Assembly: GCA_949358305.1 (NCBI GenBank)
Contig: OX442314.1
Span: 14,508,001-14,572,000 of the forward strand
DNA length: 64,000 bases
Source of the DNA: Strigamia acuminata
Taxonomy: Eukaryota
Direction: 5' to 3'
Shown: in pieces, positions 1 to 64,000 of the stretch
How the letters are laid out: every line of letters begins with the position of its first letter
Position numbering within the stretch: the first letter of the stretch is position 1
The notes under the pieces: model-generated
The model's input: only the letters and a program-made list of their open reading frames with translations
What the model was told of the DNA's origin: nothing
The model's database searches: none
Position numbers and translations under genes: made by a program

Positions 1-2919
1 CACTTGAAACAGTAAAATAATGGGACCCCCTCTTTTGTGCGCCATTGTCATTTCATGGGTTTCGATTGACTGCCCCTTGAAACTGGTTCGGCACAACACG
101 GAAAGAAGGAAAGGGAAAAAAAATCCCCTTTTCGGTTTAGGTTGTGGCGATTATTTGTAATTATCGGTTCCGTTTGTCCCATAGGTAACCCACAGGTAAC
201 CCACAGGTTTTGCTCATGATTAGGGGGATTGGGCAGAAAAGTCATTTGCGACAAACGAGGTTAAAAGGCGTGTTTTAATCCCATCAGAAGAACCCGAAAA
301 ACGGGAGGATATACATAGCTGTGTGTAGAGCGTCGGGTCGTTAGGTGGGGGAGGGAAGAATAGAAAGGAAGAGGTGGGGGTATTTTGAAATACCGCCCAC
401 ACCTGGGCTTGGGATTGAATAGATACGGGAGGAGTGGTTCTGGTATTCAGAGTCAGGAGGAATAATAGGCTTTCTCTCGAGCAACAAGTCACATTGGGCT
501 GGCTTTGATGCATTGCATCTTAGTTACATACACACCTGAATCAGTGAATGTGCTTCGATTTGAATAGATTCGCAGGTGTGGGTGTGCAGTTGAATGTGTG
601 CAAGCATCTCAACGACTTTGGGGGTCATTATGTGGGGGTGAAGGGTTGAAGGGCGCTGAAAGGAATCGACAAGAATGCCCTTTGTCTAAGTCGACTGATG
701 ACATTATTTTACAAAAGATAGATGATGGTAGGTTGTGTCCTTTGACACGGGGGAATTTTTCATTCAAGTTTGCATCGAGGAAGTACCCAACGTATTATAA
801 AGCCTAATTTGTACTGCTGGATTGGTTAGAATGGGGGATAAAAACACGACTTAGGTGGGGAAAGTTTGAAAATGTGGAGGATTTTACGTTTTCTGGGTGT
901 TTTTGTGTGTTTTTATTTTTGTTATTTGTTGGTTTGAATGAAAAGGTTGACGTATGAAGGAATAGTTTCATTGATGATGAGAGGATGAATGTGCAAAAGT
1001 TATAATTTTGTTCGCTCATCCATGAAAGAAGGGCGTTAGGATGGGCTTCCGTTCTTGATCACGGTCTCACATCAATTTCGGTTTTGATGAACGGCCTTGA
1101 GACGATACTTTGTGCTTCTTTGGCTGACATTGGTTGCTTTATACACTCATTTCACAACACTGTACGTAACATGGGTTGTGATTTCTCCTCTTTGTTCGTG
1201 CTCAACCAGCGTTGGGCAGTGTGGCTTGTGGCCAGCTGTCCGCGTCCACATCCACACCACATCCGCTAGCGTTGCAATTTCAATTGCAGTCGCTGCCCCT
1301 GCACCTTGCTGTGTGCGGCTTTTCTGCTTTTTTTGCTCGCTGAAGAAAATCGTCCGTTTGGGACCATTTACAATTTTTTTTTTTTTTTTTTTTTTAAGTT
1401 TTAATTTGTTTTTCTTTTTTAAATTTCGTGAGCAAAAAAATAAATCAATTTAAAAATATAAATAAAATCTTTACGGTTTAAATTTTTTTTTGAGTATGCC
1501 ATGATTTATGTGTTAGTGATGTCAATGCGCGGTTTCTGCTTGATTTAATTATACTTTTTTTTTAAAGTTTTAAGGTTTGAAGAAACGTTTTATAATATAT
1601 TGTTTGTTACGTTACACCGAGACAAGTTTGAATGATTTATGTGAAAAAGAAAAACAAGCAGTCAAGCTTTGCGATTTTTTAAAAATATATTTTTCCTCAA
1701 TTGTGAAAATGACTTTCAAGTATAATTTAATTTGAACCACGTGATCATCCATGGTCAGCTGATAATCATTTCCTCGAGCTGTTTGTCCCTCCTCCGCCCC
1801 CGTGCACTTTTCTTTCGTGGAACCTTTAAGTCTTGTTGATCGCGTGGGAAAACTTGCGCTCCGCCTGCTGGCGGGGATCCAACACGCCAGCCAGGGGTGG
1901 AAACGGGAGCTGCTTCACCACCTGTCCATATGAAGATGAAGGCAGGAAGTTTATGATTTCATAAAATCAAAACTCATTTTTAATAGAAAACATGGAAGCA
2001 AAAAAAAAATACATAAATTTTCTCGACATTATGAAATAATAATAAAAAAAAATTGAAATTAATTAATTTTTTTTTTTTAAATTTTCAATTAAAATTTTAA
2101 ATGAAAAAGCAAAACAACATTTGAGAAGGTAAAACAGTCGGTTGGTATCCAATCCAGAGGAGTGTCACATGTTCAGGCGACAGTGACAGCTGAAAGATAG
2201 ACCAACATGTCCTCTCCCCATTCACACACATGTCCCACATGACAGCAGCTTCCGTTGTATTTTCTTGCCTTCAATACTATCTTTGAAACGTTGCACGACG
2301 TTTTGATATTCCTTGAGCTTCGCCTCCTTCTTCCTCTCCTTGGGCATTTCTCGTTGGGGCGTAGGGATAGGGAGGGCGACGAACAAGAACACGTTTGTAT
2401 AAAAACGATTGTGAGAGCCTGGGTTTTTTGTGCCAAGTTTTTCTCTCTTTGTAAGTTTGTTTTTTGTTTTGTTTCGTTTTTTTTTCTTCGTCTTTCTTCC
2501 TAACCTCGTTTTGGTTCGCTTTTTTTTCTTGCTGCATCCTGGGGTCGTAAGAAATTTGAATTGTCTCCCTGTGGAGGGGGTCAGACACCTCCCATATATG
2601 ATGTTAATGCTTGGTTTTGACAATTAGGGGTTCATTAAGTTCAAATCACCGGAAGTTATCTTCTTCTACTGACGTGGCCAAGCGAGACGAGTTATCCCGA
2701 CTTAATAGTTAAGTTTGCTACTGTTCCACACGCAATCCTTGAAAATGGGAGACTTGAATTTATGTTTGACATCCAGCCGTTAGTTTGGTTGAATTTTTTT
2801 AAAAAAATTGTGTTTTGTTTTGTGTAATTTAAAATTATATAAGTTTTTTTGTATTTTTTTTTTTTTCAAAAAAATAAAAATCATTTCTACTTGAAAAAAT
2901 AGTCAAATTCATCGACTTG

Positions 2920-3096
2920 TTTATTATTTTTAAGTGACAAGTGGAAATATTAATAATAATAATAATAATTAATAATAATAATAATAATGGCATTATACTT
3001 TATGTACATTAAACAATTGAGAACAAAAAAATCCTTTCTTTCTATAAATATACACTATGTACAAACGTGACATCCACGAACTTTTTGAGATTTATT
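2920..3096 (-). terminator. Candidate Delta polyadenylation signals (two AATAAA)
   Basis: Minus-strand AATAAA at 3096-3091 and 2925-2920, each followed by GU/U-rich sequence, 0.9-1.1 kb after the stop codon. Confidence 0.45.
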
Positions 3097-4022
3097 GATT
3101 TTTAGGGGGCAAAAAAGTTTATTACAATTTCTTGTTATTATTTTGGGTTTGAAGCAATACCCTAGTGTCTATTGGCCTACCTCTAACCTGAGGAGGGGGT
3201 TTCAGTCTTTCAGAGGGGTAAATCAGGTATTTTTAAGTACAATAAAAAATGAAAAAAGGGAAAAAGCCCAGACAGGAGAGTCCATTTGGCTTCATTTTAT
3301 ACAACCAGTGGGTTATGGGTTAATAGTATTAACATTTGTTTTTAAGCCTATTATGTTATGTACATTTGGGGGGGAAAATGAAAATAATTTTTTCTTTTTT
3401 AAATTACAGTTCGTGGAGTACACAAAAATAAGTTAATATATAACCACTTATTGTTTTTTTTGTCCTGACTTTGGATTGAAAATGACTTAATGGTCACAAA
3501 AATTTTAAAAAAAAATTAATAGAATTTTTTTTTTTTTAAAAAAATTGAATGTTTCATTCAAAAAATGTTTTCTTGATGACAATTCATTAAAAAAAATTAA
3601 ATTACTTTTTTAAAAAAAAAGGCACTTATAAAAAAAATTACATGTTCTTAAATTAAAATTTCATTAAAAAATCAATATTTTTCTTATTAACTTTTGTTTC
3701 CATTTAAAAAATAAAAATAATTAAATAGTGCAAAAATCTAATTCGTGCTTTTGCCAAAATTAATTGACAATTTAAAAAAAAAAATTGATGATTTTTTTTT
3801 CTTTAAAAAAGGTGAAGAAATAAAATAAATAATCTGAAGCACATCTTCCAATCCCTGCTGCAAGAATTTGTTTAAAGTCTCTTTGATGATATTTAAAAAA
3901 AAAAAATTCAAAACAACAACAACAAAAAAAAGAATAAAAATCTTGTCTATGATAATCCATCTTTGGGAAGTTGACTCGAATTAAAACTTAAATGATGGGG
4001 TTGAGACATGTGAAAAAAAAAA

Positions 4023-4140
4023 TCACACCTCAGTAGCCAACATAGGATGAGAATACCGCTGTTGGTAATGATCAGGTATCACATATACAGAACTAGGAGG
4101 ACATGGCTCCGTTGAACATTGTGGCAACGTGGAGGAGTCA
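4023..4140 (-). CDS. Dl: Delta exon 10 (terminal), ends SVYVIPDHYQQRYSHPMLATEV*
   Basis: Polypyrimidine tract plus CAG acceptor (AG at 4142-4141); phase-2 join gives SDSSTLPQCSTEPCPPSSVYVIPDHYQQRYSHPMLATEV-TGA; total CDS 2496 nt = 831 aa plus stop. Confidence 0.92.
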
Positions 4141-4554
4141 CTGGAAAAAAGAAAAAAAAAGAAAAATTAATATTCATTTCCTCGACATGTGGTTTGGAAT
4201 TCAAAGTAGAGAATTAAAACGACTCTAGTGCATTGTTTCCACTTTTTAATGGTCATTTTTTAAACACCAAACTAATGAGCTACACTTGGTTTCATGGAAT
4301 TTGATGCCGCCTCCCGTGATGCCCGAACCATTGACCGGATCTAGGATCTAGACTTTCCCTCCCCTTCTTTTAACTTGTAATCCCGATCGTATAGAAGTAT
4401 AAAGGTTAAGGGCATTTCCTGATGAGACTAGGGGCACTCATCGTTGTAGGAAGTATAATGGCGGTATAAATAGCGTTAATTTGCATACAAGTGTTATTGA
4501 TGCGAAAATGCACTAGAGCAATGAGTTAGTGAATGCTAAATGATTGATATTTAC

Positions 4555-5599
4555 CTCCTGTTGCAGGATGTGGTGTCTATGCAGAGCGAATTCCTCTGCT
4601 CGACCGACAACTTCGAATGATCAAAGTCTCTAGTGTCAATTGATGCGGAGGTTTCTTGTTTGCCTGCCGCATTATTGGCAACGGGCGCCACATTTGGCAC
4701 CAAGTCTGTGTTGAGCTGTTTACACTTATTAGTCCTGTGCACGCTCAGCTCTTTACTGGAGCTCACCACATCAAAGTCCTCGTTGGTCAGCTTGAGATTG
4801 TGATTTTTGGTTCTATCCAACGTGTTGACGATCATCTGATTGTCACATTTGATATTGTTCATGCTGTTGACAGCATTCTGTTCGTTTTGTTTGCGCGCCT
4901 CCTCGTCGTGGCGCCTCATCTGTTTTTGTCGCCGACTCCGTAGGCACAAAATCACCACGATGGAACACAGGGCCAGTAAAGGCACGGCTGCTGATAGAGT
5001 GGCAATCAGAGCCACTTGGCCCGTCGACATGCCACTGTCTCCGTCAGTGTTAGGTTCAGACACGTGACGGGACACACCCACATTGTCACTACGGTGCTGG
5101 TGAGGCTCGCTGTCGGCCGTCGGCAGCCGCTGTGGCGGAGGAAGAGCGGCGGGCAGCACCGCGTCGCGCACCGCCGCTGAAAACTCACATCTTTCACCAG
5201 AAAATCCCGGTGGACACACACACTGGAAGGCATTCACCAAGTCTTCGCAACTGCCTCCGTTCAGGCACGTTTGCGAGGTGCATTCGTTTGAATAGATGGA
5301 ACAATCTTTGCCGGTAAATCCAGGTCGACACGAACACTGGAAATCGTTGACTAGATCGGTGCATTTGCCTCCATTGGCGCAGGGCTTCGTAAGGCAGTCG
5401 TCCACATTCACCTCGCACATAGAGCCCATGAAACCCGGCACACAAAGGCACTTAAAGTTATTCACCAGATCGACACATGTGCCGCCGTTGAGGCAAGGAT
5501 TCACACCGCAGTCGTTGATGTCATTCTCGCAGTTTCGACCCGTGAATCCCGTTGGGCACACGCACATGAACCCATTTAATTTATCCACGCAACTTCCAC
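4555..5599 (-). CDS. Dl: Delta exon 9, EGF6-9, transmembrane helix and most of the intracellular domain
   Basis: EGF repeats with DxNDC calcium-binding starts; TM VALIATLSAAVPLLALCSIVVILCL followed by RSRR; ICD motifs EARKQNEQNAV, IVNTLD, KQLNTD; donor AG|GTAAAT at 4554. Nine EGFs in total and no vWC domain, so Delta rather than Serrate/Jagged. Confidence 0.96.
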
Positions 5600-5724
5600 C
5601 TAAAGAATAAATTTAAAACAAAAATTTAATTTAATTTAATCTAATTTTTAATTTTTTTTTTTTTTTAAAATAATTTAATTCTAAATTTAAATTGTATGAA
5701 AAATATAAAGTGAACGGAATTTAC

Positions 5725-5938
5725 CATTTAGGCATGGATTTGATCCGCACTCGTCCTTCTGTCTTTCACAGTTGTTGCCATCGAATGCTGTTGGGCAGAT
5801 GCAATGGTAACTGCCCGATATTTGAAGGCAGGTACCGCCATTTTTGCATGGTTCATCTTGGCAGGTGTTAGCTGCAAATTCACATTGGCGACCGTGAAAT
5901 CCAGGTGAACAAACGCAAGTTGCATTGTTGTTAGTGAA
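5725..5938 (-). CDS. Dl: Delta exon 8, EGF4 to EGF6
   Basis: FTNNNATCVCSPGFHGRQCE...PCKNGGTC...ECGSNPCLNG; canonical AG/GT; phases 0->1. Confidence 0.95.
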
Positions 5939-6076
5939 CTAAACGATTTAAAAATAAAAAAAAAATAAAAATCAATAAGTTGAAAAAAAAATTTCTCGAA
6001 AATTAATTTGTAAAAGAAAATAATAATAATAATAAATAATAAATAATACTAATAATAAAGAAATGAGAATGTTTAC

Positions 6077-6249
6077 CTTATTGCAGGTGCCACCATTTTC
6101 ACAAGGTGTGCGAGTACAGTCGTCTCTTTCCTTCTCGCAGTCGTTTCCATTAAATCCTTCGCGACAGGTGCAAGTGTAACTTCCCTGACCCGTATTTGTA
6201 CAAGTTCCACCATTTTTACATGGTTTATGGTTTGTGCAATAATTGAGAT
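6077..6249 (-). CDS. Dl: Delta exon 7, EGF3 plus start of EGF4
   Basis: [39 protein letters not shown]...[10 protein letters not shown]; canonical AG/GT; phases 1->0. Confidence 0.96.
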
Positions 6250-6391
6250 CTGCGAATTAAAAGAAAAATTCTCAAATTAGTTATGCAACGACCAAGGACG
6301 ATGGCAAATATTTCCCAAGCTGATATTGATCTTGTATTGCACCCAAGCCCAACCCATAACCCATTCATATGAATATTGAAGCTCAGCTTAC

Positions 6392-6522
6392 CTTGATTAC
6401 AAAAAAGACCGCCCCAGCCTTCTTTGCAAATGCATTCCCACGGTTTCACACAGGTTCCATGAATGCAACCAGGGTATTGGATACATTGATCGCAGTTTGG
6501 ACCTTTCCAACCAATCAAACAT
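6392..6522 (-). CDS. Dl: Delta exon 6, end of EGF1 plus EGF2
   Basis: [43 protein letters not shown]; canonical AG/GT; phases 2->1. Confidence 0.96.
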
Positions 6523-7075
6523 CTAAGAAAAAATAAATAAACAAAAAAAACACATAAGTAAAAAGGATTATGATGATTGATGAAGAAAACACGTTGAAAA
6601 AAATTAAGTAATTAAACTTATATTAGAATTTTCCAATTTTTTTTTTAATGATAATAATAAAAAAACAAAGTGTCTTGATGGGAGCAACTTTCCCACCAGG
6701 ATCACAAGGGCAGTGGTCCCCTCAAGGCAGGGTTTTCTCAATGACCATATGAGATGGTAATAAGAAGCGAGGGGCGATGAAACTAAGAGGAGAAAATTTT
6801 TAAACCCCCTCGTATATGGAGAGAAAGAGCGAGAGAGAGAGAGGCAGCAGCCGTGGAAATGTTGTATCCGGTGGGTCGTTGACGAACCTCCCTTCTTCCG
6901 GTTCAACACCAGATTGAATTTCAACCCTGCCTTGTGTGATGCGAGTTGACAAGAATTTCAGTTTACATTTTTCCCCCGTACAAACTCGTCATTTTTTTAA
7001 AAAAAAAAAAATATTTTCTTTTCAAGTCAAGGTCAGAAAGATCGAGAAAAAAGGTGTTTTTATTTTGGTACTTAC

Positions 7076-7136
7076 TTGCACTCGTTTGGTTTCTCGCAGG
7101 AACCATATTCCTTGTGACATCCAGGGGCGCAGACAG
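7076..7136 (-). CDS. Dl: Delta exon 5, first part of EGF1
   Basis: AVCAPGCHKEYGSCEKPNEC (this frame is not in the ORF track); CCTCAG acceptor, GTAAGT donor; phases 1->2 fit the flanking exons. Confidence 0.93.
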
Positions 7137-8076
7137 CTGAGGAAGAAAAAAAATGAGGTCGGTTAGAAAACGAAAAAAGAAAAAAAAAAACTTGTTGATT
7201 ACTATCGACATGTACATTGCACTACACACTATAACTCGAATGAGAAAACTGGCTTTGGGACGCAGGTAGTAGTTCCCACGCTTGTCAGGGACGTAAGTTT
7301 TGGTCAAGGATCTCCTTATTGTCGCGTATCATTTTTTGAAATTTTTTTTATTTTTTATTAATGCGAGTATGATTCAATATTTTTCGATTAGAATCACTCA
7401 GAATTTGGTGGCATTTGTCGGAATGGGTACCGGTCAGGTGCCTGAATGGTACGCGTGGGAGGGTGTAAACGGGGTGGTGTTGGCTGGCCGCAACGAGACA
7501 GCTGCGGCTTTTGTGCCAATGTTTGCCGCTCCAGCTGTCGAAGTACAGAGAGAGAGAGAATGACAAAAGCTTTTTGGCTTTACTGGCGAGACGCCATCAT
7601 GGATTTGCCAATACGGCTCATTGTTCTAAGGGGGTGCAGGATGACCATTCGTTTCACCTGGTGCCTCAAGAGTCATTCCTTTCTCTCAATTACAAGAATT
7701 TTCACTTAAGCTCGAATATTTTTTTTCCTTTCTTTCTAAAGTTGCATAATTTTCCCGTGCGAGGTCGCCCGTAAGGCCAATGAGCTCGAATGCATAGTGG
7801 CGAAGTGTTTCACTTCACTCCCTTCCCTTTTACTTATTTTCATTTCTTTTGACAAAAAAAAAAAAAGAAAAAATTTTTTTCCCGAGTGAAGCCAAGCATT
7901 GTTTCATGGGCAGTTGCAGTCGCGCTTGGTTAGCCACGTGCAGCAATAAAAAGAAAAATCAACTCCCAACTCCTCCCCGTTCTATCATCTTTACTTGCCG
8001 ACCTTGAAGATGTCGGCGGGGGTGGATGAACATTAAGAAATAATTTTTTTCCCCGAAATAAATCAAAGACACTTAC

Positions 8077-8331
8077 CCTCTTCGCAATATTTTCCTTTCC
8101 AGCCAGGTAAACAGATCTGTTCGCCCTGCAGCGAGCATTCGTAGTGTCCGAACGTATCGTTGCGTGGACGACACAACTTGGTGCATCCTTCGCCGTAGTA
8201 ATGCTCCTCGCATCGCACGCGATATTCAAGTTGAAGCTGCGAAGGACCCGTCTGGTGCTCGTACTGGGTCCATTCATCACCAACTGTCAACCAACTTTGG
8301 TTTGCGAGACGTGTTAACAACACGTTGCTAC
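8077..8331 (-). CDS. Dl: Delta exon 4, end of C2 domain plus DSL domain
   Basis: YRVRCEEHYYGEGCTKLCRPRNDTFGHYECSLQGEQICLPGWKGKYC is a DSL domain; TTTTAG acceptor, GTAAGT donor. Confidence 0.96.
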
Positions 8332-9212
8332 CTAAAAATTAAAACAAACAACCTTTAATTTTCTTTCTTCGACTTTTCACCACAACAGTTCGAATTAAGA
8401 CGTCAAGAAAAGTGCTATTTGGAGCGTTTTAGGGGTTTTAGAGGGGGTAAAAGTTGTTTTATGTTACATTATACATTTTTTTTATTTATCTTGAGTTAAA
8501 ACAGAAGCCCACTCTGCAAATAACTCGCTTTTTAAGCCTGTAGATCGTTTAGCTAAACGCCGGAGTTGTCTGTGTCTGTTCGGCAATTGGCGCTGCATCA
8601 CACCACACCGAGTCACGGCTCAGTGAACCCCAAGAGGCCTCGTCAAAAGTGTGGGAACCGGACCGCCAACTCCTTGCAGGTCACAAAAGACACAAGGGAG
8701 TTTTCTCCTTCTTGCGTTCTCCCCTTTTTCGCTCTATTTCTAAAAAGGGGGGATAAGTTTAAAGGCCCACTTCCCCTTCGTCTTTTACGTCTACGCCGTG
8801 AAAAATCAAAACAAACAAGAAAATTTTCCTTTTTCTTGTGTTTAATCCTAATTTTCTATGGTTTACGCGTCCAAGGTTGGCGTTTGAAGGCTCTACAAAC
8901 TGGAGCCGCGGATCAACATCGCATATAGCTCTTGGTGGGCTCCATCTGGCTCCAGCGACGCATACACAGCGTCCTATCGACAGATGGTGGCACCGAAAAA
9001 CAATAACTCTAGCAGCTTTCCCGCTTGGCTTTCCCCCATTCGCCAGGACGCCGTCTCCATAGCAACCCTTCCTAGCGACGCTATATGGTGCGCTAGCGTT
9101 ACTTAATATAAAGCCAAGTTGTGGTTGAGACAAAAAAGAAATTAAACAGGAAATGGGAGGGAAATCGGAGACGAAATTAAATAAATAAATAAATAAACGG
9201 TAATTTTCTTAC

Positions 9213-9270
9213 CTCCAACCGGTGTTGAGTCCGATTCGTGCCATGCTTCCACAATGAGCGAAAAGGTTCC
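9213..9270 (-). CDS. Dl: Delta exon 3, C2/MNNL domain
   Basis: GTFSLIVEAWH motif; CAG acceptor and GTAAG donor; 58 nt, ends phase 1. Confidence 0.95.
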
Positions 9271-9500
9271 CTGCGGCAAAAACAACAACGTCTCGGTCAA
9301 GTAGGAACATAAGACGAAACGAACGGCCGTGAGAGTCGCGGCCGGCGTCCGTTCACAATACACAAACGAAATTTTTTTTTTTGGAAATTTAAATTTAAAT
9401 ATAGTGAAGAGAAGAATTTAAAAAAAAAAGTAAAAACATGCAAAGTAGATCGTACACACACAAATGATGTGAGTGGAGATTTGATAGTGCTTAAACTCAC

Positions 9501-9851
9501 CGGCCAAGAGAACTCGAACGGGAATCGAATTGGGTTGGTAAATCCTTGTATTTCAGACGTATCCGATATATGTACGGTGTTATTTCCAAGCACTGGTGTG
9601 ACAGTATCCCCAAAAGTACACGGAGAACTGAAGTCAATGGCAGCTTGATAATGCTTGAGGCACACGCGAAAGTATGTTTTACACACGCCACCACACTCTG
9701 GCGATATTGAAGATGACGAAGAAGTAGAAGAAGCCCTGCTCACTGCGTATCCATTGCTAGGGCCTTGGGAACAGCATTTGCCGTCGGCATCTCGACCCGC
9801 ATCGTTCAGAAACTCCATCAGACGTAATTCAAACACCCCTGAGCTTGCAAC
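9501..9851 (-). CDS. Dl: Delta exon 2, N-terminal C2/MNNL domain
   Basis: VASSGVFELRL...CKTYFRVCLKHYQ...PCTFG..TPVLG...NPIRFPFEFSWP, diagnostic of Notch ligands; acceptor TTTGCTCAG|, donor |GTGAGT. Confidence 0.96.
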
Positions 9852-9941
9852 CTGAGCAAAAAAAGAAAAATGAGTTAAAAATAAATTGGTTAGAAGGGAA
9901 ATGCGGAGTGTGCGCCAAAAAATGCTGCACGTTTTCCGTAC

Positions 9942-10031
9942 CTGATGCTGCGAGATGACGAGGATGTTGACCAGGATGAAGATCTGGAGGGCGGTCGCCG
10001 AGGCGAGCCGTGACACGAAGCGCCACCGCAT
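9942..10031 (-). CDS. Dl: Delta (Notch ligand) exon 1, signal peptide
   Basis: ATG at 10031; MRWRF...LQIFILVNILVISQHQ hydrophobic leader; donor CAG|GTACGG at 9941; phase 0. Confidence 0.88.
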
Positions 10032-10648
10032 CGCACCCTTCGCCCTGCGCGCCTCTTCTCGACTGACTAAGCCGCTTGGCTCTGCGAGCTCTTGTCCTGC
10101 GACGTGTGTACGAATTGGCTCCACCACCTCCTCTGATTCACAATGAGCCTCGCTTTCGGACTAAGAGCCAAGATACAGGCTCCGCCTTCTGCCGCTTTTG
10201 ATTGGCAGTTAGACTCTGTGAGGGAGAAACAACCAACGGGGGACATTAGAACAAGGTTTACCAACACTTTACGCTCAAATATACACCGTAAATGTTAAGT
10301 TTAAAGTGAATTTACACGGGGGACGGTCTGTACGAGTGAGTTTGAAGGGATTTTGGATAAAGTTAGGGCTGGGATGTAAAGTTTAACGAACGCTATCTGG
10401 ATGAAACGGCTCGGACGCAAAGCGGCCAACGCCAAGCCTGCCGCGCCACCGATTGAGAAATTTCCGTACCTTTTGAACTCGTTGAGTGCTGAAAAAGTAG
10501 TATAGTAGGTACGGCCGTTGAGTAAGTTGGTGCCGTGAGTAATAAGGTATCCAAGTTGCATTGGGTGAAATGTGAATGAGTATGCCGTGGTGTGTTGAGA
10601 GGCCAAGAGCGCGTATCCACGTGATGGGGCCTCGGAGTACTCGAGTGG

Positions 10649-10684
10649 CAATGAGGCTAGAGCGCGTGGTGTGGCGCTTATATA
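10649..10684 (-). promoter_or_regulatory. Delta core promoter: TATA box plus initiator
   Basis: Minus-strand TATATAA at 10684-10678 and Inr-like TCATTG with A at 10652 (TATA at about -30 to -32); implies a 5' UTR of about 620 nt. Confidence 0.65.
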
Positions 10685-13600
10685 GCCCCAGCTGCGCGCA
10701 TAAATTAGCGAGACCAGGTCTAGGGGAGAATAGCGTCTATTGAGATGGGGGGAAGGGAGGCTTGGCTCCATTCATAGCTCAATGGGATGCACGTGGTGTG
10801 CGCGAGGCGCATGTGCGAAGCATCTGCGCACGCGGGAGAAAAACCACAGCACAGAAATGAGATTAGTTGTAGTAATACTACGGCACTAGTCACGCTGTTT
10901 GTTAATAACATTTTACATTTCCTATCGAAAGTATTTCACTGGACAAGATTTTTATTAAATTAAAATAAAAAAAAGAATTTAATTTAAAATTTTTTTTATA
11001 AATTTTATAAATTTTATAATTTTTGTGTGTTTGGATCAAAGAGATATTTGTTGGTTTGGTGTTTATTGGTGTTTAAATGCGATGTTTGGAGAGAAAAAGA
11101 GGTTGGGGAAGTAGTAAAAAGACATTTGTTGCTTTAGCACAAGGTTTCACCATCACCAGCAGCCGCACGCGCCAGCTGCCATCTCCACCTGCCCCTTTTG
11201 TAAGACGCACGCGCGCTGCTGTCCAACTGCAAAGCAAAGTTTTCTTGGATTTGTAATCATTACACATGCACACAACGCTATGCAGCCATGTCCTATATCA
11301 ATTGGATTTGCATTGGCGGATGCCGTTGAAGGACACGGTCTGGGTCGCGTGTCTTGTGCCTTGCCGAGATTTAGCTTGAGGGCGTGAACAACGCCCGTTT
11401 GGAAAGTGAACGCGTGGCCGGCACGTGGCTCTAATTTTGTCCCGAAGGTCTTAATTGATTCATGGGCCGAAATCAGTACACACGCCGCTGAGAGGGTGGT
11501 GAGGTGGTGGCATAGTAAGAGAGGGGGTAGGGGATAAGGGGGTGGGAGTACGCACTAGTACCTCGACAGCTGCAGCACGTGGCACCTTCTGTGGCGCTAG
11601 TAAGGCGCGGTCCCACCTGGACGCGCAGAACAAGAGAGGAAGAGAAAAACAAACGAAAAACTCCTTGCACGGATGGATGATGCTCTTCTTATGGATAGAG
11701 AGAGGGTGGATCCTTGGCCGCTTTAATCGACCAACCGTGGCGCTAGCAAAGCACCTTTCGCTGAGGATGTCAGGATTTTTCACCTGGGTCCTTTCTTAAG
11801 TGACAAGAAACGCGTGCCGTCCATTTAAAAAAATAAATTAATATTTCAATGAAAATAAATAAATTAAATTAAATTGTAATAAAATCGACTCTCATCCGTG
11901 TATAGAAATTCAAGAAGTTTAGTTTTGAGGTTAGTGCGCATGCATTTTGAATACACTAAAGAGCAATGAGCAGATGGTGAACGCGTGTAGAGCGTCTGGT
12001 GAGCACCATGCACGCGCTTAAGCACACGTGTTGGAGGGGATGGGATATAGCAAAGTAGGAGCAGATGCTCGTGTGTGGTGGAATTCGGTAGCAGGGGTAG
12101 CAACACGTGTTACTACTGCCTAATCAAATTCACTATTGCAAACGCTTTTTAACACCAGGTGGCTACGGCCTGTTCAATGTGCCTAAGCTTAAACAGTTGA
12201 ATTGTAATGAATTTCGGGGATTTACTCGAGATTTCATTTGTTTATTTGTTTGTGCTCAAACCAACATGTTAGAAAAAATATTTTTTTTTAGAAATAAATA
12301 AAAGGAATGTTTGTGATTGGTAGAGGGACCCTCTTGTGTACGTCCCCATCTGGCCCCTCTTTCACCTGCCCGTCCAGTGGAGAGATGCGATCCCCTGGTC
12401 AGGTTTGTGTATGGGTAGTAATGTGATCATGTGATGGCGCGTGGCCAACTGTCTCCAGCTGGAAGCGTGCCAGCATTATTCATTGGAAATTGGAATTATT
12501 GACTCGAAGAAGTAATTAATGGACGTTATCATTATTTTTTGTGTGGATAAATGTGTTATTAAATTGATGGGAGACTAATAAATACTAAAGAAACGATACG
12601 GGAAGTTGAGAAATGGCTGTGATCGTGATTTGTCAATTAATTTTAAAATTTTTGTTTCGGAAATTCGTGTTGGAAATGACTATGTTTTCTCTTCCGCTCG
12701 GGGTCTTATTTAAAATTGGCAAAATATAAGCCGTTTACATTCGAATCCCTCCGGATGTTTGTATTTTCCGTTCCTTCTCTCATGGGTACATCGTATTTGA
12801 CTTTCGCTCACTGCGTTTTGACAAACCCCTAACTCAGTGCATTACATCTGGCCCACACCAGCTGCTTTAGACCCGAAAAAACACAACATTCTTAAAATTC
12901 TCATCAGTTATTAGACTAAATTCTACCAGCTATAGCACATGAAATATGAGTGCGGGAGGGATAAAAAAAAGAGCCAAACTTGCCTTATAATCGTCGAGAA
13001 ACTTCTTTGTGTGCCAACTCCAAAGCTCCAACGAGTGACTGAGCAACTCAACTGTTTGATTATCTCATCGCCACCCGCGCATCACGTACTAATTGAGCTG
13101 AGGCACGCGCTTAGCTTGAGGAAAAGAAAGGGAAACCCCACAAAAAAAAAGATAAAACTCTACGCGACTGCGCAAAACGGCAAAATATACGGGTGCCCTG
13201 ATTGCAAGGCACGCGCGACTTATAAATCCCTTAAACCGAAAAAAAATAACCCGATAAAAAATGAAAAAAGAAAAAAGAAAAAAGAAAAAAAAAATAAACT
13301 TTTCAATATTTACGATACAATTTAATATTTAAAATTTTATTAAATAGAGCGAGCGATAGAAATCAAAATGTTTTTTCACGTGATACCACTTTAACAACTT
13401 GCATCTGCAAGAAGCTTTTTCTTTCCCTTTAAATTATACACCACCTTGCCAACAGACACCATAAGGAGAGATGGATGCGAATCATGTGCATTCATTTCCG
13501 GCGAGGCGATAGGGTGGGGGTTTTTCAACACTTCCGGTAAGGAAATCCGAGGTCTTCTCTCTCTTATAAGAAATATCAAGGTGGGGATATGTGAATGAAA

Positions 13601-13904
13601 CGTTTCACACAAGCTAAGTTTGTGTGAAGACCTTTAAACACACCTTGTTTCGGCCGGAAATAGCCAAGCCCGTGGTATATTCATTCATGGGTAATGAGAA
13701 CAGGTTTTAATGGCTGGTGCATTCGATTCCCTCACCCCCGCATCGGCCCCTATTCAGTGCGTAGAGGGGATAAGAGTGGCGCAGGGGGAGACATTTTATT
13801 TTTAAAAGTCCTTTAGCCCACATGTCTTTTGCTGGGGGAACGGATGTTGAGCAGTTTTGGTCGGGTGGTAGTAGTCTAGACTCTTGTTTGGACGTTCGTG
13901 GGGC

Positions 13905-15920
13905 CAGGTGGTAAAGAAAAGAAGCAACCTGTTTTGCACTTTGGTCAACTTATCGCAAGGTATCAAAGGGTTGAATGGGCCTCACCTTAAAGTTTCAGTT
14001 TGATACCCAAAGGGTAAGGTCCTTTTCACCTGTAAGGTTGGATTTAGTTCCCAAGGAAAGAAATTATAACAAAAAATTGAAACGAAATGAAAATAATACA
14101 TTTTTTTTTACTTAATTTTAAAATTTTTTACTTAAAAATTTTTTTTAAAATTTTAAAATTTTTTTTTTAAAAAATAAAAAATAAAAAAATTGAATTTTTT
14201 TTTAAGTGCCGGTGCCATATGTTTGTAAGGAAAGGTTAATTAACGGGTTAATGTGGGTAAAATAATAAGCATAACGTATATACCCCGTGTGGTTTCGCTT
14301 CATTTTCTCATTTAACCTAAGGGGCATACCGGACTTCCGTAGATTCAGACACGCTCCCATAGCAGTAGCTCGTTTTGCCATTGTATTTCAGCGTAAGTAC
14401 ATTTTGTTATTAATACTCTCATTTTTTTCTATATTATAGGGGAGTGGTGAGTGTGTATATAGTTCGTTAGTAGTCCTTGACCTAATTAATTTTCATTAAG
14501 TCGTAGAGATTTGAATGAGTCGATATATCCGGCAAGACACCTGTAGGTCAGCTGCTGCTCTTTTACCCCTTAAACACCTTCCTCACTTATCCCCCGACGA
14601 TAGTTATAACTAAATATTTTTATAAAGACAGGTGGGATTATGAATGAGGAAGTAATATGGGTTGTTTTAAAAAAATATTTTAAAATTTCCTCAGCTATCA
14701 CCTGTATTTCCTTGATGTGTTTTCAATGCTGCAAACCCGCCATTTTTGTTTCGTACAGTGTGTATGTGTGGTAATGTATTTTATCAGTTAGGTTAAATTA
14801 ATTAATTTAAAAGAAAATAAAAAAAAAATTTAATGTGTATATTTTTAAATGAGTTGTTAATAAAGGCTTAATTGTGGGATGATTTCATCCTCTGCTCTTC
14901 TTATATCGATTAATCAAAAAAATCATTAAAGTGATTCACTTAGTTTCCTGCTTAAAGTAATTAAGGGATATGAATTGAATGGATTTGAAGATGGGTTTCT
15001 TTACCGGAAGAGGAACTGAAAACGTGTGAATTTGGAACTTGCCTTTGTTAATCATACGACACAAACTTATCAATATATCACAGCTGTTCAAGTCCCTCAA
15101 AATTAAAAGAAAAAAAAATGGTGAGAGGATTAAATAGAAATAAATTAAAACAGTGCAATTATGTAGGAATTCTGAAGATTAATTTTTTCTAAAATTGTAT
15201 AAAATCCATTGTGTTTGTGTGACCAATATGGCCCTCTTTTTTTGCACCATGCTCAACAAGATTTCCAGGTCTCATTTGTACTTGTTTTTTGTTTTGTCAA
15301 TGCAGCAACAGGTGAACTAGTTACCATGGAATTCTGTCAGGTTTTTATTTATTTATTTTTTTTAAATTGAAATAATGCCTTAGGTATTGAAATTTGATTT
15401 TAATGTCTAGTTTTTATTTTAAAGGGTTAAGGACATCCTCCCTCAAGGTGTAGATGCGCGTGCCGACACACAGCAGATTGTAACCAGGTGAATTTGCGGC
15501 ACGCGCCTTCTGCCACTCGTCGGTGGCTCGAAATTAGCAGGTGCAAAGCAGATGAAAATTTTATCAACACCTGAAATTTTTTTTATTTGCATTTTTAAAA
15601 TCCCACTTTTCGTTTTCCTTGGCAATTACAAACATCTTGATACTTAAACCATTTTTTTTATTTGCCTCAGAATTTATTGCGATTAAAATAATTTATTTAG
15701 ACCAATCAATTTCAATACATTTTTTTTATTTAACCCCCAACTTTATTAAGGCAGGTGTAAAATGGTGTTTGAATCAACTTATCTGTAGCAATGGCTTCTT
15801 TCTTCCGCCCGATGGCAGCGGAAGCAGCTGGTGGGTCCTTGATGGGGCCCAATCTCGGGAGTAGAGAGAGAGAGAGAGAGATTGGTGGGGAAGCCCAGAT
15901 GGTTGCTATACACCCAGGTG
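13905..15920. promoter_or_regulatory. CAGGTG/CAGCTG E-box cluster upstream of Delta
   Basis: Eleven CAGGTG/CACCTG and three CAGCTG in about 2 kb. Confidence 0.55.
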
Positions 15921-17385
15921 TCTTAGGTTCTTTCCTCTGATATCTCTTATTTTTATTCCGAGTCTTGTTTACAAGAAAACTCGAGATAAAGGGTCGATTT
16001 GAAGATTAGAAAAAGAGGTTAAAATTGAAATGTATAAATAAGAATTGATATAGAGAGGTATAAAGCAGAATTATGGCTTTGTTTTCTATGCGTAACATAA
16101 CTAACTCGTCGTTGAGCATTGCGTGTTGTTGTTAAAAGTTTTTTATATTTTCTTTTTTACAATTTTGTTTAGCGGTTCGTGTTAATATCTATTGATTGTC
16201 GCCAAAACAAATATACAGTAACTCGTGCTTTTCTTGCCGTGGTCAATTATTGACGTCCTTGCATGGAAATTGTTTTAAATTGGTGAGGAAGTCTTATTTT
16301 GGAAAATTTCCTGAAACGTTTAGTTGTGGGAGTAAAGTCTCTACTTGGGCATATAATTTCCCCATATACAGTCATTTAAAAACTGTTTGTTATGACATTG
16401 TCAGGTATAACCTCAAATATTTATTATTTACATCCATTTAAGTTATTAAAAATGTGTCTCAATATCATTTTTTCTGTTATTTCCTTATATTGTACAAATC
16501 CAACTTAATCTGTTTTCACCTTCACCCAATTTCCATAATGTGAATACATTTGCTATATTGTTTCCAACCTGTTCCTCATTCATTCGAGGCATTTCAAGTT
16601 AAACGTCACGTAGCAATTTTTTTTTTTTGAAAATAATGTGATACAATATGAATACAATACAATAGAATACAATATGCACATGTGTGTTTAGTTTTGTTAT
16701 TTAGCGGAGATATTAAAGAAAATTAAAGGGGAAGATGTGGTTAAAATATATCATTGTATATTTTTATTTAATTTTTTAATTTTAATTTTTAATTTTTATT
16801 TTTAATTTTTTGATTTTCCCGCCTTACGTTGCATTTGGCAATATAGGTCGATGAAGAAGAAAAGAGGAAGGTGTGCTACTAGGTATACGAGATGAATTCA
16901 GCCATCTGCTGCACACCGAAATGCATGGTTCTTTCTTATACCACGTGGACAAAACGCTCGGTAGGTGTGTTGGCCGGCTGTTCGTGCACGAGTTGCAGAG
17001 CAGATGGCCGAGTCACTGCGGCAGCTGCCCGAGAAAACCGAGCAGAGGGACCGAGCGAAGCCCTCACCTGTGATTGCTCCTTCTCCTTCTCTCTCTATAC
17101 GTGTATTAGGAAGTATGTCACAATGAAGTTTCTTAGCAACCCAAAATGCACCAGATGGTGATTGCTGTCATGGAGATGGGACCAAGGAGCAAAAAATGAG
17201 CATCTGCATCACTTATTGAACACTTGGGTTCGATAAAGGAATTTGAAAGAGATGATTTCCTTAAATGATGATTTATTTAGTTTAAACAGATGTTGCTTTG
17301 AATACGAAATCAAGTCAAATTGATCGAGGAAAAAGTGGTTGGAAGTGAAAATGGGATAAGAAAATAAATAATTGATTGTAAAAAC

Positions 17386-17735
17386 GCTGAAATTTAAATG
17401 AAAACCACCGAGATTAAAAATGGAAATTGTTTTGAAAAATTAAAACTACTGAAAAAAAATGGAAATTGGCTTGAGAAATTAAAATCACTTAAATGAAAAA
17501 TGGAAATTGTTTTGAAACTACTGAAAAAAATGGAAATTGGATTGAGAAATTAAAATTACTTAAATGAAAAATGGAAATTGTTTTGAAACCACTGAAATTA
17601 AAATCGGAAATTGCAATCAAACCCAATGAAATTAAAAAAAGGAACTTGGTTTTAAACTAACTGGAATAAAACGTGGAAATTGGTTTGAAAACCATTTAAC
17701 CCAAGATGGAAATTAGTTAGAAAACCACTAAATTT
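17386..17735. repeat. Degenerate minisatellite, ~30-45-bp unit with core AAAAATGGAAATTG(G/T)TTTGAAA..ACCACT
   Basis: ATGGAAATTG-like core recurs about 9 times, interleaved with GAAATTAAAA/ACTACTGAAA. Confidence 0.75.
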
Positions 17736-20700
17736 AACAACAACAAAAAAAGAACTTGTTGATTCTTACACACTCATTAGCCCAGTTGTTTTTCCGAGAA
17801 AATCCCATTTTAAACCTCACAAATTAGTGACCAATATTAGTCACAGGACTATTGATGAGGTCAAAAGATAATGGACACGTTGACAATTAAGACACAAGTG
17901 TAAGGTCACAGGGGTTTTTGTCCTTGGACAAAGCAGCAGCTCCATATTGGCAGCCGTATGTGAAATTCACACCGTAGTGGTTAGTGAAGGGCTGAAGGGG
18001 TTCAAAACACAATGAATCCGTTTTTTTCCATAAACTCACACGACAATTTCCAATTTTAAATCATTTTTATGCTTTGTATAATTTGATAGTCGGCTCAAAG
18101 GACCATTTTCGACCTAATTTTGTGTAAAAACTGTTTTCTTCTTCTTCATCCCCCCCCCCCATCCCCCCTCTCGCTCTTCCCTTTTCCTCATCCGAGCAGA
18201 TGGCGTGGGTGAACGCGCGGTTAGTGAAGCGTTGCTGGCTTCTTTTTCAACTTTTTTCTGCCCATCGATTGAGGGTATATTTGGAGTGAGGGTATTTCTT
18301 TCACTCTCTTGACATTGGAGGTGTTAAAAGAGGGTAATAAATGGCAGAGAGAGAAAAAAAAGAAAAAAAATTATTTCCCTTTTCCTCATATCGTCCTTTG
18401 CTTGTCGTCTGAATTGGGTCATAGTGAAATACACCTTTCGTCCTTGTCACTTTTGACTCAATAATTTTGTTTGGCACCTGTCCTGTACTGACCTCAAATT
18501 GATAAAACATAATGATTGCACCTGATACCTCTTTCCTCACAAATTTATTAGCAAAAAACGTGATTTCTACATATTGTCCAACCAGATGCGTTATTGCAGA
18601 TGCTCCAAACGTGGACTGATGGCATCTTTTCAGTTGTCAATTACACAGATCTTTTGTGGGGGAGTTTACAAAGATGCTTACGTTCGGTTTCAAATTGCTC
18701 TTTTCTCTTTTTGCCCTATTTATCTGTTTATGAGAGACCTCCTGTTCTTTTTCTCTTCGCATTGGACACAGGAAACGACAGTTAGGCCTAAAAAAGAGTG
18801 ACCATTAGGAGGAAAACAGCTGGATCTCATTGTTATGCCCATACTCTCTCTTTTTGATCACTCCAACATACGATAGTCCCAATACAGGAAACACGATCGG
18901 TTTTAGCATTTACATGACATGTATTGTAAAACGAGGCGTAATATAGGTTGAAAAGAGACTGATAACCGACAAAAATCCATTGAGTGGTCTATTTATTTAG
19001 TTGTACGTCAATAAATAGGCAACTAGACCCTTGCTGGGCTGATACAAACAATATTCTGTATCGTCATGATGCCACACCTGCTTTCGAATTCATGCACTGG
19101 AACGAATGAATGCCAAAACATGACGCATGCAAATTCCACTTTTTGTTTTTTGTTATTTTTTTTGTGTTGCTAGTTTCTTATTTAATATGTGGTGTGTAGT
19201 TGTTTATTACGTAATATTTAACATTTAAAAAAATTATGATGTTTTGCTTGCGAATATGTAATAAAAACTAAAAAGGTCAGTAATTTTTTGATGAAGCATT
19301 TTGTGCTGATGGTTCGTTCAGCGACTGTCAATTTAAGAGTAATTTAGATTGATGGTATTGATAAATGCACAGTTATTGGTTAAATGATTAATTGCTGCGA
19401 AGGATTATTATGGTGGCGAATTAAATAATATTCGGGCTTGTGCGGTGAATTCTATTTCGAATTTATACAGCGGAAAATGTATTAAAACATTTTGATGACG
19501 GAAAACGTTTTAAACGTGTGTTATTACGATACGGGGATAAATTTCCCAATGCGTTCCACTCGAAAACACTTCTCGCACCTGGAACTCATCACCCCTTTTA
19601 TGCTGCTTCAATGTTCTCTCCTCCTTTTATTTGTAGTTGATAGGTGGGGCAGTGAATTTAGATGAATAATGTTTGCAACGTGAAGAAAATGAAGAATAAA
19701 TTGATGATATCCAAAACACAACTCTATACTTGCACTTTTGTCGGTTGAGACTCGATGGGGGAAGGAAAAATAAGTGTTTTGTGTCATCTGATGGTTTAGT
19801 GGTTGATTTTTTTGCTGATAATTCGTGGCGCGTGCCACCTGGGCTGGTCAAAATACGTTTAAATCGGTCAAGTGTGAAGCGGGTGGAGAAGGAAGCTGGT
19901 AATTACCTTTGCAGTCACTATACTTTTATATCGAAGCTAAAATTGGTGAACAATTGGCAATAAAAATACTTCAACACAATATTTATTATTGAAAATTAAA
20001 AAGAAAATCGCAAAAAAAAATTCCACTAAACATTTTTCTGATAAAAAAAATAGTAAATAAAGTAAATAATAAATAGTAAACAGCAAATAAACAAATTTAA
20101 ACTTTAATTTTAATCAAACTCACATTTTCAAGGTGAGCCTCTCCGAAAATCACAACTTATAATTAAATCACTTAATGACTGCAAAATTTATGCAGGAAAG
20201 CAAACGCGTCTTCCGGATTAAATACTGACACCATCTGCCCTTGCCCTTCCTTTTAACCTATACGCAACAATATGTTGTCATGACAACTAGCAAGCACAAA
20301 GGTCCTTCACCTCATGTCTCCCTTACACCTAATTCGATAACTCAAAAACACTCATCTAGAGCAGCGACGTCTATTTTCCCCACTTTTTTTCATACATCTA
20401 TTTCCCGTTGATTCAGCGCACGTGGCAAGTGACATACTAAAATAACAATGCACTAATTTGGGCAGCATTGCGTCGTTCCGCGTTTAGACGTGGGCGGGTG
20501 GCAGCCACGCGACTGACACGCGTCAGCTTGAGGTGTTATTAATCCATTCGGATCCTTGCTCGCAATCTGGTTGCTGTTTATTAATTTTGTTTTGTTAATT
20601 AGTTGAATTAAGAGTGATAGGCGCCATGTGGCTTCCTAGTGGTTGCCACGTGCGATTTTCTAAGGCCCTTTGCCGTCGCCGGGAGCTGTGTTTTAGTTGG

Positions 20701-23700
20701 GAGGTTGAAATAGAGGGTCAAGATGGTGAACGACACTCATCTTCCCCTTTTCCGGTGCTCGATACGATGTTGGAGTGCCCCACATCTGTCGTAGTGATGT
20801 CCACCCTCGTGTATACACGCGGCCTGCGTTTAGTCAGACTTAATTAGAAAATTGGCAAGATAACTTTATTTGCTGTTGATGTTGGGAAGCTGTGTTGTAT
20901 TTAGTTATCATGTAATGGTGATGTAAAAATTGTACTATTGTGTTTTTCAAGTAGGGGTGATTGAGGTAATATTGAATTAATTATTTACAAGGGTGTTCTT
21001 ATCTAACTTCCCTTTTCATAAGAATTATCATTAATGTCACCTGCTTGTGAAAGCTGGATTCACCTGTTGAACAGATGTTATGTAAGGATGAGAGATAAAG
21101 AAGAAAAAAAATTAAAATTAAAAATTTATAGGTTTTTATAACTGAAATGCTTGGAAAAAGTCTTTCTTCAGTCCTTTGGTTAGGGCTTGTACAAATAGTT
21201 GAGCTACTGATGGTGAAATTTATACCACATTTATATATATCTTTTATGAGGAGTGAATGGAATGGGAAAAATTAGGCCAAGTTTGTATTTCTTTCTCATT
21301 TTCATTCTTAGGATGCTGTCAATAAGTTGTAAGTATGTAATGTAAATTAACGTGATGACTTAAGGTTTAAGTCCTTCTCTTGTAAAGATGCGATTGCCAG
21401 CTGTTAATCCAATGGCCACTGACTATTTTAAGTTTCATGACCTTAAAATAGATTTAGAGAGTAATAACTTGTTTTTTTTCTTTTTTTTTTCTGCTTCTTT
21501 TTTTTTTTTTTTTTTTTTTAAATTTAATTTTTTTAAATTTATTTTTTTGCACACCCAAATTCCTTCTAGCCGGATATTATTTTACCCATCCCCAATTTTG
21601 TATCATCTCTAAGATGGAGAAAGGAATCTCTTGGCATCCCTTCTGGAAGCCACTTGGAACCGCATGCGCACTTGGAGCCAGTGGTGCAAGGTCGCCCATT
21701 TTGTGACTTCATTTCCGCTGTCCAAATAAAAAAGTATTTTTACTTCGGAATTTTATGATTTAAAGTGTTAATAACCGAATTCCCTATTTATAATCTTCTC
21801 GAAAAGACAAAAATAAATAAATCAGGTTTTAGACTCTTCGCGTAAAGGGCGTCACCCGAGGTAACCATGGCAATGAGAATCTTCTCCGGAGAGATTTGAT
21901 TCTTACTCCGTGTCCGCCTCGTTCCGTTCCGCGAAGTCGCGCACTCATAAGGCTGCCACGAGCTGTCGAGCATGCCAGCCTTCAAGACCTCGCCACCCGC
22001 AACGTGCAGCCAGGCGCGCGCACTTCCCATCAACACCATCCCTCTCCTTTTTGCAACATTTTTTATCTTCCAAGAACATCATTACTATTAATGGGGCAGG
22101 TGCTGTTACATCACCAGGTGATCCTCCCCTAAATTAACTGCCTTTTGCACATAGGGTATACAATTTTACAAATTCAAATTTCAAACTGTTTTTTTTTTTT
22201 TAAAAATGGTTTTACGGTTTTACAGTTTTTGTTTTATAGTTTTACGGGTTAAATATCGTTTTTTCACTCCTATTTTTTCGCAGATTTAATGTGGTACTAA
22301 GTAGAGTTGTTTTGGTGGATGAAGAGGATTCAAAGTGTATATGTACACCTGTCATTTTCCGCGTATGCGCCCCTCCTAATGATGGGTAATTGGGTGTGGG
22401 CGGTGAAGGGACAACGCGCGCACGATGGTGATGCGTTTTGCTCGCTTCACGCACGCGAGTCATTCACCTTTTAGAATGTGAAGATATGTTGACAAGGCTG
22501 GGTGTGGACGAGGAAAGAGGATTAGGACTAAGAGTATATAAATTTTCACTCGTTCTTGTTTTTTTTATTCTTTTTCAAATTGTTATCGTTTTCGCTTTTT
22601 TTTTTCTTTTCTTTATTTGTTTGCAAATTGAATATGAAGTAAACACCATCTGTTGATAAAGCGGCGAAGAGATCTGAGCACAGTAACCGGAAAAGACAGT
22701 TGTGTAGCACGAGGTTAATGAATGAGAAAGAGAAGTGTTTTTTTCTTGCTTTTTTTTAAGAAATTGGGGGTGGGGCAATGAGGGGAGAGATTTTAAGTTA
22801 CACAAAGCGTCTGATGGATATGAATATGAACGATGTTTACATCATCAATGTGATATTAGGTTTGGCTTTGTTGATAAAAAAAATTGTCGCCATGTGGCCC
22901 CCACGCGACTAACCTAATGCCATATGGCGGTATAATATCAAAGAAAAAAAATTTAAAGGGGCTTGAATTTTAAATGGATTGTTGAATTTGAATAAAAAAA
23001 ACGGCAAATAATTATTTTTAAATTTTTTTAAATTTTTTTTTAAAAATTTTTGTTTATTTTTCGTGATTTTTTTAATTTTGTTTTGGAGTTAACACTTTAC
23101 TCCTTCGTAATTTGGAAGCGAGAGAAAAAAGGGACGCTGATATACGGTGGAGGTTCAACGCAGGGGAGGACGCGGACCCCACCTACACTTCCTCTTCACT
23201 TATAAAAAAAAATGTTTACAATTTGTTAAACAACGTTTTTAAAATGTGTAAATTGGTTTATGTATACGGACTATTTAAAGGAACCGAGAATGTTTGCTGA
23301 TGATCTGATTACAAGCGAACGTTGTCAAAATGCTCAAAATGGCAAGTCATTCACCTGTTGGTGTTTTTTTTTTTTTTGGTTGATGGTCACTTGAGAATAT
23401 TATAATTCCCACTTAACGTGTGGTTAAGAATACGAAGACGGAAAAAAATAATTACTATTTTTCTTTGTAATTAGTTGTTAGTATAATCAGTTTAAAACCA
23501 GAACTTGGTACATTAAGAATTACTTAAAATTCCAATTTTTTTTCTACACTGGTAATTAATTTAGTTTTAAAAAAAAAATTTTTTTTTGTAAGAAAAAATA
23601 TATATATCAACGAACAATGTCAGTAGTTGCAAGTTGTTTTCGTTTGCGTTATTCAGAGTTAATGGAAAATCTCCAGGGAAAAGTAAAGTTCGCTGGAGCG

Positions 23701-26700
23701 TAGCCGTTGATTAACAAAAACAGTTAAAATATAATGACAAGAATGTAATAGCGAGCGAAATTAAAGAGGAAATTGATCAAAATGTAAATTTGATGCGAGT
23801 TTACACACGGCCACTTATAAGATCACTCATAAAATGCCCAATTAAAAGCTTTAAAGCGCACGCGTGTATCCTCAAGAAAAACGTGAGGTTTTGGTCGCAC
23901 GGGAACATATAAGGAACGCCATGGGCTCAAATCGTGCGCTTCCACAGGTGCGAAAACGCCCATTTCAACCAGCGCCAAAAATCCACCTCTCAACATACCA
24001 AAAATAAATTTATAACGTGATATTTGATATTTCTCTTCTTATTGAATTCGATGTCAACACAACAAACGCGTGGGAGTTTCATGTAACACGAAGAATCCGC
24101 AGACCTCACTACGAGTCTGTCACACTAAGCGTGAAGGTCAACAAGGCATTGGAGTATACACGCACAAAAAATCTTTAAACTTGGTGCAATGTCTCGTTTT
24201 TGCCCTTTCCACGCTTGAGCAGATGCACACCTTGTTATCGATCAAGTTTATTATGTCCGCAGCATAATTTTCTCGTGTTAAATCACTAAATCAGTCTTTA
24301 AAGTCGTGCTTGAGCCACTGTGCATGAACGAGGACTCCAGAATCTTCGATTGAGATTACTTTTGTGTAGTTTTTCTACACTTTTGTGCAGCATATGGCCT
24401 CGATAACTGCTGGCGACCCTGTCAAAGTGATGCGACAGCAGGAGGATGGCAGAATTGTTCTCTTTTGACATGAGCAAAAATAAAATAAAAAGGATTATCA
24501 GAGTTTATATTGTACTAAAATATTTTTTTTATTTTATTATTATTTTTTTTTTATCCTTGTTGTTCCGGTCTCAAGTGCATTGCGCTGCGCATATGGTGGC
24601 TCCGGGCACTACCAGGCGTGTTAACGAGACAGCAAACAGCAGAGGCTTTACTGTGATAGGGCTAAAGAATTGATCGATATTGCTTTCCTCTTGCGACGCG
24701 ACGGCGTCTTACTTTATCGGTACAAGACTCCTTTACCCTCTTATATCAGTTCAGCAATAACATTAGGTGACACAACATGGCCGTTAATGCATAATGAGGG
24801 CCATGTGCCTGTTTTGGTTGTTCAGTGTTTGCAAATTTTAATTTTTTTAAATTTTTTTTTTTGTTTTTAAGTTTATAAATTGTTGTTATCTTTGATTAGA
24901 ACTAAGTTTATATAGTTTGTTTAGGGATACGCCCAATTTGTTTAATCAAAGTTATGGTGTGCAGAAATGTTCATTTGAGAAGATTAAAGGGGTGAGGTTC
25001 TTGCAATGATGATTTTTTTCTTTTTTTTCGTGGAATTAGCAGAGGAGTTTTTGGACTTTATCCAAGAGATTCTTCTTTACTGGTTTGTAAACTGTATTAA
25101 AGAAATGGGAATGAAACTTCCTCGTTTAAATGGAAGATTTATTCTTCTTTTTTTTTGTGTGCATCAACTGACATGGGAATTGGGCCGGAATAAAGTTTAA
25201 GTCTTTAAATACAGTCCAACTTGAATTTAATGCAAATATAAAAAGAAGGAAAAACTCAACTCAATATACATTTCGTGGATGAATTAATATTTGTTCAAAC
25301 GTACCGGTAACTAGTAATTTTCATTTTAAAACATCGCAAACTTGGATGAAAATCTCTTCCTGGTTCTTGAAATAGATTGAGAAAGGAGACTCAAAAGAAT
25401 CAACAAAAGCTAAAAAAAAATATCCACGAGCAGAAAACACGCTGCAAACGCAACTATTATCTAATTTAAATGTTTACAAATAGTTGATAAATAACAGAGC
25501 TTTCTGTTTCCATTTGGACAGGAAGTAATGTGTGAAAATGTCAAAAATGATGCAAGAGCAAAGTGCAAAAGAGATCATGTGAATGCGGATGGTGCGAGTG
25601 ATATTTGATCGCGTGTATTTAGGTGACCAAAAAATAAATGAATCCTATCGCATTCGGTTATCGGGTTACATGGGACCTTCCCTTCCTACCCCTCACTTTT
25701 CTCCTATGGCCAATGGTGCGATTGGCCCGGTGTGTCTCATTCTCCTTCCCGCCCAGGGATTTTTGGTCTCGCCGCTTCGATCGGTTGGATTTGAGGAGGG
25801 GGCAATGAGAAGGGACTTGGCAAAATGGTTTTCCATCCATCTTGAAGAGGAAAAGACAAGTGCAGCCATTCGACATTCGTCACCCGGTCGTTTGTCAACT
25901 CTCTTTTTGCAAATATTTTTCATCTTGTTTTTTTGTTTTCTCTTTTTTATTGCATTTTTTTCATTGCTTTTGTTTTTTTAATTTATTTTCAATTTGCCAT
26001 TGAACTTGCACTGTAACATCCTGACCTTGATCAGATTATGCTTATATTAATAAAAAGCGAACAGCAACAGATGTTGATAGAGTTACCGAGATAAATGTGC
26101 ACAAAAAGAGAAATAATATAATTAATTTGGCACGTGGCTTCGTTTGTACTACTCTCGATTTTTAGCACCTTTTATCGATTGCAATCGAACGAAATGCACA
26201 AAAGAGATGATATGCAATTGACTAAAGAAATGTGCATCATTTTATTAATATTTTGTTGTTGCAAAATTATCCAAATGTTGCAAAAAAACCCAAAAAATGC
26301 AATTTTTACATCGAAAGCGCGAAAATATTAATATCCGAAACGATTTAAAAGTAAAACCATGTATGTAATTGCCACATCATTAAAGATGCAAAGCGAGAAG
26401 AATGAGCTAAAGGAATGAAGACTGGACTATTTTGGGGCTAAAAGAACGCCAGCTGATGCTCTCTTATAGTCATCCTTGCTTTTTATTTTTTAAAAAAAAA
26501 TTACCCCGAGTGAAATAATCTTACCTTTTCACGGGAACGAGATGTGCGATAAAATGTAACGTGATTCTTATCCGAACGGGAATTGAGTTGTTGACTCTCA
26601 TCGTAATAATCACGCGAGTGAGGAGTGCATGTGGAGAGCAACAGGCTCGGCTGCTGCGCAGACTCCAATCGAAGACAAGAGTGAGGACGAGGCGACGATG

Positions 26701-28189
26701 CTCCAGGTAATGAACGAGGGGAACGCGTGTAGAACGTGTGATGAGGTGTAATGAGTGCGAGTAGCACCTGGTCGAATTTTGCTCGTGATTAATGGTTGTT
26801 AAGGCAATTTAAGTAGTCCATTCGTGTCCGTACGATTTGTTTGAATTCGAATCGGACTCGATGTTGCACTTCTTCCTCCCTCCCGGAGAACAGTCAGAGC
26901 GAACCGTGAGTCAGGTGCATTCCTTAGGCCGGTGGTGGATGTGCTTCGCGCAGGAGAGCATATGATCTGGGTATGTTGTTTCTTAGCCAAGCATGTGATC
27001 TGCTTCACTTACCCTTGCAATGCGAATTGAATCTTCCCTTTGATTTTTCCAAACGAGAAGGGGACAAAGTGATTAAAGGGCTTTTTATTGAGAGACAGTA
27101 ATTGATTAAATTAAACCAGTTGGATAAAATTATGGGGAGGTCATAAATCGATGCGGAAATGAGAAAATCGACCATTAATTTAATTTTTTTTTTTAAATTT
27201 GAAAAATAGTGGAAAAAAAATTTTTTTTTTTGTGTCAACCGTTGTCAATTAATTCTCTTCTTTTGCACATTTTCGCCCCATAATTCATATTTTTTTTAAT
27301 GTGGTGTTAAATTGATTGATTTGCTTCAGACATGCCAGTCATTTTTCAACGTGTTATTCGCCCCACTGTCTTACTTGGAGAGGTTGCTCACATTATGGCG
27401 CGGCAAATCTCCAAGGAAGACTATTCTGGTAGCTTATTGCGGCTAAAGGGTGTGACCTTCCCTCTTTTCCTCAGCTTCTTCCAGACATTTCTGAAAATAG
27501 CAACGAGCACTCCGCCCACTACACACACTTTAGCATGTGTGTCTGTGTTTTCGCTGTCATTAGTTTTCAATTATATTTATTAAAATTGATGTTTACGGAT
27601 TTTTGTTTCCGAAAATGTTGTGCACCTTTTCTGTTGGGGAAGGGAAGGGAGGGAAGATTAATTAATTTTTCTGTCGGGGAAGGGATGGAATAAATTTTTT
27701 AAGAAAAAATAAGTGAGGATTTTCGTGCAGGAGAAGTTGATTTATTTTTTTCGTTTGTTAAAAGTCAGTGCCCTTCATTCATAATATGTTGCAGATATGT
27801 ACTGACACTGATTTATAAATAAAAGCCCCACCATTCACTTTGTTGTGTGTGAATTTTCCCACAGCACTTCTCTTGTGCCTGCGGTCACTCACTCGACCTC
27901 CCTTTTCGAGTGACCGACTGCCCGTACCTGCTGACTAACCCTTTACGTGATGCAACTATTTCTGGTTAAACGAAACGAACGAACAACGCATAATTTATCA
28001 ATAAATGTGTCATTTGAATAAAATAAAATGTACAGAAAGAAAATAAAAAGAAAAAAAAATTAAAAAGAAAAAAAAAAGCTGCAATTAATTTTTTCGAATT
28101 TTTTCTAACCATTTGATTACATTTATTTAATTCAATAAATAAAAATTGATCGCGAACTTAAAAACCCCGCGCCATTACAAAGCATCGCG

Positions 28190-28670
28190 GTCGTCATAGC
28201 AACAATGACGTCACCGGAAAACAATGGCTGCCATTTCATAACGAAGTGTGCGACGTAAGGTGTAAGGATTTTCACATCAGAAACAGGTTGGTATCTTTAC
28301 TTGAATTAAGTAAATCCAATTCATAAAGGTTTATGAATCACAAGAGTGAAAATAAAGGCCCAATACTTAAGTCAAAATGGGAAAACGATTCGCGGGATAG
28401 AGGAATAACCTAAATGGTGCGCGAAGGTTTTGCTCTGCTGTTAATCAGTCAATTACGGAAGTGGGCGGCAATTTTACGATAAGTTTCTGTTTCTCTTTTA
28501 CTACTGAGTCAAGGTCGTAAAGCCATTTACATTGTTGAAAGGTAAGGTAATATTTCGAGGTTCATCAATCTGTTTACGTGATGAATTTTTAAGAGTTTTA
28601 ATGCTTGCATGATTTTAACCCGAATTTGACCCAGATGATTATGGGATACAAAACAGCAAAATGGCGGGGA
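28190..28670 (+). promoter_or_regulatory. Probable housekeeping-type promoter and non-coding first exon(s) of the FAM120-like gene
   Basis: CRE TGACGTCA 28206-28213 abutting ETS CCGGAA 28214-28219; ACGGAAGTGGGCGG near 28455; YY1-like AAAATGGCGG near 28658; strong donor AAG|GTAAGG at 28542. The coding exon starts with an acceptor at 31885-31886, implying an upstream non-coding exon. Confidence 0.5.
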
Positions 28671-31600
28671 AAATGTCAGAAAATTGATTTGTGGCAAAAT
28701 GTTGTAAAAATTCTAAAAATGTCTAAAAATTTATTTTATGTTTTTTAAATCAATAAAAGCTTTAAAATTGACATGTTTTTCAAGTTTATGAAAAGATAAG
28801 TCACATTTTTTCAGCTGCTTATAACGATTATTAGTGTATATGTACAGGGGGAAAAAAACCCTCAAGAAATAACCATATGGTCATAAATATAAAAGGAATG
28901 AAAAATTTTCAGCTGTGAGGTTTTTTTATTTTTTATTATTTTTTTAATTTTTTTATTTAAAAAAAAATATGTGGGTTGTTCAAAAAACTGAATTTGAAGT
29001 TCGTTTTTTTCTAAAACGGATTAATTTTTTTTCCATTGAATTACAATGGGAAAAGTTTATGTAAATAGAAGAAATATCTCAAGGGTCCATTTCTGTGGGT
29101 AACGATTTTTTTTTTTGGGGGGGAGTGGGGTGGTGGGTGTATTTTGCATTGTCTGGTATGGCATCGCATTGCATTGCCAGCAAATTTATTGAAATGTGAA
29201 TCTAATCTATTGAAGTGCCTTATGTCACTCACGAAAATAGATAATAAATAAAAATAATAAAAAAATAATAAAAAATGTATATAGAAAAAAAAAATTGAAT
29301 TGAGATAAGACACAAGTGGTTTGATTCTCTTGGGAACGGAATTTGACGATTATTCGTCAGTGATAAAAAAAAAAGTCCAAAAAACTTTTAAAACAAAAAA
29401 AATTCACTCATCATTTTGAAACAATCAACGTTAGTTTAGTAAATAAAACGATTATCATTATTATATTAGTTTGGTGCTATTAATACCAGAGCGTGGGAAA
29501 ATCTGAATGGCATCCAGATTTTTGTACTCGCATTTAATGGAGATCAATTAAAATAATTGAAAATAAATAAAAATAAAAATAAAAAAGGCTTATTTTTAAT
29601 TTATTGCAATCAATTGCCTTGCAATAGATCCATTCAATTTTATTGCCCGTAAACTAACGAATTGTTATCGATTTAAAAACAAAATTTATTTCCAATAAAA
29701 TAAAATAAATAAAATAAAATAATAAAACTGTGATCATAAATATTGAAATATTAAAAATAAGTCTTTTTTATCGATTATATATTTTTTTTTTAAAAAAAAA
29801 GATAAAATCACTTGCCTTTTAGAATGAAAAATGAGGAAAAATCCAATGGGGTGTTGATCAGTTTCAGGTTTATAATCCGAGGTCACAACCTCAACGGAGG
29901 GCGAAATAACTCGTCACTTTAAAAGCTTCGCAAAGCAACTTCCTACTTTTTTCCGCTTCTTCTATTTTCTCTTTCTCAAAATGTTTTGACAGTTGCACAA
30001 AACCGCATAAAGACTTGCAAATTGTACACAAAACTTTCAAGGTCACTTCGGCAGAAGAAGAAAAAAATGACAAATAAAAAATCGCAGAAACTTCCCACGA
30101 TTGACGCATGAAATGAAATTGAAAAATAAAAAAAAACCAAAAAAAAAATTGAGAAAAAATAAAAATCCAATGATATTCACGTAATTTTTGTTTGCATTCG
30201 GAGAAAAAAAAAGAAAAACTACATTATTTCCATATGGTTGGCGATAATAGAGATGCTTGCGCGATGAGTTGCGTCTTGACGGATATCTGTTTGTGGGCCA
30301 GGTCGATTCGGCTTCGCGGCTGCAAGACTCATTTGGCCGCCTTATCAGCTACCATTTCCCCGGGGCAGCACTTTCTCACGCCCTGCGATTACGTATGCTG
30401 GTCATAGGCAAGTCAGCCGGTTGGACTAATCATTTGTCAAACGTGTGCTATTAATTCTTGCGGATTAATATGTTGGTTCCAACGATTTTTTCTCAAATCT
30501 AAGTGACTTTTTTCTTTTATTTGTTTTCCAAACTATTTTCATGTGAATGAATGGAAAAAAAAAAAGAAAAAATTTCCCACGCTTGTCAAGGTTAATTCTT
30601 AATAGGTAATATTTGTATGCGTCCCTGTATGTCGTACCTTCAAACTCCAATTCGAACTTGTACTACAGGTATTGCAATTAGATTATAAACATCACTGTTA
30701 TACATTCTTGTTTTGTGTGCTTGAGTGAAAAAATATTCGGTAGAAGAAAATAAGGAATTTTGACGATTTTTTTCGTCGCAAATATTCTTCTTTTATTGGG
30801 TCTTCTTATTAAATTGGTTTAATCATGAGAAGATTGTTTCGTGATGTTCAGCCCTTGAAATTAAAGTCTGATATTAAAGACACTGACCTCAACTCAACAC
30901 TTTTTTTATTTTTTTTTTAAAAATGGTAAATGATAAATTTAAGAGGGAAAAAAAAACGATAGAAGAAAGTTTTTTGATTGTCATGAATAAAAATTGGACT
31001 TTTAGAAACTAAGTAGTAGACAAGTTACAGGGTGGTAACTGATTTTTTTTCTTCTCAGGCCTTTACTATAGCCACATGGCCTTTTAGTTGGGTTAAAGGT
31101 GACTGCTGTCCCTGACCTAAGAAATGACCCTGGAAATTGTGTCTGACTGCTTGGAATATTTTTTTGCATGAAACCGGAGATGGTGGTGCCTACTGACCTA
31201 ATAATAATTCCAAATTATTACAAAATTAGGCCTCGTTTTTGATTGAGTTATGAATACTGATGATTTTCTTTTTTAGGTGGTTAGGTGATTTGAATTTTGA
31301 ATATCCCGGGAGAATTGTGCGTGTGAGTGACGTATTTATTATGTCGCGTGCAGCTGGAAGAGATTGGTTTTCCATTATTTTTATTAAATTATATTATATC
31401 TTTTTTTTTTGTTTTACCTGTTTTCCCACGCTTGGGTTTTGTTATCGATCGGTTAGGAACAAAGTCTGGGCCTCGTTGTCTGTTTACGTGTATGAAAATT
31501 GTGGGCTACTGATTGGGTGTGTAGCAGTGTAGGGCATGGGAATTATGATTTCCGGACACGTGGAGAGATTAATTGAATCCGACCGCGTGATCTGACTGAT

Positions 31601-31900
31601 AATGTTTTCTATGGTTTTTGGTTTTGGAAAAAAAAAATTTTTTTCGTTAATTTAAAAAAAAAAAAATTAAATTTGTTTATTTCTGATACAAAGTTACCTC
31701 GTAGAATGACCTCACGACTTCATAACTCACACGATTCGAAGCTCCAAATTCCCATAGTATAATCATTAAGAATCTTGCGGAATCCGGTTTGACTAGATGT
31801 ATATTTTTTCAAATATTTTTATTTCGATGTGTACAATTCTGGATGTTTGAATTCCAATGTTTTACACGTTTTCTAATATTTTACAGCGCAACTTTGAGTC

Positions 31901-33143
31901 ATGGGAGTCCGGGGTCTTCAGTCGTTCATGGAATACCACGTTCCAGATGGCTGCAAAACTGTCGACATCCGCCAATTGGTCGAAGAATACAAATCGAAGA
32001 ATCGAACCAATCGAGTGATCATTGTCGTCGATGCGATGTCTTGCATCCGAAAACTATACACGGGTTTTTACTGGGTTTTAAACGGACAATGGAGAGAATT
32101 CTTGGAACGTTTGGAACATTTCGTGAGCAAATTCAAAAGTTTAGGGATCGAACTCGTTTTCTTCTTCGACGGAGCCACGATAGAAGCCAAGAGACTGACA
32201 TGGGTCAAACGCCGAATGCAAAACCTCCAAGACGTTAAAGCAATATTTTCCCGTTATTTACGCCACGGATTTCAACCACCCGACGATTTATTTCAGTTGC
32301 CGGCCGGAATGGCCACGATGATTCGATTCGCGTTGAAATCCACGCTAGATTGCAACGTAATTACGAGCATCAAAGAATGCGACGACGAAATCATAAATTT
32401 TGCTCACCAAAACAAGTGCCTCGCCATCTTGGGCCAAGACTCGGACTACATCATCAGCAATGCCGCTCCGTATTTATCCATCAACAATTTGGACTTGGTA
32501 TCCATGACAACGATCCTGTACGACCGCAAAGCTTTCGCCGATCACATCGGACTTAAGTTGCATCAGTTGCCTTTGATGGCCTGTCTCAGAGGAAACGATG
32601 TTGTTAGAGAAGAGTTGTTAGCGAATTTCCACGCCAGGATTTGTCCCCGAAGGAATGCTGCCAGTCTTTATCACCTTTTACCATGTCTCGTTTCTTTCAT
32701 ACGGATTCATCCGAGTCCGACTAATCTTCAGAACGCTCGTCTTATTGCAAAGGATGTGTTCGGAAGTCCTGATAAGGCCAATTTTTTGATGGAGGCTCTT
32801 GCGAGTTACGAAGCTAGAGATGCTGAAACTCACGTTTCCAGTGGGGACCGCTTGTCCCAATTGATCACAGAGAGACATGTTAAGACTGAAAATGTAACTC
32901 ATGTTTACAGCGTGTGCAATTTTGGCGAGTATGACAGTTCGTGCGCTTTGGAGGATTTCGATGTCGATAATGGTTTGATGTCGTCCGCGCTTCTCTATCG
33001 GCCATTAAGACAGAGGGTGTATTATATCCTGAAGAAAAGTGCAAATAAAAACTTTGAAACTGTCAAGGAATGGTGCGTTTATACGGGCAATAAACTACCG
33101 GCACCTGATTTGGTACAATGTCTGCGCTTCGACCTGCAATCAG
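31901..33143 (+). CDS. FAM120B: FAM120B-like (constitutive coactivator of PPAR-gamma family, PIN/XPG-like fold), coding exon 1
   Basis: MGVRGLQSFME start; VVDAM, GQW, LVFFFDG, ECDDEI, ILGQDSDY, ACLRGND, YRPLRQRVY and VKEW motifs typical of FAM120; acceptor TTACAG before 31887; donor CAG|GTATGT at 33144 (phase 1). Confidence 0.9.
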
Positions 33144-33223
33144 GTATGTTTTTTTTTTTGCTTTATTTAAACTACGGTTTAGAAAAACCCAATATCTCAG
33201 GCTTTAGGAAAACCCAATATATA

Positions 33224-33407
33224 CAGTCGAAACTTTTTATAACGAATCGCAAGGGACCCGAAAAATCGATTCGTTAGAACGAGAATTTGTTACATCGAAA
33301 TTATTTAACATGGTGTTCTATGGCCAGCCAACCAAACCAGCCACCTTTAGGTATTCGTTGTATCGATAATTCGTTATATCGCGATTCGTTATAAAGAGTT
33401 TCGACTG
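33224..33407. mobile_element. 184-bp pogo/Tigger-like MITE, copy 1
   Basis: About 27-bp TIRs CAGTCGAAACT(T/C)TTTATAACGAATCGC; TA target duplication; second copy at 38927-39110. Confidence 0.88.
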
Positions 33408-36400
33408 TATATGCACAATAATCTAGATTGGTGATCGTTTGATCACTGACGATGGCATTGACGGAAGGCCTGTGGTTATTTATTAATGGGGTACAACGGG
33501 GTTGGACTGGAATATTTCTTAAAACCTCTGCTGTAAGTTTGCTGTTGCTCTGCATAAGTTTCTTTATTGCTGTGATGAAGACAAATGTTTGGGTGGGGTA
33601 CGTAGACGGGGGATTTGTTGTTGCAATGCGTGGCATTTATCTTGAAACAATTCAATTTGAAAAGTTTATTGTTTTTTAATTTTTCCTAAGTGGAAAACTA
33701 AGACCTTACTTAGTTATGTAGTGAATCCACCCTTGTGAATGTCACGCGCTTGGGTGATCTCATCTGATAGAAAGAAAAGAAAAATGCTGAAAGCGCATAA
33801 TAAGTCGTAGACAGTCAAGTGTTTGAAATAGGGACGTATAAATAGTAAAAAGAAAAATAATGATCGTTTTAAGACTTTTTTTCCATTAAAATAATTTTTT
33901 GTTCGGGAAAATTTAATTAATTAATTAATTAATTCAGTTAGTTGCGCTTGATAAATTAAACATTAGTCGACATGCAGTCTGCATGCGAACGAATGAATCA
34001 ATGGTATTTTATCATTTGTGTATATATTCATACGAAGGCCAGTGCGGCGTGGGAACTCCCGCCCTTTCAGACCCACCCAGCTGATGGATCGAACAAGAGG
34101 CGTCTTTTTTCTCTCCAACATGACTCGAAAGGGTTATGGCCTTGCTTCCGCGAGTTTGTCTCTGAATTTTTATTCAACGATTTCATGTAAACTTTGAACT
34201 TTTTTTTCGACTGAAACTTGCAAGTTGATACGAGTCGGATAAGGGCACCTGTTTAATAAAATGCATCTGTTTAATTTTGGGCCCCCGTTTTGGCTTAATC
34301 TGCTACACATTGATTAATAAGTAGCATTTAAAAAAGGATGTGGATAGTGAAGTCAAGATGCGAGGAAAGGGGCAGCTAAACATTCCACCTGCTTATATCT
34401 TATGCACGTGCATGCATGACACATTGAATGCATGACTGGGTTGTTGCACAAGGGTTTGATTTGTCCTATGTGAATAATTAGAGCATGGGAAAAGTTGGTC
34501 GCTCAAGATGTCCAATGAGTCGTCATTGAGGTCACAGACCCAGCATAATTGGCTGTGTAATTGAAATTAATTTAATTATGCTGTCATTAAAAAAGGTAAG
34601 AAGACGTCTTTGTTAGGTAATTTGATGTGGAATTTTTATTTTTATTGTTATTATTTTTTTTTTTATTATAAAAATAAAAATTTGAAGGGAAATTAGATTT
34701 TTTTTTTATGTTTTTCAATTTTGTTTTCATTATTCGGCATAAAAAGAAATTGGTTTTGCAACAAAATGCGTTCTAAGATGGAAAAAAAAGTCTTTTCTTC
34801 CTATGTTGTTTTTTTGTATGTCCTGGTATAGATTTTTCCTGTTATCAAATCCCACCTGGTGTCGATGTATATGTCGATTGGCGGTTTGGGCGATTGTGCA
34901 CCTGCTTTTATCAAAAAATTGGACAGGTGAGGTTTGTATTGAGGTTTTTCATTTTATGTCAGTGGGACCCCGCAAGTTTCGTGAGTTGTTTTGTCTGCGC
35001 CCCGCCCTTTGGTGGCTACCGCAGCGTCAGGTGAAAATTTGCTTCCGGAATTTGCGGTGTGAATTGCATTGATTGAGGCATTCCGGCGGAAGGTGGCGTG
35101 GGAAGAAATGTTGAGGTCACTCCCATGACGAGATGATCACGTCATTGTGGTCTGATTTTGATTTTTGTATTATTTTCTTAGCGTACTCAGGTATGAAAAC
35201 GAAGAAAAACAGAAGGAAAATGAAATACAACAAAAAAATATCGGCAAATAAGTCCTTATACGTGTAAATAACTGGCGTGGGTAATGAAGAATGTGTTGAT
35301 TCTCAGCATTTGTTATGATCTCATGCAATTCTCGCTTAAATTTCAATGGATTTCTCATCCTTGAAATGTTGTCTGTGCTCTCTCAATGCCAATGACAATA
35401 CAATAAAAACTTGCAATAATTTTGAGATTTAACATTTACATTTATACAATTACTATTTTTTTTTTTTTACTAAATAATTATAAATTTTGTCTGGATAGTT
35501 TTTGTTTTGTGTGTCTGAAATTTGTTGCGAGTTATTTCATTTCCACTTATTTGCTGATAAAAAATAAATTAAAAGAAAAAAAACGATGACCATGGTCAGG
35601 TGAATGGTTCGATAACACGATAACACAATATATGAATTTGCACCTGCTTGAATCTTTTTGTACTTAGGGGGGATGTAAAAAAAACGTAATAAGGGTAAGG
35701 TGGGGAGCGAGAAACAGGTGCCAAATAAGCTTCTGCGAGTTAGCTTTTGATAAGGTGTTAGTTGATAATTAGTGATTGATAATTTAGAAAATTGTATGGT
35801 ACGGACATTTTGGTCATTTTCCACGTGGTGATAGAGGGAGACTAAATAGAAGGCAGTTTTAATTAATTTCCACTCGTTTTATGGTTAACCTTTTGTGTTA
35901 TTTGGAAAATGCTTGGTAATGCAATATATACGAGTTGAAATGAGTTAATATATATACCGGGACTTATCATTTGGGTGTTTTAATATAGAATATATTAGAT
36001 CTTTTGAAATTTATGACAAAGACAAATTGCACCTTCTACACTCGTGTCGTGCGAGGTTTCGGTGATATTCACTTTTATGAAATCAGGTGGAATGCGAAGC
36101 ATGAACGAGGGTTGGGAATGAACAGTCTCATCAATTGGATTCACCGGTGGGCAAAAGGACATTGGCCGTTAAGTGCATATTGAAAAGATTTATATGGAAC
36201 TGTTATGTACGTGGAGTTATCCAGCTGGCTGTATAATAGCTTGGCAAATAATAATTTCACTTAATACACATGTACGTATTTCCTTATTGTCACATAATGG
36301 ATGTGACTTCGGCTGTGGTTTACAGTGTTTTCAACATGTAGAAGTAGGACGGACATTGTTTATTGGATGTCATTGATAGTAAGGGTTCAGCAACTGAGAT

Positions 36401-38926
36401 GTTGATATGTTGCGTAGCTATATAACAATGATATTCGGTTGTGTGTTTGTTGTGTCTCAAAAGGAATAAAAATGGATTGAAAATTTATCTTGTTTTTCTT
36501 GTTTTTCTTGTCAAAAAAGCGCATACTTTTTGGGGATTTGGAAAATTTCAGACAATTTGAGGGAAATGAATGGTCTGGACGTGAAAGAAACGTCGCGACG
36601 ACTAGTTTCTTTATAATCACAGATTTTCTACATTCCTTCATATTTGCCGGTTTCCAAGATATTGTGTAAAGTTTGTCTTGAGCTTTTCAAACAGATTTCT
36701 AGGTGAAATGACATGGCAGCTCTGTGTGTGCTGATGGCGCTGGATTCCCAGTGAATTTTTGAATGCTTTCAATTTCATGCGTCGTCTTGTGTAAACACTT
36801 GACAAGTAAACTGGATTCGATTGCAATTGCAACTCATCCAACCATTAATTTGAGTTGGAGGGTTCGGGTTATACTGAAATTGGAATTTCCGGTTCTAGTT
36901 TACTAAACTGTTAATTAAAGCGCGAGAAAAATGATTAAGATTGGTATGAAGAAAATGAATGACGGCGAGCTGATGGGAAAAAAAGAAATGATAGGAAGTG
37001 GTCTGTTGTCTGGCTTTTTTTTTGTATTGGAAATTATTGGAAGTAATATTTAGAGTCTGTGAAAGTGACATTGCAGGTGGGAAATGTATTTGGTTCATTG
37101 AAAGGTTGTGGGAAACGGTAGGAAAATGCGTTTATTGAGTTTTCTAGGGTATTGTATGTTTTATGTTTGACTGGTTTTTAGAGTACTGTGTGGAGTAGAG
37201 GGCAATTGCGTTGTGTGGGGTTGTAACGGTTTTGGTTGAGGTAATTGCTGGTTATATTCATACAGAGGATTTTTATAATTGCCCCACTAGTCGACAGGTG
37301 GCTTTTTTTGGAGTTTGCAAAATTAGGGTTAGGTTTAAGTCTTTTTTTTCTTCTTTTTTTCTTTTTTTTGTATATTCTAATCTGAAGGTTTTTCACTGTT
37401 TTTCATTGAAGTTTTTGAAGTTCTGAGCAACTTCTTTTACAAAGTTGGCTTTGTAAAGTGAAAAAGTAATTAAAGATTGCTAAGTTTTGAATGTTGTTTT
37501 GAAATTTTTTGAATATATAAATAAATGCAAATGAGGTGTTTATTTTCCTCTTTCAAGTGGCAACAGCTGCGTTTAGGATAGCAAAGTGGGGCAAAAATAT
37601 GGGTAAAATACATGTTTTAATTTGAAGGAAGGAAATTAAAAACTTAATAACAACAACAACTTTTTATTTTTTTAAATTTTTTTATACGAAGATTTTATAT
37701 TTTAATAACTTAAATTTGAATAAAAGCGGAAGTATGTTTTTAATTTTTGCCGTTCAAGGATTTTTCAATATGTTGAGAAATTAAAATACACCCATTACAT
37801 TACATTACCCCTGTTGTAGGCCTAAATTAATGTCAATCTGTAGGAGCAAACACCGGGCTTTAAGTGCACCTTTTTAGCTGAATATACGAACTGTGGCGAT
37901 GATTAGTGGCACCCAGCTTCTACTTATTAATCATCGCGAGTAGTTTTCACTATGCAAATAAAGGGTTAGAGACCTCGTTGTCATGACAATGATGAAAATG
38001 GAAAATTGTTGTGTTTGTCTACTTTGTGCTTCTCTCCACCCTGAATTCCTTTTGTTGCTTTTAATTACGATTTTTTTTAAAATTTTGTTTTGGTTTATGG
38101 TAATGCGAGCGTTAAAATCTCATGGGCGTGGTATTCACAACGTATATGAAGTTAGTTTAATGAGTAATTCGTGGTAATAAAAGAGTTGAAATGAAAGGTT
38201 GTTGGTCTCCGATTACATACGGCTGCTGTCTTTTCTGTTCTGGATCGATGAGTGGGCGCTGTCCATTCGGCCGCTGACTTCATTCGGAGGGTGAGTTCAG
38301 AGGTCAAGATCGATGTATGGCGTATTTCTACTTATCGGTTGTTTATTTTGTTTTAATTTATGTATTTTTTTTTTATTTTTTCCGTCTGGATTTTTTGTTT
38401 TGTTTTTGAAATTAATTGAATATCGTGGTGCCCGATTTTGTTTATCAACGCATGAACTTATGGGGCATTAGCAGTAGGCGTATCGTAAAAAGCAAGATAA
38501 AAATAAATTGCGAAATCTGTGAACGGCAGCACACGCTTAATCAGAAGGGGTTAAAAGGATGGTGGGGTGGGGGTGGGGAAGCAAGTTTGCACGAGTGGTT
38601 TTTAAGATGCGAGATTATTTGCCAACGTGATTGAAGGTGGTCCAAATAACTCACGAGGCAGGTTGTAGGCAAACACACTTGGCAGGTCTTATCCTTTTCA
38701 TTAGTTCCTATCTAGATCGGCAGAGGACGCCGACACCAGGCGGCAGATGGCGTTATTTTGCTCGCAATAAACTACAACGTCCCTTTCCTTACAGTCGTGT
38801 TTCACTCACTTTGGATATGTTTATAATCTTGCACCAACTCTTGCAAAATGCACCGGGAAAAATGGACACATTTAATCTGTCATTAAATAAAAGTTATGTA
38901 TTATGGCGATTTTGGAATTGAGAGTA

Positions 38927-39110
38927 CAGTCGAAACTCTTTATAACGAATTGCAAGGGATCTAAAAAATCGATTTGTTATAACGAGAATTCGTTATATTG
39001 AATTTTTTTAACATTGTGTTCTATGGCCAGCCAACCAAACCGGCCATTTTTAGGTATTCGTTATATCGATAATTCGTTATATCGCGATTCGTTATAAAGA
39101 TTTTCGACTG
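38927..39110. mobile_element. 184-bp pogo/Tigger-like MITE, copy 2
   Basis: Same length, orientation, TIRs (CAGTCGAAA...TTTCGACTG), TA flanks and internal TGTTCTATGGCCAGCCAACCAAACC as copy 1. Confidence 0.88.
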
Positions 39111-41324
39111 TATTCAAATTATTGCAATGAAGGAGAGTTACTACTGTCATTAGGGTTTGTTGGGTTTGTATTTTGATACGTGGAAGGAATTTTGTTTTTG
39201 GTGTGTGGGCTCAAATTATTTTGGGGGTTTTTGTGTGAATTTGAGAACGTTTAGTGCGGTTTTGTTTTGTTTAAAAATAGTAGGGTGACTAAATACCAAC
39301 ATACCACAATAGACAAACCTATTGCAATGTAAGAACCCGAACTAATTACGGTGTCACTGATTTCCTGAGATCCTTTTACTTCGTGTAACCGACGAAACCG
39401 AAACTGTGTTGTGTTTTTCATCAATTCATCAAGGGGAACTAAAAATAATTTTACAACGTGCCAATCTTGTTTGAGTGAATTTGAGCTTGGTAATGAACAC
39501 CTTTTATTACTAGGTTTTAATTACACCTGTAATAAAATGTGATAAAAGCGAAATATCAGTTTTATTATACTTGGATTATAGAAATTTTTTTATGAAATTT
39601 TCTTTTTTCATAAAATAAGAAAAAAAATTTTTTTGTTAGATGTGCGTGCGTAAGTATTTTTTCTTTCTTCTTTTTGTGCTCACTCTCCCTTTCACCCTGA
39701 CCGGAAACTATTTTTCACGACACCCACAATGGAGTTTGGACGCGCGTCATGGCACCCGTGAGAGTGAGCGGCTGAGAATTATCTGTGCTGGAATAAATTG
39801 GGGAAGGTGACTTGACTCGAAAATGATAAAAAGAAGATAGAAAAAGATTGGTGTGGGGATTCAAACGTTGTCTCTTTTATTATTATCTTATTTCTCCGTT
39901 TCGGTTTCGGTTTCCACAAACTTTGTGGAAAATTAAATTGGTTTTTTCACGTACGTGTTCGATTCTCTAAGGAAATTCCAAGTTTTTAATCGAAAATCAC
40001 CAGTTTTTTTGTTTTTTGCCTCTTCGTACATCCCCCTCACCTTCCTTGAGACCACTGTGGGAGATATATAGGCCCCATCTTGTGCGAAGTACATTGTTTA
40101 TTGTCTTACAAAGCTTACAATTGTTATTACGCGGAGCACATGTTACAAATCACTCTGAACCCAAAGACAAATGATGTTTTTCTTGCGGGTTATAACCAGA
40201 AGAAAATAAACTTTGAGTTTTCAATAATCCAATATGATATGATCCACATTGCTTTTATTGTTTATTTATTTTTTTGACTGAAAAAAAAAATAAAATTAAA
40301 ATTGTTCTCCTTTAATTCGTTGATTATTTCCTGGATTCCGATTGTTGCAGAGTTGATTGTACAGTCCAATTTTCGACTCATTGTTTGCTAGTCCATGCAA
40401 TATTTATATATGAGGGTAATCATGAGTGCTGGACGACCATTACACGGTATCACCAAGCGGAGGATGTCTTTAAGCCAGCTGAGTAAATGGAGTGAGGCTC
40501 GGTCGAGACATTTAATTGGTTTGGTGATCAAATGTAAAGCCGGGAGGCCGTGGGAATCGAGTGGACGTTAATCGAGTTTATATCATTGTATTTTTGGACA
40601 GTTTTCCTTGTGTTTGAATCTTCCTTGTGAAATTATGGTAGGAAATTAGTAAATTGGCTTTAATTTTCGTATTGTTCAAATAGAAAACGTTGCGGCGATG
40701 AAATAAAGTTGATAAACCGACATTGCAAAATAGCGACTCTCTTAGGACCCAAATCACGTGCGTTCATTTGAAATGTGAACTCTATTCACTCGATTAAGAA
40801 CCAGGTAATGACCGTCGCAAATACAATCGAATCGTATGATTTATATCAGACCCGTTTTTAAAATTAATTTAATTCTTTCATTCCGGTTTCATTTCATCTG
40901 CCATACAATCCATTCGGGTGAGTGTATAAATATGCGGAAACAAATTACAGCTTGAATTCACGCAACACGAAATTATTTCTACTCGTATAATACAACCGAA
41001 CTAAAATCTTTTGCTAAGATTGCACTTAAACATGCATGCTTCGTATTACCTTTGATGAACAGGTCTAACGGGTTTATGAGAAATTATAATTACGTCAGAG
41101 GAAGTACGCTTGTAAGCATTATGCGCAAGAGGAACCAAAAAAAGGGGGAACTCCTGTAATAACCCTTTAAAGGACAGACAAAGGATTTCGCCAAGGGTTT
41201 TTTTTATTGGTGTAAGTTTAGTTTATGGGACAATTGTCTTATTTACATTTATTTACAACGTTTACATGGGTAATTTTATAAAAAAGTGTTAAAAATTTGT
41301 AAATTTTTAGTGAATGTGTGTTTA

Positions 41325-42655
41325 CTAGTCAAATTCATATATCCTCATACTCCTGTGAAAGTGATAGAAGTAAAATATTTGGATCGACCTCAAATTAAAT
41401 CTAGTTTTAATCAAATCTTGAAATTTTAAGCAGTTAAATAGATACATCTGAAGAAAGTATAAACAAAATTTCATGCCAATCGAGCTTGAATTAATAAAAA
41501 TAGAAGCATATTTCAAAGTAACATTTGATTCATATATCCTCATACCAGCTTGCACATGGTACAAATATCTTCATACTCTGTATTTTAATGTAAAAATATT
41601 TACATTCACAAAATAGTTTTATGTAAATATGATCTTGCTAGTAAGAATAGCATAAAACCTTTCAATTATAGATATTTTGTCAGTAAAATGTCTCCAAAAA
41701 AGGCTGTTGTGAGCGCTGAAACATGACTGTATTGGACAAGTTGCACATTGACCTGGGTATTTTCCTTTTAAAACTTATAGTATTCCCTTTAAGAACAGCA
41801 GTATGTTCTTGATTTCATCTTTTATCATACTGCTACTGGTTAGCGAGTTCATATGACCACTGAAAAAACCTGATATCTGGTTTATCAAGGCCTGAAAATT
41901 TCACCCATATGTGCCACAGAACCGCCACTCAATTTTTCACCTGTTTGCACATCATCATCAACTTCCAGTCATGCCAATTGCTTCTCCTACATCTAAATTA
42001 AGTTATTTTAATGCAAAAATGTGACAAAGTACATTAACACATCTAGAACATTGTTTTTCATATGATGATCAAATGCTCAATTTTTATTTTTCTCTGCCAC
42101 TGGTGCTTTGTAATTGTAAGACACATAAAAATAGTACAAGACGTGCCCAAAAGCTGTATTATATCTGACATTTTACCTGCTACTAGCCTAGCACATGTTA
42201 CCAGGGCACAAATGTCATTTAGTTCTGATCAATGTGCAACTTGTCCAAAACAGTCATGTTTCAGCGCTCACAACAGCCTTTTTTGGAGACATTTTACTGA
42301 CAAAATATCTATAATTGAAAGATTTTATGCTATTCTTACTAGCAAGATCATATTTACATAAAACTATTTTGTGAATGTAAATATTTTTACATTAAAATAC
42401 AGAGTATGAAGATATTTGTACCATGTGCAAGCTGGTATGAGAATATATGAATCAAATGTTACTTTGAAATATGCTTCTATTTTTATTAATTCAAGCCCGA
42501 TTGCCATGAAATTTTGTTTATACTTTCTTCAGATGTATCTATTTAACTGCTTAAAATTTCAAGATTTGATTAAAACTAGATTTAATTTGAGGTTGATCCG
42601 AATATTTTACTTTTATCAGTTTCACAGGAGTATGAGGATATATGGATTTGACTAG
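41325..42655. mobile_element. Non-autonomous DNA transposon with 427-bp terminal inverted repeats (TA target, Tc1/mariner-like)
   Basis: 41325-41751 is the reverse complement of 42229-42655 with about 10 mismatches by eye; TA on both flanks (41323-24, 42656-57); 477-bp spacer with no recognisable transposase. Confidence 0.88.
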
Positions 42656-45600
42656 TATATGTTAAATTAGAAGACGATTTTAGTCATTTTAAGCATGTTT
42701 GGCGCATGAAATCGAGATTTTTATTCATTTTTCTTGAAAAGTAGTAAATGTCGAGTTTCAGTGGCCGAAAGCTTTTTCCTCAGTAGGTGTAGGCCATAAA
42801 TGGCATGAGAAAGACCAGATTGAGTCCATCCATTAGGGTTCTGTTTTTGATCGCATGATGAGGTGGTATTAAGCAACACGTGGTGTAAACCACCTTGGGT
42901 TTCTAGTTTCTTATCTGCAATATTTCTGCTTTGAAAATTTCCGTTAGGAAAGTGTGGGTGGCATCGGAATGTGGGGTGATATAGTGGGGGAAAGATAAAG
43001 ACAGTTAGATTGGGTACACATTTACTTTTGCTCACGTTTGATGGTCTTCTTTAATAGGAGTTGTTTGGTGTGCACACACTCGCGTGTTTATGTTTTGTTA
43101 TGCTTAGATACTGTGAAGGGATTTTAGGATATGTAAATGAGTGTCTAATCTTCCTGTAAGTGCAGCTGGAGTTAAGTAACTCATGTGAGACAGATGATAT
43201 AATAGTGACCGTGAGCAAAGTCATTCATTTTATTGCATTCAGATACACAGACACACTTTTTTCTTTCTTTTCCTTTTCATTTCGGAACTCCAAATGAGTG
43301 AATACGCGTGAAATGAATACGATTACACAGACGTGACCGTATCCACTCTTGACGGGGGTTGTTTTAAGAGTAATAACTACACATTGAGTGCAGTCATGTG
43401 CAATTAGTTGGACACTGGTCGTACCCAGATCTTTTGTTTCATTTCTTCGAGGTGCGGGTGCTAGAAAAAAGTGAAATGTTGAAATATATGGAGGTATAAG
43501 TTGAAAATTCCAGTTCCCATCCAAGGATCCTTGACGAGGATGCACCCACCTTTCTTTCTTTCTTTCTTCTAATCCGCGCTTATAGTGAAGTACGGTGCGC
43601 ATCCGGTCACATCAGAAGATGAAGCAAAGTCTTGAGATCTATGTCTCGTTTGTCTCAATAAAATTCTTCACGGTCAAGAGCGACAATTGCTTCTTTTGTC
43701 CGTCGACCGAGGTGTCGGAATTGGTTAGAAGAGGAAGAAAAAAAACCATCTGTTGATTTCGTAGTGGATCCAATCAGGAAAAGAGATTTATTTAGCTAAT
43801 TTTACTCTCTTCAACATCTCCCTTGTCACATCTCCTCCCCCAATTTGGCTCTGGTCAGCTGCTCTTGCTCTCATCAGAGGTCTCTGGGGAACATATGGTT
43901 AGTACCTGGGCATAGGGGTTAGAAGAAGATGAGTTCTAACGGTTTTTTTTAACTTGATGAATTGTCTGATGTGGAAAATGGATTATCTCCAAAAGTATTT
44001 TTTTTATGGGGGTTTAAAAATTAGTTCTTGCTCTTCTCTTCCCCACTTTTCACGCCATGTTTTGAAGAAAGTCTCCGGGTGGAAATCGAAACACTTAAAT
44101 CGAAAAACGTGGTCTTAGAAATGACTGTCTGAGAAGTGATATTCGAAGAAGTGACTCTACCTCCTTTTTGTGTGTGGTAACAAGTTGAGAATGACGACAG
44201 TTTGGTTTTCGTCTTTTTTTAAAGTTGGGAATGTGGGGGTACCTTGAATGCGAGTGTCATTATAGTGGCACCACATGGCGTCCATGTTTATTCCCAACCT
44301 GATTAATTTGTCCATGTAAACGGTGGGCAAACATAAACAAAGGGATGATGTGATACGACTAAAAGGGAAGAAAAATATGATGATAATAGGAAGGGCTCCT
44401 CCCACATCAATATTTACCCAGAGAGCGCTTTTATTTGAATGGATGGAATTAATTTGATGGATCACCTGAGACCGTTTGTCCTAACAAATTGCTGCGTTTT
44501 CACTTCCGTTTGTGCTGAACGTTTTGGGTAACTGCATGGACGCTGACGTGATGGTCCTGCGTCCGGACTGACTCAATTAAGTGTGTGAATGAACATGGTC
44601 TGAAAGGAAGTTAGTGCTTCCTTTGACTAAATGAGAAGCAGAAAGTTTGTTGGAGGCGGATCTTCAATCTCAGTGTCGTGGGAAGACACTTGGGTTGATA
44701 GTAAATTTAAAAATAAACCACATTTGGACCGTGATTGTGACGATTTTGGCGATTCCACTCTAATCACATTGTTACAATAACAGGAAAAAAACGCAAAATT
44801 GACTAATTGAACTCCTGAAGGTGGGTTCACACTTGGAAGTAAAGTAAAGTAAACAACGAAGAAGTAGAAGTAAGGTGTCGATATCAAGCAATGCATAAAC
44901 ATCGTGCATTTATCGTTTTTCGCAGACAAAATTAATATTTTTTTATGATGAGATGGAAGTTGCATCTTGGGCGGATATGAATCAAATTGACACAAGGCAC
45001 ATGTGTCTCCCTTACAATTTTTTTGAGTCTTGTCATAATTTTTGATGGCAAGTCATGCTGTGCGTGTATATGAGGTGAGCAGACGAGGAGGGAAAGGGAA
45101 AACGTATGTGTGTGTGTGAGTGTGTGTATGTGAAACAGGTTCCCCTCCTTCACGTGGTAAGAAAAACCCCTTCCTTATATCGCCTGAGCAGCAGCTGCCT
45201 TCCTTCCTGTGAACATCAGCTGCTCTTCTTGCAGTTCCAGCTGCTGCCACTCTACTACACAAGGGACAAGTTTGACTATCAGCTCCACAAGCAGACACAA
45301 AGTCGCCAATCTAAGACCAAGTGGTCCATTTAAAAAAAATTGCAATAAAAAGAAAAGTGATTTCCGTTTTTCGTCTCATTTTCTTTGCGTGAATTCATTG
45401 GGATGAACGAGAGGAGCAGTGACCGTTGGAATGACTGATGGCCACTTGCGATAAGGCTGCGCTCATTAACGTGGTGTGGAGCAACGCGTGATCACTGACC
45501 ACGGTCGGAGTGTTCATCCGGTCATCTTCTCCCCACCCCACTCAATTTTTTTTAATGTCATTCATTTTTCTCGACTCACCTCTGTAAACATGGCAAGGAT

Positions 45601-46093
45601 GCAGGTGATAGTGAAATTCGAAATTGTGTACTCATTCATGGTAAAGTATGTGTAAGGTGCTTTGACATTAAGAATTAAAAGAAGGAAAAAATTGGAGTCA
45701 AGTGAATTAGATTCTAAAAAGAGAAAAAAGTAAATTGGTTTGCACAATTAAGGTCACTAGGTAGCGTTTGAGTGTTGCGTGTTCATCGAACATGAACTTG
45801 AACTTGAAGCTTACACACAGGATATTCTTAATTAAATAAGACAAAAGGATTTCAACCTCATCCACACCTTGATTCTTTTTTCTCTTCGTTTTATTTGCAC
45901 GCAAAGATGGTATTTTATATATAAATATTTATATATTTAATATCTCCTTTTAACTCTCACTTGGGCAATGTGCAACTGTGTCAGTTATGGATATAATTTT
46001 AGAAATTTGACATTAAAAAAATAAATGAAGACTGAATTCATTTATATATTTTTTTAAAGTTTAGTGGCTCATCTTTTGACTAGTGGCTGCTCC

Positions 46094-47025
46094 CAGCTGT
46101 CTCCTTCTCAACTTTTCCTTCCCCCTCTTTCCTCATCACCTACCCACCAGAGCTAACACACCACCTGGTGTACGAGGGGTATATACACAAACTCCATCTT
46201 ACAAACTCCTCACCATCTGCAGTCTTTCTTCACTCAGTTTCATTTTCGCTTTAAGAAAACCTTAATTTCTCTCGATAATCTTGTCGAAAAACAAACTATT
46301 TCCATCAATATCTTAATACAAACTTGCAGACCTCCCCATACCCATATCTCCTGAGCCCGCGGTATCACCTGGTGGCAGGATACGCTGCAGGTTGGCCACC
46401 TGGATCTTTGAGGGGATGTTCGCGCGTCCCCAGGTGTGCAGATGTAAGGATTTAGAGGATGTGTGCTTGAAACGCACGACTGTGTAAACGCAATCCTTTA
46501 GGCATCAAGAAATGCTTCTTACATACAGTAGTAAGAAACAGTATAAATATAAATGGGTTCTAATGAAAATTAGATTAATTTAAAACCAACCCTGTGGCGA
46601 AATGCACTTTCTCGTTTAATACACATAAATCTTAGGAGAAAAAAACGTAAACATTAACATAAGTAGTGAAGGAATGATGCATTGGTCGCCATCTGCATCG
46701 CCATGCAGTCAGTGCGCACAGAGGATGTCCTTCCTCTCTTTCTCTCTCTCTTTTTTTTGGTAGGTGCTTCTATATGTTGAATCAGTGGTGCATGGATGAA
46801 AAGACTGATGAACAGTGGCGGGTGTAGCGAGGTGCGGCACGTGGCAGCTGCTCACCTAACCACCTTGTCCTTTTAGCCATGCCCCTCTCTCTTCTTGGTC
46901 CAGAACCAGAAGGAGGGACCTGATCCTATTATTAAAGGTGAGCAAGAAACGAGTGAAGGGTGGTAGGTTTTTGGGTGGCACGCGCCAGCTGTCCTCTCAA
47001 CTCAGGAAGTGGCACGTGCCATCTG
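46094..47025. promoter_or_regulatory. Candidate bHLH-dependent enhancer (E-boxes plus Hes/E(spl) sites) in the FAM120 large intron
   Basis: E-boxes at 46094, 46162, 46214, 46366, 46397, 46431, 46439, 46845, 46986, 47020; TGGCACGCGCCA at 46976 and palindromic TGGCACGTGCCA at 47010. Confidence 0.55.
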
Positions 47026-48751
47026 GTTTCCTCTGGGAGACGGGCCCTGTCATGCAAAGTTTGGTCCAATTGCAAAACCACCTCTCGTACTCGTTGGTTT
47101 GCTGGGTTTTTGGGTGAAAGTTCACTCGCGAGTTGCCAGATGGTTGCAAACACCGGATGCCTGACATGCAGAAGTACTATATATGCGTTTTCCCACTCGA
47201 TTGGTCTGTTCCGAGCAAGTTGTTGATACCTGGTTAAATATTTACCTCGGTTTGTCCCAACGGCTTTATCGGGTTAAGTAGGTTTTAATGAAATGCGACA
47301 CGTTGTGTATACTTGTATCGCGCTCGAAACTCGTGTTTGGGCTTTTAAGGAAATGTTATATGGAGTTGTCAATGAGTTTGTCTCTCGAGAGGTTTGGCTC
47401 GGCGGGTTTTTAAATGTTGTTTGGGGGTTTTAAATTTCACTTTGGTTTTTTTTTTTTTTATTCTTTGTGGGTTTGCTCTTTTTTGTGCGTGGGTGGTGTT
47501 GAAACTTGAAATGTACAAAAGGGGGAAAGTAGCACCTGGTTAAGGTGAACTAAAACTCGATCTCCATGAGGGGTTAAAGGTTATTTTGACTTGATTTGCC
47601 GTCTGGTTGAGCAGTAAAACTGCGCAGCTGCAATTTTTTGGTTCCACTTAAATTTTTTTGAGTTTAATTGACGGTTGCTGAACAGATGTGAAATTTGTTC
47701 CATTTTTTAGAAGATTTTTAAAATTTTTTTTATTTGTTTTTATTACATAATTTCTCTTTTTTTTTTTAACATAAAATTTTATAATCAACTTGTTTACATT
47801 CTATTCGGATGGTGCGGTATCCTCAAAAACACGTTGTACGACAGAATTAGTCGCGCTCTTCACCCACTTCTAAGGTCCACTCTTCTTTTCTTCTCCCCTC
47901 TCTCTTTCTTAGATACTTTTCTTAAGAAACCATTTCAATAGTAGTATAAGGCCCCAGGCCAGGCACGAGCCATCAGAACCCCACCTTCTTTCATTCATAC
48001 ATCTCAAAGTTGTTTATATACAAATAGGTGCCTCGAAGCATGGTTTTTTATTATTATTATTCGCAATATTGTAAACAGTGCAATTTACAGCATCGGCATT
48101 GAAAACGAAACTCAGACTCATTTACAAAAGTAAGGTTCATATTGTAGAAATAAGAGCATTAGATTTTACAACTTTTACTTTACCCCTCTTTTCTTCTTCG
48201 TCAATAAAAAAAAAATAGATTTGAAGGTCAAGTGTGACTTATGCCTTGTCCAACAACGAATTTGTGATATTGACCTCATTTAGTCCGAAATGAAAATTGC
48301 ACTTTTGTCATCCAATGGCCCCAATAATACTAAATGAACCAGCAATATTGCTGCATTTGGGCAAATGGACTTTGGCGATTCTTTCATGCGACATTATTTA
48401 CCACAATTGAGGTCACGTGTGTGACCGGAAAATTATTTTTTACTTGAAAATTATCGGAAAAAAAAATATTTTTTTATTTTTTTATTTTCAATGGAATATT
48501 TGATTAATTTATTGAACTTTTTCTTGACACATTTCGAGGTTAGTTGTTCGCTAAAAGGGGTGCATAGGAAATCAGACGATCGGGAGGTGTAACGGAAGTA
48601 AATTGGACTGGGTGTGGAGAAGAGGGGGTTGAAGAGGACGCGATGGTTTAAATCTCCTTCACCTGGTGCCTTGGTGGAGAGGAAGGAAGCAGATTGGCAT
48701 ATGAATGGAAACGAGGCAAGTTGAAAGGCTTTTTAGACCAGTTTGGTCGGA

Positions 48752-48779
48752 GCAAAGCAAAGCAAGGCAAAGCAAAGCA
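48752..48779. repeat. (GCAAA)n pentanucleotide microsatellite
   Basis: gcaaa gcaaa gcaag gcaaa gcaaa gca. Confidence 0.7.
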
Positions 48780-51700
48780 GGTTCCTGAAGCGACGGCGAG
48801 AAGAGAAGAGAAATAGAGTAGAACTGCGAAACGAACGTCGTTTGACTGCAAATTTGAATGGCTAGGTATCTTTGATGTTTGGAAAAGCCATTCAAGTTTT
48901 AGTGACCACTATGGTTTTAAAGATGGGCTCTCTCCATTGATTTATTGTGGCGGTGGGGCAGTTTCACCACTTTTTATTTCACCTTGTAAAAGAGGGACGA
49001 AAATGAACAATATCGGTCAATTGGGATTAGGTTTTGTGCCTCATTTTCGCTGCAGATGCTCCGGGGGGGTTATCGGTTGGAGATAGCGAGGAACGTGCTG
49101 GAGTCGCGGGGGTGGACGGGCGCCATTCTTTATCAGCCAGGTGTCCTTGAGCAAATAGGCACGCGTCTCCAGGTGAGAGGGAAGAGATAAGATCGATACA
49201 TACCTTGTCGAAAATGGACCCTCTTCTTTATTTCTCTTTTTCAAGAATGCTTTTACACATTGATTGTGCAAAGTAATAAAATTTATTTTATTAGCTCATT
49301 TACTCTACTTTACTAAATGAGCCTAAATGAGAGCTGGAAACACAATTTTGTTCAAATTTTATTTTTGTTTTATTATTATTATGGTTTTATTTGTTTATTT
49401 GGTGGAAAGTTAATTGCAAATGGAAAGTTTTGGATTGACAGTCTTGGGGAATATTACTTAGATTCTAAGTTTTTGTTTACTCTCGTAATAATTTCGGTTT
49501 CGACCGGTTGCAATTGATCACAACCAAGTTGAAGCAGAAAATGGACACCACGATAACTCTACTGGTGATAAGTGTCACGAATAAATTGAGTTTGTGTCAA
49601 TTTTCTGCACAATATATGTTGCAGACAACGAACGAATCAGCAGTTAATGTTTTGCTTCAACATTTTGGCAAATTTTTACGAGTATTTTATCAAATTGATA
49701 CAATTTTGAAAGAAATAAAATGCTTATAAAATTTTGCTCTTTCGCACATTATCTATACATCGTCGACGACAAAATGATAAGTGCACTCCATTTTTCCATC
49801 ATTTCCTTGCAATGTGTGATACAAATAAATACTGAAACATTTGGGGCAATTAATAAACAAACATAAAATTTATTCCCAAAAAAAAAAAAAATTAAAAAAT
49901 AATGATAAACATAACTCGCTCTCGAAGTGAAAAATGTTGTTTACTGTTAAAACTGGACGAACAAAAGCGAGCATTATTTGACACACATTACTGGTTGTAT
50001 GACCCAAAAGCTGGCAGAAAATGGGGCCAACGATAAGAACGAGGATTGATGAAAAGTTTTGAGGGAGAAAAGGCGATTTGACTCGGAGGACTCATAAAAG
50101 AAAGTTAGACGTAGCAATTAGCCCTCAAATGAAGACGAGCCGCCATTAAAAGTGTTGCACGAAGGTCAGATGCCAACGAAATTGCTTCAAAGTGCCATCA
50201 AGTGGCGGCCTGGGGGCTGAAAAGTGAGCGGTAGCTGATACAGCACATGGTCTTACATAGTGTACACAGCTGGGAGCCTCGGGCCTACTATAAGACACAA
50301 ATTTCCTCCCTCCCTTTCCTCTCCCCATTTACTCACCTCACCCATCTTATGGTTCCTTACCTGATACAGTGCCTCAAGCCACACCTTGTTCTCTTATTGC
50401 CGACTAAACCTGTCTGAACAGCTGGCCTTGAGCTTGGCGGATCACCAAAGCAAAATCTGCGCCCATTAACGTGACACTTGTCCAGGTTTCAGTTTCTGTT
50501 GACATGTTTTTTTGAATATATTATTCAATTTGGGTTTTTTTTTTTTTTTTTTTTTTTTTAATTTTGTTGTTTGGAAAAAAGTGAATTGATGTTGGTTATG
50601 TAATAATGAAGACACGATTGAATATTGTTAATGGCGGATCTGTATATTATTGTTGATATCTCAAGTGTGACGAGAACTTGGGGGAAAATGATGATCGGGA
50701 AAGTCCTTGAAGGTGTTGGTGGACTTTTTTTTTTTTCTTGTTGTTTTGTTTGTGTTGTTGTGTGGTTTTTGTTTGAAATCGAAGGCCAAAAACATCGTTG
50801 CATCATTTTTAATTTTTTCGATCTTTATCTGCTGATCTCCATAAATATCAAGGTCGAAATGTTAGAAATAGAAATTTTGGTTTATGGTTTTTTAAAATAT
50901 TTTTTTTATTTTTTTTTTAAAAATAATTTTTTAATTATTTTACCTGAAATTGTTTTAGAAATTTTTTTGGTTGTGGGTGGGGTCAGGTGTGTCCAGATGT
51001 GCACTCGTGTGGTCAGTAAGCGTTGGATTGGGACTCATGTGGTCGAGTGGATGTCCATGGAGAGTTGAATATGAAAGCAACTGACCAAAACGATTCATTT
51101 CCGTTTTGGTGTGATTATCATGATAAATATTTGCTTTAATTATTGCCATTTTTTCTGTTTGCGTCGTTTTTCCTCGAAATTATTAATTATTTTTTTTTAT
51201 TTATTTTTTATTTTTTAATTTTTCTGACATTGGGAAAAATGGCACCAAGGGCGATTTTCGAGGTTTGACTGTTAGAATCGATGAGTGGCTCATTGAAATC
51301 AATTTTTTTTTCTGTTACCTGTCCAGGTGTTTTTCTTTTTGTTAACTTTCCAGCGTTCCCTTTATCCCATTTAGATATATCGCAGGTCAATGGTCATTTT
51401 TTCTGACTCAGTTGCCAACTGGCGAGGGCTCGTGATTGATTTTGTATATATTTTATTACAAAAAATTAAATTACAAGAATCATTAGAACGTGCTGTGACA
51501 ATAAAATACCGAACAATAATTTCATTGTGAGATGCCCAACCGACTTTATGTTGCAAAGTTATCGAAAATGATTTGTTATGGTGAAATTTTTCAGAGAAAT
51601 AAAATAATACATTAAAAAATGTAAACATTTGGCTGCCTGACCGTATGGTTCCACGAAAAAAGAATGAAAAAGCGAGGAGAGTTGACAGTGGGTTGATAAA

Positions 51701-54700
51701 TTGACATTTTTTTATTTATCCATTTGTCAAACCATGACCAATTAATCTGTTCTGCTTGTGTCTGTATTTGAATAAACAAAGAAAGAAAGAAAAACAGTCC
51801 ATTGGATTGAATTTACCTTGTAAAATATTTACCTTGATGTTTATTTATGTTAGCAAATTTTATTCCTAATTTTTTGTCTTTTTTTGTAATTTGTTTTTAA
51901 AAGGTTTGATGATGTTATTCATTTTTTCTTTCGTGAATTATTTAATGTGACTGCGGTGATTACGATGTTTAGGTGAATCATATTCGGAATTGCAAGGCTG
52001 TTCCGCTAAGATGATTGAGATTTTTTTATTTTATTTTTTACATTTTTTTTCGCCTTAATCGTTCTCGCTTCATTAAAAAACAATCGTAAATTTTTACCTT
52101 TTTAATTTTCAATTAGATGTTTTAAATTTCTCACGAATTTGTTTGTTGTCAACAGTTTTTTTTTTCTTGCGAAAATAAAAAGAAACAGACGATTTTTATT
52201 TGTTTGTTTAAAATGAATCACAAACAGCGAAGAAATTTTATGTAAATTCTTACAAAAAAAATATATCTTGTAAATATTTACTTGAAACTATCACTCGCTG
52301 GAATTTTTTTCACTTGATTCACCAACCAAACCGGAAACACCAGTACTCAAAGGCTTCAAAGCGCCATAAAGGGTCTGGCAACACGTACAAATTTACGTGA
52401 CAGGCTTTTGTAGTGTGCGAGGGAGTTGTGACCGTGAAATTATTAATTCCACACCAGACGGGAGATAAAATTGCCAGCAATTAGACTGATTAAAATGTCT
52501 GCTGCTCACTCAATTCGCATCCCCGCCATCTTTGCTTTCGAACACTTTAATAGTACCAACATTTCGATCCCTTCCACAAACTCACGCAGCAAAAACAACA
52601 CAAAACGGGTTTTCGAAGTTTTCGTTCATTTCTTCGACAGTTATAACTTCGAAACGGAATTCTAATCTCCCTTTGCTACAGTGCCATTTCTCCCATGATC
52701 ACTTCTTCGAATGGCTCACTTCTCCGAATGTTCATGTCTAAAAAAAAATATAAAAAAATTCAATTTTCAAAAATTGTGACGTCACAAGTCTCCCATTACC
52801 TCCACTCCGCCCTCGCCTATAGGTGCCGTTTCGCTGGAATTCCCAGCTTAATTGGTCTCGAGATGCCATCGACATGTATGACGTGCCGTAATGATTACTA
52901 TATATCAAGAGTTGTTTTACCCTAGTGGATATTAAAATGGAACGTGCGTCCCAAGCGTCTACTTTTTTGTGTACGTGAAAATTAATTCAGTATTAAGATA
53001 ATAGAAGCATTAATTATTTACTTGTTGTGATGCTGTGATTTGATCAACTGAATAATAATCTGCATCTGTGTGTATCATGGGCGTGTTTATGGGGATAATT
53101 ATTTTTTTCTTTGTGGGGGTTGACTGCACCCCTGCAGGAGTTTATTAATAAGGCAGTTTAATTAGCAGTGTGGATCGTGGAAGTGTAATTTGGTAGTAGG
53201 AGAGAATTTTAATTAGTGATTTCTCAGTGCCTGAAGATTGGTTCGATAATGAATTTAATCTCGTACTTCGAAAGAACCGCCTTTGCGTCATTGATACAAT
53301 AGGAAAGTGATTTTAATGACATTGATGGCGCTTTAAACTGTGAACAATTAATCAAAACCAGAAGCTTTCTATCAAAAGATCATCTTCAGTTGTCAAGCGA
53401 CGACCATTGAAGATTGAAGCGCCATTAATGTCCAAAGAAAGATTCAAACAGAGGTGTCTTCTGTGACTTTCTCACTGCTTTTGCAAAAGTTACAAATTGT
53501 ATTGCTACCATTTATTCATTTATTCATTTATTCGCTTGTTTTGTAACGGTGCCCAACTGTGTGGCCCAGGGCCTCGGAAATCCACTGTCTGCCTTTCGAG
53601 GTGTAATCTGATGTGGTCTACAATTAATTATGCAAAAACTGGAGTAAAGGGATACTAATTGACCCAGACAGATAAATAATGTCGCCACCACAACACTTAC
53701 CGTGCTTGGCATAAGTTTTCTCTCCTCATTGCTTGTAAATCTCATATTCATTACCGCATCAACAGAACTAATAATATTGTTTTATCTGTTTGTGAAACAT
53801 GGTTGTTATTGTCCAAACCAAGTAGTCCACAATGGACTTGAACATTCTTTTATGGCTTAAACTGCATTGCAAAACTTGACTGCTGCTTGATATTTGTTGT
53901 AATACAGAGTATTGCCACTAATGACAGAAAAAACATATCAGGCATTAAATCAACTAATTTAATGATCGTTATGCAGAGGCTGATTATTTGCTCCCAAGAT
54001 TTTATCAGCATCTGTCATGGTGAGTGCTTGGAAGGATGACCTACTGGGAATCCCAGTTGTTTTTCATTCTTGTCTACTGTTTTTATTGCAAGAACAACTG
54101 GCTATTGGCCTATAAATGGATGTTCTGCGTGTTCCCCAAGCTCTTGGAGCAAATGCGTCATTGATTGCTCAGAATAAAGTTATTTTACAAAACTGTCCTT
54201 ACATGTAATGCTATGGCCTTTGGGATAATGCCCAATTTAAATTGAAAATTCAAATACGGTGCAATTGTTGTCCCAAGACCGCAATGTTGTGTGATATTTT
54301 GTTACTATAAATAGTTTTTCGAATGTATAGTATTGTTGAATTATTCTAGAAAGTTCTATTAGACATCTGCACACGACTGTGTATTGTTGTGAACTATTGC
54401 AGTTTAGTTCCTGCATTAAAACGTTATCGTTTAGATGTTTGTTACAACTCGTCCCGAATCATCATTTCACCAACACCATTGTTTTTCCACATGTTGAAGC
54501 TATACCGTAAACGCATGCGCCATTGCATTTCTATTTGCTGAATTCATCCTAGTCTTGTGAGCTAATTGCAACTGGGATGGTGATTGCATTGACCCATTGT
54601 AGCGGGGTGAAGCTAAAAGTCGCAACCTCAGGTTTTTCCATCACAACCACTATGTAATGACCAAATGGTATTGCTGTGGTGGAAGGTGTGCGCGGATAGA

Positions 54701-55039
54701 AAGTTCTGGAAAACACTAGCTGTATTCAAAAAGTTGTGTTACAAGTGTTTTGGGTGTTTTTGTTTTGGTATTTATTTAACATCGCAAAACAAAAAAATCT
54801 AACACACTTGCAACAACGTTTTTAATGCAGTGTTGAAAAGGCAATTAATGTTTGTATTGAAATGCATATGTATTGTACATAAACATTTTCTGTTCGTTTA
54901 AATTAATAAACGACAAAATGGCTAGGCATGGATTTAAATATTAAATTTTGAAATCTTGAAAGATATGAATGGATTTTTGTTGAAATTGTAGATGATATTT
55001 TCTGAAGTGACTGAAATTGGTTTTGCTTTTTGTCGCTAG

Positions 55040-55203
55040 GTGGCACCACCTCACTGACGGAGCTATGGCTAGGCAATTCAGCGAAAGTGCGCTGGGAAGC
55101 GTTTTTGGGCTGCTTTAATAACACGTTTAGTCATCGACTATTGTTCGAACGTGTGCCTACTCATTTTATCGTATTATGTTGTGTACTAAATCACATGATT
55201 CAG
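55040..55203 (+). CDS. FAM120B: FAM120B-like coding exon 2
   Basis: GGTTSLTELWL resembles the FAM120B GGTPSL..LWL segment (from memory); phase-1 acceptor CGCTAG matches the exon-1 donor; donor CAG|GTGAAA. Confidence 0.85.
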
Positions 55204-55266
55204 GTGAAACAACTTTACGTCGATGAAAAAAAATCAATATTAATTTAAATGTGAAATTTTTTTTAG

Positions 55267-55359
55267 AATTTGAAAATTGAAGAGTGGGAAATTGATTCAT
55301 TTATTGCTCAAGCAGTCATCGTAAACAATTGCGATTTATCATTTCTGAAGAAAATTGAT
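55267..55359 (+). CDS. FAM120B: FAM120B-like coding exon 3
   Basis: NLKIEEWEIDSFIAQAVIVNNCDLSFLKKID contains the FAM120 FIAQA motif; TTTTAG acceptor; the donor GAT|GTATTT is weaker, so the 3' edge is less certain. Confidence 0.78.
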
Positions 55360-55435
55360 GTATTTGAACTTGTTAAAAAATTATTTTTTGTGATAAACTT
55401 TGTGAAATTTTTTTTTTTAATTATATTTCTTGAAG

Positions 55436-55642
55436 ATCGATCGACTTAATGCTCGTGCAGTTCATCTGAGTAGTATTTTTATGCGGGGCGTGTCATGTTC
55501 GTTACTCGTTCTGAGCACGTGCGGCTACCCGTTTCCGATGTCAAAAGCGATGCCATGGAACTTCTTCGACGGAAAACTTTTCCACCGCTGTTATTTACGT
55601 GCCAAGCAGAAGGAAAGTTTCGTTAATCGCCGCGACAAGTTT
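55436..55642 (+). CDS. FAM120B: FAM120B-like coding exon 4
   Basis: RAVHLSSIFMRG...CGYPFP...MPWNFFDGKLFH is the FAM120/Asteroid C-terminal signature; donor TTT|GTAAGT. Confidence 0.9.
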
Positions 55643-55754
55643 GTAAGTTTTTTCAAGGTCTTTTTTGCTGTTCGAATTATTTTTCTCATTGTTTTTTTCC
55701 TTTTTATTTATTTTACTTTATTTATTTTTATTTTTGTTTCTTTTTTGGCTACAG

Positions 55755-55835
55755 AAATTTCCACACCCATTGTTTACAGAATTAAAAGGTGTGGTTGTTG
55801 AGAATTCAAAATTTCATAAGCAAACAACTCAGTAA
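55755..55835 (+). CDS. FAM120B: FAM120B-like terminal coding exon
   Basis: Long pyrimidine tract plus TACAG acceptor; phase 0 KFPHPLFTELKGVVVENSKFHKQTTQ-TAA; total CDS 1788 nt = 595 aa plus stop. Confidence 0.75.
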   Translation, partial: KFPHPLFTELKGVVVENSKFHKQTTQ

Positions 55836-56176
55836 ATATACTTTACTTATACGACGATGGATTTTTTTTTTCAACATTTTTTATTCTGATATTGATCTTA
55901 AATCCCTTTTGTTTTCGTTTAATTTTGTTGAATCTAGTAAATATTTTGATTCTAAAGAGATGGCGCCACTAGTCTGTATGTGGTGGTGGCCTGGTGGGAA
56001 AATCGGCAAAGTTAGGACTAATAGTAATATTTTAGATATTTTAATTGCATATATTTTTGTTTTTAAGAAAATTCGCACGGAATATTTTAAAAAAGAATTT
56101 GACAAATTAAAAACAAATTACAATGTACCCGTTTGATACAATTCTTATGTATCCCAATACAAAAGATTATTTTTGA

Positions 56177-56225
56177 AATAAAAATAAATCCAGATTTTCA
56201 ATTGTTAAATAAAGTTCAAAATAAA
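56177..56225 (+). terminator. Candidate FAM120-like polyadenylation signal cluster
   Basis: Several AATAAA hexamers 340-390 nt after the stop codon. Confidence 0.4.
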
Positions 56226-59200
56226 AACATGAAATGTAGCACTTCTTCAATTTTCACCAAAATCGTAAGTTCTCGCATTCTCTAATCCCCAACAGATGGC
56301 GTCACCATCTTTGACCAGCACGTTTTTCACATGCCTTTTGAGTTTTCCCCGAGTTTTCCTTTCCTAATTTGATGTGCAGTCGTAAATCAATTATCTAAAT
56401 TTTTAATATTTTTGGTAGAATCGGATTAAATTGCTGTTTTTAATCTGTGCTTTATTCAACCAACTTTAAAATAAACAAACGATCATAAATTTGTAAAATT
56501 ATAATTTATAAAAATAAAAAAAATGGTAAACACAATACTTTAATTAAATTCAAAATCGAATAAAACATTCAAAACAAAAGGAAACCTTATCTTTAAATAA
56601 ATAAAAAATAAAAAAAGATTTTTTTTTTTTTTTTTTTTATAAAAGCTGGGAAAAAAATTGATTGATTCTACAGCCTCTGGTCTTTGGAGATAAAATAGTG
56701 AATTACAAACCGATTTCATCACTGCTCCACTACCAGGAAAAATATAGCAGGGGAGTGATGAGCTGAGTTTGAGTGTAGCCAGACCCCATTGGCTTAATAG
56801 GAAACGAATGGGGGAGAAATAGAAAGCAGTACACGTGGTGTTAATAACGAAGCGAAATCACGCCATGAACAGAAACAGATGATTACTCACTCATTATGCG
56901 ACAACATGTCGATCACATGGGAAAAGAACTGCGCCGAACTGCTAAAAATAAAAATAAAAAACATCATAAAGACATTTGCCACGACAATCACGTTACCTTT
57001 AATGTTTAATCTATGAGATAATCATCTTTTTATTGCTTTTTCTCCCCTTTTTTCATACCCTGATGATGACATTGGCCGAAGAAGAGGTTTGCAAAATGTC
57101 GCACTGCCAATAAATCAGACTCATTATCTTCAACTCAGTGATGATGATGAGCTTTGTGTTTGTCGAAAACTCGACACGAATGGGAAGTGGTGTTGTGGGG
57201 TCCACCGGGGAATTAATCCCGTCGATCAATGGGAATTAAACCAATGTTTACACACAAGAGCGAACCGACTGATTTCCTTTCCTGTTCGTAAATCATTTGT
57301 GTTTTTATTATTTTTGTTGGATATTTTTTTTGTTTGGATTTAATCTCGTAGAAAATAGACGAGGCTATTGTCTCTCTACATCAACTTGTTTAAATCCCAA
57401 ATGCAATTTACTTTTCTGCTGTAGTAGCCCCAGAAACGAGAACCCCGCTGGGCCTTGCCCTTTTGCTGCCCTTCTTTTTTAAAGGGACCGGGCGCAGCCA
57501 AATTTAAGCAACGGGTGAGAGGAGAGTAAATGGTTCCCGATGGAGGCCAAGTTGAATGGGAGGTTTAAGGACGGATTGACGCGATTGAACAAAAGAATCT
57601 TCTTTCTTCAACTCACCCTTGTCCCGGGCGATTTTCTCCTCGTTTTGTCAAACTAATGTTGACGTTAAATGATAAAAAGTTGCTGCTTAAGCTGTTTAAT
57701 TAGTGTAAAATAATTTTAGACCGCCTTGTGGCTATGACCCATTTGCTAATGATAGACCATTCGGTAAAGGGGTCCATGAAAAGGGGCTCAGGAAGGCATA
57801 TTTAGGCGATGAGCGCCGTGTAATTTGCCTCGTTTCTTCAACTGATTGCGAGTCTGACAGAAAGGTTTCGGTCAGTCCTTGTTTTTATGCTTTTTTTTTT
57901 ATTTATGTGAGGTTGTTGAAGACTATGATTAAAGTTGGCGAATATTTGTTTTACCTTCAGTTTGCCTTGAGGGGAAAGAGAGTGAGTGACCGCTCGGATA
58001 TGCAGGTGGTTTTTGGAGTCTTTAATCATCTAAGTGGGCAGACATTTTGTGTTGATAGCGAATCAACTTGGGAAATTGCTAGTGCACGAGTTTAAATTCG
58101 AATCGGAATGATTTAGGAGGAAATCGGATTTATTGAGCAGCAAATGCATTTGAAATGAAGTGAGTGCCAATTAAAAGTGTTTTCCTTTCTTCTTACGCTT
58201 CTGCGACGTCGGGCGAGTGCAGTGAGCCGTGAAACGAGGAAATGATGTGCATTTTTGATTAGTTGCAATTCCGAATTTGTTTGAATTTGACTGATTTTCG
58301 TTTTAATTTAATACACAGGTGGGGAGAGAAAAATCTACATTTTAATGGGATAATCTTGAAGAAAAAAAATGTTACCATTCAATAGCTTAATGACATCGAG
58401 TTTTCAAAATTTGTGCGCAGGAAACATTAACTTTTAAACTCCATTAAAGCTTTCGCAACAAATGTATAGCAAATGCCAACTTCCTTTATCACTGAAAACA
58501 ATCAACAAATATCATTGCCATCGGCTCTTTCCAAATTATCCAAGACGCGACATCCAAAGCAGATGTTTGTTACTCTAATGGACTTCCTTCAAATTTGATT
58601 AAATGTCAGGGGCATGGAATCAGATGTCGCTCTACACAAACACAATCAAAAACTTTTCCATTAATTTTTCTTCTTCTCCTAAACTTCAACTTTCGCTACA
58701 AAGAGATAATAAATAACCGCTAAATGTTCCCCGCTAAATCTTACAACAACGTAGCATGAAAAATGTTTGTGTACATATCTTTATAACTCGAGTAATTAAA
58801 AACGTTAACTGCACACGACACTCGAAAATATTTACTCATTGTGTAATTAATGGCAGGCCATAAAACGAAATATAAAGATGTCCACCTGACACGGCCAACT
58901 CAATAAAAAGCCATGAAGCGGGAAAATGTGATACGCACGTAAAAACAGCATGAATTTTCTTTATTTCCTTTCGTGCTGGCACCGAACAAGTTGCCATAGT
59001 GACTGTACGGTGACACCGGTAGCGGATCGTGTATGTCTCCCATATTGGAGAAGTGGGAATAAACGAATTTGCTTATCTCACGCACACACTACACCAGTTG
59101 TTCCCTTCATTTGTGCACTTATATTCCGAAAAAAATCACCCAAATTTGCATTGGGTTATGAAATGAGAGACGAGGTGATGAATCGAGATTAGATAAGGGG

Positions 59201-61637
59201 AGAAAACAAGTTGTCGTGATATTCTTATCGCCATCGTCGTAAAATGGAATTATTTACATGAATCCATTAATTAAAAATATGAAAAAAATTAAAAAGTGTA
59301 AGCAAAAACTAATGAATTATTCATCAGCAAAAGTAATTTTATTCTACCACGCATGCATGATGTATATGAAAAAGTTTGAAATCAAATATTTATAATTTTT
59401 ATATTTTTTAATATAAAAGTGAATGTAGGCGTATAGTAATGTGATGACATTTTTGATCGATATGTTGTCAACTCGTATTGATTGATCGATCCAACTTGCA
59501 AACCCCCACAATCATGTTTGAGGGTAAACTGAGAGGAGAAGGTAAATAAGGTATGCTAGGTGTTGCTAGGGGTTTCAAAATTGAAAAATTGGAAAAGAAA
59601 TGGTGTAAGAAGAGAGTGCTGCATGGTCTTGTCTTCCTTTTGTCCATTGAAAATGAAGCAGGTCACAAGCTTGTTCCTTTGATCCCTTTCTTTAGACTTG
59701 ACGCAAAGAAAAATAGGTTTTTCATGTCACCTCAGTGGTGAAGGACAGGGTTGTGTTAGTGACGTGGTTGCTATTGACTACAGAAAATCGGGTGTTTGTG
59801 TTTCTCCAGCGCAGAATTTTCACGCTACGTTACTTTACCTACTTGTGTTGGTTGATGCAACCGCAGCAGATTTAACCGATTTTTGCGGTGCGAGCGAAAA
59901 CTAACGAAATTGTCAATACATTTTTCACAAAGCCTCGGTTTAGCTTGTTGTAGCTTGTGCGCTAGTTAGGCACAGCCCAGATTCGCGATGTTGGATCATA
60001 TTTTTTAAACCGTCGTGTTTTGATTTGTGGATAAAATGATGAAAAAAACCACTGTCTGTGATGTGTAGTTAGTATGATGTATAGTTAGTAAGATGGTGGT
60101 CCAAGATGGCGGAAATAGAACTTTGCACAGTTAAAAGAAAAGAGATTATTGGAGTGTTTTGACGGGTGAGATGATCAGAGGGATCACACCAAAGTGTGAA
60201 TAATTAAAAATCGTTAATTGTAAAAATAGATGGGAGTTAGTGATAAAGAAAATGAGATGCACAGACTTTGGCTTAAATACGTCTGAATATTTAGACCGAA
60301 TATCATGCCCGTGACAAATTATTACCAACAGGGAAGTTATTAGAAGAGTGTTGGTGGTGTTGTTTTTTGCAGTATATACTTTGTGTGTGAAGATAAGTGA
60401 ATGAAAAAGATAGGAGAATAAAAAATGGGTGTTGCTTTCCCTTACACGACAAGCATGCAGTGCTATTTGCCAGTCACAAGTCTAATCTCATTACGCAATC
60501 TGATGGATCGAAAATTGTGTATTTTTTATGATTTTTTGGGAAGAAAAAGTGCTTTCATTGAAAGGGAGATAGAAAAGTACTGTATTGACGCGAATTTAAG
60601 GACATACCAATAAATGTGGATTTTTTTTTTAGAAAATTTCTTAGAAAATGATAATTAACTGAATCATGCTCGTAAAAGTGAATTTTTTTCTAGGAATTTA
60701 ATTTACAAAGAGGCTTTTTTTAAAATAAAAAAATCAATTTAATTGAAAAACTTATTAAGTTACTTACTTAAATTAAATGTTTTTAATTTGACCAAAACAG
60801 AAAAAATAAATTTTCTATTTTTAATCTATTTCTGCTATAATGGAACTAAACACAATTATCTCGTGAACGAAATTAATAACAATGACTCGCTAGTTTAGTT
60901 TCACAAAAAATTAAAAAAAACAAAAACAAAAAAAATAAAAGAATCACTGCAAGTTAGGACATAATGATCCTACTGTGCTGATGGAAGCAAACCACACTTG
61001 CACTAGACAAACTGTCATTAATCTTTTTTTTCTCTTTCTTTCTGCACCATCTCTCATTCTCATTCCTCTCTCATGGTGTTAATAAGTTAAAACAAGGCTT
61101 CTATTCTATACCAGATGTTTCAATTTGTTATTTTTTTTAATAGAACGTGTTCTCTATTTAATTACAACTCCCGATTCATCATTTTTATTCGACATTTTGC
61201 CCCAAACGGCCTGCCATACTTGATTGCACTTTCAGCCACGGGAGAGGCTTGGCGCTGCCATCGGCCCACATTTGTCTACATTTTGTCCAGATTCGAGCCA
61301 GCTCTAGCGAGTAGCGACTGCATTCAGTTTACTCTCCTCCCTGCTGTACGGTAGTGTGGCAAATGGGGCTGTCAGTGCCGCGTGAATTACGCAACCCAAT
61401 GTTTGCACAAGGTGATAGACATGCCAATCACCTATTAATTCGCTGAAAGCTCGCCATATTTTCCTAGTTTAAACCCGAAGCGAGTCGAAACGAGCTGTTG
61501 GGGCTGTGGTCGGCGAAACGTGCCAAATTACCGGACGATCTGCGCAATTTGTCAAGTGAGAAACGAACTGAAACATGGGATTATCGCGTGAAACAGAGAG
61601 CGAGCAGTTGCTACTTTGTCGCGCACGGTGAAGTTGG

Positions 61638-62210
61638 ATGGACAGCGTGCGGACGATTTGCCGCGCTCCAGTGCGTCGGCGCGGCGGCGTGATGAGGCTC
61701 ATTTGCGGTGTCGCGCTTTTCGCCTCGATTTTAATGTACATGTGTCTTTTACGTAACCAAATCGAGGACGAAGCGAGCAACTTGCCGGGTCGGACGTTCG
61801 TGCGTAACAGCTTGTTAAAGGGATTTTATTTGGAGTCGGATCAGTGGCGACTGACCGATACTGGACATCGAGTGAATTCGGAAGGTGTGAGGCATTTGAT
61901 GGCCGACAGAAGGAAATTGGAATTTTTCGGAGAGGACGGCGACGAGTTGATAGATTCGATAAGTTGTAACACGATCGGGGACATCGAGGAGCGTGAATTT
62001 TTAGCGGCCGGATGGACTAAAGCCGTTTACAGTGGGCGCTATCACAAGCATTTGTTGGCCGTCAAAGTGGTCAACACCAACGGACATGATCTGCAGGCGT
62101 GTTTGCGTGAAAAAGGAGACAGTTTTCAGGATTGTTATCGAAAATCGGCCGCGAAAATCCTCAAGGAGATCGTTCTGTTCAAACAACTCGTCCATGACAA
62201 TATGCTCAAG
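61638..62210 (+). CDS. PKDCC: PKDCC/VLK-like extracellular tyrosine kinase, exon 1 (partial gene; no further exon recognised in the window)
   Basis: Basic N-terminus plus hydrophobic signal/anchor (LICGVALFASILMYMCLL); G(W/Y)TKAVY loop, AVK lysine, GHDLxxC...CYRxxAxKxLKExVL...LxHxNxL, as in PKDCC; donor AAG|GTTTGC at 62211. Confidence 0.87.
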
Positions 62211-63170
62211 GTTTGCATTTTTTTTATTCCCCGTTTTTAAAAACTAAAACAAAAGAAAAGAAAAGAATATTCTCTTTTTTTGTTCACTTTTTTATCTGTT
62301 TTCTGTGTTTGTATTTATTAAAATTGGTTTAAGTGTTGACAGGAATAAATTTAAAAAGGGGGATAGAAATAACAGGTTTGCAGTTATGGTGGGGAAAAAA
62401 AAAATATTTAATGAAAATCTACAATTTTTTTTTTTGTTTTGGTTTTTGAAAGACATAAATCAATTTTTTGGAATTTTTGAGGCTAAATTTGTTACATAGT
62501 ATTAAAAAGGCAGTGAAAGAATGATTAAACATAATAAAAATAGAAATAAAAATTAGGAAAAAAAGAAGGGAAATTAAGTGTTTGGTGTAAGTAAAAGTGT
62601 GTGCCTTGGAGACGTGGACGTCTAGTCCATCAATCTTTATCGTAACAGGCCATTTGAGGCTTATAATTTACGAGCTTACCTGGAGGCGGGTACTGGGGAA
62701 ACTGCAATCACGTATACCTGGCCAACCTGGTCTATAAAGTACCGGTTAAAAAGAAAACTCCCTGCTGCGCGAGGAAAAAACGAAATAGAAATTCGCCAAT
62801 GAATTTGCTGTGGTAATTTGACATTTTCTGAACATTTGGGTAGGGAAAAGGTGACTAAGCGTCCCGTATGGTATGAGAATATTGTCTCATTGTCTCGAAA
62901 AATGACTGCAGGATACAATTGTCTCATGTTGAAAACTAGATTGGAATTTTGAGAGGTCATTTGTTTGGATAAGTATATTCAATTAATTTACGATGAAATT
63001 GTTATTCTAGAAATTTTTTGAATTATTTTCATTAAAAATTGAATTGATTTAGTTAAAATTAAATTATGTAAGGAAAAATTTTTTTTAAGGTATAGATTGA
63101 GTTTTAAAACAAATATCAAGTTTTCAAGTAAAAATGTGATATTTCTAGTAAAGTTTAGACATTTTGAATA

Positions 63171-63527
63171 AAATTGGAATTTTTCTGGTAAAACTGGAAT
63201 TATTCTGGTAAAACTGGAATTTTTCTCGTAAAACTGGAATTATTCTGGTAAAACTGGAATTTTTTGGTAAAACTAGAATTTTTTTGGTAAAACTGGAATT
63301 TTTCTGGTAAAACTGGAATTTTTCTGGTTAAACTGGAATTTTTCTGGGTAAATTGGAATTTTTCTGGGTAAATTGGAATTTTTCTGGGTAAATTGGAATT
63401 TTTCTGGTTAAATTGGAATTTTTCTGGGTAAATTGGAATTTTTCTGGGTAAATTGGAATTTTTCTTGGTAAATTGGAATTTTTCTGGGTAAATTGGAATT
63501 TTTCTGGGTAAATTGGAATTTTTCTGG
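63171..63527. repeat. Minisatellite, about 18 copies of a ~20-bp unit (AATTGGAATTTTTCTGGGTA / AAACTGGAATTTTTCTGGTA)
   Basis: Direct tandem copies without spacers; two sub-variants in successive blocks; lies in the first intron of the PKDCC-like gene. Confidence 0.93.
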
Positions 63528-64000
63528 TGCAGTTGAAATTTTTCAAATAAAATATAAATTTATCAAAGAAAAAACGATTTTTAGAGCATAGTTGAAATTT
63601 TTTTCAAATAAAATATAAATTTTTCAAGCAAAAAATGATTTTTCAAGTAAAAGTTGAATTCGTAGTGGATTCAATAATTGATCTTTTTTTGTTATTTGAA
63701 GCCCACTTTTCCAGCTCCGTGAATTCTTCCATTTTCACAATCCCAGTATTACAAAACGCAAACCCTGGAAAGAAACTCCATCCCACATTCTTCCACTAAA
63801 ACTTTAAAAAAAAATAATAATCGTGAAGAAATGTCTATTCAACCAAACAAAACAACTCAAATTTTAATTGGCCTTTGTCTCACCAGAGGTTTCGGCTTAT
63901 GCTAATCCCTGTTGATGAATGCCCAACGGAAAACGAAAAAAACGCAAGGATTGTAATTTTCTAATTGACCTGATTAAATATTGACACTTAGGGTAGGCAT

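What the first reader, a model, noticed from the sequence alone, without database searches (positions are those of the whole stretch)
4023..55835. Delta and FAM120B head-to-head, as in human DLL1-FAM120B: candidate ancient genomic regulatory block
Seen: a Drosophila-type Delta (minus) and a FAM120B-like gene (plus) are divergently transcribed neighbours, and I recognised no gene between them. Established: human DLL1 and FAM120B are adjacent and divergent on 6q27. Inference: the linkage may date to the bilaterian ancestor and be held together because Delta enhancers sit inside the bystander FAM120 gene, which fits its inflated intron and Notch-pathway motif load.
Basis: partly seen in the sequence, partly recalled or inferred. 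Interest (0 to 1): 0.85.

Follow-up and report, generated by a model that had tools for sequence, protein, structure and literature searches.

The report
Ancient Delta–FAM120B neighbours in a centipede
In this centipede the Notch-signalling gene Delta sits head-to-head with the DNA-repair gene FAM120B, as in humans; the pairing likely dates to early bilaterian animals and is likely kept because Delta's control switches lie in FAM120B's long, conserved intron, but published gene-order tables already list the pair without naming it.

Summary
Observation confirmed. The window (a Strigamia-like centipede) holds Delta (minus, 831 aa) and a true FAM120B/SAN1 orthologue (plus, 595 aa), divergent, with no recognisable gene between them. 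FAM120B has one 21.9-kb intron; its other coding introns are 63-112 bp. The linkage is very likely ancestral to bilaterians: accession and scaffold data link the pair in S. maritima, a cricket, a whitefly and Saccoglossus (4 of 6 genera I could pair; broken in amphioxus and Penaeus). The GRB reading has sequence support: 49% of the first 4.2 kb of the intron aligns to a relative at 8.4% substitutions, against 14% in the coding exon and 37-48% at synonymous sites; CACCTG and CAGCTG E-boxes rank 1 and 2 among all hexamers there. Su(H) sites are not enriched. No enhancer or contact was tested. Novelty is limited: human DLL1 with this bystander is a listed GRB (Akalin 2009 supplement), and the S. 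maritima, Lingula and sea-urchin linkage is block 3020 of Robert 2022's table, unnamed. New here: joining the two, orthology, extra lineages, intron conservation.

The parts
4023..10031 (-). Delta coding region, 10 exons (10031-9942, 9851-9501, 9270-9213, 8331-8077, 7136-7076, 6522-6392, 6249-6077, 5938-5725, 5599-4555, 4140-4023), 831 aa, ends in ATEV
   Evidence: 807/831 identical to S. maritima Delta T1IPW5; GT-AG introns
10678..10684 (-). TATA-like box (TATATAA) upstream of Delta; likely core promoter
   Evidence: sequence; start site not mapped
10700..31200 (.). 20.5-kb gene-free intergenic stretch, rich in E-boxes (CACCTG 31 vs 5.3 expected, CACGCG 25 vs 4.6, CAGATG 24 vs 7.5); predicted Delta enhancer field
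31277..31322 (+). predicted 5' untranslated exon of FAM120B (further 5' sequence not located)
   Evidence: loose end of the X17 contig resembles 31298-31318; AG and GT flanks in the sequence
31901..33143 (+). FAM120B/SAN1 first coding exon, 414 codons, FEN1/PIN-like nuclease domain with D44, D90, E159, D161, D180, D182, D233
33144..55039 (+). 21,896-bp phase-1 intron of FAM120B; CACCTG and CAGCTG are its two most enriched hexamers; predicted home of Delta enhancers
33573..33797 (.). conserved non-coding segment (24 substitutions in 225 bp vs organism D)
33948..34610 (.). conserved non-coding segment (57 substitutions in 663 bp), with CAGSTG boxes and one Su(H) site
34827..35409 (.). conserved non-coding segment (43 substitutions in 583 bp), including 160 identical bases at 35003-35162, four CAGSTG boxes and one Su(H) site
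36065..36221 (.). intron segment matching the mispredicted tail of S. maritima T1IPW4 (29 of 36 translated residues at 36114-36221)
36869..37284 (.). conserved non-coding segment (30 substitutions in 416 bp)
38716..38793 (.). intron segment matching the mispredicted tail of T1IPW4 (25 of 26 translated residues)
55040..55835 (+). last four coding exons of FAM120B (55040-55203, 55267-55359, 55436-55642, 55755-55835)
   Evidence: 25-36% identity to the C-terminal part of full-length FAM120B proteins

Best explanation
Delta and FAM120B/SAN1 lie head-to-head about 21 kb apart, a remnant of a likely bilaterian-ancestral gene block, and they are likely held together because bHLH-bound Delta enhancers lie both between the genes and inside FAM120B's 21.9-kb intron, making FAM120B the bystander of a genomic regulatory block. 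Shown: gene structures, orthology, splicing across the intron in a relative, strong conservation of intron segments, E-box enrichment, linkage in several phyla. Inferred: that the conserved segments are enhancers, that their target is the Delta promoter (looping over the FAM120B promoter), that proneural activators or Snail/Zeb-type repressors bind the CAGSTG boxes (assignment recalled from general knowledge), and that this constraint, not slow rearrangement alone, keeps the pair. Lineages that moved or lost FAM120B would have kept or rebuilt the enhancers without it.
For: Orthology: window protein inside the FAM120B clade (SH-aLRT 98), grouping with FAM120A/C rejected (p-AU 0.0007) and with Asteroid/ASTE1 rejected (p-AU 0.014); 7 of 7 acidic active-site residues kept, several replaced in the FAM120A/C clade (clade named through P0401). 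Linkage: S. maritima T1IPW4/T1IPW5 adjacent accessions; Bemisia CAH0388496 vs CAH0388501 on one 62,539,693-bp contig; Gryllus GBIM_05708 vs GBIM_05717 on one 11,388,930-bp scaffold; a FAM120B record and Saccoglossus Delta share a 264,686-bp scaffold. Published rows: Lingula g9083 Delta next to g9084/g9085 of the FAM120 orthogroup; S. maritima SMAR003069/70 next to Dl SMAR003071; sea urchin FAM120 orthogroup with TIMM50, CHAC1, INO80 (PMC8851819 file 4). Human DLL1 (minus) is a listed GRB target whose only bystander lies on plus 16 kb away (PMC2688929 file 1). Intron: 2030 of 4157 bp aligned with 171 substitutions (8.4%) vs 177 in 1249 bp of exon and pS 0.37-0.48. Motifs: CACCTG 25 vs 5.9 and CAGCTG 15 vs 2.8 under local shuffles, ranks 1 and 2 of all hexamers, same top motif as the intergenic stretch; control hexamers flat; CAGSTG 41 in 21.9 kb vs 3 in 6.5 kb beyond the gene, p = 0.005. 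The intron site is shared: same phase-1 donor in 4 insect-host contigs, and truncated models of 2 insects, 2 birds and S. maritima stop or derail at this residue.
Against: No enhancer, chromatin or contact data. Unlinked in 4 of 4 Branchiostoma assemblies and 3 of 3 Penaeus species (different contig lengths); Delta is flanked by other genes in Capitella and Tribolium rows; flies and C. elegans lack the gene (PMC6030175), so the tie is breakable. Conservation was measured on 4.2 of 21.9 kb, against one relative, counting only pieces that align at 80% or more (which lowers the substitution rate), with no control intron from another locus; long arthropod introns are often more constrained than synonymous sites (recalled). 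The only control for E-box density is 6.5 kb of this window. E-boxes are not clearly concentrated in the aligned pieces (9 of 14 in 53% of the stretch). Su(H) sites are not enriched. Gene orientation is known only for this window and human; no sequence similarity between centipede and vertebrate elements was tested.
Confidence: 0.65

Rival explanations
1. The pair is a passive leftover of a slowly rearranging ancestral block (FEZ-SRSF-INO80-ChaC-Delta-FAM120B-TIMM50). All Delta enhancers that matter lie in the intergenic stretch; the intron's conservation is the general level for long introns in these species.
For: Strigamia keeps unusually much ancestral linkage (PMC4244043 passages); S. maritima keeps eight block-3020 genes together; the pair is broken in amphioxus and shrimps; I had no control intron.
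Against: 160 identical bases and 8.4% substitutions where synonymous sites differ at 37-48%; the same E-box tops both the intergenic stretch and the intron and falls off past the gene; this one intron is 200-350 times longer than the gene's other coding introns; the human locus is independently called a GRB from human-zebrafish elements.
Confidence: 0.2
2. The intron elements are real regulatory DNA but serve another target: FAM120B itself, the kinase-like gene starting at 61.7 kb, or an unannotated RNA inside the intron.
For: Low-depth X17 contigs cover intron segments (depth 4-20 vs 161 on the exon; could be pre-mRNA or DNA); five Su(H)-type sites lie at 29.5-31.4 kb near the FAM120B 5' end; a second developmental-type gene lies 6 kb past FAM120B.
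Against: E-box density is lowest on the side of the downstream gene (1 CAGSTG in 51.1-55.0 kb); SAN1 is a DNA-repair nuclease (PMC6030175), not a typical target of dense bHLH input; the downstream neighbour differs (Rap/ran-GAP in S. maritima, TIMM50 in Lingula and sea urchin) while Delta stays.
Confidence: 0.1
3. The two genes are co-regulated from a shared bidirectional promoter, the other usual cause of conserved head-to-head pairs.
For: Head-to-head orientation in centipede and human; 5'-5' pairs are the most conserved class (PMC3514665 section 3).
Against: The 5' ends are about 20 kb apart here and 16 kb apart in human, far above the under-1-kb signature of bidirectional promoters; it does not explain the intron.
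Confidence: 0.05

Closest known systems
Human DLL1 genomic regulatory block, chr6:170318193-170539512 (hg18), Akalin et al. 2009, PMC2688929 Additional file 1
   Same: DLL1 on minus as target; single bystander ENSG00000112584 on plus, 16 kb upstream, 98 kb long. That this id is FAM120B is recalled, and fits the gene order DLL1, FAM120B, PSMB1 in PMC9192176.
   Different: Defined from human-zebrafish conserved elements only; no invertebrate considered; here the block is about 50 kb and the bystander has one giant intron.
Microsyntenic block 3020 ('Bilateria novel'), Robert et al. 2022, PMC8851819 Additional file 4
   Same: Lists S. maritima Dl with two FAM120-orthogroup models, ChaC, INO80-orthogroup, B52 and FEZ; Lingula Delta with FAM120 orthogroup and TIMM50; sea urchin FAM120 orthogroup with TIMM50, CHAC1, INO80 (all 54 rows seen).
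   Different: The FAM120 genes are 'Unknown' there, A and B share one orthogroup, the only vertebrate rows are Latimeria DLL4-CHAC1-INO80, and the main text does not mention Delta or Notch. No regulatory reading is given.
Delta-ChaC-SNF2(INO80) ancestral block, Simakov et al. 2013, PMC4085046 supplement
   Same: Same Delta locus, conserved in human (chr15), sea urchin, Capitella, Tribolium, amphioxus (6 rows).
   Different: Concerns Delta's other neighbours; none of the 6 rows has a FAM120-family member.
Ancient GRB-type conserved microsyntenic pairs (Irimia et al. 2012, PMC3514665; Otx and Islet cases)
   Same: Developmental gene plus unrelated bystander with a long, conserved intron; predictions 1-3 of that paper are met here.
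   Different: Their prediction 4 (enhancers acting on the target, shown by 3C and transgenics) is untested here; whether this pair is in their Table S2 could not be seen.
SAN1/FAM120B 5' exonuclease (Andrews et al. 2018, PMC6030175)
   Same: FEN1-like domain with the acidic residues intact, including D90.
   Different: The centipede protein is 595 aa and lacks the central repeat region described for mammals; activity not tested.

Membership tests
FAM120B/SAN1 | groups with vertebrate FAM120B, apart from FAM120A/C and Asteroid/ASTE1 | tested here: met
   IQ-TREE, 46 rows, 277 columns: FAM120B clade SH-aLRT 98; AU tests reject A/C (0.0007) and ASTE1 (0.014). Rows were picked by me from 150 representatives and named hits.
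FAM120B/SAN1 | acidic active-site residues of the FEN1-like domain, including D90 | tested here: met
   7 of 7 present; D90 from PMC6030175
FAM120B/SAN1 | 5' exonuclease activity on single-stranded DNA | not testable with these tools
   needs an assay
FAM120A/C | about 1000-1200 aa with degenerate active site | tested here: not met
   595 aa, residues intact
Delta ligands | MNNL, DSL, EGF repeats, transmembrane stretch, C-terminal ATEV; no Serrate-type length | tested here: met
Conserved ancestral microsyntenic pair (Irimia 2012) | four or fewer genes apart in four or more major lineages | tested here: met
   vertebrates, arthropods (window; Bemisia), brachiopod, ambulacrarians (Saccoglossus same 265-kb scaffold; sea urchin by combining). 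Gene counts are unknown for Saccoglossus, and B vs A was not tested for the Lingula and sea-urchin genes.
Genomic regulatory block | developmental target plus unrelated bystander | tested here: met
   Delta plus a DNA-repair nuclease
Genomic regulatory block | unusually long bystander intron | tested here: met
   21,896 bp vs 63, 76, 112 bp; Delta's introns are 90-940 bp
Genomic regulatory block | conserved non-coding elements in the bystander intron, above background | tested here: inconclusive
   far above synonymous sites on 4.2 of 21.9 kb, but no control intron from elsewhere in the genome
Genomic regulatory block | those elements act as enhancers on the target promoter | not testable with these tools
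   needs contact maps and reporters
Bidirectional promoter pair | start sites under 1 kb apart | tested here: not met
   about 20 kb between the Delta TATA box and the most 5' FAM120B exon found; the true FAM120B start is not mapped

The most novel reading that the evidence does not exclude
[quoted passage not shown] Human variants inside FAM120B, such as the T1D signal rs1075163 (PMC13205159), would then act through DLL1.
Probability: 0.35. Interest if true: 0.62.

Novelty: new member of a known kind. Interest (0 to 1): 0.42.

Why it matters
It would be a regulatory block conserved from centipedes to humans around a Notch ligand, a haploinsufficient disease gene in people (PMC9192176). It points to where distal Delta enhancers lie in a model for segmentation and neurogenesis, gives short candidate elements to test, and suggests reading FAM120B-intronic human variants as DLL1 regulatory variants. 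It also corrects a public gene model whose tail is made of intron DNA. The kind of system is well known and the linkage is already tabulated, so the gain is a named, testable case rather than a new principle.

Tried and rejected
No whole genome is held for the window, so no genome-wide control for motif density or intron length. The first homologue search excluded proteins over 725 aa, so it could not test FAM120A; the unrestricted search was used instead. The profile search returned only 28 proteins. Organisms B and C of the run search share only a small transposon with the window and were useless for footprinting. No RNA holder was listed. Parts of 31700-37300 without cover are not read as unconserved. 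Conservation beyond 37.3 kb and in the intergenic stretch was not measured, apart from one protein-level match at 38.7 kb. The metagenome scan gave 14 short loci, none with Delta; too short to count as unlinked. A second amphioxus Delta record (P0205) is an allele-level copy (97.6%), so hidden Delta paralogy does not rescue the amphioxus link. Frankliniella and Anabrus could not be paired (different species or no FAM120B record); one further insect FAM120B record (XP_063242329) had its species name cut off and was left out of the count; eight other representatives had no Delta partner. I first read sea urchin as unlinked from Simakov 2013 rows and dropped that. Simakov 2013 puts the FAM120B family on a different ancestral group from DLL in amphioxus and Nematostella; this is unexplained for Nematostella. 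The idea that the S. maritima C-terminal tail is a real alternative end was rejected: it is unlike FAM120B (18 of 142 residues) and its pieces fall in intron DNA. Text searches that found no description of the invertebrate pair; supplements of PMC4729200 held no hit (2 files). Irimia 2012 supplements could not be read and Robert 2022 file 4 is cut as stored; both may bear on novelty.
Full report
What the window is. The best matches of both genes are from the centipede Strigamia maritima: Delta 807 of 831 residues and the large FAM120 exon 84%. The window is therefore from a close but different geophilomorph centipede. No whole genome was available.

The two genes. Delta has ten coding exons on the minus strand from 10031 to 4023, with GT-AG introns of 90-940 bp and MNNL, DSL and EGF domains; a TATA-like box lies at 10678-10684. 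The plus-strand gene starts at 31901 with a 1243-bp exon, then a 21,896-bp intron and four small exons ending at 55835, giving 595 aa. A contig of run X17 (RNA by the tool's guess, organism D) matches 31897-33145 and continues with the first letters of the 55040 exon, and its 5' loose end resembles 31298-31318, so a short untranslated exon is predicted there. Of 112 ORFs of 78 aa or more outside the two genes none reached a Pfam cut-off, and Rfam found no family. The two 5' ends are about 20 kb apart.

Which FAM120. A search without length limit gave 824 proteins at E 0.001 or better; of the 150 listed, about 600-aa proteins ranked first and 800-1200-aa proteins far lower. One of the long clade is FAM120A/C-like by the ESM Atlas. 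In a 46-row tree the window protein sits in the FAM120B clade (SH-aLRT 98) inside an arthropod subclade (98); forcing it with FAM120A/C or with Asteroid/ASTE1 is rejected (p-AU 0.0007 and 0.014). It keeps seven acidic active-site residues, several of which the A/C clade has replaced, among them D90, needed for nuclease activity of SAN1/FAM120B (PMC6030175, passages). The bystander is thus a predicted DNA-repair exonuclease.

How old the link is. I paired Delta and FAM120B records by accession series and contig length. Linked, 4 of 6 genera: S. maritima (T1IPW4, T1IPW5), Bemisia (CAH0388496 and CAH0388501, one contig), Gryllus (GBIM_05708 and GBIM_05717, one scaffold; up to eight loci between), and Saccoglossus (Delta and a FAM120B record both on a 264,686-bp scaffold; the species name of the second was cut off, the match rests on the identical length). 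Unlinked, 2 of 6: Branchiostoma (4 of 4 assemblies) and Penaeus (3 of 3 species, one Delta cluster examined). This method gives no orientation. Published tables add Lingula (Delta g9083, FAM120 orthogroup g9084-85, TIMM50 g9086) and sea urchin (FAM120 orthogroup among TIMM50, CHAC1, INO80, with Delta placed there by a second table). Capitella and Tribolium rows show Delta flanked by other genes, and flies and C. elegans lack the gene. Human order is DLL1, FAM120B, PSMB1 (PMC9192176, passages), with DLL1 on minus and its neighbour on plus 16 kb away. Presence in vertebrates, ambulacrarians, a spiralian and two arthropod classes is best explained by one bilaterian-ancestral block with repeated losses; I put this at about 0.93. 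The likely order is FEZ, SRSF, INO80, ChaC, Delta, FAM120B, TIMM50 (inferred).

Is the intron regulatory. Against organism D the coding exon differs at 177 of 1249 bases (14%); synonymous sites differ at 0.48 (69 codons, counted from listed differences) or about 0.37 (whole exon, using P0001 as stand-in). In the first 4157 bp of the intron, 2030 bp align with 171 substitutions (8.4%), including 160 identical bases. This is a lower bound on cover and, since only pieces at 80% or better are laid, biased low on divergence. Independently, the S. maritima model T1IPW4 ends in about 180 residues that are not FAM120B-like but match five collinear places in this intron at up to 25 of 26 translated residues, and that species' gene is split in two models. 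Under 60-bp local dinucleotide shuffles CACCTG (25 vs 5.9) and CAGCTG (15 vs 2.8) rank first and second of all hexamers in the intron, CACCTG also ranks first between the genes (31 vs 5.3), and eight control hexamers are near expectation except GACCTC at about twofold. CAGSTG density drops past the gene (41 in 21.9 kb vs 3 in 6.5 kb, p 0.005). Su(H) sites are not enriched (6 vs 3.1), and E-boxes are not clearly concentrated in aligned pieces (9 of 14 in 53%). The intron position is old: four insect-host contigs have the same phase-1 donor (three others, of a more divergent copy, were not clear), and truncated models of Periplaneta, Cryptotermes and two birds end at that residue, a weak hint of a long intron there too.

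Mechanism. Most likely, bHLH-bound Delta enhancers spread over about 40 kb upstream of Delta, past the FAM120B promoter and into its intron; a break between the genes would strip Delta of them, so the pair persists (0.65). The enhancer identity, target and binding factors are inferred. Rivals are passive retention in a slow genome (0.2), another target (0.1) and a shared promoter (0.05). The losses in amphioxus, shrimps and others show that the constraint, if real, can be escaped.

Prior art. Akalin 2009 lists DLL1 as a GRB target with exactly one bystander at FAM120B's place (supplement rows and passages). Robert 2022 lists the S. maritima, Lingula and sea-urchin genes in block 3020, with the FAM120 genes unnamed and no vertebrate DLL1 row (supplement rows and passages). 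Simakov 2013 lists Delta-ChaC-SNF2 without FAM120 (supplement rows only). For Irimia 2012 I read the abstract, part 1 of the Results and the GRB section; its tables were not available. Chipman 2014 and PMC13205159 were seen as passages. Eight full-text searches found no paper that states the centipede-human link; subscription papers are outside the library.

Verdict. Real, ancient and probably regulatory, but of a known kind and already present, unnamed, in two supplements. Interest 0.42.

Noticed in passing
UniProt T1IPW4 (P0001) vs window 33947-38793: The S. maritima FAM120B model has a spurious C-terminal tail built from conserved intron DNA; the true 3' exons are likely the second model of the pair SMAR003069/70.
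   Followed up: yes
61692-62210 (+): First coding exon of a predicted membrane-anchored kinase resembling PKDCC/VLK (name recalled from memory; no Pfam or PDB hit). The published S. maritima block has a Rap/ran-GAP gene next to FAM120B instead.
   Followed up: partly
33222-33410 and 38925-39113: Two 189-bp copies (90% alike) of a small inverted-repeat transposon; very high depth in runs of organisms B and C, absent at this site in organism D.
   Followed up: partly
41323-42657: 1.3-kb element with 429-bp arms 98% complementary, likely a recent non-autonomous transposon inside the intron.
   Followed up: no
29492-31423: Five Su(H)-type sites (CGTGGGAA or CGTGAGAA) within 2 kb of the FAM120B 5' end, the densest cluster in the window; close site pairs also at 13604/13621 and 27846/27856.
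   Followed up: no
2700-2646 (-): Short open stretch after an AG that could be an alternative last exon of Delta without the ATEV end; speculative, weak acceptor.
   Followed up: no
63171-63544: Minisatellite, 20-bp unit, about 19 copies.
   Followed up: no
PMC8851819 file 4, block 3020: TIMM50 follows the FAM120 gene in Lingula and sea urchin; human TIMM50 lies beside DLL3 (recalled), which suggests that the three vertebrate DLL paralogues each kept different neighbours of one ancestral block.
   Followed up: partly
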